IMG/VR virus record: IMGVR_UViG_3300035703_000003
Strand: one strand, 5' to 3'
Length of the DNA: 64,000 nt
From: a virus
Taxonomy: Duplodnaviria; Heunggongvirae; Uroviricota; Caudoviricetes
Shown here: one piece after another, positions 1 through 64,000 of the stretch
How the letters are laid out: each line of letters opens with the position of its first letter
Position numbering within the stretch: the first letter of the stretch is position 1
Notes under the pieces: generated by a model
The model's input: only the letters and a program-made list of their open reading frames with translations
What the model was told of the DNA's origin: nothing
The model's database searches: none
Translations under genes and position numbers: made by a program

Positions 1-411
1 CGTAGTATACTAGCTGATCCTCGTGGTCCAGATGTTAAAGACAGAGTAAACAGTATTAAGCACAGAGAAGCGTTTAGACCATTTGCACCGATGATACTAG
101 AAGAAGACGTTAGTGACTATTTTGAAATGCCTGTTGACAGTAGTCCTTATATGCAGTATATTGCTAGATGCAAATATCCAGAACTCTTTCCAGCTATTAT
201 ACATTATGATGGAACAAGTCGTGTTCAAACCGTAGGATTAACCGATTGTCCTGATGTCAGATCGTTGTTACTTGAATGGAAAGCAAGAACAGGATGTCCA
301 ATGCTTTTAAATACTAGCCTTAACATTAAAGGAGAGCCTTTAGTTAACAGTAGTGCCGATGCAGAGCGTTGGACTGAAAAATACGGAGTAAAGGTATGTT
401 TACCAAAATAA
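1..411 (+). CDS. Carbamoyltransferase (NodU/CmcH/TobZ family), C-terminal part, 5'-truncated by the window
   Basis: Frame is open from base 1: RSILADPR...KHREAFRPFAP...HYDGTSRVQTV...LLNTSLNIKGEP, typical of the C-terminal domain. Confidence 0.92.
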   Translation, partial: RSILADPRGPDVKDRVNSIKHREAFRPFAPMILEEDVSDYFEMPVDSSPYMQYIARCKYPELFPAIIHYDGTSRVQTVGLTDCPDVRSLLLEWKARTGCPMLLNTSLNIKGEPLVNSSADAERWTEKYGVKVCLPK

Positions 412-512
412 TCAATTTTATACTTTATCCTTGGCGTGCTTATCAAGAGAAGAAGCGTTTAAAAAAACGTTTAGAAGAATTGCGTAAACGTGATCCTTTC
501 ATTTACGAGTAA
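396..512 (+). CDS. 38-aa small basic protein, not in the ORF track
   Basis: MFTKIINFILYPWRAYQEKKRLKKRLEELRKRDPFIYE; GGAG upstream; fills the gap between neighbours. Confidence 0.65.
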   Translation: MFTKIINFILYPWRAYQEKKRLKKRLEELRKRDPFIYE

Positions 513-523
513 GAGGACAATTT

Positions 524-1237
524 ATGTTAGATGTAATTCAAATTAGTTATTACGAAGAAACTGCTGACGAAAATTTTGAATTTTTAAAATTGTTTGCACC
601 TAACGCAAAGCGTGTTCAGGGTGTTAAAGGCATTTTTAATGCACACAGAGCTGCCGCAGAAATAGCCGAAACAAGTCATTTCTACGTAATCGATGCAGAC
701 GCAATAATCGAAGAAGACTTTAAATTTAGTTTTAGACCGGACGCACGTAAATTGGAATACGGGCACCACCCCGAAACCGAATGTGTTTATGTATGGCGCA
801 GTCGTAATCCTGTAAACGATTTAGTGTATGGGTACGGTGGAGCAAAATTGTTTCCACGCAGAGAATTGTTAAAAGCCAAAAAATGGAACGTTGATATGAC
901 AACTACAATTGGGTGTCCGTTTGTTCCTAAATTCCAAATTAGTAATATTACTGCATTTAATACTAATACGTTTGAAACATGGAAAAGTGCATTTAGAGAA
1001 TGTGCAAAGCTAGCAAGTAGTATTATTCCAAACGGTGATAATATCGACAACGAGTATCGTTTAGATATATGGTGCAGTCGTGGTAAAGATAGACCTTACG
1101 GTGAATATTGCATGATGGGCGCAAATCAAGGCAGAGAGTTCGGGACATACTATCGTAACGACATTAAATCTCTAAAGAAAATCAATGATTTTGATTGGTT
1201 ACGTAATCAATTTGAAAAAACAGTTGGTGAAGAATAA
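524..1237 (+). CDS. Glycosyltransferase-like (GT-A fold) protein
   Basis: DxD motif (VIDADA), GVKGI..AH and YGYGGAKL; GAGG RBS. Confidence 0.6.
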   Translation: MLDVIQISYYEETADENFEFLKLFAPNAKRVQGVKGIFNAHRAAAEIAETSHFYVIDADAIIEEDFKFSFRPDARKLEYGHHPETECVYVWRSRNPVNDLVYGYGGAKLFPRRELLKAKKWNVDMTTTIGCPFVPKFQISNITAFNTNTFETWKSAFRECAKLASSIIPNGDNIDNEYRLDIWCSRGKDRPYGEYCMMGANQGREFGTYYRNDIKSLKKINDFDWLRNQFEKTVGEE

Positions 1238-1238
1238 C

Positions 1239-2096
1239 ATGTCAAACTACGAATTTCCACTAAAAACCCACGAGATATTAGATCGTTACGAATTGTTGTA
1301 TTTAGATAACGATTTAATAGCTGATTTCAGACGATCATATATCGATCATGATTTAAACAGCATATTTCGTATTGTCAACGACGATAATAAAGACGATTTG
1401 CGTAAACTTATCATTGAAAACAATACGTGGAAATTATGGTCTTTGCTAGATCAATTTGTCAACACTCAATTCACATCTGCGTTTAAAAGTTTTTTTGTTA
1501 ACAATATTACATTTGATAAAGATTGTTTTAGTCGTGGTCAACTGCGAAGTAAACTATGGTTAGTAGATGAAATAAAAAAACTGGATTTAGATCTAGGAAC
1601 AGTGTTTCTGTGTGCAGGGTGGTACGGCACATTATCAGTGATGATGTTTGAGAGCGGAATAAAAATTGACAAAATTCGTAGTTTTGACATTGATCCTTTG
1701 ACAGTTGACGTAGCAGAAACATTTAATAAGCCCTGGGTAATGCAAGATTGGAAATTTAAAGCAACTGTTGAAGATATCTTAGATATAGATTACGAAAAAC
1801 ATTGCTACAGTGTACTACGTTCAGATAAAACGGCATGTGAGTTAAATGATTCGCCTGACACTATTGTCAATACTAGTTGCGAGCATCTAATAGATTTCGA
1901 CGGGTGGTATAATAAAATACCCGTCGGCAAGCTAGTAATAATCCAAGCCAATAACTATCACGAAGTTGAAGAGCATGTTAATACATATAATACTTTAAAA
2001 GATTTTAGTAAAAGCGCACCCATGACAACTGTTTTGTATAAAGGTGTTTTAGAGTTACCTAAATATACGAGATTTATGAAAATTGGATTTAAATAG
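1239..2096 (+). CDS. SAM-dependent methyltransferase-like protein
   Basis: VFLCAGWYG, RSFDIDP and IVNTSCEH Rossmann-type motifs; start moved to ATG 1239. Confidence 0.6.
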   Translation: MSNYEFPLKTHEILDRYELLYLDNDLIADFRRSYIDHDLNSIFRIVNDDNKDDLRKLIIENNTWKLWSLLDQFVNTQFTSAFKSFFVNNITFDKDCFSRGQLRSKLWLVDEIKKLDLDLGTVFLCAGWYGTLSVMMFESGIKIDKIRSFDIDPLTVDVAETFNKPWVMQDWKFKATVEDILDIDYEKHCYSVLRSDKTACELNDSPDTIVNTSCEHLIDFDGWYNKIPVGKLVIIQANNYHEVEEHVNTYNTLKDFSKSAPMTTVLYKGVLELPKYTRFMKIGFK

Positions 2097-2322
2097 TCTG
2101 TCACTTCGACAATTACAAACAGAAGCAGCAAGAGCAATATCCTGCATTTCTGCTACTAATAACAACATATACAAGTTTAATAAAATAGCACACCATAACA
2201 GTCAAAATTGGTATCGTGCAATTATAGAATGGTATATACAAGAATACGGCGGACTGCCTAGCGCAGTCGGTCCTGGTAAAGAAGTGACACTTCTATTAGA
2301 AAAAAGCAATAATAATGTTTGA
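2083..2322 (+). CDS. Hypothetical protein (79 aa)
   Basis: TTG start; overlaps both neighbours. Confidence 0.6.
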   Translation: MDLNSLSLRQLQTEAARAISCISATNNNIYKFNKIAHHNSQNWYRAIIEWYIQEYGGLPSAVGPGKEVTLLLEKSNNNV

Positions 2323-3397
2323 TTATAAAGATATACGTATGGTTCACTTAGAAGTCACACAGCGGTGTCAAGCAGCGTGTCCGATGTGTGATCGTAACGA
2401 AAATGGCGGGCCAGACAACAAACATATCACAAACGCAGAACTTAGCTTAGAGGATTGTAAACGCATCTTTACACCCGAGTTTATTGCACAGCTTGATACT
2501 ATGTACATGTGCGGTAACTTAGGCGACCCGATTATCGCAAAAGATACATTAGAAATATTCAGTTATTTTAGGCAACACAATCCAAAAATGTGGCTAAGTA
2601 TGAATACAAACGCCGGTGCAAAGGATGTAGAGTGGTGGAGAAAATTGGCAGTAGTAATCGATCGCAAAGGCTCGGTTATTTTTAGTGTCGACGGGTTAGA
2701 GGATACAAATCACTTATATCGACAAAATGTTGTTTGGGATAATATTAAGCGGAATATGCAAGCATTTATTGCAGCAGGAGGCAGGGCTCGTTGGGATTAT
2801 ATTGTGTTTCAACATAATGAACATCAAGTTGAACAAGCAGAAGCACTAGCAAAGGAATGGGGCGTTGAAAAGTTTATCAAGAAAAAAACAGGTCGTTTCA
2901 TTACAGCGCATAGCATTAGTAAAGATGCACATCAGGCTCAAAATAGAAAAGGTGAGAAAACTGCAGTTATTGCAAAACCAGTTAATAAAGAAAATCAAAA
3001 TCTCGCACTTCTTAAACAAGCAGAGATCGAAAAATCTTACGGGTCTATGCGAGAGTATTACGATACTTGTAAAATAAAATGTAAGGCAATCGATAAAAAA
3101 GAAATATTCATTACAGCAGAAGGATTATTAATGCCGTGCTGTTGGACTGGCGGTCGTATGTATAAGTGGTGGCATAAAGACTATCGTGTAGAACAAATTT
3201 GGGATCACATTGATACTGCAGGCGGCAAAGACGCTATTAACGTTATAAACAATAGCATAGAATCTGTAGTAAGCGGGATGTTGTTAAGCAGCATCGAGGA
3301 TAGTTGGTCAAGGTTAAGTCTTAAGGACGGTAAGTTAGGAGTATGTGCAATGAAATGCGGGGAAGAATTCGATCCGTTTAATGCACAGTTTGCTTGA
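2315..3397 (+). CDS. Radical SAM protein with C-terminal Twitch/SPASM-like Cys cluster
   Basis: CQAACPMC, GNLGDP, FSVDG; C-terminal C...GLLMPCCW...CAMKCG. Confidence 0.9.
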   Translation: MFDYKDIRMVHLEVTQRCQAACPMCDRNENGGPDNKHITNAELSLEDCKRIFTPEFIAQLDTMYMCGNLGDPIIAKDTLEIFSYFRQHNPKMWLSMNTNAGAKDVEWWRKLAVVIDRKGSVIFSVDGLEDTNHLYRQNVVWDNIKRNMQAFIAAGGRARWDYIVFQHNEHQVEQAEALAKEWGVEKFIKKKTGRFITAHSISKDAHQAQNRKGEKTAVIAKPVNKENQNLALLKQAEIEKSYGSMREYYDTCKIKCKAIDKKEIFITAEGLLMPCCWTGGRMYKWWHKDYRVEQIWDHIDTAGGKDAINVINNSIESVVSGMLLSSIEDSWSRLSLKDGKLGVCAMKCGEEFDPFNAQFA

Positions 3398-3416
3398 ATG
3401 ATAAGGGAGAGCTTTA

Positions 3417-4109
3417 ATGGAAGATATTATAAAAATTATTGATGATTGCTTTGAAAATTATCAACCAATGGAATCTAAGGCAAATTTGATTTGTCAATAT
3501 TTAATTTTAAAAGAACACAACCCTAAGAATATAGTAGAAATAGGCACTGGCGCCGCTGGATGGGCGTTAACTATTAGCGATTTACTACAGAGAACAGATA
3601 TAAATTTTTTCTTGTTTGAAAATTTCGAAGAGACGCAGTATCAAAACCATGAATGGTGGCCGAAAAACAAAAAAGATCTGATGAATTATATATTAGTCAA
3701 GAATAAAAATTTTCAGTTTGATCTGTCTGAGAAGTACAGCAAGGTTGAAAAAATTGATGTTTTGCGATATGATGCATGGGGATTTTCTTGCCAAGATTTT
3801 GAAAATATTATTGAGGATTGTAACAAAAATTCTATAGTTTTTTTTGATGATTTTTCGTTCAACAAAGATCCGGATTTGGTAATCATGGTTCTAGAATTAT
3901 TCGAAAAAAATTTAATATATCCTATATGGGCTTCGGAAAATTCTAGCTGCTGGTCACCGAGTAAGGATTACAGTTACTATATGATCGATTTTCTAAAACA
4001 AAAACAAAGTTTAATAAAACAATTTACACAGTGTGATTGTTGTTATAAACAATACAACGTTTCGGATTTACAATTTGAAATGATTCAAACAAAAAACTGT
4101 AGTAAATAA
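3417..4109 (+). CDS. Putative class I methyltransferase-like protein
   Basis: IVEIGTGAAG and VFFDD; GGAG RBS. Confidence 0.45.
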   Translation: MEDIIKIIDDCFENYQPMESKANLICQYLILKEHNPKNIVEIGTGAAGWALTISDLLQRTDINFFLFENFEETQYQNHEWWPKNKKDLMNYILVKNKNFQFDLSEKYSKVEKIDVLRYDAWGFSCQDFENIIEDCNKNSIVFFDDFSFNKDPDLVIMVLELFEKNLIYPIWASENSSCWSPSKDYSYYMIDFLKQKQSLIKQFTQCDCCYKQYNVSDLQFEMIQTKNCSK

Positions 4110-4151
4110 TATATTAAAGATAATAATGAAATTTAAAATGTTGCTATTTAA

Positions 4152-5066
4152 ATGGTAGATAGAATTACATTAAATAAACCATGGAAAAAGTTAGTCTGGG
4201 TAACAACTACAGTATGCAATTACTCATGCAGTTATTGTTCACCTGACCTTCACGATGGAAAATACCGCTGGGTTAAGAATTATGATAATGTAATACGATT
4301 TATTAACACTTATAGAAATAATTCTCCGTTGATTGTAGACCTGATGGGCGGCGAACCAACTTTATGGCCAAAATTTGAATCTTTTTGTAAAGATATATGC
4401 ACCCATCCAGAAAAAACTTCTGTGCAATTCACTAGCAACGGATCACGCACTGTTAGATACTGGGAAAACTTTAGTGCTCCGGTTGATACGTTAGGATTTA
4501 GTTTTCATCCTGAGTTTGCTAACGAAGATCATTATTTTAACATACTTAAAGTTTTACACAATAAGTATAACGTAAAGGTGTTTTTAATGATGCCACCACA
4601 ATATTATAGCAAAATAAAACAGTTCTATCACAGAATCGAAAACAGTGATTTAAATATCGATGTTGCTATTAAATTGATTAAAAATCATAACGGCAGCGGA
4701 TTAGTATGCGGTTATAATAACGAACACAAACACTTTTCAATGAATCGTTTGAATAGATCTAAGGTAGATTATATAGATGATTTACAACCATTATACAATA
4801 ATAAAACTTTTATTCCGCAAGATTTAGTTAACAGCGGAAAAGATAAATTCAACGGATGGAATTGCAATATAGGTATAGACAGAGTTTCAATAAAATCAAA
4901 TGGTGATGTATATGGCTCTACATGTTATATAACTCCCCCATATGGTAATATATACACTGATACTGATATTGTATTACCAACCGAGCCCACTATTTGTACT
5001 AGAGAGTATTGCGGTTGCGGAGCCGATGTTGCGATATCGAAAGAAGAAAATGTACGCCCGAATTGA
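4152..5066 (+). CDS. Radical SAM protein, short subfamily B
   Basis: CNYSCSYC, GGEPTLW; C-terminal CNIG...GDVYGSTC...C....CGC. Confidence 0.9.
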   Translation: MVDRITLNKPWKKLVWVTTTVCNYSCSYCSPDLHDGKYRWVKNYDNVIRFINTYRNNSPLIVDLMGGEPTLWPKFESFCKDICTHPEKTSVQFTSNGSRTVRYWENFSAPVDTLGFSFHPEFANEDHYFNILKVLHNKYNVKVFLMMPPQYYSKIKQFYHRIENSDLNIDVAIKLIKNHNGSGLVCGYNNEHKHFSMNRLNRSKVDYIDDLQPLYNNKTFIPQDLVNSGKDKFNGWNCNIGIDRVSIKSNGDVYGSTCYITPPYGNIYTDTDIVLPTEPTICTREYCGCGADVAISKEENVRPN

Positions 5067-5475
5067 TTTAACTAAAACAAATTATGCTGTAATTCAAAAT
5101 AGTAAAGTGCTAACAACTGCGCCTGTTGTCGAGTTGCAGCAGATATATAAAGAGTATTGCAATTATAAAAAATTTAAAAGCATTATGCCTATTTTTAATA
5201 GCGAGTTCACTGACAGTAAGAATGATGTAATAGGTTATTATGACGATCGATCCCTGGTAGGATTTAGTTTATTAAGACGCTACGACGATGAAAATGTAGA
5301 AGCAATACAGTTTGCTTGGGATTATAAAAATCCTAAATTAAGACTAGGTATTAGCAGTTTAAAAAGCGAATGCGCTCATTATAAAGAACTAGGGTTTAAG
5401 TATTTGTATTTGGGTGGCGCCGACGAATATAAAAGTAAAATAGATGGGTTTGAAATATTAGGCCCGGTATTATAA
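5050..5475 (+). CDS. GNAT-fold protein resembling the C-terminal domain of Arg/Leu-tRNA-protein transferases (ATE/Bpt)
   Basis: LVGFS...FAWDY..PKLRLG..SL..E....KELGFKYLYLG; start moved to ATG 5050. Confidence 0.6.
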   Translation: MYARIDLTKTNYAVIQNSKVLTTAPVVELQQIYKEYCNYKKFKSIMPIFNSEFTDSKNDVIGYYDDRSLVGFSLLRRYDDENVEAIQFAWDYKNPKLRLGISSLKSECAHYKELGFKYLYLGGADEYKSKIDGFEILGPVL

Positions 5476-5484
5476 GGAATGTAA

Positions 5485-5814
5485 ATGAACTATTATCATA
5501 TATGGGCTAATCCCTCAGAGGGCGTAGAAGCTAAAGACTTTGCATTAAAGATGCGTAAGTTCTTAGATCAACTAGTGTCAATGGGACGTATGCATTCGTA
5601 TAAACTTACACGAATGAAACTAGGATTCAGAAGCATTGACTTACCAGAGTTTCATGTTATAATGGAATTTAAAAATATGCAACAGTTGGACGATGCTATG
5701 ACTGCAGTATTAGAAGACGAGCAAAACATCGAATCAGTCCATGTTGCATTTAATCAATTAGTAGATGGTGAAACTATTCATCATGCGTTATATAGAGACT
5801 ATCCAGATGAGTAA
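5485..5814 (+). CDS. DUF6614-like small alpha/beta protein
   Basis: YHIW...TRMKLG...EFHVIMEF..MQQLDDA...H pattern. Confidence 0.55.
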   Translation: MNYYHIWANPSEGVEAKDFALKMRKFLDQLVSMGRMHSYKLTRMKLGFRSIDLPEFHVIMEFKNMQQLDDAMTAVLEDEQNIESVHVAFNQLVDGETIHHALYRDYPDE

Positions 5815-6991
5815 TATAAACAGTTGGGATGAATTTCAACCACTAGAAGAATTGTTAGTAGGTAGTGTATACGATAGTAGCTTCTTCGATGATGTTAAAA
5901 ATGTTAAAATACGTGATGCATTAAAAAAGATTGTAGACGAAACAAACGAAGACCTTGAGCATTTTAAATCTACACTGTCGCAACACAATATAAAAATATA
6001 TCAAGCAAGTCCAACTGAATTGGGCTACAAAAAGAGTATATTAGAATACGTTAACGAAAAGGGCGAGCTCGGTTATAAACGTAACGTGGGCGGGTCGTTC
6101 TTCACAACAGGTGTTAGTGCTAGCTTAATTCCTAACCCTCCACTGCAGCCCAGAGACGATAGTATCATTATGGGCAACAAGATTATTGTTACTGACCCTA
6201 ACACTTATGCTATTAAAGCACTGCTACCTAAGTTTGAAGAATGGTTTGGTAAAGAAAACATTGATACGTCAATGAAGGATGAACAAGTTCAATTGCCTCG
6301 CAGCGACAAGAACTTAAAGAATTACTTAACACGTAACAGCATCGAACCTACAGAAGAAAACTTAGAAGCAGCAAGAGCAACAGAAACGCTAGGCGGCTTT
6401 TGCAGTCCTACACTAACACGGTTAGGAAAAACATGTTTTGTTGATACTTGGCAAGTGCCTACTGTAGTAGAAGATTTCCTGAGTGTTAAGGTTCCGGAGT
6501 TTGAATATAAGAAGATTACTATTGGCGGTCACAATGATTCTATCTTTAGTGTTATTAAACCAGGACTTGTAGTTGCAACAAGAGAACTAGAACCATACAA
6601 ACATATTTTTAAAGGTTGGGAAATAATTTGGTTTGACGATCCTAACTGGGGCCATGTTAGACATTGGCTAGACCTACGTGCCAAGAATCGTGGCAAGTGG
6701 TGGGTCCCAGGTGAGGAAGAAAACGACGAGTTTACATTCTTTGTTGAGAAGTTTCTCGGCAACTGGACAGGCATGGCTGAAGAAACTATATTTGATGTTA
6801 ACTGTTTAGTTATAGACGACAAGCATGTTGTAGTTAACACAGATAATCCTTATCTAATAGATAACTTAAAGCAGCGTGGTATGGAACCGATCGTATGCCC
6901 ATTGCGTCACAGCTTTTTCTGGGATGGTGGTTGGCATTGCTTAACACTTGATATTAAACGCAGAGGTGGACAAGTTGACTACGGAATTTGA
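5807..6991 (+). CDS. Amidinotransferase (glycine/inosamine-phosphate amidinotransferase family)
   Basis: NSWDEFQPLEE, PRDD, GHND, GGWHCLTLD; start ATG 5807. Confidence 0.85.
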   Translation: MSNINSWDEFQPLEELLVGSVYDSSFFDDVKNVKIRDALKKIVDETNEDLEHFKSTLSQHNIKIYQASPTELGYKKSILEYVNEKGELGYKRNVGGSFFTTGVSASLIPNPPLQPRDDSIIMGNKIIVTDPNTYAIKALLPKFEEWFGKENIDTSMKDEQVQLPRSDKNLKNYLTRNSIEPTEENLEAARATETLGGFCSPTLTRLGKTCFVDTWQVPTVVEDFLSVKVPEFEYKKITIGGHNDSIFSVIKPGLVVATRELEPYKHIFKGWEIIWFDDPNWGHVRHWLDLRAKNRGKWWVPGEEENDEFTFFVEKFLGNWTGMAEETIFDVNCLVIDDKHVVVNTDNPYLIDNLKQRGMEPIVCPLRHSFFWDGGWHCLTLDIKRRGGQVDYGI

Positions 6992-7454
6992 AACATATAT
7001 GAGTGAGTGGATACTAAATGATCTATCTGCTCCAGTTGTGATGCTAAACAACTTTTCTAAATGTCCATATGCTAAAACAGCATATCTGGAAAACAAAGTA
7101 AAGTTTTACGAAATAGCTAATACTAACGAAATACATACGCTTGTAGCTAATTGGGACGAACTATTAGATGTTGGTGTTATTCGTTTGCCTGATAGTGTAA
7201 ACAAAGATAATATAACAACATTGGTAGATAGCTTAAATGATTTGTATATGTCAGAAGACTTTATATTTTTAGATGACCATATTGATAATGAAGAACGTAT
7301 GGGTGATATTGTTTTTAACAACGGCAAGTATAATGTTTTATTTCTGCAAAGAAAAAGCAAATTAGATATTGCAGCAAAGAAATTAGAAAAGCTCGGTTAC
7401 TATAATAATTGGACAGAAGAATATTATAAGGAGGTAGTGAGTTGGAGGGTATAA
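6975..7454 (+). CDS. DUF1415-like hypothetical protein
   Basis: CPYAK motif; TTG start after GAGG. Confidence 0.5.
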   Translation: MTTEFETYMSEWILNDLSAPVVMLNNFSKCPYAKTAYLENKVKFYEIANTNEIHTLVANWDELLDVGVIRLPDSVNKDNITTLVDSLNDLYMSEDFIFLDDHIDNEERMGDIVFNNGKYNVLFLQRKSKLDIAAKKLEKLGYYNNWTEEYYKEVVSWRV

Positions 7455-8302
7455 CTTATGCGACAACCGTTAAAGTAAACGGCAAGAAATACTACATAAA
7501 TGATGTAGTATACAACACACCCTACGGAAAAGTATCTATCAATACAGAAGCAGTAAATGTGGGTATTTTTTTAAGTGGCGGGATGGATAGTGCAGTTTTA
7601 CTATATTTAGTTGCTAAAACATTCTCAGAAAGAAATATAACAACATCAATACAGCCCGTAACAGTCAGACGTGGCAATCCAACAGGGTTTAAATATTACG
7701 ATAGAGTCGATATATACCCGTATGCTAATAGAATTATAAAATATGTAAGAGATGCATTTCCGAATGTTACAATATATGATACTATCAAAGAAGACGCAAA
7801 TTATTGGTGGATAACAACAGTTGATCCCGAAGGTGGTCACAAAGGTAGTTATACTACTACACAGACTAACCTTTCTAATTTTCTAACATGGAAATATGCC
7901 GATGATCATCTTATTGAAAAGTTAGCCGAACAAAACATGGAACCGCAGCAAGGAATTGACACGCTTTATTGCGAATATAACGGTGTCACTAAAAACCCTC
8001 CCGAGGATGCGGATGTTCCACTGAGCGAAGAAAGTCATAGAGATCATGTTCGTAACTACGTAGATGGATTTGCTACTGTAGTAGATTATGGTAAATTTCA
8101 CAGGTATTATGAACCAATTAGAAACGCTGATAAGCGAATCACAATGTGGTTAGCACACGAACTAAATATTTTAGAAGATTTTCTAGATATTACAAGAAGT
8201 TGTGAAGGCGGTCCTGTTGAAACAGAAAACTTTACCACAGAGTGTATGAAGTGTTGGTGGTGTTTAGAACGACATTGGGCATTAGAAAATTATAATAAAT
8301 GA
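7442..8302 (+). CDS. QueC-like PP-loop ATP pyrophosphatase (paralogue 1)
   Basis: SGGMDS; TRSCE...CMKCWWCLER. Confidence 0.8.
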   Translation: MEGITYATTVKVNGKKYYINDVVYNTPYGKVSINTEAVNVGIFLSGGMDSAVLLYLVAKTFSERNITTSIQPVTVRRGNPTGFKYYDRVDIYPYANRIIKYVRDAFPNVTIYDTIKEDANYWWITTVDPEGGHKGSYTTTQTNLSNFLTWKYADDHLIEKLAEQNMEPQQGIDTLYCEYNGVTKNPPEDADVPLSEESHRDHVRNYVDGFATVVDYGKFHRYYEPIRNADKRITMWLAHELNILEDFLDITRSCEGGPVETENFTTECMKCWWCLERHWALENYNK

Positions 8303-9699
8303 CAAATAACATAAGTCTAACATTTTGTGCGCTGCCATGGTTACATTTAAGCAGTAGACCAGATGGGAAAATGCGTACATGTTGCACAAGTAACGCTAGC
8401 AGTGTCCAGGATCCAGACAGCAGTAATAAAGTAGGCGGCGGCGAAGTTGGCGTATTAAAAAACGATGACGGCGTTCCTGCTAACTTCAACACAACCAGCC
8501 TGACAGATGCCTGGAACAGTGCATACATGCGTAATGTTCGTAAGATGATGTTGCGTGGCGAGCAACCCGCTAGCTGTCTTAAATGCTACAAAGAGGAAAG
8601 TGCTGGGCATTTAAGCAAACGTAACTGGGAAACAGACTACTGGGGGCATCGTTACAACTTACAACAGCTTGTAGATGAAACTGCAGAAGATGGCTCGGTC
8701 CCGACTGTAATACGTTATATTGATTTGCGTATGGGAACAAAGTGTCAACTAGCTTGTGTAATGTGTAGTCCGCACGACAGTTCTGGTTGGATTAAAGATT
8801 GGCAGTCTATTACTCCGCAAATTAAAAATGACAAACTAGCACAAACTAGCAACTGGAATCGTGGTACCGACACTGGAGCAAGCTATAACTGGCACAAAAA
8901 CAATCCAATGTTCTGGGATGAACTGTACGAGCAAGTGCCTAACTTATATCAATTGTATTTTGCGGGCGGCGAAAGTCTCGTCATTGACGAACATTATGAT
9001 TTACTAGAAGAATGTATTAAGCGAGGCTATGCAAAAAACATAGAGTTACGTTATAACAGTAATGCTGTTGAATGGCGAGATGACTTGTTTGACTTATGGG
9101 CAGAGTTTAAACGAGTAAGATTTCATTATAGTATTGATGCATACGGCGAGCAAAATGATTATATACGTTATCCGAGTAACTGGGCACACCAAGAACGTGT
9201 GTTTCATTTGTTAGATAATACTGCACCACAAGTAGAAGTAACAACTGCTACTACAATAATGGCGCTTAACATCGCATATTTGCCCGAGTTTGTCAAATGG
9301 AAAACTCAGCAAGGATTTAAAAAGATAAATGCGTGGCCATTCGGCGCAGGTGGAATTAACATGCATTTTGCGTATTGGCCTCCGCAGTTAAATGTAAAAG
9401 TATTACCTGCACACATTAAACAACGTATTACAGACAAATATGAAAACGAGTTTTATCCGTGGATAGAAGATAATTGGCAACAGTTCACCGGAGTAAAAGA
9501 GAACAACATAGACAAAGAAGTGTTTATGAATAATCCATATGGAATCAAACGTTTTAAAGGCATAATTAATTTTATGAATAGCGAAGACTGGAGTGCAAGA
9601 TTGCCTGAGACAACAGAATATTTGCAGTTAGTTAACAGACAGCGCAATTGGGACAATAAGTTCTTAGAAGTGTTCCCCATCTTAGAGGATATTTTATGA
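8299..9699 (+). CDS. Radical SAM protein with N-terminal Cys cluster, subfamily A
   Basis: CALPW...CC...CLKC..EE, then CQLACVMC, GGE, SIDA. Confidence 0.9.
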   Translation: MTNNISLTFCALPWLHLSSRPDGKMRTCCTSNASSVQDPDSSNKVGGGEVGVLKNDDGVPANFNTTSLTDAWNSAYMRNVRKMMLRGEQPASCLKCYKEESAGHLSKRNWETDYWGHRYNLQQLVDETAEDGSVPTVIRYIDLRMGTKCQLACVMCSPHDSSGWIKDWQSITPQIKNDKLAQTSNWNRGTDTGASYNWHKNNPMFWDELYEQVPNLYQLYFAGGESLVIDEHYDLLEECIKRGYAKNIELRYNSNAVEWRDDLFDLWAEFKRVRFHYSIDAYGEQNDYIRYPSNWAHQERVFHLLDNTAPQVEVTTATTIMALNIAYLPEFVKWKTQQGFKKINAWPFGAGGINMHFAYWPPQLNVKVLPAHIKQRITDKYENEFYPWIEDNWQQFTGVKENNIDKEVFMNNPYGIKRFKGIINFMNSEDWSARLPETTEYLQLVNRQRNWDNKFLEVFPILEDIL

Positions 9700-10358
9700 T
9701 TATAACACACAGCAAACATAATTTAAACATTGCGGTAGACAGCAACGTATCCCGTATTGGATTAAAAATATCTGGCGGTGCCGATAGTGCAATTGTTGGT
9801 TACATTCTATCAAAGTATATTGCCGAGGAACGCCCGGATGCAATAATTGTCCCTATTACTGTAGATCAAGAAGGTAAAGCATTTCAAATAATGTTTGCAA
9901 AAAGAATAATAGAATATTATAAAACAGTATTCGGAGACGTATTTTCAGAACATGAAACTGGGTATAGTCCTATTCCTGAGAGTGAAAATTATATTACAGC
10001 ACAAGAAACATTAATAGATAGATTGTATAAAACAAAACAAATACAATTTCATTTCTCTGGTATTACACTTAACCCCCCCGATGGTGCATTACCTAAGCAT
10101 ATATATGATCAGGGGTGGGTCGACCCGTCGGACAGGCCACGAACTGGAACACTTAAACCTGTATATCAAGATAACAGATGTTTACCTTTAATAAATTTCG
10201 ATAAAAAAGATGTTGCTGAGTTATACGATTATTTTGGTATCAGAGACACACTGTTTCCGTTAACTAGAAGCTGTGAAAAATACACAGACGACTTCAGTGT
10301 CCATTGCGACAACTGCTGGTTTTGTGCAGAAAGAAAATGGGGGTTTGGTAGTCTGTGA
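9696..10358 (+). CDS. QueC-like PP-loop ATP pyrophosphatase (paralogue 2)
   Basis: SGGADS; TRSCE...CDNCWFCAER. Confidence 0.8.
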   Translation: MIITHSKHNLNIAVDSNVSRIGLKISGGADSAIVGYILSKYIAEERPDAIIVPITVDQEGKAFQIMFAKRIIEYYKTVFGDVFSEHETGYSPIPESENYITAQETLIDRLYKTKQIQFHFSGITLNPPDGALPKHIYDQGWVDPSDRPRTGTLKPVYQDNRCLPLINFDKKDVAELYDYFGIRDTLFPLTRSCEKYTDDFSVHCDNCWFCAERKWGFGSL

Positions 10359-10534
10359 GCGTGATATATTGTAATATTTGTGGTAGACCTGGCCATTGCG
10401 GTATAGCACTATGGGAAGACTATAGAGATGAAAGAACACTCAGATTACACGGTCAAGTAAAAGTATGCGACATGTGTCAATGTAATGAATGTAAAGATAA
10501 AGAAAGTATACATGACCGAATCAAAGAAAGATAA
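10355..10534 (+). CDS. 59-aa Cys-rich peptide (7 Cys), not in the ORF track
   Basis: GTGA overlap with the upstream stop; MSVIYCNICGRPGHCGIALWEDYRDERTLRLHGQVKVCDMCQCNECKDKESIHDRIKER. Confidence 0.7.
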   Translation: MSVIYCNICGRPGHCGIALWEDYRDERTLRLHGQVKVCDMCQCNECKDKESIHDRIKER

Positions 10535-11879
10535 GTTCTGCCCGTTACCGTGGAACAGTATAAATCTACGTAACAACGGCGACTTGCGTATATGCTGTAA
10601 TACAAACAGCTACAGTCCCCAACGTGGCATTATGCGTAAAGAAGATGGCACACCATATAACGCAGGACGAGATGACTGGAACGAAGCACGTAACGCTACT
10701 ATACTTAAAGACGTTCGTGCAAGTATGCTTAAGGGCGAGTGGCACAGTGAATGTGAACGCTGCCGCCAAGAAGAAATAAACGGCATTCGCAGTCGTCGTG
10801 AATATGAAAGCGATGACTGGGCTAAATGGTTTGGTAACTATATTGACTACGATAAAGCAGCAGAGATCACCGATGAAGATGGCACACTCGATGTAAGCAA
10901 GCAAGACATTAATTTTGTTGATATACGTTATGGAAACTTTTGTAACTTGAAATGTCGTATGTGTGGCCCAACTGATAGTCACCAATGGTATGATGACTTT
11001 GTTAAACTATATGATCAAACAGGATACAAAGACACACATGAGCGCATACAACTTGTTAAAAATGACAAAGGCCGTTGGACAACAGATCAATACGATTGGT
11101 TCCAAAACAATAACATGTATTGGAGCAACTTTGAGAAATATGCAGTAAATGCACAAAAGTTATACATCGTAGGCGGTGAACCACTTATCATTGACGAGCA
11201 TACAGAAAGTTTAGAACGTATTGTTGCCAGCGGTAATGCTCCTAACATGAGATTAGAATACAATACAAACTTAACCATGATGCCAGACAAACTCATAAGT
11301 CTGTGGGAAAACTTTAAAGAACTCAGAATAGGCGCAAGTATCGACGGCACAGGAGAAGTTTTTAACTATCAAAGAACACCTGCTAATTTTGACGCAGTGT
11401 ATAACAACTTGCAAAAGTTAGATAGTAACGAAAGAATTAAATTAAAGGGATGGTTTGCATTTACTGTTACACCGTTTAACGTATTTCACTTTCCGGAATT
11501 TATGAAATGGAAATTAACTGAAAGTGGGTTACATCGATTTAATAGTGATGATGCTAGACCTGTTGTAAGTCATCATATGTGTCATAGCCCTAAGTATTAC
11601 AATATTAAAGTATTACCACTGAATATTAAAATAAAATTAAAAGCGCATTATGATAATTATATTGAGTGGGTTAACAGCACCGATCTGTCAGACAATGTTA
11701 AAAAAGATTTTGCTAAAATATGTAACGGTGTAATTAAGTTTGCTATGAGTGAAGATTACAGTGAGCAATGGTTAACAGAATTTATTAGTCATACTGTTAA
11801 ATTAGATAAAATACGAAATCAAAATATAATTGACATAGTACCACAGTATAAAGAGATGTTCGATGCACATAACAAATGA
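10512..11879 (+). CDS. Radical SAM protein, subfamily A
   Basis: CPLPW...CC...CERC..EE; CNLKCRMC; GGEP; SIDG; start ATG 10512. Confidence 0.9.
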   Translation: MTESKKDKFCPLPWNSINLRNNGDLRICCNTNSYSPQRGIMRKEDGTPYNAGRDDWNEARNATILKDVRASMLKGEWHSECERCRQEEINGIRSRREYESDDWAKWFGNYIDYDKAAEITDEDGTLDVSKQDINFVDIRYGNFCNLKCRMCGPTDSHQWYDDFVKLYDQTGYKDTHERIQLVKNDKGRWTTDQYDWFQNNNMYWSNFEKYAVNAQKLYIVGGEPLIIDEHTESLERIVASGNAPNMRLEYNTNLTMMPDKLISLWENFKELRIGASIDGTGEVFNYQRTPANFDAVYNNLQKLDSNERIKLKGWFAFTVTPFNVFHFPEFMKWKLTESGLHRFNSDDARPVVSHHMCHSPKYYNIKVLPLNIKIKLKAHYDNYIEWVNSTDLSDNVKKDFAKICNGVIKFAMSEDYSEQWLTEFISHTVKLDKIRNQNIIDIVPQYKEMFDAHNK

Positions 11880-12759
11880 AAATTTAGACTGCTGTTTCAT
11901 AACATTGTTCCTGCATAATGTGTGTAATTACAAATGTTCTTATTGCAGTGAGTATCATTATAATGGCGAATATCGCTGGCCGGATACTATGGATGCATAC
12001 ATCAAGTTGATAAACGAAATGAAGGCACGAAACAAATACTTGTATGTTGAAATTTCAGGCGGTGAACCGACAGTATGGCCACAGTTTCAAGAATTTGTGG
12101 ATACTATCAGTGATGATCGGGTTTTTGTTGAGTTTAGCACTAATGCAAGTAGAACCTTACGTTATTGGAAAAAATTTAAAGCACAAAAAACTTTTGTTCT
12201 ATTAAGCTGGCATCATGAAGAAGCCGACGACGAACATTTCTATAGAGTAGCAGAAATACTACAAGACAAAGCAAGTGTTAATGTAACTCTTATGGTACTT
12301 CCGGAAAATTTCGAACGAGCGAAATTACTATACGACCGTCTCAAAACATTAAATGTTGAAATCACACCAAAGTTTACTCGAAAAAATATACACAGAGCAG
12401 AATACATCGAATATACAGACGAACAAATTGAATGGATTACTAAAAACTATTTTAATAAAATGAAACCATTCCAATCTGATTGGAAGATCCCGCAAAATCT
12501 ACATTTTGATGATGAACCAATGAAGTTTATGAATGTTTTAAAAACAGGACTTCATAATTTTGATGGGTTTACATGCACTGCTGGTCTAAAAAGATTAATG
12601 GTAACTCCGGATGGAAAAATAAAACGTTGTACTAAAGGTGTCGGCGGCGTAATCGGAAATATATTTAAAGACAATTATACATTGCCAGATTTGCCATTGG
12701 TATGTAATTTGTCAGCATGTCCGTGTAAATTAGATGCAATAGTGGAAAAATGGAAATGA
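11863..12759 (+). CDS. Radical SAM protein, subfamily B
   Basis: CNYKCSYC; GGEPTVW; CTAG...RC...C....CPC. Confidence 0.9.
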   Translation: MHITNENLDCCFITLFLHNVCNYKCSYCSEYHYNGEYRWPDTMDAYIKLINEMKARNKYLYVEISGGEPTVWPQFQEFVDTISDDRVFVEFSTNASRTLRYWKKFKAQKTFVLLSWHHEEADDEHFYRVAEILQDKASVNVTLMVLPENFERAKLLYDRLKTLNVEITPKFTRKNIHRAEYIEYTDEQIEWITKNYFNKMKPFQSDWKIPQNLHFDDEPMKFMNVLKTGLHNFDGFTCTAGLKRLMVTPDGKIKRCTKGVGGVIGNIFKDNYTLPDLPLVCNLSACPCKLDAIVEKWK

Positions 12760-13679
12760 AATACGAAGATATAAAATTTGATATGCTAGGTACAAGACGC
12801 CAGCGCCCTATGTATCTTAGTAAATTTACAAGATTTAGAACTTATGAAATGAAAATGGAAAATTATCCGAAAGATCCACACGGATACACCAAAACATTTT
12901 TGCATATCATTGACGATTGGATACAGCAACATAAACGAGTAAAATATGTAGGATTAAACTCATTCACCCGACACGATGCAATACTTGGGACAACACATGC
13001 ATTAGATGAATTACACCACTTGCACGGAAATAATATTACAGTTTATCAAGGAGAATACAAATATCATCGACGATTGACAGAGTTTACTGTAAATGAAATT
13101 ACACACTGGGATCAATTAAAACCAGGAAATGTATTTGTTGCTAGTTACCCAAGTTGCATTACTACAAACTACTTGCCTGAATTTGACAAATTGTTGGATC
13201 ACTGTTACAAACATAGTATACCTGTACATATCGACGGTGCGTGGTTTGGACAATGTCGAAATTTCGAATTAGATGTCAGACATCCGGCAATACATAGCGT
13301 ATTCGTAAGTTTGAGTAAAGCACTGGGGCTGGGAAGTCAGCGTATAGGTATACGATATAGTCGAGAAAGAGTTAACGGACCTATCGCTATTATGAATGAT
13401 TATAATTACTGTAATGTTAGCGATATGTGGCTAGGTGTTAATTTCATGGAACACTTTGGTGTTGATTATTGGTGGCGTAATTATGAAGATTTGTATATTA
13501 AAGTATGTAAGGATTTTAATTTAGAAGAAAGCGATAGTATACATGTTGGATGGGTCAACGACGATGACCTTAGACATCAATTCGGTATAAGAACTCCTTT
13601 AAGATTTTTAATCGAAGGAGTGTTCGACGAACGTGGTACTAACTTAGGATTAAATCAAATTGAACGAGACGAAAAGTAA
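12756..13679 (+). CDS. Short PLP-dependent enzyme (fold type I)
   Basis: HIDGAW and SLSKALG....RIG (PLP lysine motif). Confidence 0.7.
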   Translation: MKYEDIKFDMLGTRRQRPMYLSKFTRFRTYEMKMENYPKDPHGYTKTFLHIIDDWIQQHKRVKYVGLNSFTRHDAILGTTHALDELHHLHGNNITVYQGEYKYHRRLTEFTVNEITHWDQLKPGNVFVASYPSCITTNYLPEFDKLLDHCYKHSIPVHIDGAWFGQCRNFELDVRHPAIHSVFVSLSKALGLGSQRIGIRYSRERVNGPIAIMNDYNYCNVSDMWLGVNFMEHFGVDYWWRNYEDLYIKVCKDFNLEESDSIHVGWVNDDDLRHQFGIRTPLRFLIEGVFDERGTNLGLNQIERDEK

Positions 13680-13690
13680 TAAGGAATAAT

Positions 13691-14488
13691 ATGTTCACAC
13701 TTGATAAAACTTCTAAAAATTTTAATAATGATAGTTTAACAGCTCCGGTGCCTCACAACCAGTTGCATATAGATGATAATTGGAAACGCATTGGTATTAG
13801 ATTAAGTGGTGGTGCAGATAGTGCTATATTGTATTATGCTATCTGTAATTATTTTAAGGACCGGTCTGATGTTAAAATATATCCGCTAACCATGGACACA
13901 GAATATAAATGGTGGTATAGTAGTGGTGCGAAACGTGTAATAGATCGTGTGTCCGAGCTGACAGGTAAACACCCTGCAGAACACTATGTTCATTTTTATC
14001 CTCACTACACAGAATATGCGTACAAATATCAAAAACACAAATATGTAGATGGTATAGATGAACTACAAGCACTTGCACTGCGAAAATTTAATTTAGATTC
14101 GGTGTACATAGGAGTGACTGTAAACCCGCCATTGGATACAATGAAAACATATTTTCTTAATACAGATCATGGACTAGACGTTGAAAAGGCAGTCGGATAT
14201 ATAGATTCAAGAGATAAGACACGAGATATTCAAGAAGAAAAAGAAGTAAGATATGTACATTATGATAACGGAAATGAAGAAGTTAGAGCAACACAAGTGA
14301 TACCTTTTGCAAATGCCGACAAAAGTGCAGTTAAAAAAATGTATGACTACTACAATGTAACCGACTTGTTATTTCCGTATACATACAGTTGTGAGATTGT
14401 GCCAGAATCAAAAACACACCCGCTAGTTCATTGTGGACACTGTTTCTTTTGCTTAGAAAGATGGTGGGGGTTTGGTAGAATATTATGA
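13691..14488 (+). CDS. QueC-like PP-loop ATP pyrophosphatase (paralogue 3)
   Basis: SGGADS; TYSCE...CGHCFFCLER. Confidence 0.8.
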   Translation: MFTLDKTSKNFNNDSLTAPVPHNQLHIDDNWKRIGIRLSGGADSAILYYAICNYFKDRSDVKIYPLTMDTEYKWWYSSGAKRVIDRVSELTGKHPAEHYVHFYPHYTEYAYKYQKHKYVDGIDELQALALRKFNLDSVYIGVTVNPPLDTMKTYFLNTDHGLDVEKAVGYIDSRDKTRDIQEEKEVRYVHYDNGNEEVRATQVIPFANADKSAVKKMYDYYNVTDLLFPYTYSCEIVPESKTHPLVHCGHCFFCLERWWGFGRIL

Positions 14489-15234
14489 ACACTAGAGAAT
14501 ATAATAATATAGAAGACGTTCCCCTTATCGATTATGGAACATATAATATTGATTTAGATATCGATTATTATAATAAGCAAGCAGATAAGTTATTAAATTC
14601 AGAAAAAGTAAAACAAACTGGTGCTAATAACGTTAACCTATTTTGTAATATAGACCTTGAGTCTAAACAATTCTTAATGAATTATTTGAATAATAAAATA
14701 GGTGTAGACTTTGATTGGAACTTTGAATATTTTAAATCAAGCGAGCCGGCAGGTCTGCATACTGATTACGAAAGTTTTGAAAACAGTTGGAAGCCTAAGG
14801 AGATGGGTGTTATTACACACGACTGTCATTTAGTTGTAGGTGTAATAATACCATTGGAATGGAATTGTAAACAACCATATACTATAAATTATGATCGTGT
14901 TTCTGATATACCACGCAAGCTAATATATCGTAAAGGCGAAATGCGTTATAAAGATAACAACGAAGTGTTCCTATACAGAGATACGTGGAACTACGATCCT
15001 GAAGTATTAAGATATAACCCGGAAGGCACTGAATACTTTAGAGAGTATGCGGACTTGAAAGTGCATAGTGTTTATGAGTGGGTGTTAGGCACTATGATGG
15101 TGTTTGATACAGCACGTTGGCACAGTAGCAGTTGGTTCCTAAGCACAGAACGTGTAGTAACACCACCGGTTGAATATAAAAAGTCTATTGTGGGATTTGG
15201 ATCAATTGATGTTATAAGAACAGAGTTTCAATGA
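14485..15234 (+). CDS. 2OG-Fe(II) oxygenase-like protein
   Basis: HTD...IIPL...FDTARWH. Confidence 0.55.
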   Translation: MNTREYNNIEDVPLIDYGTYNIDLDIDYYNKQADKLLNSEKVKQTGANNVNLFCNIDLESKQFLMNYLNNKIGVDFDWNFEYFKSSEPAGLHTDYESFENSWKPKEMGVITHDCHLVVGVIIPLEWNCKQPYTINYDRVSDIPRKLIYRKGEMRYKDNNEVFLYRDTWNYDPEVLRYNPEGTEYFREYADLKVHSVYEWVLGTMMVFDTARWHSSSWFLSTERVVTPPVEYKKSIVGFGSIDVIRTEFQ

Positions 15235-16370
15235 GCGATACATTTTGCACATTATTATGGACACATATATGTGTTAGACCCGACAACGTGCTAAAACCAT
15301 GTTGCAGATTTTTATCCGATAATCCTAGCAATGAGTTTAAAACTACGCTCAATGATATACATTATTTAAATGAAGAAGCAATGAATACTGATTATTTTAA
15401 GAGTATAAGAACACGTATGCTCGCCGGAGAAAAGATCCAGGGTTGTCAGAAATGCTATACACAAGAAGAAAACCCGCAAAGAACTAAACTAAGTTCACGT
15501 GAACTTAGTAACAAAGAAATACCAATCGAATTTAACACATTAAATGATAATTTTTTAAAGACAAAATATATTGAAATGTCTATAGATAATATTTGTAATC
15601 TACAATGTAGAATGTGTGACAGCAAGTTTAGCAGTAAATTACAAAATCGTGATAAATTTTTAAATAATATTGTTTTTAAAAAATTAGAGCCAAATTTTTA
15701 TAAACTAGCTAACTTAGATTTATCAGAATTAATCAGAGTTAAAGTATTAGGCGGTGAGCCGTTTATTACTCCTAACTTTGAGAAGTTCATTGACTTTTTG
15801 TTTGATCATTCTGATCCTACTAAAATAGATCTTGATATATCTACTAATGGTACTGCAGTACCGAATCGACGCATCATTAATAAACTTAACAAGTTCAATT
15901 ACATTAATATTAATGTAAGTGTAGATGCATATGATAAGGTCAATGATTATCAGAGACATAGCGGCTCGTATATACAAACAATATCGAATGCAGAAGCATA
16001 TGGAAAACTATTTGATAATTGTATAATATCTCACCATATTGCAGTCTCGGTTTTAACTGCAAACAAATTATATAAAACAATTAATTATTTCCAAGAAAAC
16101 GATAAATTATATTCCTTAGATTTTGTAAGAGATCCTGAACACTATTCATTATTATATACACCGGTCGTGTTTAAAGAGTGGGTATTAGATATCAACAGCA
16201 GCAATAATATAGCTTATACACTATTAAAAAATTTCATATATCAAAAAGAATATAACCCTATAATATGGCAAGCATTTATAGAAACTACTGAAAAGTTAGA
16301 TAAGTACTATGATATTAAGCTAGAAGAATATAACAGCGAATTGTATCAATATATTCAATACATCAAATGA
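15231..16370 (+). CDS. Radical SAM protein, subfamily A
   Basis: CTLLW...PCC...CQKC; CNLQCRMC; GGEP. Confidence 0.9.
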   Translation: MSDTFCTLLWTHICVRPDNVLKPCCRFLSDNPSNEFKTTLNDIHYLNEEAMNTDYFKSIRTRMLAGEKIQGCQKCYTQEENPQRTKLSSRELSNKEIPIEFNTLNDNFLKTKYIEMSIDNICNLQCRMCDSKFSSKLQNRDKFLNNIVFKKLEPNFYKLANLDLSELIRVKVLGGEPFITPNFEKFIDFLFDHSDPTKIDLDISTNGTAVPNRRIINKLNKFNYININVSVDAYDKVNDYQRHSGSYIQTISNAEAYGKLFDNCIISHHIAVSVLTANKLYKTINYFQENDKLYSLDFVRDPEHYSLLYTPVVFKEWVLDINSSNNIAYTLLKNFIYQKEYNPIIWQAFIETTEKLDKYYDIKLEEYNSELYQYIQYIK

Positions 16371-16379
16371 AAGCAATAA

Positions 16380-17066
16380 ATGAAACACGTTTGTTTTGAA
16401 AATGTTATTCCTGTAGAAGTTTGTGAATACATTACAAACTTCTTTGAGACCAGAACAGATTTACATGTTATCAAACCTAATAACCCAAATGTTATTAAAA
16501 TAAATCACCCGTGGCGTCATTTAAAAGAAATATTAGATCCGGTTTTTTCAAAATACTTTACTACTAACAATGGCAACGGCGGCAACATTTATAAACATAC
16601 AAACGTATACACTACGCATGTAGACAGTTTCGAAACACATCAGATGATTAATGCAATGATACCTATATATGCACCGCCAAGCAATGAGCAGCAACATTTT
16701 GTTGTATTTGACCAATGGGTTGACAATGGGTTTGGTCAAACTTGGTATGGAGACAGAGACGATATTGCTAATCACGGAGACTTTGATTTTAATAAAAAGT
16801 TGCCACAAACTCCTTATAATGACCCACGAGTATATGATAAAGTCGACGATGATATAAGCAGTGACTTTTATCGCAATTACTTAGATTTTAATTGTCACAA
16901 ACCGGAATATTTTAAAGGTTTAACGGGTGCAGCGTATCCGTTTGTTCCGGGGCATTTAATACTGTTTAACTCTAATCAATTGCACACTACTGGAAAGTTA
17001 ACCAGTGACTGGAAGATGGGACTGCACATTAACTTTGACGGAAGCCTGGACGAATTGCTGTTATGA
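16380..17066 (+). CDS. 2OG-Fe(II) oxygenase-like protein
   Basis: HVD...MIPI...FNSNQLH. Confidence 0.55.
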   Translation: MKHVCFENVIPVEVCEYITNFFETRTDLHVIKPNNPNVIKINHPWRHLKEILDPVFSKYFTTNNGNGGNIYKHTNVYTTHVDSFETHQMINAMIPIYAPPSNEQQHFVVFDQWVDNGFGQTWYGDRDDIANHGDFDFNKKLPQTPYNDPRVYDKVDDDISSDFYRNYLDFNCHKPEYFKGLTGAAYPFVPGHLILFNSNQLHTTGKLTSDWKMGLHINFDGSLDELLL

Positions 17067-18499
17067 CAGATATTGTAATATGTATATTACCTAAGATAGA
17101 TCCGGACGCACCAACTGTTGGCCCTGCTATATTAAAGTCGCATTTAGAAAGCCATGGCTTTAGAACTACTGTATTAGATTTTAACATTGAACTTTATAGA
17201 TACTTAGAACGTTTTAAAAAGCACGATTACTATTATTTCGACGATGATTTTTTGTTTAGTTCTGACAACGAATGTGTTAATGATGAATTTCATGAATTTT
17301 TTACAAAGTATAGTAGAATATTTTATAAATGGATTGCGGTGTTAAGACGCACCAATCCTAAATACATTGGCTTGAGTTTATTATCACGTTATAGCCAATC
17401 AGTTGCAATTAAATTAAGCGAGTTAATAAGACGCTATTTGCCTGATACTATTATAGTATGGGGCGGCGCACAAGTTTCGCATAAAACTAGTATTATTAAA
17501 GAACACAATTTATGTGACTATTATATATTAGGTGACGGTGAATTTACTATAGTGGAATTATTAAAACAAAACTATAATGCGACAGGCATTAACAGCAACA
17601 CATTTGCACAGGTAAACAATTTTGATGCAGTAATGATGCCCAACTACGATGACATTAAATGGGATTTGTATCAAGATTTAAATGAACACAAACCTGTATA
17701 CATTACAGGCAGTAGAGGGTGTGTTAAACGTTGCACATTTTGTAACGTGCCCGACATATGGCCTGAATATAAATTCCGAAGCGGCAAAAGTATTGCAAAC
17801 GAAATTATACACATAAAACAAAAGTATGATAGAAAAACATTTAAGTTTACGGACAGTTTAATCAACGGTAGCATGAAGTCGTTTAGAGATTTGTTAGATA
17901 CATTAATAGAATACAGATCGACAGACGATGACTGGCATTGGATAAGCCAATGGATTATTCGATCGCCAAGACAAAGTCCAGAAGAAGATTATAAAAAAAT
18001 GAAAGCAAGCGGCTGCTTAATGCTAGATGTTGGAGTAGAATCTTTTTCTCAATCAGTGCGGTGGCATTTAGGAAAAAAATTCACTGACGAAGAAATGTGG
18101 TTTTGTTTTGATATGTTAAAAAAGTATCAAATACAGTATACTATGTTGCTTATTACAGGATATCCGACAGAAACCAAAGAAGATCATTTGCATACATTAG
18201 CTGTCATTGAACGTTTATTTGCAGAAGGGTATGCAAGAGATCCAGAATCTGGAATGAAATTGATTACATTTAATTTCACGCCTATGCTATTAGGCGGCCC
18301 GATTTCAGATATGATAGAAAAAGACTTAGATTATTTTAATAATGAGCGTGATTGGAAATACAAAGAAAACGACACAGCGTCCAGGGTTCGTAATTATAAA
18401 GAGGTTCTGTCATTGGTCGAAACTCTTCATAATGAAAAGTCAGACTGGTTACAAACAAAAGATATGAATCTATATATAGAAAATTTAAAAAATGGATAA
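17063..18499 (+). CDS. Cobalamin-binding radical SAM protein (class B methyltransferase-like)
   Basis: N-terminal B12-type domain (GLS, WGG, GDGE); GSRGCVKRCTFC; GVES; GYPTET. Confidence 0.88.
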   Translation: MTDIVICILPKIDPDAPTVGPAILKSHLESHGFRTTVLDFNIELYRYLERFKKHDYYYFDDDFLFSSDNECVNDEFHEFFTKYSRIFYKWIAVLRRTNPKYIGLSLLSRYSQSVAIKLSELIRRYLPDTIIVWGGAQVSHKTSIIKEHNLCDYYILGDGEFTIVELLKQNYNATGINSNTFAQVNNFDAVMMPNYDDIKWDLYQDLNEHKPVYITGSRGCVKRCTFCNVPDIWPEYKFRSGKSIANEIIHIKQKYDRKTFKFTDSLINGSMKSFRDLLDTLIEYRSTDDDWHWISQWIIRSPRQSPEEDYKKMKASGCLMLDVGVESFSQSVRWHLGKKFTDEEMWFCFDMLKKYQIQYTMLLITGYPTETKEDHLHTLAVIERLFAEGYARDPESGMKLITFNFTPMLLGGPISDMIEKDLDYFNNERDWKYKENDTASRVRNYKEVLSLVETLHNEKSDWLQTKDMNLYIENLKNG

Positions 18500-19742
18500 A
18501 ATATTAAAATGCAAATATGCGTGGGGACATTTAGATTTTCTTCAAGGCCAATATGGCCCGTGTTTTCGTTATAAAGTAAACAAACAACCTATAGCTAAGA
18601 TATCAGATAAACTTCCGAGTGAAGTTATTAATAGCGAAGAAATGCAATCTGTCAGACGTAGTTTACAGCAAGGAGTGTTTCCCCCTGGTTGTTTCGATTG
18701 TGCTTTAAAAGAAAGTAGGGGGTTGAAATCGTATAGACAGCAAGTAACCGAACATCATTGGGACGACGAAGATAAAATAAATTATAATTCTGTAGTTGTT
18801 GATAGAATATTAGATTTAGAGCTAAAGTTTAGTAGAACATGTAATTTCTTATGCAGGCATTGCTATTCAGAATCAAATAACATGTTTGAATTAATAGGTA
18901 AAAAACATCCAGACATTCATGACAAACTTCTAGCACAAGGGTTTGACCAATTTGGTATAGCAGATTCGCCTATAATAGAAGTCTCAGAAGAAGTGATTAC
19001 CGATCTTGTCAAGAATATTATACCTAATTGTAAACACATAGGATTTAGTGGCGGCGAGCCGTTGTATCATTTGCAGCATTATCAATTTTTAGAGAAGTTA
19101 ATTAATTCTCCATATGTCGACACTAAATCAATTAGTTTGTTTTATAATACAAACTTAAGTATGATACAGTTTAAGGATTATGATCTTCAAAATTTGTGGG
19201 ATAAATTTAAGTCAATATACATCGTTGTTAGTTTAGACGGTACTGGTGATTTGTTTAACTATTTTAGAGAACGAGGAGATTATGATACTGTAATTAACAA
19301 TATAGAATCACTGGCTGCAAAATCTACAAATATAATACATTTTACGTTTGTTTGCACATCAACGGCATATCATGCGTTTTATGCAGATGTAATATTTAGA
19401 GATCTAACAGCACTAGCTGAGAGAATACAGCGTGTGTATAATATAGAATGTTTAACAAAGCCTACATTTGTTCATACTGCTAATATTGATATGGTAGACT
19501 TAGAAGTTGAAACAAAGCAGTTTATTATTAAAAACTTAGAAAAAACATTGCCCTCTGGAAATAATATGTATGATTATGCACTTACTGAAATAATCACACA
19601 TTTAAAAGGAGATAAAAGAAATTTCAACGGCGACTTTAAAGAAATAGTAAAAATACAAGATAAGATATATAATAGAGATGCATTCATTATGGCGCCGAGA
19701 GTAGCAAACTATGTTTATAATAATGTGTTGATGTGGGATTGA
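18492..19742 (+). CDS. Radical SAM protein, subfamily A
   Basis: CKYAW...PC...CFDC; CNFLCRHC; GGEP; SLDG. Confidence 0.9.
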   Translation: MDKILKCKYAWGHLDFLQGQYGPCFRYKVNKQPIAKISDKLPSEVINSEEMQSVRRSLQQGVFPPGCFDCALKESRGLKSYRQQVTEHHWDDEDKINYNSVVVDRILDLELKFSRTCNFLCRHCYSESNNMFELIGKKHPDIHDKLLAQGFDQFGIADSPIIEVSEEVITDLVKNIIPNCKHIGFSGGEPLYHLQHYQFLEKLINSPYVDTKSISLFYNTNLSMIQFKDYDLQNLWDKFKSIYIVVSLDGTGDLFNYFRERGDYDTVINNIESLAAKSTNIIHFTFVCTSTAYHAFYADVIFRDLTALAERIQRVYNIECLTKPTFVHTANIDMVDLEVETKQFIIKNLEKTLPSGNNMYDYALTEIITHLKGDKRNFNGDFKEIVKIQDKIYNRDAFIMAPRVANYVYNNVLMWD

Positions 19743-19743
19743 G

Positions 19744-20895
19744 ATGAATAATACATTCTGTAGTGCAGCGTGGACTGACATTAATATAGATTTTGCCGAG
19801 CGGACGATACGTCATTGTTGTAAGAGTGTCCCGGATCCATTTCCGGAGAGATTAACTGTTGACTTTTTTAATAATAGTGCAAGAATAAAAAAAACCCGTA
19901 ATGACTTGTTGAATGGTATACAATCGCCTGATTGTATACAATGCTGGGAGGATTATAAACTATCAGGAACTGCATATAGAGATATTAAAAATACGTGGAA
20001 AACGTCGTCTATTGCACACTTCATTGATTCAATTGAAATATTTTTAGATAATTTGTGTGACATGTCGTGCATTTATTGTAATGAGCTAGGTAGCAGTAAA
20101 ATAGCTTCAGAAAAAAAAATTAATAATAAAAAAAATTTGAAAATCGACGAAGATTTAAAAGTATTTGTATCATTTCTTGAAATAGTCGCTAAAAAACAAA
20201 GATATATTAACTTAAATTTTTTAGGCGGTGAAGTTACGTATAGTAAAAAGTTTTTTTATTTTGTAGAACATCTAATAGAAAATAAAACTCTAGCAAATAG
20301 TAATCTCACTTTTAGCATGTTGACAAATGGAAATAGTAGCGATGCAGCGATTCTGAAGACTGTTGCATTGCTCAACAAGATGCCAGACAATTGGTCAGTT
20401 TGTGTAAGTATTAGCAATGAATCTACAAATGAGCTGACAGAACTAGTAAGACACGGGTTGTCTTGGAATAGATTTTTAAGAAACTTTGAAATATATTTAA
20501 AACATGAAAAAGTTTGCGATATTAAACTTGCACCGGCACTGACAATATTCACTGTTAAAGATTTTCCAAACTTGGTTATGACATTGTCAGAAATAATAAT
20601 AAATTCGGGAATTACAAAACGGTTTGACATACTAGGTACCTGGGTAGTAAACCCAGAAATACTTGATACTGTGTATTCTAAATTAGAATATAAAGAACTA
20701 ATACAGTCATTGATAGTATATGTAAAATCTAGTAATGTAATTCATAATAAGCACGAATTTGAGCATTTTTTAAATAGATTGAAGAATAGAATCGGTTCAT
20801 TGGAATTGGATCATGAAAAATTAGATGATTTCATACGTGAGTTAGTTATACAAAAATCCAATGAAAGTTTATGGAATCTTAAAAATTATCTTTAA
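19744..20895 (+). CDS. Radical SAM protein, subfamily A
   Basis: CSAAW...CC...CIQC; CDMSCIYC; GGE. Confidence 0.88.
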   Translation: MNNTFCSAAWTDINIDFAERTIRHCCKSVPDPFPERLTVDFFNNSARIKKTRNDLLNGIQSPDCIQCWEDYKLSGTAYRDIKNTWKTSSIAHFIDSIEIFLDNLCDMSCIYCNELGSSKIASEKKINNKKNLKIDEDLKVFVSFLEIVAKKQRYINLNFLGGEVTYSKKFFYFVEHLIENKTLANSNLTFSMLTNGNSSDAAILKTVALLNKMPDNWSVCVSISNESTNELTELVRHGLSWNRFLRNFEIYLKHEKVCDIKLAPALTIFTVKDFPNLVMTLSEIIINSGITKRFDILGTWVVNPEILDTVYSKLEYKELIQSLIVYVKSSNVIHNKHEFEHFLNRLKNRIGSLELDHEKLDDFIRELVIQKSNESLWNLKNYL

Positions 20896-20899
20896 AGTA

Positions 20900-20907
20900 A
20901 ATAAATA
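20900..20907 (+). promoter_or_regulatory. T4-late-like promoter motif AATAAATA
   Basis: Intergenic; followed by AAGGAG and the nitroreductase ATG. Confidence 0.45.
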
Positions 20908-20930
20908 GTATTATAACAAGGAGTTCTCCA

Positions 20931-21563
20931 ATGATTTCAGAACATATAGATATTAAAAAAGCAGTTATCAGAAGCCAACATTGCCAGAGAAATTTCGATT
21001 TAACAAATGAAATTCCGGAACAAGATTTAGAAACACTAGTATACGCTGCAACAAACTGTCCTAGTAAACAAAACATTGCATTTTACAAGTTGCATGTTAT
21101 TAAAGACAGGTCAATAATCGAGCGTGTCCATGACTTAGCACCAGGAACACATGCATATAATGAAGCGGGGGAAATGATCGCTACTACTAATAGCCAAGTC
21201 TTGGCAAACGTCATATTTGTTTATGAACAACTAGAGTTAACAGATTTAACTGAACGTGGATTTACCAAGTGGTATAATGCAGACGAAGCTGAAGTTGATA
21301 CATTCAAGCGTGATCGTGCAACTGCCATTGGTATTGCTAGTGGCTATGTTAATTTAACTGCAGCAGTGTTAGGATATAGCACAGGTTGCTGTCAGTGTTT
21401 CTTATCGCACGATATTAAAGAATACTTAGGACTAACAAATAATCCGGCTATGATTCAGGGAATTGGTTTTAAAGATTCTTCACGCAACCGACGTTTACAC
21501 GAAAAGAACGGGTTAATGTTCCCGACTCGTAAAAAAGAAGAAATTGCAATAAGCTATAGATAA
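20931..21563 (+). CDS. Nitroreductase-family flavoprotein
   Basis: RSQHCQRNF, CPSKQN, LTAAVLGYSTG. Confidence 0.75.
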   Translation: MISEHIDIKKAVIRSQHCQRNFDLTNEIPEQDLETLVYAATNCPSKQNIAFYKLHVIKDRSIIERVHDLAPGTHAYNEAGEMIATTNSQVLANVIFVYEQLELTDLTERGFTKWYNADEAEVDTFKRDRATAIGIASGYVNLTAAVLGYSTGCCQCFLSHDIKEYLGLTNNPAMIQGIGFKDSSRNRRLHEKNGLMFPTRKKEEIAISYR

Positions 21564-21574
21564 AAAGTAAGCCA

Positions 21575-22651
21575 ATGCACAATGAAGAGCGAGAGCCGTT
21601 TTGTTTAGCCCCGTGGGTAAGTATTCAATATGGTGCTATGAGTAAAGGCGGAGTGACTCCTTGTTGCGAATGGAATCGTTCCTGGGATCCATATTATGGG
21701 CCGTTGTCTTCTTATTTTAGTAGCCAATGGCTTACTACAATTAAAGAAGCAATGCTAAACAAAGATATGGACATTATTAATCTTACTTGCAGTTCTTGCA
21801 TTGACCTTGAAAAATTAAACATTATTTCTACTAGACAACGACTAACCGACAAACGTCTAACAATTGATTCTAGTTTACGTATTGTAGATTATCGACCTAG
21901 TAATCTGTGTAACTTGAAATGCAGAATGTGCGGCCCTTCTAATAGCTCAATGATCGCTAAAGAAGAAAATGTAATAATACCTGAATTAGATAAAACGGAG
22001 ATATATCAATTAGATTTTAGTACAATAACGGATATTAAGATTTTAGGAGGTGAGCCTAGTATTTCCTCTGATGTCAGTGATTTTTTAGAATATTTAATTG
22101 ATACTGGGTTTTCTAAAAACATAAATTTTATGACCACAACTAATGCAACTAATGCTAATAAAGCATGGATAGATCTAATAACTAAGTTTAAAAGTTGCTA
22201 TGTAATAATAAGTTTAGACGGAATCGGCAAAGTTTATGAATATATCAGAACAAATGCAAACTGGGATAGTGTTTTAAAAAATATTAAAGTGTATCAGTCA
22301 TTGGATAATATCAGTTATAGTTTTCAAGTAACTACATCAATGTATAATATGCCAGTTGTTGAAGATTGGATCGAATGGTTTTTTGATAAAGATACTAACA
22401 TTTATCCAGTGGATGGTTTTCCTGAATTATCTTTGTCTGCACTGCCCGATGATATACGACAAGAAAAAATTGAATACTTAAAAAAATTTAATAATAGTGT
22501 TTCACGTGATGCAATTTCTATATTGTCTTCTGACAAATTTGATAAATCGATGAATGATAAATTTAGAGATTATACATATGCTAAAGATAAAATAAGAAAC
22601 ACAAACATATTAGACGTGTCTACTGTATTTAAAAAAGTGCTGAACACATAA
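21575..22651 (+). CDS. Radical SAM protein, subfamily A
   Basis: CLAPW...PCC...CSSC; CNLKCRMC; GGEP; SLDG. Confidence 0.9.
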   Translation: MHNEEREPFCLAPWVSIQYGAMSKGGVTPCCEWNRSWDPYYGPLSSYFSSQWLTTIKEAMLNKDMDIINLTCSSCIDLEKLNIISTRQRLTDKRLTIDSSLRIVDYRPSNLCNLKCRMCGPSNSSMIAKEENVIIPELDKTEIYQLDFSTITDIKILGGEPSISSDVSDFLEYLIDTGFSKNINFMTTTNATNANKAWIDLITKFKSCYVIISLDGIGKVYEYIRTNANWDSVLKNIKVYQSLDNISYSFQVTTSMYNMPVVEDWIEWFFDKDTNIYPVDGFPELSLSALPDDIRQEKIEYLKKFNNSVSRDAISILSSDKFDKSMNDKFRDYTYAKDKIRNTNILDVSTVFKKVLNT

Positions 22652-22652
22652 A

Positions 22653-23840
22653 ATGGGGGAATACAAAGTGACACATCGTTGCATTTATACACACGCAGGG
22701 ATATCTATAACCGAATCATATGGTTATTTGAAGCCATGTTGTAGGTTCAAGCCGATTAATCCACCTGATATGCCTAATATATTTGACGTAGACACCCTCG
22801 ACAATATACATCAAACTTCTTACTTTGCTGACATCAGAACCTCAATGGAAACAACTGATAAGCTAATTCAACAGTGTGAAAGGTGTAATATACATGAACA
22901 GCACGGGATAAAGAGTAAACGACAAGAAGGCAATGATTACTTTTCAACTGTTGATATTGTTCCAGGCTATGTGCAAGACTTGGAAATAGCACTAGATTAC
23001 ACATGTAATATGATGTGCAGAATGTGTGGTCCGACTGCTAGTAGCAAGTGGAATGCAGCTAAATCGGTTTTCCGGGATTTAAAAAATAAAAATATAAAAT
23101 TTGACAGCGTCGAATCGGGCAAATATAAACAGTATGCAGATCAGTTTCGTAAAGTCTTTAATAACACGAGTCTTAAATATGTAAGATTTATTAAAATTGA
23201 AGGCGGAGAGCCGTTTTATTCCAAGAATTTAGAATGGTTTCTCGATAAATTACACACAGATTCAATTGACTCTAAGAAAGTAAAGTTAAACATTTTCTCT
23301 AACGGAAGTATATTTCCAAGTGCAACAATACTTGAAAAATTGAAAAATTTTGATACTGATATCACTTTTAGTCTCGATGCATATGGAGATTTAGCATCAG
23401 TAATAAGGCACGGTATTGATTGGAAAGAGGTGGAACTTTCGTTACGCCAATGGGCAATATACGCAAGGCTTAACAATATAGACCTTTGTACAAACACAGT
23501 ATTAAGTATAATGAACGTTAATATGATTGAACCATTAATATACTTTTGTGATAGTCTGGGCATTACAGTGTATTTTGACAATTTGGTACATCCTGATTAT
23601 CTTTCAATGTATCAGTTACCGTTGCATGTCAGACAGCAATGGCAAGATAACTACAAAGGTATTTCGAAAGGCGAAGCGTTCAATGAACTATTAATGGCAA
23701 ACATAACAGAAACTGCTAATTTTGATAAATTTTTACACTTCACTGAAATACTTGATAAGTATCACGGTGTAAGTTTTAAAGAACATAACTCCGAAATGTT
23801 TAATATAATACAAGGTTTACATGATAATAACAGGCAATAA
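22653..23840 (+). CDS. Radical SAM protein, subfamily A
   Basis: C...PCC...CERC; CNMMCRMC; GGEP; SLDA. Confidence 0.9.
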   Translation: MGEYKVTHRCIYTHAGISITESYGYLKPCCRFKPINPPDMPNIFDVDTLDNIHQTSYFADIRTSMETTDKLIQQCERCNIHEQHGIKSKRQEGNDYFSTVDIVPGYVQDLEIALDYTCNMMCRMCGPTASSKWNAAKSVFRDLKNKNIKFDSVESGKYKQYADQFRKVFNNTSLKYVRFIKIEGGEPFYSKNLEWFLDKLHTDSIDSKKVKLNIFSNGSIFPSATILEKLKNFDTDITFSLDAYGDLASVIRHGIDWKEVELSLRQWAIYARLNNIDLCTNTVLSIMNVNMIEPLIYFCDSLGITVYFDNLVHPDYLSMYQLPLHVRQQWQDNYKGISKGEAFNELLMANITETANFDKFLHFTEILDKYHGVSFKEHNSEMFNIIQGLHDNNRQ

Positions 23841-24360
23841 AACTACAGGTATAGCAAAAGAACTGTTTGCACTATATCCAGATGCTACATTCTGCAGTAG
23901 AGAAACCGGATATAATCTTGTTGCTAAAGAAGGCAGGGAACAATTTGCTAACGAAGCTATAAATCATGACATTGTAATACTTAATTCTGCACTGTGGCAG
24001 TTCCAACAAACTGTCCTACTAGATACAGTATACAAGGCACTTATTAATGCTAATAAAACAGCATATATTGTATGCATTGGTAGTACAACTGATCGAGTTA
24101 ACAAAGGTACCAGCTGGTTGTATAATGCAGAAAAAAAAGCGTTACGTGATTACTGTAATAGCTTAAGTTTGTTGGGTGTATGGAATGGCGGCCCGAAAGT
24201 CTCTTATATTAGCTTTGGAACGTTATCTAATAATCAGCAAAAGCACCCAGATCGTGTATGTATGGATATATCTGTTGCGGCAAACTATATAAAATGGGTA
24301 ATAGATCAACCTATTCATATTAATGAAATTAGCTTAGACCCGATACAATCCTCTCAGTGA
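23821..24360 (+). CDS. Short SDR-like NAD(P)-dependent oxidoreductase
   Basis: ITG...GIA, NSA, GS, YNAEK. Confidence 0.65.
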   Translation: MIITGNKTTGIAKELFALYPDATFCSRETGYNLVAKEGREQFANEAINHDIVILNSALWQFQQTVLLDTVYKALINANKTAYIVCIGSTTDRVNKGTSWLYNAEKKALRDYCNSLSLLGVWNGGPKVSYISFGTLSNNQQKHPDRVCMDISVAANYIKWVIDQPIHINEISLDPIQSSQ

Positions 24361-24381
24361 ATATAAAAGAAAGTTATTATA

Positions 24382-25833
24382 ATGATAGATTTATTAATTT
24401 GCGTTATACCTAAGATTAATCCAGACGCACCTACTGTCGGTCCTGCAGTACTAAAATCACATTGTGAAGCAGCAGGGTTTTCGTGCGAAGTGGTAGACTT
24501 TAACATTAAACTGTATAATGAATTAAAAAGCAAAAACAAAGATAACTTATACTTTAAGGACGATGCGTTGTTTGCAATAGAACACGATGCGCCTGATTTG
24601 ACACCTGACTTTGAAATATTTTATAATGAGTTTGAATATGTTTTTCTTGACTGGATCAAATTTATTAAAGAAAAAAATCCACGTGTAATAGGTCTAAGTT
24701 TGCTAACAATTTTTAGTTTAAGTGTAGCAACACGCTTAGGGGAATTAATTAGAATTCATTTACCCGATCTCAAAATATTGTGGGGAGGCGCTGCAGTGGA
24801 GTGGGGCATACATGTGTTCAAAGAGCGCAATTTATTCGACGATTACATATATGGTGATGGAGAGTTGAGTGTGGTTGAATACCTTAAAGGCAATATGAAC
24901 TACAAAGGTATAAACAGCTTAGATGTAAATCAAGTTAACAATTTAAACGAAATAATGTTGCCGAATTATGATGACATTAAATGGGATGAATATTATGATA
25001 TGGATGAAGATTTGCCTGTATATATTACAGGTAGTAGAGGGTGTGTTAAACGTTGCACATTTTGTAATGTGTACGAAGTCTGGCCTGATTTTAGATATCG
25101 TAGTGGTAAGAACATTGCAAAAGAGATTATCAGTCTTAAAGAACGATACAATAGATATACGTTTAGGTTTACCGACAGCTTGATTAATGGGAGTATGAAG
25201 GCATTTAGAGAGTTAATGACAGAATTAATCGAGTACAGAAACACCAATGACACCAATGATTCATTTGGATGGAGCAGTCAGTGGATTATTCGATCTAAAG
25301 GTCAAAGCCCAGAATCAGATTATGCAAACATGAAAAAAAGTGGTTGCGTAAAACTAGAGATCGGATTAGAATCATTTAGTCAACATGTTCGATATGATAT
25401 GGGTAAGAAGTTTACAGACGTCGACCTGTGGTGGTGTTTAGAACAGTTAAACAAGTATAAAATACCTCATATACTATTAATGATTACAGGATATCCAACT
25501 GAAACTGAAGAAGATCATCAAATTACATTACAATCAGTTAAAAAAATATTTGAAATGAATTGGCGTCACACTCATTTTAGTTTTGGTAATACACTAATGT
25601 TATCAAAAGCACAGCCATTGTATAAATTAATCAAGGATGATTTAGAATATTTCAATAGCAACGTTGATTGGAAATATAAAGATAACGATTTTGAAACACG
25701 TATTCGGCGATTTAACGAAGTTAATAGTTTAGTCAGAGAGTTAAAAAATAAAAAAGAACTGTCCTGGATGAATGAACGAGCTCTTAAGAATCTTAACAAT
25801 GCAATTGAAAACAAGGATGTTAGAATCACTTAA
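24382..25833 (+). CDS. Cobalamin-binding radical SAM protein, close paralogue of 17063..18499
   Basis: PKI.PDAPTVGPA; GSRGCVKRCTFC; GLES; GYPTET. Confidence 0.88.
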   Translation: MIDLLICVIPKINPDAPTVGPAVLKSHCEAAGFSCEVVDFNIKLYNELKSKNKDNLYFKDDALFAIEHDAPDLTPDFEIFYNEFEYVFLDWIKFIKEKNPRVIGLSLLTIFSLSVATRLGELIRIHLPDLKILWGGAAVEWGIHVFKERNLFDDYIYGDGELSVVEYLKGNMNYKGINSLDVNQVNNLNEIMLPNYDDIKWDEYYDMDEDLPVYITGSRGCVKRCTFCNVYEVWPDFRYRSGKNIAKEIISLKERYNRYTFRFTDSLINGSMKAFRELMTELIEYRNTNDTNDSFGWSSQWIIRSKGQSPESDYANMKKSGCVKLEIGLESFSQHVRYDMGKKFTDVDLWWCLEQLNKYKIPHILLMITGYPTETEEDHQITLQSVKKIFEMNWRHTHFSFGNTLMLSKAQPLYKLIKDDLEYFNSNVDWKYKDNDFETRIRRFNEVNSLVRELKNKKELSWMNERALKNLNNAIENKDVRIT

Positions 25834-26791
25834 AAATCATAGGGCTGTTATAATTTTTAATTTTTGTAGTACAAATATCGGTTACGCACCCGCACAAATC
25901 ATACCTGCATTTGACAGGTATAAATGGAAATTCGAAGTTCAGATTATCTAAGTTCCCTAATACTAAGTCAGGATTGCATCCAGAACCTATTTTAATGTCA
26001 CCGTAACGATTAATAGTAATGGTATCGATCCCAATAAAACACGCCCAGCCTTTCCAACTATTTTCTTTTTTAAGAATCAATTGATTGATGTCAACTTTAT
26101 TATCAACAGTCGTGCCATTTAAATTTTTAATCATTGGATTTGATAACAAATCTAAATTTTTTCCGTTTTTGTGTGGTAAGTTTGATATAATGTGAGTCTG
26201 ATCGTCTGTGTACGGCATTAGTTCAGGTTTGCTTAAAATAGCTAATAATGGTTTTGGATATAAATTGATATTATTGTTTAAGTGTTCTGACGCATAGTTA
26301 TAATCATCGATACATTTATCAAAACAGTTTATATCTATTGCAATTTGAAAATCAATGCATACGTCGGCTGTGATGCTGTTAAATTTATGAACCAGTTCTT
26401 TTATGTTCGATTGAGATACATGCACTGTTAATAAAATTTTATCAAGATACGGAGATGTTCGTTCCCACCAATCTAATGTTTTGTTGCCGTTTGTTAAAAT
26501 CTGTAATATGTTTTTATTATTAACGAGTTTTACATGTTTAGAAAAATCTGTAAGTTTGTTCCATATTGTAGGTTCGCCGCCTAATAGATTATAAACTGCA
26601 AAGTCTTTAACACTGATAAAATCTTTATCTATTTTATCAACAAGCGTAATCGCTTTATCGAACGCAGGGAAATTAACTTTACCATCGTGTGATTCCGGAG
26701 TACAATAATGACACTTATAATTGCAACGACTAGACATATCCCAATCAACATATACATAACGTTTTTTATGTGTCAGCTCGTCGTATTCCAT
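25826..26791 (-). CDS. Radical SAM protein, subfamily B (inverted orientation)
   Basis: CNYKCHYC; GGEPTIW; CFIG...GC...C....CGC; start ATG 26791. Confidence 0.9.
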   Translation of the reverse strand: MEYDELTHKKRYVYVDWDMSSRCNYKCHYCTPESHDGKVNFPAFDKAITLVDKIDKDFISVKDFAVYNLLGGEPTIWNKLTDFSKHVKLVNNKNILQILTNGNKTLDWWERTSPYLDKILLTVHVSQSNIKELVHKFNSITADVCIDFQIAIDINCFDKCIDDYNYASEHLNNNINLYPKPLLAILSKPELMPYTDDQTHIISNLPHKNGKNLDLLSNPMIKNLNGTTVDNKVDINQLILKKENSWKGWACFIGIDTITINRYGDIKIGSGCNPDLVLGNLDNLNFEFPFIPVKCRYDLCGCVTDICTTKIKNYNSPMIFK

Positions 26792-26796
26792 AGCAA

Positions 26797-26859
26797 TATT
26801 TATTGTTGTTAAATACATATACAATTGACAAATATCTGGATGGTGTTACAATATAAATA
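26797..26859. promoter_or_regulatory. Divergent promoter region
   Basis: Plus strand: TTGACA 26825, TGtTACAAT ending 26852, and TATAAATA 26852-26859 overlapping the ATG. Minus strand: AATAAATA 26797-26804. Confidence 0.6.
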
Positions 26860-27971
26860 TGACTGAAGATTTAAAATGGAGCAATTATGACTTTACCAAA
26901 ATCCCGTTTGACGACATTGTCCAAGTCGGTCAACGGACACTCTTATATAGAGACTTATTTACTGTATCTTGGCTCCTTGGAAGATTCTGCAACTATCGTT
27001 GCTCATACTGTTGGCCATACGCAAGATCAAACACAAAAGATCATCGACCTACAGAGCTATGTCTCAAAACAATCGACGAAATAAAGCGACAGGCACGGGG
27101 TAATGGATTTAATAGTTTTCATTTTTCTCTTAGTGGTGGCGAGCCTACATTTCATCCAGGTTATCTCGACATCCTTAAGTATCTTGCTGATGATGTTAGC
27201 AATACTAATTACACTTCCATACACATGACATCAAATTGTTCTAGACCAGTGTCCTGGTTTGAACAATATGTTGAATACTCTAAGCCTTTTCATCGTGCAA
27301 GTATTACTGCTAGCTTGCATACAGAACACTTAGATACAAAGGAGAAAATGCAGGAGTTTGCTGACAAGCTAATACTGTGTCAATCAAATGATATACAAAT
27401 TACAATCAATATGGTTATGGTTCCAGAGTGGTTTGAGAAGGATTGGGAAAACGCTTTATTCTTCCATGACCAAGGAATTAACGTTACCCTCAAACCGCAA
27501 AGTGATCCTACTGCCAGCAGGGTGGTGGATGGTTATACCCCCGATATGCTTAAGCGACTGTGGAACGGAATGCCACAACGAGCATACACAGAAAGCAAAC
27601 GACTCTGGGCAAATAGACCAACCCCAACATTCGAACTCCCGGACTACACTATAGGGCGCAATGATGCTACTGTGCCATGGCATATGCAAGTAGAGTTTAC
27701 CGACTCTAAGGGCGAAAAATGGTACATGGATCAAGCAGAACGATTCAATGCATTTAACTTCAATAATTTTAAAGGTTGGAGTTGCAATGCAGGATACCAA
27801 GGCATAATTATTAGAGAGCCAGACGGGTCAGTTAAACGTTCATACTCATGTCATGATGTTCCGTTGGGTAATATTGAAACAGGATTTAAGTTGTTTGACA
27901 AACCCATGACTTGTATAACATCTAGTTGTGTAAGCAGTGCAGACAGTAAAATTCCAAAAAGAAAGCAATGA
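26859..27971 (+). CDS. Radical SAM protein, subfamily B
   Basis: CNYRCSYC; GGEPTFH; WSCNAG...SC...C....C. Confidence 0.9.
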   Translation: MTEDLKWSNYDFTKIPFDDIVQVGQRTLLYRDLFTVSWLLGRFCNYRCSYCWPYARSNTKDHRPTELCLKTIDEIKRQARGNGFNSFHFSLSGGEPTFHPGYLDILKYLADDVSNTNYTSIHMTSNCSRPVSWFEQYVEYSKPFHRASITASLHTEHLDTKEKMQEFADKLILCQSNDIQITINMVMVPEWFEKDWENALFFHDQGINVTLKPQSDPTASRVVDGYTPDMLKRLWNGMPQRAYTESKRLWANRPTPTFELPDYTIGRNDATVPWHMQVEFTDSKGEKWYMDQAERFNAFNFNNFKGWSCNAGYQGIIIREPDGSVKRSYSCHDVPLGNIETGFKLFDKPMTCITSSCVSSADSKIPKRKQ

Positions 27972-28606
27972 AAACATACAGCATAACAGATAGTTTAAAT
28001 TTTACAATATATCCGGGTAATATAGGTATATGTGTATCTGGTGGGGCCGACAGTGCATTACTGTTATATTTTACTTTGAAATACGCAACCGAACACGTAC
28101 ATGTTTTCTCTCTCGCAAGTCAGGAAAAACAGTTAACAAATACACATGCTGCTATTAATGTAATCAATAAGTGCATTGAGTTAACAGGGAATTATAATTT
28201 AACACACCACATGTCGTATGTATCGGCACAAACAAAAGAAAATTTATTCACATTGCCGTTTCAGTTTTTAAACAGTAATACTATATCTACCATTTATACT
28301 GGAGTAACTAAAAATCCACCTCGTAATATAACAAATAACTTTACAATACCAACGTTGGAAAATCTAGAAAGAGATCCGGACGTAACACGCAATGTTAAAC
28401 AAGAATTTTTTTATATTCCATGGACTAACATAGACAAACGTGATTTACATGATATATATGAAAAATACAATCTTAAAGATACTTTATACCCTGTAACCAG
28501 AAGTTGCGAATGGGTAAGCTATACTAATTGGCCCGACCCGGGCGATAATCACTGTGGTAAATGTTGGTGGTGCCAAGAACGAGTTTGGGGTTTTGGAAAG
28601 TTATAA
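27968..28606 (+). CDS. QueC-like PP-loop ATP pyrophosphatase (paralogue 4)
   Basis: SGGADS; TRSCE...CGKCWWCQER. Confidence 0.8.
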   Translation: MKTYSITDSLNFTIYPGNIGICVSGGADSALLLYFTLKYATEHVHVFSLASQEKQLTNTHAAINVINKCIELTGNYNLTHHMSYVSAQTKENLFTLPFQFLNSNTISTIYTGVTKNPPRNITNNFTIPTLENLERDPDVTRNVKQEFFYIPWTNIDKRDLHDIYEKYNLKDTLYPVTRSCEWVSYTNWPDPGDNHCGKCWWCQERVWGFGKL

Positions 28607-28612
28607 ATCATA

Positions 28613-29143
28613 ATGAAGTTTGCTATAACTGGACACACTCGGGGACTTGGTGCTGCAATTGTACGACAATTGTCATACAGCCACAGTGCTGTGGGTTTTA
28701 GTAAGTCTACGGGTTATAATATATTAGATAAAGAGGATAGAAAACTTATTATCGAGCAATCGTCGGGATGCCATGTATTTGTAAACAATGCACACAACGG
28801 ATATGCACAAACCGAATTACTGTACGAGTTATGGGACGCATGGAAAGATCAAGATAAGCTAATAGTGAACATAGGTAGTAATACAACTGACAGTCTTAAG
28901 CCATTTCCACATCAATACGTATCTGAAAAAATTGCATTAGAAAAGGCTAACGAACAACTGGCCAATCTTAATATGCCCTGCAAGGTTTCTATATATAGAT
29001 TTGGATGGGTAGGAACAGAACGAGTAATCAATAACTATCATCCAGAAAAATATATTATTCCCGATGATGCAGCAAAATTTATTGTAGACACAATAATGCA
29101 AACTTATAATTACAGACTAGTAAACACAACGCTATTGCCCTAA
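28613..29143 (+). CDS. Short SDR-like oxidoreductase
   Basis: TGHTRGLG, NNA, NIGS, YVSEK. Confidence 0.7.
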   Translation: MKFAITGHTRGLGAAIVRQLSYSHSAVGFSKSTGYNILDKEDRKLIIEQSSGCHVFVNNAHNGYAQTELLYELWDAWKDQDKLIVNIGSNTTDSLKPFPHQYVSEKIALEKANEQLANLNMPCKVSIYRFGWVGTERVINNYHPEKYIIPDDAAKFIVDTIMQTYNYRLVNTTLLP

Positions 29144-29152
29144 GGATATTAA

Positions 29153-30178
29153 ATGATATACACAGAGTGGGACAAACTCGAAGAAGTTGTTGTCGGAAAA
29201 ACATATTTACCGGAAGTGTTAAGTGGTAAATTCCATGATAACGAATTTATCGACGGTATGTCTAAAATTTTAGAAGAGACCGAAGAAGATTTTTTAAAGT
29301 TAGTAAGAATATTCAAATCTGCAGGTGTTAAAGTTTATCGCCCACGAGACATGACATTGCAACTTGAAGCAACAAGAACATGGACTAGTAGATTCCCATA
29401 CCCTGCCATCTGCCCACGTGACTTTCATATTGCATATGGTGATACCATCCTAAGCACAATCGGCGGCGATCCTAATCGTTATACAGAAAGCGATTACTTT
29501 TTAGATATTATGTTAGAAAAGTATAAAGAAGGACGTAATTATATTAGTATGCCTAAGCCATTATTAACAAGTGAATATCGGCCATATGAACATCTAGAAG
29601 GACAAATACTGTATCACTCTGCATGTTTTTTAAAAGCAGGAGATACTATATTGCACACAATACCTTATGATGATGAGTTATATGGTCGTGGAACGAAAAC
29701 AGGGTTGGAATGGGTTAAGCGAAATATTGGCAGAGAAGTAAAATGGGTAGAAATACCAACTGTCGGACATGCTGATGGCAGACTTGCATTGCTTAAGCCT
29801 GGTCTACTAATGTGTTACCACAAAAAGCATATTCCAGAAGCATTGAGTAATTGGACAGTAATACAAACCAAACGCAAGCCAATGCCTGAATATTTCGATC
29901 ATCTCAAAGGGGAATTTTTTTACAAAAAAACAGTCACTGACTGGTTAAGTCATTGGATAGGTTATGTAGACGAAACTGTGTTTGATCTTAATGTTATAAG
30001 TATAGACGAGAACACTGTTATCACAAACGGCTACGATGCAGAAGTGTATAAGCAGCTAAAATCAAATGGCATAGAAGGCATACCGTTTGATTTTAGGCAC
30101 AAGTATTTCTGGGATAGTGGTTTGCATTGTGTTACTCTTGATTTAAAACGTAGTGGAGGTCCAGATAGTTATGTATAA
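29153..30178 (+). CDS. Amidinotransferase (second paralogue)
   Basis: EWDKLEEVVVG, CPRD, GHADG, GLHCVTLD. Confidence 0.87.
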   Translation: MIYTEWDKLEEVVVGKTYLPEVLSGKFHDNEFIDGMSKILEETEEDFLKLVRIFKSAGVKVYRPRDMTLQLEATRTWTSRFPYPAICPRDFHIAYGDTILSTIGGDPNRYTESDYFLDIMLEKYKEGRNYISMPKPLLTSEYRPYEHLEGQILYHSACFLKAGDTILHTIPYDDELYGRGTKTGLEWVKRNIGREVKWVEIPTVGHADGRLALLKPGLLMCYHKKHIPEALSNWTVIQTKRKPMPEYFDHLKGEFFYKKTVTDWLSHWIGYVDETVFDLNVISIDENTVITNGYDAEVYKQLKSNGIEGIPFDFRHKYFWDSGLHCVTLDLKRSGGPDSYV

Positions 30179-30869
30179 TGTAGTAATGAAAACACCTGAG
30201 GTTTTAGTAGTAGATGACTTTTTGCCAACTGACGTGTGGGATAAAATTTTTAATCAAGTTCAAATTGATCGTTGGCGCCAGTCTGAAATAGACGATAAAT
30301 TCTGGCACATGACCGACGGTGCTAACTATAAAGGTGTTAAGCGTTGGCATAGTGAGCGACCTTACAAGGATAATGGCGAATTGTGGTTTGAACACTTTAC
30401 AACTTTTTTAAAGAACTGCTTAGATACTAAAGATTTTGTTAATGAAAAATACGATAACATTGCTATGCAGTGTCATGGTTATCCTACAGGTAGTAAAAAT
30501 CCATGGCACACAGACTTAGGTTATACCACATACACGTATTATCTTCATAAAAAATGGCAAATCAATTGGGATTCAACTCTACTTATTATTCCAATGGACG
30601 CTAAGTTAGAATATGAGCAATTATTAAAATTAGATGAGAACTCAGTTCACACAGATTCATACGCAGAATATAATATGCCAATGGAAATGTTTGAACAAAG
30701 TAAAAAGTTTAGTTCGATAATAGAATACGGCAGGGGTATATTTGTAAGCCCAAAACCCAATCGATTAGTTCTTATTAATAAAAATATAATACATGGTGTT
30801 ACCCGTGTCGACTCGGACGCCGGCGAAAATGTAAGAGTTTCATTGACAGGTGGTATATGGGACCATTGA
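30171..30869 (+). CDS. 2OG-Fe(II) oxygenase (prolyl-hydroxylase-like)
   Basis: VVDDFLP, WHTD, PKPNRLV...HGV...RVS. Confidence 0.8.
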   Translation: MYNVVMKTPEVLVVDDFLPTDVWDKIFNQVQIDRWRQSEIDDKFWHMTDGANYKGVKRWHSERPYKDNGELWFEHFTTFLKNCLDTKDFVNEKYDNIAMQCHGYPTGSKNPWHTDLGYTTYTYYLHKKWQINWDSTLLIIPMDAKLEYEQLLKLDENSVHTDSYAEYNMPMEMFEQSKKFSSIIEYGRGIFVSPKPNRLVLINKNIIHGVTRVDSDAGENVRVSLTGGIWDH

Positions 30870-31678
30870 ATATTTTTGAAAAAAGTGCAACTGCTATTAA
30901 ACCAGTACATGCAGATATGCAGTTATATAGAAAGTTTGAGAAGAAATTCGAAGACTGGATATATTCTAGCAATCAAACAGTAAAAGGTCTTCCGGAAAAA
31001 AGCTTCTTAGCAAGTGGTATAACTGATGCGTTTAATATGTTGTACGGAATGTATAATGTAATAGGAGTTTTTCCCGGAGAATATAGCTATCATCGTTTAG
31101 TATTGCCTAAGAATAGGATTACCTATAATTTAAAAAAAGCAGACGTGATTATAGTTAGTCACCCGTTTAGTGCAGACGGGATGAGTTCAAATGACAGATT
31201 ATTAATTGCTGACACGTATAATAAACCTATATTTGTTGATTGTGCATATTTTGGTGTTTGTAATAATATAAGTTTTGATTTTACAAAGTATAAAAACATA
31301 GATTCAGTTGCGTTTAGTTTAAGCAAAACATTTGGAACAGGGTCGTATAGGATTGCTAAGATATTTTCTAATAATGAATATCCTGCACACATATATGAAG
31401 AATGGGAATATCATTTGCATTCTAGTGCTACGTATCATTATGATATAATCAATAAGATTTCTCCAGATGATACTTATAATAAGTTTAGATCACTACAATT
31501 AGAAATTTGCAACGAGTATAACTTAACTCCGAGCGATACTGTTATATTTGCGTTAGATTATAATAAATTAAATACATATAAGTATTACAATCGTGAAACA
31601 GTAAATAGAATGTGTATTAGTTCCGAGTTAAATAAACGTTCTAAATTACTTTACAAAATTTTTAAAAGATTCGGTTGA
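30857..31678 (+). CDS. Short PLP-dependent enzyme
   Basis: GITDAF, FVDCAY, SLSKTFG...RI. Confidence 0.7.
   Translation: MGPLNIFEKSATAIKPVHADMQLYRKFEKKFEDWIYSSNQTVKGLPEKSFLASGITDAFNMLYGMYNVIGVFPGEYSYHRLVLPKNRITYNLKKADVIIVSHPFSADGMSSNDRLLIADTYNKPIFVDCAYFGVCNNISFDFTKYKNIDSVAFSLSKTFGTGSYRIAKIFSNNEYPAHIYEEWEYHLHSSATYHYDIINKISPDDTYNKFRSLQLEICNEYNLTPSDTVIFALDYNKLNTYKYYNRETVNRMCISSELNKRSKLLYKIFKRFG
31604..31668 (+). repeat. Degenerate direct repeat, copy A (3' end of the PLP gene)
   Basis: About 54/66 identities to 35906..35971 by hand alignment, including the exact run TTCTAAATTACTTTACA. Confidence 0.85.
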
Positions 31679-31739
31679 ATGAACACATCGCTCACGAGAC
31701 GCAAATGTTGCCGCAACTAATTTTCTTGCTACGAAGACA

Positions 31740-31768
31740 TTGACAATTATAAACTTATCAATTATAAT
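31740..31768 (+). promoter_or_regulatory. Consensus sigma70 promoter TTGACA-N17-TATAAT
   Basis: Perfect consensus, intergenic. Confidence 0.75.
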
Positions 31769-31860
31769 TCAATAGATAGTATTACAACTGTATAACAATT
31801 TAAATTAACGTCGTTAAACGACAAGGTTGTCGTTGATCTTACATATCGTTAGCTCTGTAC

Positions 31861-31868
31861 TATAAATA
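31861..31868 (+). promoter_or_regulatory. T4-late-like promoter TATAAATA
   Basis: Exact T4 late consensus 26 nt before ATG 31895. Confidence 0.55.
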
Positions 31869-31894
31869 TTATCGGCAGGATAAACAGGAATATA

Positions 31895-32494
31895 ATGTAT
31901 ATAAAAAATATTATCACTGATGGAAATATCACTGACTCTACATTGTTTAGTAAGATATCAGACATAACCAAAGATATTCTGTCGTCTGACGACAAACTTA
32001 AAAATAATTATTCTATGGCAGGATTAGATTTAAAAAATCATAAGTCATTTGACGCCTTATTAAGCGACGATGATGAACTAATCTGCTTCAGTGGACTTTA
32101 TCATAGACCTTATTGGCCTGCAGGTTTTTACAGAATAAGTAATAGAACATATGTGATGCCTAAATTCAGAACAACATCATACAATTTCTTAAATCCGGCT
32201 AATATTGGGCCACATCAAATTTTTAAACATGTAGAAAATATGCCGATGACTGTATCTCCGACGGTAAAGATAGCGTTTATATCTCGAGAAAATGCTAAAG
32301 CTAAATTTTATTTTAAAAAACTGCAAAGAGAAGTTGATTATTATAAAGATTGGCATATCAGCAGTAATATGTTACAGTTAGTTAATTCAGAAAAGCAGTC
32401 TTCCTATCAATATGTCATTTATAAAAATTATGATAGAAGTAGCATCAATGAATTTAACTCTATTACAGAAGAAGAATGGAGAAACTTAAAATGA
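31895..32494 (+). CDS. GNAT-like hypothetical protein (paralogue of 41988..42464)
   Basis: FSGL..RP....YRI.NRTY and AFISRE. Confidence 0.45.
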   Translation: MYIKNIITDGNITDSTLFSKISDITKDILSSDDKLKNNYSMAGLDLKNHKSFDALLSDDDELICFSGLYHRPYWPAGFYRISNRTYVMPKFRTTSYNFLNPANIGPHQIFKHVENMPMTVSPTVKIAFISRENAKAKFYFKKLQREVDYYKDWHISSNMLQLVNSEKQSSYQYVIYKNYDRSSINEFNSITEEEWRNLK

Positions 32495-33252
32495 ATTATC
32501 ATATAAAGAATTTTATTGCACCTATCCATGCTTTATTTTTTTTATCAATCATTGGCTTATATTTTAACATAGTCGAGTTTAACTTATGGATATTTTTAAC
32601 AGGGTGGACATTGATATACGGGCTAGGGCTTGTCGTTGGATTTCATAAACTGTTGTCTCACAAGTCGTTTGAAACTAACAAATATATATCTTATATATTA
32701 GCCTATCTAGGTTGTCTGGGAATTAGCGGTTCGCCAATTTGGTGGGCTGCTATTCACCGAGGGTACCATCATGCTCACACAGAAACTGAAAAAGATTTAC
32801 AAACACCACGCCGTGGGTGGATCAAATCTTACATCGGTTGGCAATTCGGGGAAGACACAAGTAAAATAAGTTTAAAATATGCAGCTGATTTAATAAAAGA
32901 TCCGTTTATTCTTTTCTTACATAAGAATTATAGATCAGTTGTCTGGGGAACACTAATACTTGTTATACTGCTGTCTCCGTCGCTTGCTGTATCATTGCTA
33001 ATATTTCCGATGGTTGCAGCACATCACGGGGAAAATATTACTAACTTGTTAGGGCACAGTAGATTTGCCGGTTATCGAAACTTTAATACTAAAGACGATA
33101 CTGTAAATAATCCGTTATTAGCATTTATAACCTGGGGGCAACTACTTCATAACAACCATCATGCTAAACCAAATAAAGAGAGTTTTGCAATCAAATGGTT
33201 CGAGATTGACCCCACTTCTCCTTTTGTATGGGTTTTGAAAAAAATAAAATGA
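32491..33252 (+). CDS. Membrane fatty acid desaturase (delta-9-like)
   Basis: His boxes HKLLSH, HRGYHH, HNNHH; hydrophobic helices. Confidence 0.9.
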   Translation: MNYHIKNFIAPIHALFFLSIIGLYFNIVEFNLWIFLTGWTLIYGLGLVVGFHKLLSHKSFETNKYISYILAYLGCLGISGSPIWWAAIHRGYHHAHTETEKDLQTPRRGWIKSYIGWQFGEDTSKISLKYAADLIKDPFILFLHKNYRSVVWGTLILVILLSPSLAVSLLIFPMVAAHHGENITNLLGHSRFAGYRNFNTKDDTVNNPLLAFITWGQLLHNNHHAKPNKESFAIKWFEIDPTSPFVWVLKKIK

Positions 33253-34538
33253 TTACTTTTAAAGATTGTGAAAACCGTCTTGATAAAATTTTAAAAAAAC
33301 CTGCCGTAGTTGATCCAGCGTTTTATCAAACACCTGGTATAGATGCAGTTAGTGCCATTCCTTACCCAATTGTTGACTGGGGAGATTTGCCCCGAGTATA
33401 TGATAATATGTTTTATATTGACGAACAATCAACATATTACCAATGCACAGTCAAACTACCCGACGAGTCGCTGCATCCGTTCTGGGTGTTTAATTCAGAG
33501 TGGATCCCGACGGCTAACAAATCTCCGCATTCACTACATAATCATTTGGGGTTTGGATATGGCAAGTCACCGGTGTTTAATATGCCCAAATTGCCATTTT
33601 CTGAAACCATTGGGCAAGCAGATACTAACAGAATGTCGTGGTGGGAAGAATGTAAAATATCAGCTCGTTTAATAAAAGAGCGTTACGGAGAAATAATGTT
33701 ATGCCTGAGTGGTGGTATCGATTCTGAACTAATGGTATGTGCATTTTTAGATGCCGGTGTTAATTTTAAAGCAATGGTGTTAAAGTATGTTGACCGTTAC
33801 AAAAACTGTATAAATGTGCAAGATTATAACAATGCAATGAAATTTTGTAACACATATAACATCAAACCTTTAGAGATAACGTTAGATGTTGTTACTGATA
33901 TTATCGACGGTGCTTACAAACAATACTACATCGATAGTGTCCCTGAAACGCACTTTCTGCTTCCTACATTATATACACAATCGTTCATGATTGAGTTGTG
34001 TAATAAAATAGGTGTAATGCCTGTCATGGGATCTGATCAGATAGAATTGAAAACAAATAGTCGAGGTGATGTATGTATCGGGGAAACTTTATTTTCTCTA
34101 GGGTTAGCAGCGCCAACATGGGCACATCATAAAGGACTCGACTTAATTTATGATTTCTTTATGTATACTCCTAACCAAATTGTATCGTACTTAGATCATG
34201 TTGTAGCAGAAAACCCAACGAATATAGGATACGAATTCAAACAATACATGAGTTACAAATACGGATCGGAAAAACTTTTACGACACCGAGAAAAGTCCAC
34301 TGGTTACGAATATATTGGCGAAGCAATGCATGATTTAGGAAAGTGTTTGCATTGCATTACTATGGAAAATATCGAGAGTGTCAATTGGTCTCAAAGAGCA
34401 GCAACGCAATATATTCATAGCATAGATCAAGTTGTGCATGATGGATTTTATAATGACTGGCAAGTAATTCGTACTACGCCAAATGACTTTTTATGTAGAG
34501 GATTTAAACAAAATGATGCAAGATACTACGATATTTAA
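33249..34538 (+). CDS. Asparagine-synthase-like PP-loop ATPase
   Basis: LCLSGGIDSE; REKSTGYE; ATGA overlap. Confidence 0.6.
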   Translation: MITFKDCENRLDKILKKPAVVDPAFYQTPGIDAVSAIPYPIVDWGDLPRVYDNMFYIDEQSTYYQCTVKLPDESLHPFWVFNSEWIPTANKSPHSLHNHLGFGYGKSPVFNMPKLPFSETIGQADTNRMSWWEECKISARLIKERYGEIMLCLSGGIDSELMVCAFLDAGVNFKAMVLKYVDRYKNCINVQDYNNAMKFCNTYNIKPLEITLDVVTDIIDGAYKQYYIDSVPETHFLLPTLYTQSFMIELCNKIGVMPVMGSDQIELKTNSRGDVCIGETLFSLGLAAPTWAHHKGLDLIYDFFMYTPNQIVSYLDHVVAENPTNIGYEFKQYMSYKYGSEKLLRHREKSTGYEYIGEAMHDLGKCLHCITMENIESVNWSQRAATQYIHSIDQVVHDGFYNDWQVIRTTPNDFLCRGFKQNDARYYDI

Positions 34539-35856
34539 CAATAAATTTATTGTGCTAGGATTCGGATCACTAGGGCCCAGTGTCGTATCATTATTACAAA
34601 GTAACTTTCCTAACAACAATGTTGTAATAATTACAGATATTAATACAACGCCACAATCATCTCGAGATAGTATACAGCACTTACCGAATATAGAACAAGT
34701 TGTTGATATTTCACTAACCCATGTTAATTATGTCGATGTACTTAATCGTGTTGCATCTCCAGGAGATTTTATGATCAACCTTACAGTCGATGTGTCGTGT
34801 TATGATTTGATTACATGGTGCCAACTATATAATGTGTTATACATAGACACTGCGTTATATCAGTGGGCTGACAACTATGACGCAGAACCTCCTACAAATT
34901 GGGCATTGCGACAAAAGGTATTGTCAATGACACAAGCGTCTAGTACAACTGCTATAATTGCTCACGGTGCAAATCCCGGTCTAGTTAATCACTTTGTAAA
35001 GAGTTGTATTGACAAGTTATATTATAATCAATTCGGAAACCTCGATGAACTAAGCTGGTCGTCGAAAGCACAGGCAATTGGGCTAAAAACTATACACATA
35101 TCAGAAGTTGATACTCAGTGGAGCAGCGAAATTCAGCCTGCTCCCGGAGATTTTGTTAACACATGGAGTGTTCAAGGCTTTATCAACGAAGCTCTTATGC
35201 CGTCAGAGTTAACGCTAGGATCGCATGAAAAAAACATTCCTGATATTTTTAGTGCAGCTCGGTCTGATCATTCGGCCCGTAGTATTAATGCAGGAATTTA
35301 TACTCGTGTAAAAGGTTGGAACCCATACAGCGGGCAATATTTAGGATTCATGATTACACACAACGAAGCTATTAGTTTAGGTCAATTTCTATCTGACAAT
35401 AATTCGGGCTACTGTCCATCGGTGTATTATGTGTATCGACCTACATCAGCTACTATAGCAGGTCTACATGATTGGGTCGGCAATGACTATACAATTACAG
35501 GAGATCGTGTACTACTCAACGAACATACAATTACAGCCGGCGAGGATTATCTGGGTGTATTATTAATGGGTAACTTCGGAGCTGTGTGGTGCGGAAACAT
35601 TCTGTCAGCTGAACATGCATCTCGTACTGCAAAGTTTGCAAACGCTACAACATTACAAGTAACAGCGCCATTATTAGCAGCTATCGAATGGGCTATACAT
35701 AACCCATCCGAAGGAATTGTTGAAGCCGAAGACATCGATCATAACTTCATTATCAGCCGGGTTGAATCTATAATAGGAACAACTGAATACATCGAAGTTG
35801 ACTGGGAATTATTGAAGTACAATGAGCCTACTTTGGAAAATTTTATCGTTTATTAA
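34513..35856 (+). CDS. hss: Homospermidine synthase
   Basis: LGFGSLG, YIDT, HGANPGLV, NTWSVQGF..E, THNEA, NATTLQV. Confidence 0.9.
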   Translation: MMQDTTIFNNKFIVLGFGSLGPSVVSLLQSNFPNNNVVIITDINTTPQSSRDSIQHLPNIEQVVDISLTHVNYVDVLNRVASPGDFMINLTVDVSCYDLITWCQLYNVLYIDTALYQWADNYDAEPPTNWALRQKVLSMTQASSTTAIIAHGANPGLVNHFVKSCIDKLYYNQFGNLDELSWSSKAQAIGLKTIHISEVDTQWSSEIQPAPGDFVNTWSVQGFINEALMPSELTLGSHEKNIPDIFSAARSDHSARSINAGIYTRVKGWNPYSGQYLGFMITHNEAISLGQFLSDNNSGYCPSVYYVYRPTSATIAGLHDWVGNDYTITGDRVLLNEHTITAGEDYLGVLLMGNFGAVWCGNILSAEHASRTAKFANATTLQVTAPLLAAIEWAIHNPSEGIVEAEDIDHNFIISRVESIIGTTEYIEVDWELLKYNEPTLENFIVY

Positions 35857-35862
35857 TACTGT

Positions 35863-35987
35863 GAATTGAATCTACATAAATATCATAATATAATAATTAT
35901 ATTGTAATAGAATGTGCAGTACTTCAAATTTTGAACAAACATTCTAAATTACTTTACACAATTTTCAAAAGGTTTCATGAAATATGA
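35863..35987 (+). pseudogene. Relic of the PLP-gene 3' end (repeat copy B, core 35906..35971)
   Basis: Translates NRMCSTSN/LNKHSKLLYTIFKRFHEI* with one frameshift, versus NRMCISSELNKRSKLLYKIFKRFG*; its TGA overlaps ATG 35984. Confidence 0.8.
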
Positions 35988-36568
35988 GTTATTTTACTAG
36001 AATAGAGGCGTTGCCTATATTAGATTTACAACAACAGTTGAATCAATTGATTGCCGACGGAACAGTGTCGTGGCCCGATAAAATAAATCAGATATGTTTA
36101 AACACGATTGCTGGGCATGAAGATGATTACATTTTAGGAACAGGAAGTTTGACACATGACTGGGAAAACGGTGTTGTTTCAATTGACGAATACGGAAATC
36201 AAAAAACTATAATTAAAGAAAAAGAAAATCAATTACAGGAATACGATTTTAAAGTGTTATGTAAGCAATTTGAAGGCACAATGTTCGAAACAGTTTACAA
36301 TCAACTTGATCTACGTTATAATCTAGGAAGAGTTAGATTAATGAAATCTAATAGTAAAACATGTTTATCCTGGCATGTGGATTTTCAGCCCAGACTTCAT
36401 TACCCTTTAAAAACACAAGACGGTTGTTTTATGATAATAGAAGATGAGGTTAAGCATTTGCCTAAATATGAATGGTGGATGACTGACACATTGCGTGAGC
36501 ATACTGCATTTAATGCAAGTAAAGAAGACAGAATACACTTAGTAGCAACAATATTGGGTATAAAATGA
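35984..36568 (+). CDS. Asp/Asn beta-hydroxylase-like 2OG oxygenase
   Basis: GRVRLM...WHVD...RLHYPL...HTAFN...RIHLV. Confidence 0.8.
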   Translation: MSYFTRIEALPILDLQQQLNQLIADGTVSWPDKINQICLNTIAGHEDDYILGTGSLTHDWENGVVSIDEYGNQKTIIKEKENQLQEYDFKVLCKQFEGTMFETVYNQLDLRYNLGRVRLMKSNSKTCLSWHVDFQPRLHYPLKTQDGCFMIIEDEVKHLPKYEWWMTDTLREHTAFNASKEDRIHLVATILGIK

Positions 36569-37032
36569 TTTTTAAGGATGAGAATATTGTATTATTTGAT
36601 TACACGTTTGATATTGAAAAGTTAAGAACTGAATTTAATAATTTTAAAGATAAGTTAGAAACTTATGAAGATCCTAGATATTCAGTTCCGAATTTTAAAG
36701 TAGCAAGACATATAACTTTTGATTATGCACAAGAGTTGTGTGAATTGTTCAACATAACAGCTCGACCTAGATTTTATACTGTTGCTCCAAATAGTGAATT
36801 AGAACAACACCTGGATCACGGAACATTATGTAGTATTAACATACTACTGTCAGAAAACACTGCTCCTGTAAACTTTCAAGGTAAAGAGTACATGTATAAA
36901 CAATGTTTACTTAATACACAAAAGATGCACGGAGTTATTAACGGTCCGCACGAACGAATACTTTTTAAACTTAGTATTTTCAATGAAGATTTTGAAACAG
37001 TTGCAGAAAAAATTAAAAAAGTAGTTATATGA
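36565..37032 (+). CDS. 2OG-Fe(II) oxygenase-like protein
   Basis: HLD...INI...HGV...R. Confidence 0.6.
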   Translation: MIFKDENIVLFDYTFDIEKLRTEFNNFKDKLETYEDPRYSVPNFKVARHITFDYAQELCELFNITARPRFYTVAPNSELEQHLDHGTLCSINILLSENTAPVNFQGKEYMYKQCLLNTQKMHGVINGPHERILFKLSIFNEDFETVAEKIKKVVI

Positions 37033-38792
37033 AAAATATTTTAATGACTAGCTTTATAAGCAAGCGACTGAGCGCAAGAGAACCAGATATACACTGGTTA
37101 CCACATAGTGTTGGTTGTTTAATAAGTTATGCTAAAAAAAATAATTTTATAAATTCTGCATATAATTTTTATACTCCGGTGTACATACCGGATGAATACG
37201 ACACATACATGTCTATAATGTTAACCACAGATATATTATGTATGACCAATTATGTTTGGAATCAAAAATATAATGATGGGTTTGCTAAATTGTTTAAGTC
37301 TGTAAACCCCAATGGCATTGTGGTATACGGAGGTGCTAATGTACCCGAACATAAAGATTATGCACAGCTTTATGCAGCAGAACGACCTTACGTTGACTTA
37401 TTTTTTGTAGGTCCTGGCGAAATGACATTAAGCAACTTTCTAAAAAACATTAACGCACCAATGAACTCGAATGACGGGACATTCGGAATTGGGTTTAATA
37501 ACGTAAACTTAGATAAAAGTTCATATCTTATACCAGAAAATGAAATACCAAATCCTTATTTAGACGGTATTTTTGATGAAGTGTTTAATAATATCGAAAA
37601 GAAAAAAATAGGAATTACGTTTGAAATGACACGTGGTTGCCCGTTTAGGTGTAGTTTTTGTGATTGGGGCGGACTAAGTCGCAGCAATGTTAGTAAGATA
37701 CAAACTGAAGAAGTTTTAAAAACAGTGGACTGGATATATCAACACGGAGATAAAATTGCTATCGTTGATATCATTGATGCAAACTTGGGAATGATTAAAC
37801 GGGATTTAGAAGTATTACAATACTTTGAAGAATGCCAAAATAAAACCGGTCATAAAATTAAAGTCACAGTTAACGGATTTGTTAAAAACGGCAGTCCTTA
37901 CCTTAAAGACACTATTCTAACATTAAACAGAATTACAGGATACAGTAAAAATGTTATGTTGAGTTTTCAAACACACAGTAAAGAAGCATTATCTGTTATC
38001 GACAGAGACAACATACGTAACGAAAAATTATATCCATTGATAAAAGAATTGCAAGCAGATGGGTTATCGATTAAAAGTGAAATGATATTAGGTCTTCCTG
38101 GCGAAACATTAAACAGTTATATTAATAATTTAGAAACAGATTATAATTTGGGTATAACAAGTATGCGGTCATATCCTTTAATCTTTATTGTCAATACTCC
38201 TATGTATGATACTAACTATAGATTAAAACATGGTTTAAAAACTAAAAAAATATTACTTCCATATGATTTATTTGTTACAAAAGAGCAGTATTTAACTGAT
38301 GTGAATAAGAAAACAACTTGTGATTTTGAAGATGAGTCAGAATATGAAGAAGTGGAAATTTTGTACGAGTGTAACAGTTTCACAAATGACGAGTTAATAC
38401 AGATTTTAAAAAGATGGTGGTGGTATCATAATTTTTATAATCTCGGAACAATCAAATCTGAGATTAAGCAGTTAAATGATAGCGGAGTTACTATATCTCA
38501 ACAAATAGCAATGTTTTTTGAATTGATAGACAGTGGTAAAATGCCAGCCATTTCTAAAATTCTAAACATATACGAAAATGCAGTTAGGGAAATATATTAC
38601 CCCGAATCAGTTAGTAAAATAAAAAATGTCAATTCGGTTCATTTTTTTCAAAAAGGTATGAGAACATATGAACCTGCGTATTTCATTGACAACATGTCAG
38701 CAGTGAAGTCTGAATTAGAACAAATCTATACTCGTGTTAATACAGTGGGTTGGAATGATAGATTTGCAGTAATGTTGGATAATACAATATGA
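37029..38792 (+). CDS. Cobalamin-binding radical SAM protein
   Basis: YVWN, YGGA, GPGE; TRGCPFRCSFCDW; DAN; GLPGET. Confidence 0.88.
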   Translation: MKNILMTSFISKRLSAREPDIHWLPHSVGCLISYAKKNNFINSAYNFYTPVYIPDEYDTYMSIMLTTDILCMTNYVWNQKYNDGFAKLFKSVNPNGIVVYGGANVPEHKDYAQLYAAERPYVDLFFVGPGEMTLSNFLKNINAPMNSNDGTFGIGFNNVNLDKSSYLIPENEIPNPYLDGIFDEVFNNIEKKKIGITFEMTRGCPFRCSFCDWGGLSRSNVSKIQTEEVLKTVDWIYQHGDKIAIVDIIDANLGMIKRDLEVLQYFEECQNKTGHKIKVTVNGFVKNGSPYLKDTILTLNRITGYSKNVMLSFQTHSKEALSVIDRDNIRNEKLYPLIKELQADGLSIKSEMILGLPGETLNSYINNLETDYNLGITSMRSYPLIFIVNTPMYDTNYRLKHGLKTKKILLPYDLFVTKEQYLTDVNKKTTCDFEDESEYEEVEILYECNSFTNDELIQILKRWWWYHNFYNLGTIKSEIKQLNDSGVTISQQIAMFFELIDSGKMPAISKILNIYENAVREIYYPESVSKIKNVNSVHFFQKGMRTYEPAYFIDNMSAVKSELEQIYTRVNTVGWNDRFAVMLDNTI

Positions 38793-39379
38793 GTAGTAAA
38801 CATCTATTTCCAAGAGTAGATTATAAGCCACTGGATTTAGAATATCAAAATAGTCCCCCCACATATCCATTATGGGAACGAATCATATACTATATAAAAA
38901 AACACAATTCAATAAACTTAGTTGATATGGGCTGCTCAACTGGCGCAGTAAATCAATTTTTAACAAACTACACATATAATTACTATGGCATAGATAAATC
39001 GCAATATTTAATCGACGACGCTATAAACCGATGGGGCAACGAACATATCAAATTTGAATGCAACGATTGGAATACAACTAACACTGTAGTTAATTGTGAT
39101 TGTTTGTTGTTGTTAGGTGTGTTACCATACGGGTTAGCCGAATATAGATATAGTGAAAACATAAGCCCATGGAATATCTATAACAAACTAATTGAACGAT
39201 ACAACCCGACACAAATTATTATCAGAGAGACTTGCAAAATACAAAATGATGCAGAGATAGATTTAGAAACTGTTGACTTAACACCATTTTTAGAAATCGC
39301 AACAGATGTGGAATACATTAATGTAGATACAATATTAGGAAACAAGGTATTAATAAATGTTACCCGTGAAAGAACTTAG
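38789..39379 (+). CDS. Class I SAM-dependent methyltransferase
   Basis: VDMGCSTG, YGIDKS. Confidence 0.75.
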   Translation: MSSKHLFPRVDYKPLDLEYQNSPPTYPLWERIIYYIKKHNSINLVDMGCSTGAVNQFLTNYTYNYYGIDKSQYLIDDAINRWGNEHIKFECNDWNTTNTVVNCDCLLLLGVLPYGLAEYRYSENISPWNIYNKLIERYNPTQIIIRETCKIQNDAEIDLETVDLTPFLEIATDVEYINVDTILGNKVLINVTRERT

Positions 39380-39956
39380 TATAAAATTTAGTAATAATGA
39401 AATATCTGCATTATTGGATTTTTATCCAATTCTAGCTAATTACGACAACAACCATCCTTCGATTAAAGTCAAAGGTCCTGCAGATAAAATACCCGGAATA
39501 ATATTTGACTTTACTAAACTAGATAATCCAATATCTTTGCTATTAACAGATATTAAAGGCAGATACCCGTTTTTATGTAATACATGCAGCTATATTATCA
39601 CTGATAATGTGATACCTAGGTTTAATTTGCATAGTCACACCGATAGTCATTGCCATTTGCTATGTGTATTAGAAAGTGACAATACAGCAACGACACATTG
39701 GTATAAGATATCTAAAGCACCGGGGCACTTTAAAAAGTCAGAGTTAATCGGAATAGTTCCACACCCCGACGGCGAAGTTATACATTGGCACACCGATACA
39801 TTGTTACAAGGCAATACGTATTTGTTCGATAGTCATACATTTCATAGTGTAGAGAATTTAAATAAAAACCGACGGATTGTGTTTACTTGGTGGCTAGAAC
39901 ACATTGCGTATCAACCGGCGTATGAATATTATGAGCAACACAACTTTTTCGTTTGA
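39357..39956 (+). CDS. 2OG-Fe(II) oxygenase-like protein
   Basis: HTD...FDSHTFHSVEN...R. Confidence 0.6.
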   Translation: MLPVKELSIKFSNNEISALLDFYPILANYDNNHPSIKVKGPADKIPGIIFDFTKLDNPISLLLTDIKGRYPFLCNTCSYIITDNVIPRFNLHSHTDSHCHLLCVLESDNTATTHWYKISKAPGHFKKSELIGIVPHPDGEVIHWHTDTLLQGNTYLFDSHTFHSVENLNKNRRIVFTWWLEHIAYQPAYEYYEQHNFFV

Positions 39957-40914
39957 TAAGAAAAATCTCAGAAATAAAGCTGAACTTATTATAGGGCTTA
40001 GTAATTGGTGTAACTATGACTGCAGTTATTGTATGCCTCACAGCAAAAGTAGGACAAGTAAGTTAGATAACACTACTGCAATTATTAAAATCATACATGA
40101 TAGCTTCGAACATTTTAAAAAATATGCAGAAGTCGATAATTATGGAGTTTTATTCGTCGGTGGCGAACCTACAATTCATCCAGAATTTAATAAAATAATC
40201 GACAGCATACAAGACATACGGATTATTGAGCCAAATTATAAAATCATTATAGTCACTAACTTAAGTAGAACAGAACGCTGGCTTAAAGATATAAGCAGTA
40301 AAGTAACAGGCATTGTTGCAAGCTATCATGACGAGTTTGCACTAATAGATGAGTTTACAGGAAAAATCGAAACGTGTATGCGTAACAATCCTGATTTGCA
40401 TATCACCATTGGCATACAGCCATTACCTGGTAGATTAGAAAAATTAGAAAATGATTGCTATATTATGCGTAATAAATTAGTTGCAGCGTTAGGCAAAGCA
40501 CATACAGATGCTAAACTGGATTTTATAATACAGCATTTGTATAAAGGTATGGACGAATTGTATCCCTATAGCGATCATGATTTTCGTATGTTTAAACAGC
40601 TTATAGCAGAATTTAGCAATCCACATATTGACATGTCAGACAGACTAAGCGAACAAGAAGATTTCCTGGTCCATAGCTTTACAGATAAAAAAGATGAGTT
40701 CTTGGGATCGAAGTGCTATGCCGGTATAGAAGGACTGACAGTTGGATTCAACGGCACGCTGCAGCGCACAAGTAGGTGTGCCTTAAATAATGAACAAAAA
40801 TATCTAGGAAATATATACACAGAGTATACACTACCAAAAGACCCTGCAGTATGCGATGTTCCGACTGGCTGCGGTAATTGCTGGTTTGATTATAGTTTTA
40901 GGAAAATAAAATGA
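39931..40914 (+). CDS. Radical SAM protein, subfamily B
   Basis: CNYDCSYC; GGEPTIH; CYAG...C...C....CGNC. Confidence 0.9.
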   Translation: MSNTTFSFDKKNLRNKAELIIGLSNWCNYDCSYCMPHSKSRTSKLDNTTAIIKIIHDSFEHFKKYAEVDNYGVLFVGGEPTIHPEFNKIIDSIQDIRIIEPNYKIIIVTNLSRTERWLKDISSKVTGIVASYHDEFALIDEFTGKIETCMRNNPDLHITIGIQPLPGRLEKLENDCYIMRNKLVAALGKAHTDAKLDFIIQHLYKGMDELYPYSDHDFRMFKQLIAEFSNPHIDMSDRLSEQEDFLVHSFTDKKDEFLGSKCYAGIEGLTVGFNGTLQRTSRCALNNEQKYLGNIYTEYTLPKDPAVCDVPTGCGNCWFDYSFRKIK

Positions 40915-41438
40915 ATGATTTTTACACACTATTTGATCCTTCACACATAGATTATAACACACAAAGTATTATTGACTTGTGTGATTATTATACTGCAAAT
41001 GCATTATGGGATGATATATATCCAGGTGTACACTTAAACAGTAAACGTTATAGTGAGGATTTTTTAAATACTGATGCTAAAATAATAATTGATAGCTTTC
41101 ATCCTGATTTAAACATATCATATAAACAAGCACAATTATTTCAAATGAATCCAGGGCAACAGGGTATTCTTCACAAAGACACAGATAGATCTGCAGGTAT
41201 ACTCTTTCCTGTAACTCCAATTGGTGATAACTTTTCTCCTATTATGTTTTACAACGAACAAAAAGAACTAGTTGAATCTTTAAACTACAGCCGTAATGCA
41301 ATTATACTAAATGTGTTAAATTATCACAATGTGGAATATACTAATAGTGTTAGAGTTAATTTTCAGATCGATTTTCATATACCTTATAACGAAGTAGTGG
41401 ATCTTTATAATCGAGGAAAATTATTTAAAGAACAGTAA
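40911..41438 (+). CDS. 2OG-Fe(II) oxygenase-like protein
   Basis: HKD...HNV...RVNFQ. Confidence 0.6.
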   Translation: MNDFYTLFDPSHIDYNTQSIIDLCDYYTANALWDDIYPGVHLNSKRYSEDFLNTDAKIIIDSFHPDLNISYKQAQLFQMNPGQQGILHKDTDRSAGILFPVTPIGDNFSPIMFYNEQKELVESLNYSRNAIILNVLNYHNVEYTNSVRVNFQIDFHIPYNEVVDLYNRGKLFKEQ

Positions 41439-41447
41439 ATAATAATA

Positions 41448-42005
41448 ATGCACAACAATTATTTTAATCACGTAGACATTTCGGCTCTGGGTATCAGTTT
41501 AACTGACTTGCGTAAAGAGCATGAACAATTTGAATTTAATGTGTTGAGATTCGAACAAGATGCTGATGTTGCTGATTGGTTTAATCTACAAACAACATGG
41601 TGGGTAGCTGCAGTACACGACCTATCTTCTGCGCCGTTAATCAAAAAGATAGTGACAACACTAGAGAGTGTGTTAGATACACCATTTCTAATAGATAACG
41701 CATTGAGAGACACTATAGGTGTCCGCTTTTACTTGCAAAAGCAAGGAGCAGGTCTAATAGAGCACCAAGATTACCCTGAGAGCAGTGTTGCGTTAAATTT
41801 TACATTCGACGATAATGTTGCTCCACTGAGCTTTAGTGAAATAGGTGATGTTTATTATCGTTGTTGCTTGTTTAATGTGTCACATTTTCATTATGTTAAA
41901 CCTAGTCCGTTAGATAGGCTTATGCTTAGGATAACACCAATGAATTCTAACTATCAGGATGTATGTGATAAATTTGCATCTGCTGGATTAATTCAACAAC
42001 CGTAA
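41448..42005 (+). CDS. 2OG-Fe(II) oxygenase-like protein
   Basis: HQD...ALNF...HYV...RLML. Confidence 0.6.
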   Translation: MHNNYFNHVDISALGISLTDLRKEHEQFEFNVLRFEQDADVADWFNLQTTWWVAAVHDLSSAPLIKKIVTTLESVLDTPFLIDNALRDTIGVRFYLQKQGAGLIEHQDYPESSVALNFTFDDNVAPLSFSEIGDVYYRCCLFNVSHFHYVKPSPLDRLMLRITPMNSNYQDVCDKFASAGLIQQP

Positions 42006-42464
42006 TACCCACTGTTCTCCAGCGTCATTGGGTAATACTTCTTTTTTAATTATCCAGTTATACTTTGAGTACTTTACGAAATGTTGAAAAAGATTAGGAC
42101 TCTCTTCTCTACTAACCCATATGTTAGTATAGCCTAAGTTAAATGCGTATGCAGTGCTAGCATCTAATGTTCGGACACCCCTTTTCAGATCAGCTACCCA
42201 ACCACCAAAGTCATAATTTCGAGATCGGGTGTGTCTGCTCATAATGCGGATACTACCATTGTATTCCGGACGTTCGATTCCTGCGCTATAGTAAATCAGT
42301 TCAGACAATTCAGTATCCCACGCCATTCTAGAAAACTTGGTGTATTCAAATAGTGGGTTCTTTATATAATTGTCAGCATGTTTGTGGTCTGCGTTCTGTG
42401 CAAACAACGTTTTAATATCTGATATATGCGGTTCGATCGGTCCTAAGTACCACTTAAATCTCAT
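41988..42464 (-). CDS. GNAT-like hypothetical protein
   Basis: YSAG.ERP....IRIMSR and IWVSRE, shared with 31895..32494. Confidence 0.45.
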   Translation of the reverse strand: MRFKWYLGPIEPHISDIKTLFAQNADHKHADNYIKNPLFEYTKFSRMAWDTELSELIYYSAGIERPEYNGSIRIMSRHTRSRNYDFGGWVADLKRGVRTLDASTAYAFNLGYTNIWVSREESPNLFQHFVKYSKYNWIIKKEVLPNDAGEQWVLRLLN

Positions 42465-42474
42465 TTATATTATC

Positions 42475-43080
42475 CTAGACACTTGACTTATAAAAATAAT
42501 CTTTCGCTAACATAGGATCCCAGCCATGGCCAGCACATACTAATGCCACAGACCATCTAACTGTGTTATTGGGATTTATAGCATTGTGTATTCTTTGATT
42601 GTTAATAATTGTAGGTCTAGATAACTCTATGCTGTCGGTTACAGTTAGATCGTCGCTATTGACATCCCATACAGTTCTTTGTTCACCTAAACTATTTGTG
42701 TAAGTTTTTAATACAGGTGGAGTTGACGAAACATAAAACTCCAGTCTGGTATTTTTTGTATTTTTTATCGGAAATAATATAGCCCACGGATTATCTGAAT
42801 TATCTATGTGTGGGCGGGTACTTTCGTTTTCAGTAATACAATTAACCATAAATTTTGTATCCAATGGCAACTGTAACTTTTCTCTGAATTTAGTTATGTT
42901 AGTTAGATTGTTGAATGGATTAGTTGAATCCAAACTCCCAAAAAAATGAACAGTGTTTTCTTCGATAAAAATATTTTCAAAAATTGTTGTTTCTAACTCT
43001 TTATGCAATTCGTCAAAATTATCAATTTCTAACTCATAATAGTTTTCATATTCATCGAAATTCTTATCTCTATAGTCCAT
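42475..43080 (-). CDS. 2OG-Fe(II) oxygenase-like protein
   Basis: PHID...ILFP...HNAIN...RWS. Confidence 0.6.
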   Translation of the reverse strand: MDYRDKNFDEYENYYELEIDNFDELHKELETTIFENIFIEENTVHFFGSLDSTNPFNNLTNITKFREKLQLPLDTKFMVNCITENESTRPHIDNSDNPWAILFPIKNTKNTRLEFYVSSTPPVLKTYTNSLGEQRTVWDVNSDDLTVTDSIELSRPTIINNQRIHNAINPNNTVRWSVALVCAGHGWDPMLAKDYFYKSSV

Positions 43081-43690
43081 AATTTTCTATGTCCTCGTGA
43101 CCGTCCAAACTAAACATCAATGCAATTCGAGGCTGATCGCTCATGTTAGCAACTGCGTGTGGATATGCAATATTGAGGAAGTATGCACGACCGTCTTGTA
43201 AATTGTATGCTTCCAGTTTATCATCTCTTTTAAATAAGTTTACAACATTGTCTCCTCCATATATAGGACATATGCAACGTACTGCATAACTTACATCATA
43301 ATCTACATGAAAAGGAATCATCTTACCTGGGGCAAGTTTAGTGATACGTACACGACTAGCAGTAGCCTTAAGCTGAGTAACAACCTGTTCAAAGTAACTG
43401 CCGGTATATTCAGGAGTAGGAACATTATACAAGTGTTCTTCTCGTCTACGCAGTCTTTCCTTGATACTTGCTTCGTAAGGTAAAATTTCACTAGGTGTTG
43501 TTAAATTGATTTGTTCAAAATTGTCGTAAACGTTTTTGACAAGTTCCATATGATTATCGCACAGCATAGGATTAGCAGTTCGAACATCTACAAACTTTTC
43601 CGCAATCTTATTAAATTCTTCTCGTAATCTAGCCAAGTCGATGTCTAAACCTAAGTCAGCAATAGATGGTAACTGATGTTTCTTTTTCAT
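43070..43690 (-). CDS. Asp/Asn beta-hydroxylase-like 2OG oxygenase
   Basis: RVRITKL.PG..IPFHVD...HAVAN...RIALM. Confidence 0.8.
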   Translation of the reverse strand: MKKKHQLPSIADLGLDIDLARLREEFNKIAEKFVDVRTANPMLCDNHMELVKNVYDNFEQINLTTPSEILPYEASIKERLRRREEHLYNVPTPEYTGSYFEQVVTQLKATASRVRITKLAPGKMIPFHVDYDVSYAVRCICPIYGGDNVVNLFKRDDKLEAYNLQDGRAYFLNIAYPHAVANMSDQPRIALMFSLDGHEDIENYGL

Positions 43691-44463
43691 TTATAAACTC
43701 CTGCAAGACATATTCTTGCTACGTCTTTGTATCTTCTGAACTTCTTATACTCGTCTTGCGTAGTGCAAGCAAGCCATACACTATCGCTGGGTGTAAATCC
43801 TAGCGCATCGCATACTCTTTTTTGTTTGTCGGTCAATGTATTATATACATAGTCTATATCAAATTTACTTATAATAGTTTCTGCAATATTATGTGCAAAG
43901 TAGTTATAGTATTTTGCACTGTATATTAACGACTCGAGTTTTGAGTCGGGATTACGACTGAAATACCAACCAGTTCTGATATTACCGATCCCAAAACTTT
44001 TGCTTAAACTATAAAAAGCATATTCAACATTATTACTTATTTCAATTGGTTTGACTCTAGTACTGCCCACATATGCGAGGTCTAGTGCCACAGGAACATC
44101 AGTTCTAACATCTGCAAAGTTCCCGTCTATTGCACTAGGAACGCTTTGATAAAACATATAAGACGAACTACTTTTAGTTTCGATCCATTGGTAGTCACCT
44201 GTGTTCATTTGAACACCACGTGTTTCTCTGTTATACCACCAGTTCAGACCTTCTGTTATTCCGTTCATTGGATACACAGAAAACCCAGATAGATCGACTA
44301 CGGGTTTAAGCCAATCAATGATACTTGTTTTGTAGTGCTGTACTGAATCATATGTAGGTATCAGCCCCTCTATGCTATTTTTAACATCAGGCAGAGTAAA
44401 CGTTCTAACCGCTAGGCTTTGATTTAATAAAAACTCTTTCAATTGTCCATCCTGCAATATCAA
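43687..44463 (-). CDS. Short PLP-dependent enzyme
   Basis: NGITEGL, LDLAY, SLSKSFG...RTG. Confidence 0.7.
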   Translation of the reverse strand: MILQDGQLKEFLLNQSLAVRTFTLPDVKNSIEGLIPTYDSVQHYKTSIIDWLKPVVDLSGFSVYPMNGITEGLNWWYNRETRGVQMNTGDYQWIETKSSSSYMFYQSVPSAIDGNFADVRTDVPVALDLAYVGSTRVKPIEISNNVEYAFYSLSKSFGIGNIRTGWYFSRNPDSKLESLIYSAKYYNYFAHNIAETIISKFDIDYVYNTLTDKQKRVCDALGFTPSDSVWLACTTQDEYKKFRRYKDVARICLAGVYK

Positions 44464-45040
44464 ATTTATTTAACCTGTACGCCATTGGGTGATTATGATG
44501 ATATCTGTGCCAGCCTTCGCCTGGTGCAATAATATTCATAAATGGAACATCTAAAGGCTTGCCATCCTTATGCGCTAACCAATTAAGTAAACCGAATCCG
44601 ATCCACGAAAGCACAAATGGCATAACAACAAAAATTATGAAAAAATCAATACCTAACAACAGCATAGCAGCAGCATATGTGAAATGGATGTGTTTTCTAT
44701 ATCTATGAAAGAATACTACCCGTGGGTTCTTTAGTAAGTCCACAATATATTTTTTAGGAATATATTCTACATGCCATCTGCTAGTGATAACACGCCATAT
44801 GCCCACGTATACGGGGCTGTGTGGGTCGTCTACGGTATCTGACTTTGCATGATGCATACGATGTACTGCAGCCCATGTAAGGGCACTACGCCCGCCGCAT
44901 ATTGTTCCAAAGAATAGCATAACATACTCTAAGAATACACTTGTCTTAAAACTGCGATGAGTAAAGTATCGATGGTATCCTATGCTGATACCAATGAGTG
45001 CTGCAAAGTAATAAAATAGATAACCGTGAAGTAATATCAT
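44405..45040 (-). CDS. Membrane fatty acid desaturase
   Basis: HRYFTH, HRMHH, GEGWHRYHH. Confidence 0.9.
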   Translation of the reverse strand: MILLHGYLFYYFAALIGISIGYHRYFTHRSFKTSVFLEYVMLFFGTICGGRSALTWAAVHRMHHAKSDTVDDPHSPVYVGIWRVITSRWHVEYIPKKYIVDLLKNPRVVFFHRYRKHIHFTYAAAMLLLGIDFFIIFVVMPFVLSWIGFGLLNWLAHKDGKPLDVPFMNIIAPGEGWHRYHHNHPMAYRLNKFDIAGWTIERVFIKSKPSG

Positions 45041-45930
45041 ACTGCCATTACTGCCTTTATACTCTCCATTGGGGCATAGTTGATAAGTTTATAATCGCTT
45101 GTTTTCGTAGCAAGTAATTCGTTGATGTTATTAAATGCAGGCATTAACAAGTGTGGCAACGCCATTGGAGTTCTAGTAAGTTGTTCAGTTACTTGTTCAA
45201 AATGATTTAAGTAAACGTGACAATCTCCGCCAGACCATATAAAGTCACCCACTGTAAGTTCGCAAATTTGTGCAATCATGTGTGTGAGTAGGCTGTAACT
45301 TGCGATGTTAAACGGAACACCTAAGAACATGTCTGCACTACGTTGATATAGTTGACAGCTTAGTTTATTGTCAATGACCCTAAACTGTGCGAATGCATGA
45401 CACGGAGGCAGTGCCATTTCAGATAATTGGTTAGGGTTCCATGCTGATAAGATAAGTCGTCTTGAGTCTGGATTAGTTCTAATTTCGTGGATAAGCCATT
45501 TGAGTTGGTCTGTTCCTTCGACGTAGTTGAAATCGTCCTTAGCGAGGTTCGGTCCATCAAAGCTACGCCATTGTCTTCCGTAGACGGGACCAAGTTCTTT
45601 ATGGGTATCAGTATTGATGTATCCCAGAGCCCTGCCTTGTGCATCAGCATTGGCTGTCCAAATAGTAGATCTTCCTGCCAGCTCTGATCTCGGCTTTTCG
45701 AAAGTAATTTCTGCCAATCTTCTTTCATCTGTTGATCCTTCTAAGAACCATAGTAGTTCTCCTACTACAGCACGCCACGCTAGTTTTTTAGTTGTTACTG
45801 CAGGAAAACCTTCGTTAAGATCAAAACGCATTTGGTATCCGAAGACACTACGAGTTCCTACACCTGTTCTGTCAGAAACAGTTTTTCCGTAAGTCATAAC
45901 ATGTTCTAGTGCATCATGATACTGTTTCAT
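45037..45930 (-). CDS. thyA: Thymidylate synthase
   Basis: DRTGVG, SRRL, LPPCH, YQRSAD, PFN; start ATG 45930. Confidence 0.97.
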   Translation of the reverse strand: MKQYHDALEHVMTYGKTVSDRTGVGTRSVFGYQMRFDLNEGFPAVTTKKLAWRAVVGELLWFLEGSTDERRLAEITFEKPRSELAGRSTIWTANADAQGRALGYINTDTHKELGPVYGRQWRSFDGPNLAKDDFNYVEGTDQLKWLIHEIRTNPDSRRLILSAWNPNQLSEMALPPCHAFAQFRVIDNKLSCQLYQRSADMFLGVPFNIASYSLLTHMIAQICELTVGDFIWSGGDCHVYLNHFEQVTEQLTRTPMALPHLLMPAFNNINELLATKTSDYKLINYAPMESIKAVMAV

Positions 45931-46400
45931 TTTCTTGCCCACTTTTCAATATATAAATCGCTGTCGGTCTCTTCTGCGTCATATAAGTTAAACTTATCCA
46001 TAATCAAGTCTGCAGGAAGGAATGTATCGCAGTCGTAGATGCATTGGATTCGACTTAGATAAAATTCGTCGATAATATCCAAACAATGCTCGATAAGTTG
46101 TGCGCCGCCTATGATCCACACATCTTTATGAAACTTTATTTGTGGTAGTATTTTGTAAAAGCTACGCATGTCTACTACTACGTCTGGGCCTTTTATAAGA
46201 CCAGAAGTAACAACGATGTTTTCTCTATTAGGCAAAGGTTTAACGGGCAAACTTTCCCAAGTTTTTCTGCCCATTACTATAGTTGAGTTGTTAGTGTGTT
46301 GCTTGAACCATTTAAGGTCTGCTGAATTGTGTGGCCAAGGAAGGGCACCGTTTTTACCGATGCCCCATTCCTGGTCACAAGCTAGTATCGCTTTGATCAT
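45927..46400 (-). CDS. folA: Dihydrofolate reductase
   Basis: IGKNGALPW..DLKWF, MGRKTWES, LPNR, IIGG. Confidence 0.97.
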   Translation of the reverse strand: MIKAILACDQEWGIGKNGALPWPHNSADLKWFKQHTNNSTIVMGRKTWESLPVKPLPNRENIVVTSGLIKGPDVVVDMRSFYKILPQIKFHKDVWIIGGAQLIEHCLDIIDEFYLSRIQCIYDCDTFLPADLIMDKFNLYDAEETDSDLYIEKWARK

Positions 46401-46704
46401 TTTTTTTATTGAGTAAGTTGTTTACTTTTTCGCTTACGTCTTGTTCGAGGTCTGCATAGTTAACAACAATTTCAATATTACTGATGTTGCTACCATAGTC
46501 CTCACCCATTTCGTCGGCTACTGCCATTATGAAGCTGACAATATTATCAGCTTCAATATCTTCAAGGTCTTCGCCTTCAAATAATACACGATCTCCGTTT
46601 TCTAAAACTACTGTTAGAGTATCAATGTATTCGACCGGAACTTGATCGATTTCAATTTCTCTAACAATGTTTTGAAAACTACGATCTTTTTTCTTAATCG
46701 GCAT
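46375..46704 (-). CDS. Hypothetical acidic protein
   Basis: ORF overlapping both neighbours. Confidence 0.7.
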   Translation of the reverse strand: MPIKKKDRSFQNIVREIEIDQVPVEYIDTLTVVLENGDRVLFEGEDLEDIEADNIVSFIMAVADEMGEDYGSNISNIEIVVNYADLEQDVSEKVNNLLNKKNDQSDTSL

Positions 46705-47356
46705 TTTTTGGCTTACGACCTGCTTTTGGCTTCAACGTAGGAGCCATTGCGTATGCTTCTGCTTTTAAACGCTCTGCTTCTGCTAGGAATGTGTTTGCTT
46801 GTAATAGCATGTTTTTGGCAATAGCAGTGTCGTCTAATACTGTTTCGCCTGGAACTGAAACTGCTTGGTCAATAGTTTGTGAATGGTCAAGTCGAATGTT
46901 AGTTGACTTGCCATCCATACCACGTGGCGCTTTATCTGTATCATCGACCATACTGTTACGAATATCCGACTCACTCATTCCTGTTGCTTTTTTACGAATG
47001 ATAGTATTAACCTCACTCAATTTAATCGCAGTGCTAGGGTTAGGTGTTAGTTCAATTTGACTAGTTGGATATTTACGTAGGTAGTTACGACGATGTAAGC
47101 TATTCAACATGTTTGTGCCATCAGCAAAACGACTACGGTGTGCAATTTCAAAGAAATTTGCGACACTTTGTCCTTCGCTGCTTTCAACAACACGAATAAC
47201 ATCGTCATGTTCCATATCAGGGAGTCGTTCAGTTTCGACAACTAAACAGTTGTTAGGGTCAATGACGTTACCCTTTTCGTCATAAATTTCACGGAATACT
47301 ACAACACATTTTACGTTTGTGTTTGCGACTCTTCCTATATGTTTTAAATTTGCCAT
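46694..47356 (-). CDS. Hypothetical phage protein
   Basis: Strong GGAGGAG RBS; 220 aa. Confidence 0.8.
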   Translation of the reverse strand: MANLKHIGRVANTNVKCVVVFREIYDEKGNVIDPNNCLVVETERLPDMEHDDVIRVVESSEGQSVANFFEIAHRSRFADGTNMLNSLHRRNYLRKYPTSQIELTPNPSTAIKLSEVNTIIRKKATGMSESDIRNSMVDDTDKAPRGMDGKSTNIRLDHSQTIDQAVSVPGETVLDDTAIAKNMLLQANTFLAEAERLKAEAYAMAPTLKPKAGRKPKNAD

Positions 47357-47371
47357 TGGATACTCCTCCTA

Positions 47372-47617
47372 TTAGGCAGTAGCTTGTGGCTGTGTTTCAG
47401 AAATTTGTGCAGCTTGTGCAGCCTGTGTGGCTTGGACAAATGCAGTCAACTTGTTATAAACAGCACCAACTTGTGCAGCTTCGCCTGCACGGAATGCACC
47501 ACGTGACACAGCCGCATCAATGATTTGTGCAGCATTCTGCAGATCATTTAGCGATAGAGCTGGTGCTTCTACTGCAGGTGCTGATTCTGTTGTGATGTTG
47601 TTATTTTCTTCTGACAT
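47372..47617 (-). CDS. Hypothetical phage protein
   Basis: AGGAG RBS; GATAAATA motif at 47647-47654. Confidence 0.8.
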   Translation of the reverse strand: MSEENNNITTESAPAVEAPALSLNDLQNAAQIIDAAVSRGAFRAGEAAQVGAVYNKLTAFVQATQAAQAAQISETQPQATA

Positions 47618-47645
47618 TGTATACTCCTGTTAATTATATACGCAC

Positions 47646-47930
47646 TTATTTATCTTCATTTCCTGTCTGTGACAGCTTAAATGCGATTATATTGGCTCTA
47701 AAATTTTCGTAATCTTGTGGATTTTCGAACCAAAATTGAAATAGTTTGCTGCCCAGACTTTTAATATGATAAAAGCCCTTACAGCCTGAAAAATCTAATT
47801 TATCTATATTAGGTGAAACATCGAATTCAACAATGATACGATGCTTCAACATATTTGTGAGTACTGCAGTGCCTATTAGATACTGCAGATCCTCTTCACT
47901 TAGTGAGAATTTTTGTTCTACTATTCTCAT
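47646..47930 (-). CDS. Hypothetical protein
   Basis: Start ATG 47930 just after CATAAGTA. Confidence 0.65.
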   Translation of the reverse strand: MRIVEQKFSLSEEDLQYLIGTAVLTNMLKHRIIVEFDVSPNIDKLDFSGCKGFYHIKSLGSKLFQFWFENPQDYENFRANIIAFKLSQTGNEDK

Positions 47931-47934
47931 ATAC

Positions 47935-49125
47935 TTATGCTCGAGACTTGGCCTTCTCAGTGTAGTAAACACTCTGGCCGAACGGAGCAACGGGTTTGTG
48001 ATAACGGTTCTTGATTAGGAACAGTGTATCGCAGTAGTCCTCGATACCCCATTTACCAAACGGTTCTCCGTCAGTAAACATAAGGAACTGGTTGGGTTCG
48101 ATTTCGTTTGCAATCATATGCTCCCAGTTACACATAAAGTCAGTGCCACCACCGCCAGTCATTTTAAATTCGGTAATCGAACGACCGTCGTCACTAGTGA
48201 ATACATCATGCCCGCTAACACGAGTATCGAAGCACCACACGTCCATGCGATAGTTTTCGAACTGATCCATGATGCCCTGGATTTCGCTAAGGAAATCACG
48301 GATGTCGTCGTTGCCGATAGAACCGCTAACGTCGATACCGACAGCAATATTGATCTGCTGATCTTTTTTCATGCCTGGGAGAACAAAGTCGTGAAACTGA
48401 CTCTTACGGTTAGGACGCATGAAAGTAAAGTCGCTAATAAGATTGCTCTCAAGCGACACACGAATCATCTGACGCCAGTCCATTTGCGGAGAAGTAAGAG
48501 CACCAATCATACGACGGATATCGCCAGGAACGTTGCCTGCACCAACTGCCTGTGCAGCCTGCATAATAACGTTCTTCATTTCGTCGCTGATAGCCTTAGC
48601 ATCACTTTCGCCGATAGTAGGTTTACCATCCTTGTCAGGATTACCATCGCCCATCTCGATATGAACGTCTAACGTTTGCTGCGGTGCTGCACCTTGTTGA
48701 ATTAGGTCGTCGTAAACAGTTTCGGTCCACCAGTCGTCGCTTGCATATTTTTTATCATACAGCGGCTTTACAGTAGTGATAAGACGACCGATGTTTTCAC
48801 GCACTAGCATAGCGTTAATTTTATAGTCGCCTGCCATGTTCCAGATTTTGCCATCACGGTCGCCACGACGAATGAAATGTTCGTAAATGCAGTGACCAAC
48901 TTCGTGACCTACCAAGAACACAGTTTCATCCATGTCCAGCTTCATAACGAATTCTGGGTTGTAATAAAAACGACGACCGTCGGTAGCAGCGGTGGGAAGC
49001 CAACCGCCGGGTTCAACTTCTACAAGTTCAAGTCGGCAAGCGATGTTACCGAAAAACGGCTGTTTAAACAACATACGGACACGAGCGGCAACGAGCTTCT
49101 CGCCTGCAGTTTTAAAATCTTGCAT
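47935..49125 (-). CDS. DUF2201-type metallopeptidase-like + VWA domain protein
   Basis: TAATDG, HEVGH, DVSGS (MIDAS), GGGGTDF, FTDG. Confidence 0.88.
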   Translation of the reverse strand: MQDFKTAGEKLVAARVRMLFKQPFFGNIACRLELVEVEPGGWLPTAATDGRRFYYNPEFVMKLDMDETVFLVGHEVGHCIYEHFIRRGDRDGKIWNMAGDYKINAMLVRENIGRLITTVKPLYDKKYASDDWWTETVYDDLIQQGAAPQQTLDVHIEMGDGNPDKDGKPTIGESDAKAISDEMKNVIMQAAQAVGAGNVPGDIRRMIGALTSPQMDWRQMIRVSLESNLISDFTFMRPNRKSQFHDFVLPGMKKDQQINIAVGIDVSGSIGNDDIRDFLSEIQGIMDQFENYRMDVWCFDTRVSGHDVFTSDDGRSITEFKMTGGGGTDFMCNWEHMIANEIEPNQFLMFTDGEPFGKWGIEDYCDTLFLIKNRYHKPVAPFGQSVYYTEKAKSRA

Positions 49126-49140
49126 AGTAGTCTCCTTTGT

Positions 49141-49178
49141 TTACAGTTTGACTATAGCAGAACCAGCTATAATGTCAA
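49141..49178 (-). promoter_or_regulatory. Early sigma70-type promoter
   Basis: TTGACA-N16-TATAGT-N5-TGTAA, then AAGGAG. Confidence 0.7.
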
Positions 49179-49630
49179 CCAATAGTTTCATGAAGTTTTG
49201 ATTGGATCTCAAGGAAGAACCTATGATACTTAGCCATACGCTCAATGTCCTTTTCAGAGATGCCTTTAAGCCGACGAATGTCCGAATTGTGTGTCAGATC
49301 GGCTTTTTTAACACGCATTGCATCGATGTTCGAAAAAACTCCGACTTTGTATTCGTCGTAAGTCTGACCGGGCATCTTGGTAAGTAGCGCAACAGCATTA
49401 ACTACACGTTCAGAAAACCCTGCTTCTCTGAGTTCAGCAAAGGTAGTTTTAGTGTCTTCGATTACATCGTGCAGTAGCGCAACGCATTGTAGTTCTTCAT
49501 CTGGATTTTCCAGTAGATTCATTACTGAAAACACATGAAGGATATAAGGATTTCCGCCCTTGTCAAACTGCCCGTGATGAGCATTGGTAGCTAGGTGAAT
49601 AGCTTTGGATAGTAGTTCGCCTTTTTTCAT
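49175..49630 (-). CDS. HD-domain hydrolase (SpoT/Mesh1-like small alarmone hydrolase)
   Basis: AH.GQ.DKGG.PYILH, ALLHDVIEDT, VKKADL.HN. Confidence 0.85.
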   Translation of the reverse strand: MKKGELLSKAIHLATNAHHGQFDKGGNPYILHVFSVMNLLENPDEELQCVALLHDVIEDTKTTFAELREAGFSERVVNAVALLTKMPGQTYDEYKVGVFSNIDAMRVKKADLTHNSDIRRLKGISEKDIERMAKYHRFFLEIQSKLHETIG

Positions 49631-49646
49631 AGTATTGTCTCCTTTG

Positions 49647-49684
49647 CTACAGTTATATAATAGCAAATCTAGAACCTATGTCAA
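49647..49684 (-). promoter_or_regulatory. Early sigma70-type promoter
   Basis: TTGACA-N16-TATTAT-N5-TGTAG, then AAGGAG. Confidence 0.7.
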
Positions 49685-49992
49685 CCACTCAAACAGCATA
49701 ATTTAAATTTTACTAGGTCATCGATTGATTCGAAGCTCATATATGCTTTGGTGTCCGACATGTCTATGTAAAAGTCATCGTCGCTAATATTACTAGACAT
49801 AATGCTACCGCCACCTAATTTTCGATTTGAACCAACCTCAAACCAATACCCCCACAAGTCAACACAGTTAGTATCACACCATTTGACAAAACGTTCATCG
49901 ACCCCGTGATTGTCAAGATAAACATGATAGTTGAATTTTTTTTCATATCCACAGAGCGGATTGGTGATTACTACATTAAGCATTGATCCCAT
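49681..49992 (-). CDS. Hypothetical protein
   Basis: Preceded by TATAAGTA (49998-50005). Confidence 0.65.
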   Translation of the reverse strand: MGSMLNVVITNPLCGYEKKFNYHVYLDNHGVDERFVKWCDTNCVDLWGYWFEVGSNRKLGGGSIMSSNISDDDFYIDMSDTKAYMSFESIDDLVKFKLCCLSG

Positions 49993-50006
49993 ACATATAC
50001 TTATAT

Positions 50007-50034
50007 GAATACAGGGCCCGAAGGCCCTGTATTC
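50007..50034 (-). terminator. 12-bp stem with cUUCGg tetraloop after the AAA gene
   Basis: GAATACAGGGCC-TTCG-GGCCCTGTATTC; U-tract is weak. Confidence 0.65.
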
Positions 50035-50052
50035 TTCCCCAGGAGTGGCGTG

Positions 50053-51153
50053 TTACGCCATTTCGATCAGCTTACCGTATTTCTGGATGAAAGGCTTCCA
50101 GTTGTTAAGCTGATTGAACTTAACACGGATCTGATACTTGCCAAGAGCGATAGTATTCGCCATGACGACCATTTCCGCTTCGAAGTTGTGCTGAACAAAC
50201 TCGAGGAAGTTGTCGAACATTTCGTGTGCCTTAGGATCGTTGTTAGCAAACACTTCCTTCAGCTCGTAGCACAGTGCAGTAGTCAGCGAATACTTGGCGC
50301 TGATATTCTTGGTGTGCAGTTCCTTTACCTTACCCTTGAGGATGTCAGTTGGATTAGGCAGCTGAGCAGCAACAGCACGGTGTGCCTTAAACTTGAGCGC
50401 AACACCTTCGCCAATGCCTGCAGCAACCATGTCAGTAACTTCTTCTTCAGTGAAGTCGTCGACATCCTTCAGCGTGTCGCTAACGAACGCCCACGAGCGA
50501 GGAGTAGCAAACGAACGCTCGCTCGAGCCTGCATCGAAGTTGTAGAGGTCTTCTTTGAAGGTCGTCAGGTAACCAACAACATCGGGGTGGATATTGTGGC
50601 GGACAGCCCAGTCGAACCAGTCTTCAAAGTCAACACGGACTTCGTAGTGCAGGAAGCGGTTAGCCAGCGGCTTAGGCATACGGTAAGTAACACCCTTGTC
50701 GCTCTCACGGTTACCTGCAGCGGCAATCACAACATTGTCGGGCAGTCGGTAAGTGCCGATCGCACGGTTGAGAATCAGCTGGTAGGCAGCAGCCTGTGTA
50801 GCAGGAGCGGCGCCGTTAAGTTCGTCGAGGAACAGGATGATAATATCATACTGCGATGCCATTTCTTCGTCGGGCAGTTCGTCCGGCGCAGAGAAGCGCA
50901 TCTTGTTAGCTTCTTTGTCGTAGTAAGGATAACCTTTAAGGTCAGTGGGTTCCCACAGTGACAGTCGGCAGTCGATCAACTTGACACGAAGGCCCATCGC
51001 TTCATACTGCTCTTTAATGGTCTTGAAGGTATCCGACTTACCAATACCGGGCGGACCCCACACCATCAGCGGACGCTTGGTCCGGAAGTGATGCTTGGCA
51101 TACTTAGTGAGTTCGGACAGTTTAACAGTGCGGGTGTTTAGTTCCATAGCCAT
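50053..51153 (-). CDS. MoxR-like AAA+ ATPase
   Basis: GPPGIGKS, LFLDE, AAGNR, LANRF, TPRSW. Confidence 0.92.
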   Translation of the reverse strand: MAMELNTRTVKLSELTKYAKHHFRTKRPLMVWGPPGIGKSDTFKTIKEQYEAMGLRVKLIDCRLSLWEPTDLKGYPYYDKEANKMRFSAPDELPDEEMASQYDIIILFLDELNGAAPATQAAAYQLILNRAIGTYRLPDNVVIAAAGNRESDKGVTYRMPKPLANRFLHYEVRVDFEDWFDWAVRHNIHPDVVGYLTTFKEDLYNFDAGSSERSFATPRSWAFVSDTLKDVDDFTEEEVTDMVAAGIGEGVALKFKAHRAVAAQLPNPTDILKGKVKELHTKNISAKYSLTTALCYELKEVFANNDPKAHEMFDNFLEFVQHNFEAEMVVMANTIALGKYQIRVKFNQLNNWKPFIQKYGKLIEMA

Positions 51154-51183
51154 TGTGTATCTCCTGGGTTGGCTGTTTTTAAC

Positions 51184-51222
51184 TTACAAAGTAACTTTAA
51201 CAAAAGGTGCTGTTAGTGTCAA
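51184..51222 (-). promoter_or_regulatory. Early sigma70-type promoter
   Basis: TTGACA-N17-TAAAGT-N5-TGTAA. Confidence 0.65.
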
Positions 51223-51239
51223 CACCTTTTTTATCTTTT

Positions 51240-51581
51240 TTAGTCAAGTCGGCTGCCGGCGTGCGCCTTGAAACCATACTTGCGAAGGACATCGGCGGCA
51301 GCACGAGCGCCAGCTTCTTTAACGTCAACGTTCTGACCGCCCCACTTGGAAGGGTTCCAGTATTCGAAAGTTTTACCATAAGCAGGGTCGAGTCGGAAGC
51401 CCATTGCTTTGAGTATCTCACGTTCGGCACGACCAGCTTTGGTATTACCTTTGTGAGCGGGATAAACTGTAACCCAAGCATAGCCGCAAGCATAACGGTC
51501 TCCGCCAATTTTACGCAGCATCTCGTCTGCAGCGGTTTTTGCTTCGGTGAGCATTTCGTTGACAATTACAGAAGTGTTCAT
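51240..51581 (-). CDS. Hypothetical phage protein
   Basis: GGAG RBS; CGYAWV motif. Confidence 0.8.
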   Translation of the reverse strand: MNTSVIVNEMLTEAKTAADEMLRKIGGDRYACGYAWVTVYPAHKGNTKAGRAEREILKAMGFRLDPAYGKTFEYWNPSKWGGQNVDVKEAGARAAADVLRKYGFKAHAGSRLD

Positions 51582-51602
51582 TTCGATCTCCGTTGCTTCA
51601 AC

Positions 51603-51641
51603 TTACATATACACGATACATTCAAGATGCATTGGTGTCAA
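51603..51641 (-). promoter_or_regulatory. Early sigma70-type promoter
   Basis: TTGACA-N17-TATCGT-GTATA-TGTAA. Confidence 0.65.
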
Positions 51642-51858
51642 CATCTTTTTTGTCGACAAGTGAAATAAATTTTTCTGTTAGCAATTCTTCATGAAACTTT
51701 TCCATCACTACTTCGTCGATGTCTGTAAATTTAGAATAACGATAATGATGAGTCAGATGACCTATTGCATAATGGACACCCTTAACATCAATCATCAAAC
51801 GAATAAACGCTTCACGCTCATCAGGTGTTGACTGTGTTGTTGTTAGTTTAAACATCAT
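51622..51858 (-). CDS. Hypothetical protein
   Basis: ATGA overlap with the upstream stop. Confidence 0.65.
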   Translation of the reverse strand: MMFKLTTTQSTPDEREAFIRLMIDVKGVHYAIGHLTHHYRYSKFTDIDEVVMEKFHEELLTEKFISLVDKKDVDTNAS

Positions 51859-52124
51859 TTGCCTTTTGTTTTGAACGTAAGAGTAGAACCGTCTTTGAAC
51901 ACAATGCAAGCATCTTTGAAAGTCAGACGCTCAAGCCCATGTCCTTCATCGACTTCGAATCTCCATTCTTTGCGGACAGTAATGTCAGCATCGGCGACAG
52001 GAAACACACCGCCAGTGGGAACAAAAGTAAATTGTGCAAGCTCTGCAATACCAACGGAGTTGAGAGCGTTGAGCGGGCGAGTAGTAACAACTCGAAATTC
52101 GTCTGCGATCTTAGCAATAGTCAT
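51855..52124 (-). CDS. Hypothetical protein
   Basis: Start ATG 52124 after GGAG. Confidence 0.65.
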   Translation of the reverse strand: MTIAKIADEFRVVTTRPLNALNSVGIAELAQFTFVPTGGVFPVADADITVRKEWRFEVDEGHGLERLTFKDACIVFKDGSTLTFKTKGK

Positions 52125-52125
52125 C

Positions 52126-52425
52126 TTACATGCTCCAGTATGCTTCGCTGCCAACCGACATGTAGTTGGGCGTGTTAACGGGTTCCATAGTTTCGACACC
52201 GCTCATCATATTAACAACTTTGCGATGCTTTTCGACATGTTTACGGAAGTAAGTTTCTTCAGCAACACCCAACAAATACAAGGGATGATCTTCGTCGGTC
52301 AATAGTTTGCCGCTTGCTTTGCCCAACCGGGTAAGGGCTGCAAGTGCAGCGGCATGAGTCTTGTAAACTTTGCTAACAATAACAGTGGTCGCTTTGTTGT
52401 AGATTACATGGCCCATCTGCAGCAT
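52126..52425 (-). CDS. Hypothetical protein
   Basis: Follows an early promoter; C-terminus TPNYMSVGSEAYWSM. Confidence 0.7.
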   Translation of the reverse strand: MLQMGHVIYNKATTVIVSKVYKTHAAALAALTRLGKASGKLLTDEDHPLYLLGVAEETYFRKHVEKHRKVVNMMSGVETMEPVNTPNYMSVGSEAYWSM

Positions 52426-52440
52426 CCTTTTTTCTATCGC

Positions 52441-52479
52441 CTACATATACACAATACAATCAAGACATCTTGAAGTCAA
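52441..52479 (-). promoter_or_regulatory. Early sigma70-type promoter
   Basis: TTGACT-N17-TATTGT-GTATA-TGTAG. Confidence 0.65.
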
Positions 52480-52515
52480 GAAAAAAATGCATGAAAGTTC
52501 AAAATAAATACATAC

Positions 52516-53154
52516 ATGAGATTTGTTGCTTTTGGATGTAGTCATACTTGGGGAGATGGTATTTTACCGGGAGATTCTTGGTATACTCCGCCGAGCACTG
52601 CATCTTGGGTGCAAGTGTTATCAAATAAGTTTAACATACCTGTTTTAAATTTAGCAAAGAGTGGCGGTAGTAATTTACTCATATTACGTGAAATCCGCAA
52701 TCACAATTGGCAAGCAGGCGATATTGCACTAATACAGTGGACATATTTTGAAAGAGATACCATATTTGATAGTGAAACTATGTTTAGACACGTATCATCA
52801 TACCATATCAATAACAAAGATAGGGCGTATACAAAACAATATTATACACTGTTCCCTGACTATCATATAGAATACATGAATCTACAGCATGTAGAACATG
52901 CATATCTTTACCTAGTAGCACACAACATTCCAAAGGTTGCTAGATTTACATATAAGTTTACTGCTGTTCCGTTAACAGGGTTTGAAAAAAGTATGTTAGC
53001 TGATTTTCAAAAACCATCATTAGATTACATTGCTGAAACATTAGAGAAAAAGTCTGAGACAACACAATTGGGTGCCGATAATATGCATTACAACGAATTA
53101 ATACATCAAATGTTTGCAGAAGAATACGTGTCTGAGATAACTAACTTACTATAA
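52516..53154 (+). CDS. SGNH/GDSL-hydrolase-like protein
   Basis: FGCSHTWG, NLAKSGGSN, QWT, DNMH; AATAAATA at 52503-52510. Confidence 0.65.
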   Translation: MRFVAFGCSHTWGDGILPGDSWYTPPSTASWVQVLSNKFNIPVLNLAKSGGSNLLILREIRNHNWQAGDIALIQWTYFERDTIFDSETMFRHVSSYHINNKDRAYTKQYYTLFPDYHIEYMNLQHVEHAYLYLVAHNIPKVARFTYKFTAVPLTGFEKSMLADFQKPSLDYIAETLEKKSETTQLGADNMHYNELIHQMFAEEYVSEITNLL

Positions 53155-53499
53155 GTTAGCTTCCATATGTTCTACCCATGCAGCAAGATCCTTGCCGTAT
53201 AGTTTAAACATGATACGATCTTCGGTGCCAAACATTACAAGTTTGTTTCTGTCTAAGTAATATGGATATTTGTTGTAACGGTCTAGGAGTATTCGTAGTT
53301 TTGCAGTAAAGGTAAGATCACTTGTTACTTTAAATGCTTCGTGATCGAAACCCATTTCTATTAAAGCAGTAAGGCCCAACTTTGTTAAGTTGAGCCCTTT
53401 ACCGTTACGGTAATTTTTAAACAAATGTCTTAGTGTAGCCCACTCGTTTTCTTTTTTAGCGTGATCTAAGATTTCTTTATAAAAACTCGTTGTCGTCAT
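53149..53499 (-). CDS. Hypothetical protein
   Basis: ORF overlapping the upstream gene. Confidence 0.7.
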   Translation of the reverse strand: MTTTSFYKEILDHAKKENEWATLRHLFKNYRNGKGLNLTKLGLTALIEMGFDHEAFKVTSDLTFTAKLRILLDRYNKYPYYLDRNKLVMFGTEDRIMFKLYGKDLAAWVEHMEANL

Positions 53500-53785
53500 C
53501 TTCTGTGATAACTTCGCCTGATGTTAATTTTACAACTACAAATTTGTCTGTTTTGAATAGCTTGTTTAGTCTGGTTGCTAAGTTAAATGCGTGACCACTA
53601 TTACTGAAAGATACCTTTTTATACTTAGGCCCTGGATAGTTTACAAGGCTGTTGAGGCTTCTTAGGTTAACAGGCTTACCTTCGTGAAATACTGCATAGA
53701 TGGCTGTTGCTGCTAGTATCTGCTCACTACGGTAACTCTTTGGATCTGTATACTCAAGTAATATTTTTGGTTTAGGTCTTGCCAT
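53477..53785 (-). CDS. Hypothetical basic phage protein
   Basis: MARPKP...YPGPKYKKVSFSNSGHA. Confidence 0.8.
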   Translation of the reverse strand: MARPKPKILLEYTDPKSYRSEQILAATAIYAVFHEGKPVNLRSLNSLVNYPGPKYKKVSFSNSGHAFNLATRLNKLFKTDKFVVVKLTSGEVITEDDDNEFL

Positions 53786-53789
53786 TTTG

Positions 53790-53832
53790 ATTCTCTACTG
53801 CTTTAATAGTATTTATTAAAACAGTAGAGAAT
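53790..53832 (-). promoter_or_regulatory. 19-bp hairpin covering the ribosome-binding region, with AATAAATA at the loop
   Basis: Arms 53790-53808 and 53814-53832; the single mismatch is a G-U pair on the minus-strand RNA. Confidence 0.7.
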
Positions 53833-53833
53833 T

Positions 53834-54169
53834 TTATTCTGAGTATGGTTGGAAGTTAACTCCACTAGCCATAATACATGTTCTTTCTATATCAAACACA
53901 TATACCATTGTCCATGTTCCTGTGTTTTGATTTACAAAATACTGCATTTCACCATCTAGTTCGCCATATGATTGCGTATCTTCGTATACTGCAGTTCCGA
54001 TCCCACGAAAAAGTATTTTTTCTTTAAATTCGCCTTCTACCCAAGCTGAAATATTTTGATATGTGTCGCATACATGCGATGTATACAACATTGAATAATT
54101 ATGTTTTGTTGCATCTTGTGCAGATACAGGAGATCCAAAAAGTCCTAAAACTAATAATAGTTTTTTCAA
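53834..54169 (-). CDS. Hypothetical secreted protein
   Basis: Signal peptide MKKLLLVLGLFGSPVSA; two Cys. Confidence 0.7.
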   Translation of the reverse strand: MKKLLLVLGLFGSPVSAQDATKHNYSMLYTSHVCDTYQNISAWVEGEFKEKILFRGIGTAVYEDTQSYGELDGEMQYFVNQNTGTWTMVYVFDIERTCIMASGVNFQPYSE

Positions 54170-54610
54170 TCAACTATTCCTTTTGATTGACAAATACATG
54201 TCGTCTTCATTCTTAAATGGGCCGATGTATTTGTAATTTTTTAGTGTTTCTAATTTAGGACAAAAACTTGGTCTCCATCCCATTGGAAATAATATTCCCC
54301 AATATCCAGCCGCAAAATATACGGTAGAATTGGCTGTTTTTTTAAAGATAGGCACATTATCTTGTAGGTCAATATCGTATACTATGTCTGTATTAGTAGG
54401 ATAACTGTAAACAGTTGCATTTGATACTGTTACTGTATTGTTCGATGCTAAGTTGAAATCGTCGATAGAAACTACGATGCTTTCTTTTGTTCGGTTATCA
54501 TAAAACACATACTGCTCATCAACATAGCGTAACGTGCCAACCTTAGCGCCACGTTCTTCTACAATCCAAAAATTGTTTTCGATAACTGATTTTGCAGTAT
54601 ACTTACTCAT
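54170..54610 (-). CDS. Hypothetical phage protein
   Basis: FWIVE; YFAAGYW; FCPK. Confidence 0.75.
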   Translation of the reverse strand: MSKYTAKSVIENNFWIVEERGAKVGTLRYVDEQYVFYDNRTKESIVVSIDDFNLASNNTVTVSNATVYSYPTNTDIVYDIDLQDNVPIFKKTANSTVYFAAGYWGILFPMGWRPSFCPKLETLKNYKYIGPFKNEDDMYLSIKRNS

Positions 54611-54852
54611 ATAGAACCAAATACTAACTTATATGCAATAGCAGTCGATTCATCTACATCTGCTACCATATTTACTGTTCCGCCTAGCTCTTCATTGACT
54701 ATATACACTCCGGCAAATCGAACAGTTATGTTGTTTTCACTACACCATTTTCCTGGCGCAGTTTCTTTCCAATCATGCATTACTTGTTTGATTGTGTCGT
54801 TGATATTTCTGTCAAATCCGATAGGAATTTTTGCTACATTAATAGTGTGCAT
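54607..54852 (-). CDS. Hypothetical protein
   Basis: ORF overlapping both neighbours. Confidence 0.65.
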   Translation of the reverse strand: MHTINVAKIPIGFDRNINDTIKQVMHDWKETAPGKWCSENNITVRFAGVYIVNEELGGTVNMVADVDESTAIAYKLVFGSI

Positions 54853-55819
54853 TTAGATACTCTGCATGAGCGTCGGCCTGTTCGCTTACACGCTGCAGAT
54901 CCCACTTGCCACAGAACTTCAAAAAGTAAATGCCAACCTGTCCTTTAGGAACAACATTGGTTTGCACTTTGATAGTTTCATCTAGTACTGTTTTAATTTC
55001 ATCTGGTTGTGCAGTAAGATCAATCAGCGTAATGTTACGATGGTAATCATCTAGAACACGATGTTCTGCGCCTTCGTGATCTGTCCAGCGTTGCAGCATA
55101 AAGTTATTCCAGTTAAAGCCTTTTGAATTTTTATCTTCAAACGCTTCTTTCATACCAACTTTATTCTTTGTGCCTTTAACACGAGCACCGGGATATGCGC
55201 TAAACACGTTATCGCTTGTGTCGCCACGGATGCACTTCTCGAACAGTAGCCAAGCGGGATCGCCTACTACCTTATGTTCTTTAGTTTTGTTATCAATAAC
55301 TGGCTTACCTTTGTCGTTGTATACACCATCAATACGAATATGCTGGTTAGTGATGCCATTATATTGGCTAACGTTAGGAGAAAGTAGTTGATAGAAATCG
55401 CTGTCGCTACTAACAATAACATGCTTATCGTTAGGATGATTTTGAATAAACCGTGCAATAAAATCATCTGCTTCACAATTAGGGTGCTGCAATACTGTGC
55501 AATTTGTGCGATCATTGAGGAACGTTTTTAGTTCGTCAAACGCTTCCCAGAACCGCTTATCTTCTTCTTGCTCTTTAGGAGTAAGAGCAGCTCGGGCGTC
55601 ACTGCGATTGCGTTTATAAGGCTCGTAATAGTCCTTGCGCCAGCTACGACCTTCGAGACAAAACACAACATGCTTACCTCCGAAATCCCGCCATGCTTTG
55701 TTAATGCTGGCAAACATAATATGATATGCCATACCAATTTTAGTATCCATATCGTCGCCACGCACTACATGCCTTGCACGGAAAAACATGTTAGCAGTGT
55801 CTACTAGAATATAAGTCAT
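54839..55819 (-). CDS. rnh: T4 RNase H-like 5'-3' exonuclease / flap endonuclease
   Basis: VDTAN, EGRSWRK, YKRNR, EADD, SSDSDF, GDTSDN. Confidence 0.9.
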   Translation of the reverse strand: MTYILVDTANMFFRARHVVRGDDMDTKIGMAYHIMFASINKAWRDFGGKHVVFCLEGRSWRKDYYEPYKRNRSDARAALTPKEQEEDKRFWEAFDELKTFLNDRTNCTVLQHPNCEADDFIARFIQNHPNDKHVIVSSDSDFYQLLSPNVSQYNGITNQHIRIDGVYNDKGKPVIDNKTKEHKVVGDPAWLLFEKCIRGDTSDNVFSAYPGARVKGTKNKVGMKEAFEDKNSKGFNWNNFMLQRWTDHEGAEHRVLDDYHRNITLIDLTAQPDEIKTVLDETIKVQTNVVPKGQVGIYFLKFCGKWDLQRVSEQADAHAEYLNAHY

Positions 55820-55842
55820 AGTGTTTCCTTAGATGTTACATA

Positions 55843-56181
55843 TTAACTTTTAAATGAATTTTGCAGTTTGTCAATGATTTGTTTTTCACGCCACTCTTCT
55901 TTTTGCTCATACGTCATATGTGCAATTAAGTGACCGTGATATTGATATGTCCTGGCATCTGCGAAAGTTTCAACACTAATCGCAATGCCTCTTTCAATGA
56001 ACCAATTGGTTCTGTTATCTTTTGTAAAATCCAGTAAACATTCACGAGCAAACCCGTGTGGTACACCGCTCAACCGATCAACTGCAATGTCACTTTTGGT
56101 ATGATACACAGAACTGTATCTTTGATAATCATCTATGTTACGGGTTACTGAACCAACACGATATTTGTATTCCAGAGGCAT
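55843..56181 (-). CDS. Hypothetical protein
   Basis: Start moved to ATG 56181. Confidence 0.6.
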   Translation of the reverse strand: MPLEYKYRVGSVTRNIDDYQRYSSVYHTKSDIAVDRLSGVPHGFARECLLDFTKDNRTNWFIERGIAISVETFADARTYQYHGHLIAHMTYEQKEEWREKQIIDKLQNSFKS

Positions 56182-56188
56182 ATATCGG

Positions 56189-56923
56189 TTAATCCCAGAG
56201 GTTTTGATAGTATTTTCCGAATAGTCTAAATCCGTTTTGAATTCTTTTGCCATATTCTTTACGTGCATCCCAGTCTGTTTCAGCAGTATGTTTAGGACCA
56301 TGCACCATAAGATAGTTACCATCTTCTTGCTTTACGCTTCGGTAATCGTATTCACCGGTGGTAAACTGATCTTCCCAATCCGCATTGGCACCGCCGTCGA
56401 GGCTTTCGAACGCAAAGATCATTTCGTCCATGACCCAATCCCAACGCTTGAAATGATTGTCATCTGTATGACCTGTATCTTTTTCATCTTGCGAAAGTTC
56501 AGGGGCCGCAGTGCTACGCAGATGCTCAGGCACGTCTTCGTCGTCGACCCAGGGTGCACCGTGCTTATTTTCATTCAGTTGTTTAAGCATAGGACGAGCA
56601 ATGTAGCCTAAAGTTTCGCTCATACCCCAAGTATCCCATTTATCAATGTGGACGTATACCTTACGCTTTTTCTTTTTATCAATCCACTGTAGCAGTTTAT
56701 AGATCCAAGTTTCGGGACGGTCTTCGCCCCAAGTGCTTTCCTCACCTACAGTAGGTTCGGGCAGCACACTGCCATGAGCAAGCCATTCGCCGAAGTTGTG
56801 AACACGCTTTGCAGTATGCTTAAATCCGTATTCGTCCTCTTCCTTAGGAACCCAGAACATAATCGTTTCAGCAAGCTGATACGGTCCGAACCAATTCTTA
56901 TATTTGCCTATTTTCACCTTCAT
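56189..56923 (-). CDS. Hypothetical phage protein
   Basis: 244-aa ORF; DEMIFAFE...GFRLFGKYY. Confidence 0.8.
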   Translation of the reverse strand: MKVKIGKYKNWFGPYQLAETIMFWVPKEEDEYGFKHTAKRVHNFGEWLAHGSVLPEPTVGEESTWGEDRPETWIYKLLQWIDKKKKRKVYVHIDKWDTWGMSETLGYIARPMLKQLNENKHGAPWVDDEDVPEHLRSTAAPELSQDEKDTGHTDDNHFKRWDWVMDEMIFAFESLDGGANADWEDQFTTGEYDYRSVKQEDGNYLMVHGPKHTAETDWDARKEYGKRIQNGFRLFGKYYQNLWD

Positions 56924-57090
56924 TCGTCGTCATCCCAATCTGTTAATGTTTCCATTAGTTTATATAAGCCCATGTCACTGATGTGTTGTCTAAACGCTAT
57001 TTCTGGAGTATCGCCATAGTAAAGCGATGGAATGTTATGCGGGGCTTGATGTTTGATCCACCACTCTTTATAGTTTTTATAAGCCTTCAT
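56920..57090 (-). CDS. 56-aa hypothetical protein, not in the ORF track
   Basis: MKAYKNY...TDWDDDE; ATGA overlaps at both ends. Confidence 0.6.
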   Translation of the reverse strand: MKAYKNYKEWWIKHQAPHNIPSLYYGDTPEIAFRQHISDMGLYKLMETLTDWDDDE

Positions 57091-57323
57091 TGTTCAAAGC
57101 AACCTTTTCCTGCTTGGTGTTCAAATGTTAATAAGCCGGCACGTGGAGATTTCTTTTTAGTGCAAACGCCCCAATCAGAGCCTAGTAAACCTTCTAACGG
57201 TATAAACCATTTACATCCACAACTGCAATCTGGATAGTCGTCTCCGTCTGCCCATCTTTCGATTTTACCGCCATAATCGGTATAATCGGTGGGCAATACT
57301 TTAACAATATCCCAATCAGTCAT
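57087..57323 (-). CDS. Cys-containing hypothetical protein
   Basis: DCSCGCKWF...WGVC...EH...C. Confidence 0.7.
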   Translation of the reverse strand: MTDWDIVKVLPTDYTDYGGKIERWADGDDYPDCSCGCKWFIPLEGLLGSDWGVCTKKKSPRAGLLTFEHQAGKGCFEQ

Positions 57324-57492
57324 TGGTTTTATATTCTACAATTCTAGCAAATTTGCCCCAAATACTTGCGGCTTCCTTTGCAGCTTCGTATGTATTATGC
57401 AGCACAGGTTCCACTTCATACATTTTACCTGTGGGTTTTGTTACATAAACATACTCTTCATTATCAAACGGAACCATTACTGCATATTTCAT
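57316..57492 (-). CDS. 58-aa hypothetical protein, not in the ORF track
   Basis: MKYAVMV...VEYKTND; overlaps both neighbours. Confidence 0.6.
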   Translation of the reverse strand: MKYAVMVPFDNEEYVYVTKPTGKMYEVEPVLHNTYEAAKEAASIWGKFARIVEYKTND

Positions 57493-57725
57493 TTTTCTAC
57501 CCAGTCGTGAAACTCTTGTGAAAATTGTTGACTAATTAGCAAATCTTCGAAATAAAAGGTATGTTGATAGATAGCAGTATACGCTTCAAAACTCCACTGA
57601 TGACGTTCGATATTCTTACGACACCAGTCCTTACCTGCTACATCGAGATCGCTGTGAAGGCGAACACTATGTCCGCCTTCACGCATCCATCGCATTTTGT
57701 ATTCAGCGATTTCTAGCGGGGTCAC
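57489..57725 (-). CDS. Hypothetical protein
   Basis: ORF overlapping both neighbours. Confidence 0.65.
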   Translation of the reverse strand: MTPLEIAEYKMRWMREGGHSVRLHSDLDVAGKDWCRKNIERHQWSFEAYTAIYQHTFYFEDLLISQQFSQEFHDWVEK

Positions 57726-58234
57726 AGCATCACTTCCCCGGGTTCCGGAGTAGCGTGACGATTGTCACCTTTACCGTGTGCGATGCCGTCGGCACCGAAA
57801 CTAGCTGCCCAGCTTTCTGGCTTGAGCTTAGGTTCGATACCAGTAACACCGAGAACATAACCAGCTGCTTGGTTCGCAGCACAACTTGAACCGTGCTTAG
57901 GATCAGTGTTGATGTCGAGATGGATTTCGACTTCATACTCATCAATAAACGGAATAAGTTGGTTATATAGTTCGCAAACTTTCATGACTTCGTTCATCAT
58001 TCTCATTTGCGGACGGTTCTTTTTTACATCGTAGTCTGGCTCGTAACTTTGATTACTGAAGATACGGCAACCGTTTGATCCATTCATGTGAACGATACAA
58101 ACAGTAGCATATCGACCGTATGCACGATTATTCTTAACAACTCTAACACTGTCGCAACCTAGATAGATCTTAGTGTTATCGTTCAAAGTAGCCAGAAGAT
58201 CTACGAGTTCTTCTACTTGCTTTTGTGTAAACAT
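57722..58234 (-). CDS. YkuK-family RNase H-like protein
   Basis: IYLGCDS, RM..E, EIHLDIN, KP....AS..AD. Confidence 0.75.
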   Translation of the reverse strand: MFTQKQVEELVDLLATLNDNTKIYLGCDSVRVVKNNRAYGRYATVCIVHMNGSNGCRIFSNQSYEPDYDVKKNRPQMRMMNEVMKVCELYNQLIPFIDEYEVEIHLDINTDPKHGSSCAANQAAGYVLGVTGIEPKLKPESWAASFGADGIAHGKGDNRHATPEPGEVML

Positions 58235-58261
58235 TTTCTTCCTCAGATTTTGTAATAGTAT

Positions 58262-58495
58262 TTACATTGACAATAGTTTTTCACGCAGTCGACGATGTTC
58301 CCAATTACGGAAATCATTGTCTAGCAACGACAAAACTAGTTCTCTTTCTTCCGCTGTAAAGATATAGGCGGGTGTTTCGTCTACATCAATACATTTATAG
58401 CCACGATGCTCGAGCTCGTCAATTAGTTCGTTATCATCGAAATCGTTGAGATCTACATCTACATCTACATCGGTGCTAACTGTAACTGTGGGCAT
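58262..58495 (-). CDS. Hypothetical protein
   Basis: VDVDL.DFDD.ELIDELE.RG. Confidence 0.7.
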   Translation of the reverse strand: MPTVTVSTDVDVDVDLNDFDDNELIDELEHRGYKCIDVDETPAYIFTAEERELVLSLLDNDFRNWEHRRLREKLLSM

Positions 58496-58520
58496 TTTAT
58501 TGTTCCTATTACTGAGTTTC

Positions 58521-58559
58521 TACTATAATCAATATAATGTAAGATAGCTTGGATGTCAA
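58521..58559 (-). promoter_or_regulatory. Early sigma70-type promoter
   Basis: TTGACA-N17-TATATT-N5-TAGTA. Confidence 0.55.
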
Positions 58560-58834
58560 CCTTCTTCTTTACCGATCTCTGCATCAAGTGCAACACTACG
58601 GCAAAGGTCATTAAACCAAAGGTCTACAATCGATTCGTTGTTAGGACCTGCGTATCCAGCTTCTCCTAGCATATTTACAAACTCTTGATTCCAGTCTAGT
58701 TCGAAATAGCCTTTGGTAGGGTCTTTCGGATCAAAGTGAACATTAACAACTTTGACCCATGGGCCTTTTGCTGTTTCTTTTGTTTCTTCTGTAACTGCAG
58801 ATTTATTAAAAATTTGTTTTAGTTTTTCAAACAC
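58556..58834 (-). CDS. Hypothetical phage protein
   Basis: PWV.V...GYFELDWN..F. Confidence 0.75.
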   Translation of the reverse strand: MFEKLKQIFNKSAVTEETKETAKGPWVKVVNVHFDPKDPTKGYFELDWNQEFVNMLGEAGYAGPNNESIVDLWFNDLCRSVALDAEIGKEEG

Positions 58835-58845
58835 ATTATGTTCCT

Positions 58846-59193
58846 TTATGATTGGTTGTGATATGCATCTACACGATAAATTTTATCATTACGGATACTT
58901 AAAACATCAATAACGCTAAAGTTTAGATTTGCACTTTCGCTTTTAATAATAATATGGCAGTATGCACGATTTGCATGACTTGTACCGATATCAATCACTG
59001 TTGCATTAATATCTGGCACATCTTTCCAAATATTTTCGTTTGCAATTAGAACAGCATCGACACCTGTTGCCTTTGTATTCCAGTCAACTAATTTTACGTC
59101 GGGATCAAATAGATCAAATAATTTTTTACTTGACTGTAAATTCCATGCTTCGAAGTATTGATGTGCAATAGTATGTATGTCAGAGTTAATCAT
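58846..59193 (-). CDS. SnoaL/NTF2-like protein
   Basis: YFEAWN...LF..DV.L.DW...G...DV.....KI; TAATG overlap with the metK stop. Confidence 0.7.
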   Translation of the reverse strand: MINSDIHTIAHQYFEAWNLQSSKKLFDLFDPDVKLVDWNTKATGVDAVLIANENIWKDVPDINATVIDIGTSHANRAYCHIIIKSESANLNFSVIDVLSIRNDKIYRVDAYHNQS

Positions 59194-60290
59194 TACCATC
59201 CAATCCTTTCCCACGGAACATTTTTATCACCAAAATGACCATAAACGCAATTTTTACTATAATCATAAAAATTAAATAAATCAAAACGATCAATGATACC
59301 TTTTGGACTTAGATCAATCTCGTTGCGAATAAAACGTTCGATTGAACGATTATGGCCGTTACTATCGATTAGAATACTGGTCGGTTGTTTAACACCAATA
59401 GCATATGATAGCTGAATGTTGCACCAATCTGCCATTTCATCTGCTACTACGTTTTTAGCAAGCCAACGTGCCATATATGCAGCACTACGATCTACTTTTG
59501 TTGGATCTTTGCCGCTAAATGCGCCGCCGCCGTGCGGAGCAAAACCGCCATACGTATCTACGATAATTTTACGCCCTGTAACACCAGCATCGCCATCGGG
59601 GCCGCCAATTACAAAGTTACCTGTAGGATTAAGATGCCATACTGTATTTTCGTCAATCAAATCTCCCAATACATTGTGTGCAGCTTTTTTTGCTAGTTCA
59701 CGTGCTTCGTCGATGCTGCCTTCGGTGTGTTGTGTGCTAATAACAATTTGGTCAATTCGTTTAATGATGCCTTCTCTTCTGGCGCCATTGTATTCAACAC
59801 TTACTTGCGATTTTGCATCGGGGCCCAATACAGTATTATTTTTTCTAAATTGCTCGAGTTCTTGTAAAATTTTATGAGAAAAATGAATTGGTGCTGGCAT
59901 ATAACTGCTGGTATGATTACACGCATAGCCAAACATAATGCCTTGGTCACCCGCACCGAAACTATCTGTGCCTAATGCAATATCTGCACTTTGCGAGTGT
60001 ATTTTATTGTAAATGTTTAATTTATTCCAGTGAAAGCCGTCTTGTTCGTAACCAATATCTTTAACAACATTACGAACTATATTGTCTATTTCTTCTGTAG
60101 ACACATTGAAATTTTTCACTTCGCCTGCAAGTGTAACATGATTTGTAGTTACAAGTGTTTCGATTGCAACACGAGTAGTCTGATCTCCTGCGGTAAGACC
60201 AGCATCAACAAGTGCATCAGAAATCTGATCTGCAACTTTATCAGGGTGTCCTTTACTTACACTTTCACTAGTGAAAATATAATTAGCCAT
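59193..60290 (-). CDS. metK: S-adenosylmethionine synthetase
   Basis: FTSESV..GHPDK, GAGDQG, GGGAFSGKD..KVDRS. Confidence 0.97.
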   Translation of the reverse strand: MANYIFTSESVSKGHPDKVADQISDALVDAGLTAGDQTTRVAIETLVTTNHVTLAGEVKNFNVSTEEIDNIVRNVVKDIGYEQDGFHWNKLNIYNKIHSQSADIALGTDSFGAGDQGIMFGYACNHTSSYMPAPIHFSHKILQELEQFRKNNTVLGPDAKSQVSVEYNGARREGIIKRIDQIVISTQHTEGSIDEARELAKKAAHNVLGDLIDENTVWHLNPTGNFVIGGPDGDAGVTGRKIIVDTYGGFAPHGGGAFSGKDPTKVDRSAAYMARWLAKNVVADEMADWCNIQLSYAIGVKQPTSILIDSNGHNRSIERFIRNEIDLSPKGIIDRFDLFNFYDYSKNCVYGHFGDKNVPWERIGW

Positions 60291-60456
60291 ATTTTATCCT
60301 TTGCTCTATATCGTATATTATCCACGGACCATTTCTCGTATGTTGAACTAACTGAAACTGTGTGTTAGTTTTGTTGAGCAATTCGGTTATCCTGTTCAAT
60401 CGCTCAACCGTTTCGTTTAGTTCGTTTACTAAAATTTGTACACGTTTTTCTTTCAT
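60283..60456 (-). CDS. 57-aa hypothetical protein, not in the ORF track
   Basis: MKEKRVQ...QRIKYG; overlaps both neighbours. Confidence 0.55.
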   Translation of the reverse strand: MKEKRVQILVNELNETVERLNRITELLNKTNTQFQLVQHTRNGPWIIYDIEQRIKYG

Positions 60457-60554
60457 AATATACCCATTCTATGAACTAGAAACAGTTTGTCTTCTACTAC
60501 AGTAGAAGTGCTTGCACAACCTGACAATAGCGCAATTAGAAGGATATACTTCAT
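60453..60554 (-). CDS. 33-aa putative lipoprotein, not in the ORF track
   Basis: MKYILLIALLSGCASTSTVVEDKLFLVHRMGIL; lipobox LSG-C; ATGA overlaps. Confidence 0.6.
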   Translation of the reverse strand: MKYILLIALLSGCASTSTVVEDKLFLVHRMGIL

Positions 60555-60620
60555 AGTTGTTTCCGAACCTTTTCAAACTGTTCTTCTGTGTGAATGCCAC
60601 GCAAATAGACTACGTTTTTA

Positions 60621-61517
60621 TCAAGTTCCCCAGGCATTTCCGAATAAGGTAATGTGGAGTCTTGGGGTAAATCGGTATCCTTTCGCCATAGCAATTTTTG
60701 CAACTTGCTGAACGGTGAGGTTATACCCTTCAGTGCGACCGCCCACGGGCATAAGGTAAACAGGGCATTCAACGCCCGCTGTACGATATTCTGCAACAGC
60801 CTTATCAACTTCCTCCACATCCACGTTATCAGCCACAACAAACTTAAGATAAAGTTCAGTGCCAGCGATATCGTGGTACTGACGAGCAACGCTAGGCTTA
60901 ATAGCATCAGTCCAAGACTCTCCCGAAACGGATAGTTTTGGACTACAACTAAACGTTGTTTTAAATCTTGCACGAGTTCCGAGGTATTCTCTAAACTCAT
61001 CATGCAACCACTGTGTAGTATTTGTTTCAAATGTAACATTTTTTAAGTCTCGCATTTTTGGATGCTCAAACAACTCAATATACAGTCGTTGCCATGCTAG
61101 TAATGGTTCACCGCCCGTCATAATAAGATGAACATCTTGTCCGTTATCTTGTGTCCATTTACCGTTCGGAGTCAAACTAAGCAGATGATCTACTACTTCG
61201 TCGATGGTTTTATCCATGACCAAGTGTCTAAATTCTGGATAGATACTTGCATAAGTATCACAGCCAGAAAACACTAGCGGCAAGTCCTCGAACTTCTCTG
61301 TAGTTTCGTGAACTTTATTTTCGATTAGCTTTTCAACTTCTGGATTATAACGTGTTTTAGGACGACCACGTTCTAGTCCAAAGTTTTGACAACGAAAGTT
61401 ACAACCAAACGTGCGTAAAAACACACTTGGAACACCTACGTATTTACCTTCGCCTTGAATGCTATAAAACGCTTCACTATAGCGTAGTTTTAGTTTGTTT
61501 GTTTCTTCAATGTCCAA
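60621..61517 (-). CDS. queE: 7-carboxy-7-deazaguanine synthase-like radical SAM enzyme
   Basis: SEAFYSIQGEG..VG.PSVFLRTFGCN, CDT, TGGEP, ETN, SPK, PRLH. Confidence 0.85.
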   Translation of the reverse strand: MDIEETNKLKLRYSEAFYSIQGEGKYVGVPSVFLRTFGCNFRCQNFGLERGRPKTRYNPEVEKLIENKVHETTEKFEDLPLVFSGCDTYASIYPEFRHLVMDKTIDEVVDHLLSLTPNGKWTQDNGQDVHLIMTGGEPLLAWQRLYIELFEHPKMRDLKNVTFETNTTQWLHDEFREYLGTRARFKTTFSCSPKLSVSGESWTDAIKPSVARQYHDIAGTELYLKFVVADNVDVEEVDKAVAEYRTAGVECPVYLMPVGGRTEGYNLTVQQVAKIAMAKGYRFTPRLHITLFGNAWGT

Positions 61518-61678
61518 GACCCGTCTCCATTATCTAGCCACTCGATTACATCGCCTTCATACCATCCCATTTGATTCATAGCTTCGTCTGGAAACTGAAC
61601 AAATAGTTCTTTTGTTTTGCCATTTTCTTGGATTTCAATAATCCATTTAGAATCACTTACTTTTACTGCTTGACTCAT
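61490..61678 (-). CDS. AbrB-like small protein
   Basis: FP.E...QMGWYEGD.IEW.DNGDGS..L. Confidence 0.6.
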   Translation of the reverse strand: MSQAVKVSDSKWIIEIQENGKTKELFVQFPDEAMNQMGWYEGDVIEWLDNGDGSWTLKKQTN

Positions 61679-61898
61679 TATTATTTCCTAGCTTTACGTT
61701 TAATACGAAATTTTCAACTAACATTTTAACAAGACTTGCCTTTAATGTCAAGACATCATCTGGCAGTTCAATAACATGAGCTGCCATCATTCGGTATGCA
61801 TTGCGTTCATCTATATTTAGGTAATCCCAATCTATCGGATCGGATATTTCAGTTTCTTGTGCTAATTCCGCTAACAAATTTATACTGATTGGTTTCAT
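61653..61898 (-). CDS. Hypothetical protein
   Basis: DPIDW...LVENFVLN. Confidence 0.7.
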   Translation of the reverse strand: MKPISINLLAELAQETEISDPIDWDYLNIDERNAYRMMAAHVIELPDDVLTLKASLVKMLVENFVLNVKLGNNNESSSKSK

Positions 61899-62458
61899 CT
61901 AGGCTCCCAGTGGTCAATACAGCGTGGCTCATACATACCCATACTACCTACCAAGACACGATCACCTTCTGCATTAATTCTGTATGTTTTAGTAGCGTCT
62001 CTGCCACATGTTGTGCAGCTTGCTACTAGCTTTTGAACACAATCAGCCAATCCCATAAGCTGACTTGTAGTTTCAAACGGAGTTCCTCTACTGTCTTGGT
62101 CTAGTCCTGTTGCAATAACATTTACTCCATTGCTTAACCATAGTTCTACTCTTTTAAGTGTAGGATAAGTTGGCATAAATTGTACCTCATCTAAACATAT
62201 AGTATCGAAGTTATACGGCATGATGTTATATTTAGAATCAACTTCACTGAACTCTGTAAAACTAATACACGGATAGCTTAGTTGATTATGTGTAACAATC
62301 TTTTCTTCAGCGTAACGATTATCTTTTGATGGCTTTAGCACCAATACTTTCTTTTGTTGATGATCTAGCCAAAGAACTCTTTTTAATAGTTGACTAGTTT
62401 TGCCTGCATACATCGGCCCCGCATATACATCTAACGTTCCTCTTTTTACCATTCCCAT
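61895..62458 (-). CDS. tdk: Thymidine kinase
   Basis: GPMYAGKT, DNRY, DEVQF, GLD.D, CTTCG, YEPRC. Confidence 0.95.
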   Translation of the reverse strand: MGMVKRGTLDVYAGPMYAGKTSQLLKRVLWLDHQQKKVLVLKPSKDNRYAEEKIVTHNQLSYPCISFTEFSEVDSKYNIMPYNFDTICLDEVQFMPTYPTLKRVELWLSNGVNVIATGLDQDSRGTPFETTSQLMGLADCVQKLVASCTTCGRDATKTYRINAEGDRVLVGSMGMYEPRCIDHWEPR

Positions 62459-63081
62459 ACATCCATTTCTAGTGATTTGCTTACAGTGTCGCCGCCGTCG
62501 TTGCTTAGTAAGTTATTGTCGTATTCTACATCAAGTAGAATGTTGTCTCCGTTTGGCAAATCATGTGCATAAAATTTAAGTTTACTAATATCAAAATCGT
62601 TTTCTGTTTCAATAACTGAGTTAAAGAATGTTCCTTTTTCGACACTTATTGCATAGAACACAAACGGCGCTCGTTCTTCTAATACATCGTCTAAATCAAG
62701 TTCACGTTGCTCGATAGTTTCTTCGTATTGTTCTGCTAGTTTTTCTAAATGACCTTCATATACATCTTCTACTACAGGTGCATTCCATTCGGCACTTTCT
62801 ACTTCAGTAACTTCGATATATGCACTGTCTGTAGTTGCCCCGTTGTAATGACCATATTCGTCGATCTCAAACCATTCGTAATCGAATCTAGCCATTTTAG
62901 GAATGTTTTCTTCCCATTCCTCTTTGTCTGTCATGTAATATGTTAGTGCATCATCATCTTCGTCGAACCCTGCATCCATCAGATGTTCGGGATCGTTCCA
63001 AAAGTTATATTGCTGCAATGTTGCTTTGCCAAAAACAATTTCGCCGCCAATGCCGCTAATATTAATACGATAAAATTTCAT
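62446..63081 (-). CDS. Hypothetical acidic protein
   Basis: GGAG RBS; 211 aa. Confidence 0.75.
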   Translation of the reverse strand: MKFYRINISGIGGEIVFGKATLQQYNFWNDPEHLMDAGFDEDDDALTYYMTDKEEWEENIPKMARFDYEWFEIDEYGHYNGATTDSAYIEVTEVESAEWNAPVVEDVYEGHLEKLAEQYEETIEQRELDLDDVLEERAPFVFYAISVEKGTFFNSVIETENDFDISKLKFYAHDLPNGDNILLDVEYDNNLLSNDGGDTVSKSLEMDVWEW

Positions 63082-63092
63082 TTAAAACTCCG

Positions 63093-63383
63093 TTAGCAAG
63101 TTACTTTTAAAAAGGTCGGGCATTTTGTATCTCCACATACATATCCCATTACGCCGTCTAAATTAATGCCACACTTTGGGCAACTCTGGCGTGTTACTGG
63201 TTGCCAAGGCACTGTGGGTAGTGCAGGATCGAATGGATTTGGGAATGTAGGCACGTATGGCGGAGGTTGGATAGGCTGATTTTGTTTAAGTAAGTATTGA
63301 ATGATCCAGGCAATATCACGCTTAAGATCCTCTACATCAGATTGAATCTGTTCAATTGCTCTATTACGTTCTTCTTTATTCAT
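63093..63383 (-). CDS. Hypothetical protein with Pro-rich linker and C-terminal Zn-ribbon-like motif
   Basis: CPKCG...C....CP. Confidence 0.65.
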   Translation of the reverse strand: MNKEERNRAIEQIQSDVEDLKRDIAWIIQYLLKQNQPIQPPPYVPTFPNPFDPALPTVPWQPVTRQSCPKCGINLDGVMGYVCGDTKCPTFLKVTC

Positions 63384-63609
63384 GTTGATGTTTATGTTGT
63401 GGATTCTCTATAAATCTCCAACAACCCTCTCTTTTAATAATATCGAGATCGTTTCTTAATAATGTGATCTCCATGTCGATGCGTTCGACTGCTTGGTCAA
63501 CACGTTCGGCTGTTTGTGTAAGACGTTCAACTGTCTCTTGCAATGACCATACTTGTTGTTGTAAGTAATCAAAATCCCAACGATCTACTTTATCTTCTGT
63601 ATCACTCAT
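63376..63609 (-). CDS. Hypothetical coiled-coil protein
   Basis: Heptad pattern; overlaps neighbours. Confidence 0.6.
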   Translation of the reverse strand: MSDTEDKVDRWDFDYLQQQVWSLQETVERLTQTAERVDQAVERIDMEITLLRNDLDIIKREGCWRFIENPQHKHQHE

Positions 63610-63763
63610 TACTGCAATCTACACTTTCGTTATTTTTAAATGTAGATTGCATATCTTGCAGTGCATCTAAACAGGCTTGTTTAGTTGTGAACTCTTTATA
63701 TCTAGTATATTTAACTTCGTTGAATTCCGGAATGAAACTAATAACAAAAAGTGTCCAAATCAT
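63602..63763 (-). CDS. 53-aa hypothetical protein, not in the ORF track
   Basis: MIWTLFVISF...C...C; overlaps the next start. Confidence 0.55.
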   Translation of the reverse strand: MIWTLFVISFIPEFNEVKYTRYKEFTTKQACLDALQDMQSTFKNNESVDCSNE

Positions 63764-63791
63764 TTTTTATATTCCATTTTAATTAAGATTG

Positions 63792-64000
63792 TTAATTTGA
63801 TTCGTAAGGATAAACTAGCCAGATGTTTTCTTCTGCTTTATTGCATTCGTCCCAATAGTAATCGATTTGATCAAAGTCACTTGACCAGTTTTGTGTCATT
63901 ACAGCAAAACGAACGTTTTTGCCCCAGACTGTATTCCAAGATTCTTCATTCGGGAGGCAACTTGAATTCCAGTCTTTTTTAATCCAATTGAACGTAGCAC
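63792..64000 (-). CDS. Phosphoribosyltransferase-like protein, C-terminal fragment
   Basis: ATFNWI...NVRFAV...WLVYPYE, resembling the end of Gpt-like PRTases. Confidence 0.55.
   Translation of the reverse strand, partial: ATFNWIKKDWNSSCLPNEESWNTVWGKNVRFAVMTQNWSSDFDQIDYYWDECNKAEENIWLVYPYESN

Follow-up and report, generated by a model that had tools for sequence, protein, structure and literature searches.

A putative expandable glycosylation and tailoring locus at the end of the baseplate/tail operon in aquatic jumbo phages

The window, a stretch of 64,000 nucleotides of viral DNA, carries part of what appears to be an expandable locus for glycosylation and tailoring, added at the end of the baseplate/tail operon in a lineage of aquatic jumbo phages. 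We consider it an even bet that this locus decorates virion proteins with a tailored glycan, while its add-on cassettes perhaps act on other substrates; that the target is a macromolecule, as a preliminary description of this DNA proposed, is probable. The source is an uncultured aquatic jumbo phage that is PA5oct/Rak2-like, with an RNase H closest to that of PA5oct, and its phage, non-chimeric origin is borne out by independent assemblies that match positions 1-8561 at 99.5-100% identity and by collinear sisters. A hypervariable island of ~77 kb extends from the baseplate/tail module to thyA, and positions 1..45040 are its right-hand 45 kb. Contigs 99.5-100% identical place its left end at baseplate/tail genes ~32 kb beyond base 1, where it had been taken to start. 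Its boundaries are a PA5oct-type structural module on one side and thyA/o57 on the other. The thymidylate synthase at the right boundary (45037..45942, minus strand) is canonical, with Asn at the dUMP-specificity position, and rnh (54839-55819) and tdk (61895-62458) lie outside the island where they had been reported. Also outside it is MetK (SAM synthase; 59193..60290, minus strand), which plausibly supplies the island with SAM. Nineteen of 21 related contigs have the island, which ranges from ~6 genes to more than 80 across the lineage, and its genes are intact and under purifying selection (dN/dS 0.01-0.37), as expected of functional genes.

The preliminary description noted the lack of a scaffold synthase, which is largely an effect of the window edge, since glycosyltransferases lie in the part of the island to its left. 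The left ~32 kb contains two glycogenin/GT8-like genes (profile E 7e-7, plus fold) and a GT-A gene, and a second GT-A gene, o2, is in the window, giving the full island four glycosyltransferases, at its head or within it, that are likely the missing builders. They have GT-A and GT8 folds and invariant DxD-type motifs. The core GT-A-fold glycosyltransferase-like protein o2 (524..1237, plus strand; invariant DxD) has an AF2 model (pLDDT 88) that matches WrtF, SunS and B4GALNT1 (Z 11.5) by Foldseek/VIA, is 43.5% identical to ORF348 of phage RsoM2USA and has a dN/dS of 0.02. Overlapping it is the core class-I methyltransferase-like protein o3 (1185..2096, plus strand; Atlas lead to Methyltransf_31), 30% identical to RsoM2USA ORF347 and present in 29 of 57 Bdellovibrionota loci. 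Behind the structural genes, the head keeps a fixed order of a 115-aa protein, two GT8-like proteins, an unassigned gene and a GT-A protein. The rest of the core consists of the second GT-A protein, the methyltransferase and a small number of conserved radical SAM enzymes; around it the complement of soluble tailoring enzymes, dozens in number, varies by gain and loss. The 115-aa head gene has a DUF4376-like lead and a conserved ATAAATA late-type motif. The full island also holds two nucleotidyltransferase-like genes and a HAD phosphatase, and fusions were seen of a glycosyltransferase with a radical SAM enzyme, of two glycosyltransferases with a methyltransferase, and of a radical SAM enzyme with a QueC-like protein.

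Within this phage population, genes for 305-aa and 427-aa proteins immediately precede the head. The upstream genes match PA5oct virion/baseplate proteins, the 305-aa protein being in part 57% identical to an MS-confirmed PA5oct virion protein. Structural genes lie upstream in 20 of 20 GT8-pair loci with enough upstream DNA, 37 of 43 loci preserve the four-gene head order, and at every locus checked the core runs in the same direction as the end of the virion operon. In RsoM2USA, a cultured lytic Ralstonia phage, ORFs 354-347 at 216-222 kb form a minimal core behind ORFs 361, 359 and 356, which are virion proteins confirmed by MS (PMC8504454). Minimal versions (L103, L137 and RsoM2USA) consist of glycosyltransferases and one radical SAM gene only. 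The core is found in a soil phage of Ralstonia and in aquatic phages, whose hosts probably differ. The GT-A/methyltransferase/radical SAM core of the island is also patchily distributed in Bdellovibrionota glycosylation loci, where its neighbors, read by eye, look like GT2 and membrane glycosyltransferases. Among the phage relatives, cassettes are inverted and swapped, sisters carry transporter-like genes within the island, and relative G012 has IscA/IscU/NifU-like genes (read by eye).

The reported 16 radical SAM genes hold up: 16 ORFs in 1-45040 carry CxxxCxxC against a shuffled mean of 0.13 (maximum 2), compared with 0 of 38 ORFs outside the island, and the full ~77-kb island has 25 radical SAM genes. 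The 16 comprise seven N-terminal Cys-rich (twitch), six C-terminal Cys-cluster and three B12-type proteins. The core N-terminal-twitch enzyme o13 (8299..9699, plus strand) scores 413 bits against NF033640 (N_Twi_rSAM; curated cut-off 170 bits); of the other N-twitch proteins scanned, o20 lies above the cut-off (225) and o24 below it (144). Bdellovibrionota orthologues of o13 are 50-58% identical to it, and its sole solved-structure match is the peptide maturase SkfB (E 4e-5). A further N-twitch enzyme, o15, lies at 10485..11879 (plus strand), and paralogues start at 15231, 18492, 19744, 21575 and 22653. The core C-terminal-twitch enzyme o31 (26859..27971, plus strand), found in 46 of 57 Bdellovibrionota loci, is 95% identical to its sister counterpart, has a conserved sigma70-like promoter 5' of the gene, and has relatives starting at 4152, 11863, 25826 (minus strand) and 39904. 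The B12-dependent enzyme at 17063..18499 (plus strand) has paralogues at 24382-25833 (52% identical to it) and 37029-38792, and another core radical SAM enzyme, o5 (2315..3397, plus strand), is present in 47 of 57 Bdellovibrionota loci. No characterized sugar-modifying enzyme is close to any island radical SAM gene.

The carbamoyltransferase, NodU/CmcH-type by its PF16861 match, is cut by the window start; positions 1..411 (plus strand) encode the C-terminal part of a 503-aa protein that is complete in contig L260. Directly 3' of it in 9 of 10 distinct copies is an uncalled, conserved 38-aa ORF ending in RKRDPFIYE (396..512, plus strand), which has no DUF5989 match and possibly encodes an accessory peptide of the carbamoyltransferase. 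Further along are a conserved 79-aa protein of no assigned function (o4; 2083..2322, plus strand) and a mobile cassette (4942..7454, plus strand) encoding an ATE_C aminoacyl-transferase-like protein, DUF6614, an amidinotransferase and a 168-aa protein, which is rearranged or inverted in G001 and L093. All five PP-loop ATPases described earlier are present as SGGxDS proteins: a QueC-fold protein (7442..8302, plus strand; SGGxDS and Zn motif kept), its paralogues (9696-10358, 13691-14488 and 27968-28606) and a more distant protein (33228-34538). Four of the five combine the SGGxDS loop with a C-terminal Zn motif of longer Cys spacing, the canonical QueC motifs YxQxHxxE, VPxRN and YPDC are absent from all five, and the best solved match of the QueC-like profile is Cap9. 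Agreement with the earlier counts extends to three PLP fold-I enzymes, each with SLSK (12750..13679, plus strand; 30857-31678; 43687-44463, minus strand), two amidinotransferases (the second at 29153..30178, plus strand), whose best solved match is inosamine-phosphate amidinotransferase, two desaturases with His boxes, and the HSS-like gene, called from a saccharopine-dehydrogenase/HSS Pfam pair. Ten ORFs have the HxD...H oxygenase motif, three of them with Pfam support and the others by motif or alignment, and two oxygenases match the Asp/Asn beta-hydroxylase family. Two SDRs, a GNAT-like pair (profile E 0.018) and three methyltransferases are present, if weakly supported. The start/stop overlaps said to join most genes occur at 33 of 52 junctions with longest-ORF starts, and the coding share is 98%. 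Neither NRPS/PKS nor an exporter was seen in the window, as reported, and among its island proteins several transmembrane segments occur in the two desaturases only. The genes that had been missed are those for a nitroreductase-family protein (20931..21563, plus strand; ATAAATA 33 nt upstream), the ATE_C protein and DUF6614, and the 38-aa ORF.

That all of these genes form one modification system, as first proposed, is doubtful, since G001 carries different genes in place of the distal third. This replaceable block (31895..45040), which has no G001 orthologues above 45% identity, contains the GNAT-like pair, the two desaturases, a PP-loop protein, the HSS-like gene, a methyltransferase, a PLP enzyme, two radical SAM genes and seven HxD...H oxygenases. 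Some add-on cassettes (the desaturases, HSS and the sisters' transporters) are probably hitch-hikers with other substrates.

In the favored reading, the nucleotidyltransferase, HAD, kinase, SDR, PLP and twitch radical SAM enzymes would make unusual nucleotide-sugars or cyclitols, and the four glycosyltransferases would assemble a short glycan in the cytoplasm on candidate baseplate/tail acceptors. The carbamoyl-, amidino-, methyl- and acyltransferases, PP-loop ligases and Fe/2OG hydroxylases may then edit the glycan, giving a strain-specific surface chemistry that could alter adsorption, stability or recognition. The solubility of the island enzymes fits a cytoplasmic acceptor. Several observations sit less easily with a virion glycan. 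Gene neighborhood alone does not establish function or acceptor, the GT-A fold is also found in nucleotidyltransferases, 25 radical SAM genes seem excessive for one glycan, and PA5oct, which lacks the core, still makes the same structural module. Collagen repeats are absent from the upstream structural proteins, whose Ser/Thr content is only moderately high. Late-promoter motifs, sense in 17 of 50 island gaps and antisense in 10, give no clear signal across the island, and the head gene and o31 have sigma70-like promoters as well.

An improbable but credible alternative is that the island remodels the host envelope from the cytoplasm (LPS core, O-antigen precursors or lipids), blocking superinfection or altering grazing, a role proposed for the pelagimyophage host-recognition cluster (PMC7029224). 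GT8 enzymes often work in LPS synthesis, the Bdellovibrionota copies lie within cell-surface-type glycosylation loci, and two membrane desaturases and some sigma70-like promoters would suit such a role; however, a flippase, a polymerase and membrane-type glycosyl- or acyltransferases were not seen among the island genes, and both the co-orientation of the core with the virion operon and its retention in phages of probably differing hosts argue against it. Ranking just behind is direct side-chain modification of virion or other phage proteins, with glycosylation one mark among several (RiPP-like radical chemistry, hydroxylation, arginylation, amidination and QueC-type conjugation). The SkfB match of o13, the beta-hydroxylase-type oxygenases, the ATE_C protein, the conserved 38-aa ORF and the match to Cap9 point this way, and members of the QueC family are able to attach groups to the N-termini of proteins (PMC13329287). 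All of these matches are weak and fold-level, though, the 38-aa ORF tracks the carbamoyltransferase rather than the radical SAM genes, and the island gaps yielded neither a precursor family nor a leader peptide or peptidase.

Hypermodification of phage DNA bases, which the preliminary description offered as one option, is weakened and now seems unlikely. Carbamoyltransferases, PLP, radical SAM, 2OG and GNAT enzymes and glycosyltransferases occur in known base-hypermodification pathways, and the island overlaps with them in enzyme classes; the lineage has a TGT/DpdA-like gene and QueE, so further elaboration of deazaguanine is possible in principle. Yet no hydroxymethylase or TET partner was seen in the island, and the canonical ThyA is the sole TS-family gene beside it. 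Neither a second TS-family gene nor a T4 glucosyltransferase was found in the partial aquatic genomes (fragments 3-52% complete), nor was PF12851 (TET/JBP) found in five sisters, in a search without a positive control. DNA modification seems to fall to modules of its own that are linked to the replisome: a close sister has a pol-clamp-TGT-like...GT-B-folE cluster, the dCMP-hydroxymethylase-like and beta-glucosyltransferase-like genes of RsoM2USA lie at 1-8 kb, far from its core, and PA5oct and Paride, neither of which has the core, retain that TGT-like gene together with QueE. The QueE-like gene outside the island (60621..61517, minus strand) probably belongs to a separate deazaguanine DNA-modification pathway. 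Four island paralogues share the SGGxDS loop and C-terminal Zn-type motif with 7-deazaguanine systems (FolE/QueD/QueE/QueC/DpdA; PMC10516641), but the catalytic motifs of QueC (PMC13329287) are missing from them, and the genes for the TGT-like protein, FolE and QueE are located next to the replisome rather than in the island. Least probable is that the island is a collection site for auxiliary metabolic genes yielding diffusible small molecules (aminocyclitol-like compounds, polyamines, cofactors or decoys of immune signals), its tail linkage being incidental. The HSS-like, nitroreductase, desaturase and SDR genes, the sisters' transporter-like genes and the shuffling of cassettes are consistent with this, whereas the fixed position and order of the head, the composition of the minimal versions and the absence of an exporter from the window are not.

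The virion-glycan reading has precedents, and the island is "undescribed" only in its chemistry, since tail-linked GT8/radical SAM islands have been published (PMC7029224) and a marine T4-like genome rich in radical SAM genes has been noted (PMC5332604). The host recognition cluster of pelagimyophages and cyanomyophages is a large, non-syntenic tail-side island (mean 44.6 kb) with GT8 glycosyltransferases that grows by gaining radical SAM cassettes and whose function is a proposal (Zaragoza-Solas et al. 2020, PMC7029224). The present island is likewise large, non-syntenic and next to tail/baseplate genes, holds glycosyltransferases including GT8, and varies as radical SAM cassettes are acquired and lost. 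Receptor-binding tail fiber genes are a further mark of the published cluster; in the present lineage the genes upstream of the island resemble PA5oct virion/baseplate proteins. It differs in being larger (~77 kb), dominated by radical SAM genes (25) and built on a fixed four-glycosyltransferase core, in sharing part of that core with Bdellovibrionota, and in lying in PA5oct/Rak2-like phages with other boundary genes rather than between vrlC and gp14 of Tevenvirinae-like myophages. The marine T4-like genome TARA_ERS488813_N000010, with 12 radical SAM genes and Fe-S assembly helpers (Nishimura et al. 2017, PMC5332604), resembles it in the abundance of radical SAM genes and, through G012, in Fe-S-helper-like genes, but was read as Fe-S auxiliary metabolism without a link to glycosyltransferases or tail genes. 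The core most likely works like virion glycosylation in mycobacteriophages, whose glycosyltransferases add glycans to structural proteins (Freeman et al. 2023, cited in PMC12619734), and it shares with such systems metal-dependent-type glycosyltransferases (invariant DxD). The mycobacteriophage systems, as far as the cited account describes them, have few transferases, no large tailoring array and capsid and tail-tube C-termini as acceptors.

Although tail-linked glycosyltransferase islands are on record for aquatic phages, no experiment has probed them, as these phages have not been grown in culture. The 77-kb variable island reduces to a core of ~8 genes that is present in cultured, lytic RsoM2USA, so that what these islands decorate becomes directly testable. 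It is possible, though less likely than not, that the lineage builds an elaborate, strain-variable tail/baseplate glycan or glyco-conjugate coat using up to ~25 radical SAM enzymes, with a core exchanged with predatory Bdellovibrionota; such a coat would be a diversifying surface-chemistry system common to two kinds of bacterial predator. If the virion is the target, about a fifth of a roughly 350-kb genome is spent on varying surface chemistry, and the abundant NF033640 N-twitch family, which has no known reaction, would gain its first substrate class. NF033640 itself comprises single proteins without known function rather than a system, and the C-twitch and B12 types in the window belong to other families.

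The tailoring-enzyme island observed in the window is real. Its window portion (1-45040) holds 53 ORFs of at least 60 aa at a coding density of 98%, nearly all on the + strand, and the radical SAM array proposed in the preliminary description was confirmed: CxxxCxxC occurs in 16 island ORFs, versus 0.13 in residue-shuffled controls, and in 0 of the 38 ORFs to the right of the island. Motif position and similarity divide the 16 ORFs into three groups: an N-terminal Cys-rich twitch marks seven, Cys clusters at the C-terminus mark six, and the remaining three are of the B12 type. Two members of the N-twitch group, o13 (8299-9699) and o20, pass the NCBIfam N-twitch radical SAM model NF033640; another N-twitch protein, o15 (10485-11879), found no relative as a query in the first genome scan. 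The other enzyme classes listed in that description are all present. The amidinotransferases, carbamoyltransferase, one desaturase, HSS-like gene and PP-loop proteins match strongly, while the SDRs, GNAT-like genes, methyltransferases and most oxygenases have weak or motif-only matches, and a profile search with the oxygenases o19 and o21 gave chance-level matches only. A 38-aa ORF missed by the gene callers (396-512, +) overlaps the carbamoyltransferase stop and has a C-terminus, RKRDPFIY(E/D), that is kept in related phages; it is reminiscent of DUF5989/SxtK, the small protein that accompanies bacterial carbamoyltransferases, although the DUF5989 model does not match it.

The window's RNase H shares 58% identity with its counterpart in Pseudomonas phage PA5oct and 49% with the one in Rak2. 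Its nearer relatives come from uncultured IMG/VR contigs, and the completeness estimates for these point to genomes of ~350 kb. Four independent assemblies contain the left end of the window, and in three the identity is 99.5-100% across 5-8.5 kb; the island is collinear in two sister contigs, one of which continues into phage core genes. A cellular or chimeric source for the island is therefore ruled out, and the phage origin first assigned to it stands. Island orthologues in the sisters have dN/dS values of 0.01-0.37, comparable to those of core genes. To the right of the island, a MoxR-like AAA ATPase, a vWA/metallopeptidase-like partner and an HD-domain gene (47935-51153, -), as read from the sequence, are kept in relatives.

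Contigs of the same phage population extend the island ~32 kb to the left of base 1, giving a whole island of ~77 kb with 25 CxxxCxxC genes. At its head are genes for a 115-aa protein, two proteins of 290-300 aa, a 335-aa unknown and a 330-aa paralogue of o2 (524-1237). Profile matches mark both 290-300-aa proteins as glycogenin/GT8-like (E 7e-7 and 3e-3), and for the first the fold agrees. The o2 protein appears to be a GT-A-fold glycosyltransferase with an invariant DxD, an identification made through folding, as neither single-sequence nor profile searches against solved sequences returned anything. Given this GT8-like pair and two GT-A genes, the island most likely does have the scaffold builders it had been thought to lack, in the form of these four glycosyltransferases; three of the four are encoded beyond the window edge. 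Long forms of o2 (440-655 aa; L126, L149, L153, L157, L161) carry N-terminal extensions and have the DxD only in the last domain. The left part of the island also encodes nucleotidyltransferase-like, HAD, kinase-like, GDSL-like and PLP proteins, and four proteins of similar type (350-385 aa; L260:735-2930 and 6663-7820, L266:4848-5990), with one weak DUF7796 match among them, flank the nucleotidyltransferase and HAD genes.

The head is tied to virion genes across the lineage. Among 80 loci fetched with o2, 43 show the GT8 pair, and the order 115-aa, GT8, GT8, GT-A is kept in 37 of these; structural-module genes lie upstream in all 20 GT8-pair loci with enough upstream DNA. Over its C-terminal half, an upstream 305-aa gene product shares 57% identity with a PA5oct virion protein confirmed by mass spectrometry, and in PA5oct the same structural module ends without the core (the glycosyltransferases, a methyltransferase and a few radical SAM genes). 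A search of the upstream structural proteins for collagen repeats found none. In 50,697 phage records the core was present only in the cultured Ralstonia phage RsoM2USA (ORFs 354-347), where the directly preceding virion proteins are mass-spectrometry-confirmed (PMC8504454). RsoM2USA also has ~17 tandem ORFs of ~200 aa (L083:27287-41010), many starting with MKLxEI, a common N-terminal tag.

Content beyond the core varies and turns over quickly. Matches to NF033640 number 6-25 per contig in 19 of 21 long related contigs; two minimal loci (L103, L137) have the glycosyltransferases and one radical SAM gene, followed directly by a homologue of the window ORF at 46694-47356. The segment 31895-45040 has no orthologue in sister contig G001, and a cassette of ATE_C, DUF6614 and amidinotransferase genes changes place and orientation among relatives. 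Sister islands carry solute-transporter genes that are absent from the window, including betaine-type ABC components, a sodium:solute symporter and a TTT-like pair (G001 L081:3543-5455; G022 L249:972-2432; G004 L252). Relative G012 has IscA-, NifU-, IscU- and ferredoxin-like genes (96553-99272, 148790-155652; L256, L259), as judged from sequence, which could plausibly supply Fe-S clusters to the radical SAM array.

What might the island do? We give roughly an even chance to a cytoplasmic pathway in which island enzymes would make unusual activated sugars, these would be transferred onto baseplate or tail proteins, and tailoring enzymes would edit the transferred product. What is shown comprises the enzyme folds, a constant association with the virion operon, gene fusions, solubility and selection; the substrates are all ones that we infer. 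NodU-type enzymes carbamoylate sugars, which offers a lead for the island carbamoyltransferase, and the best solved match of the amidinotransferases, likewise a lead, acts on an aminocyclitol. That the island remodels the host envelope seems unlikely, that it modifies protein side chains directly slightly more so, and that it makes diffusible metabolites least probable of all. Because the island is probably composite, two or more of these explanations may each hold in part.

Hypermodification of phage DNA bases by the island is improbable, if a shade less so than diffusible metabolites. The adjoining ThyA (45037-45942, -) is canonical, with the dUMP-specific Asn, and searches of the partial aquatic genomes, which are fragments, turned up no hydroxymethylase-like second TS gene, no T4 glucosyltransferase and no TET. 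In RsoM2USA both an Asp-type TS-family gene and a T4 beta-glucosyltransferase-like gene are present, yet they lie at 1-8 kb, ~120 kb from the core. PA5oct and Paride retain a TGT-like gene and QueE and lack the core, and the island QueC-like proteins are without the motifs shown to be necessary for preQ0 synthesis (PMC13329287). The two RsoM2USA genes belong to an unannotated DNA-modification module (L245:29-8443) that comprises the TS-family ORF10, the glucosyltransferase-like ORF2 and a CofD-like ORF1; on the circular map it adjoins topoisomerase genes. In the close sister G023 (L270:2039-14386), the region just past the right end of the window has genes for a DNA polymerase, a protein of clamp size, a TGT-like protein of 489 aa and a GT-B-like protein, as well as folE, together with a Gfo/Idh/MocA oxidoreductase, an ornithine decarboxylase and a cytidylyltransferase; this replisome-linked cluster is a candidate for extended deazaguanine modification. 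The TGT-like gene of this cluster, which PA5oct and Paride share, went undetected in a PF01702 search, and its TGT-like/DpdA-like label reflects a weak match to a 'TGT domain-containing protein' (E 8e-6) and gene context, its homologues being unnamed.

Bdellovibrionota genomes, complete chromosomes among them, carry o13 orthologues with 50-58% identity. The 57 loci contain the core radical SAM genes o5 (2315-3397) in 47 cases and o31 (26859-27971) in 46, the methyltransferase in 29 and the glycosyltransferase in 23; neighbours, read by eye, are often GT2-like or membrane-glycosyltransferase-like. One locus of this set has a glycosyltransferase-o13 fusion, and phage loci have glycosyltransferase-glycosyltransferase-methyltransferase and radical SAM-QueC-like fusions. 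The core cassette is accessory in Bdellovibrionota: of 151 genomes sampled, 4 have the glycosyltransferase. In the o13 tree the window's clade falls within bacterial sequences, close to Bacteriovoracaceae, but AU tests bearing on the direction of transfer were borderline, with p 0.04 for a single phage clade and p 0.06 for a single bacterial clade. MAG matches assigned to taxa other than Bdellovibrionota resemble mis-binned phage contigs and were excluded. Contigs in bacterial MAGs (L167, L168, L169, L223) are low in GC, carry mainly island or phage genes and are probably mis-binned phage DNA.

Functionally, the island is akin to the pelagimyophage host recognition cluster (PMC7029224), but its lineage and boundary genes place it outside that class, and marine phages rich in radical SAM genes have been reported (PMC5332604). 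Moraphages (PMC12619734), Lak-related and with Bacteroidota hosts, seem by their description to be another lineage. A saxitoxin-like cluster, considered for its overlapping enzyme classes, was rejected: the island lacks a PKS-like starter gene, and its amidinotransferases match another protein better than SxtG. Our literature search found no paper on this lineage's island or on a link to Bdellovibrionota. New here are four points: how far the island extends, that its four-glycosyltransferase head occurs in the same phage, that DNA-modification modules are separate from it, and that a minimal core exists in a cultured phage.

The late-type motif ATAAATA lies upstream of the RsoM2USA virion genes and of the island head gene in three sisters; across the island it is in small excess only, and sigma70-like boxes also occur. 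The divergent gap before o31 (26810-26858) contains TTGACA-N16-TACAAT (TATAAT in G001) and TAAATA motifs, and with these sigma70-like boxes o31, a core radical SAM gene, may be driven by a promoter of host type.
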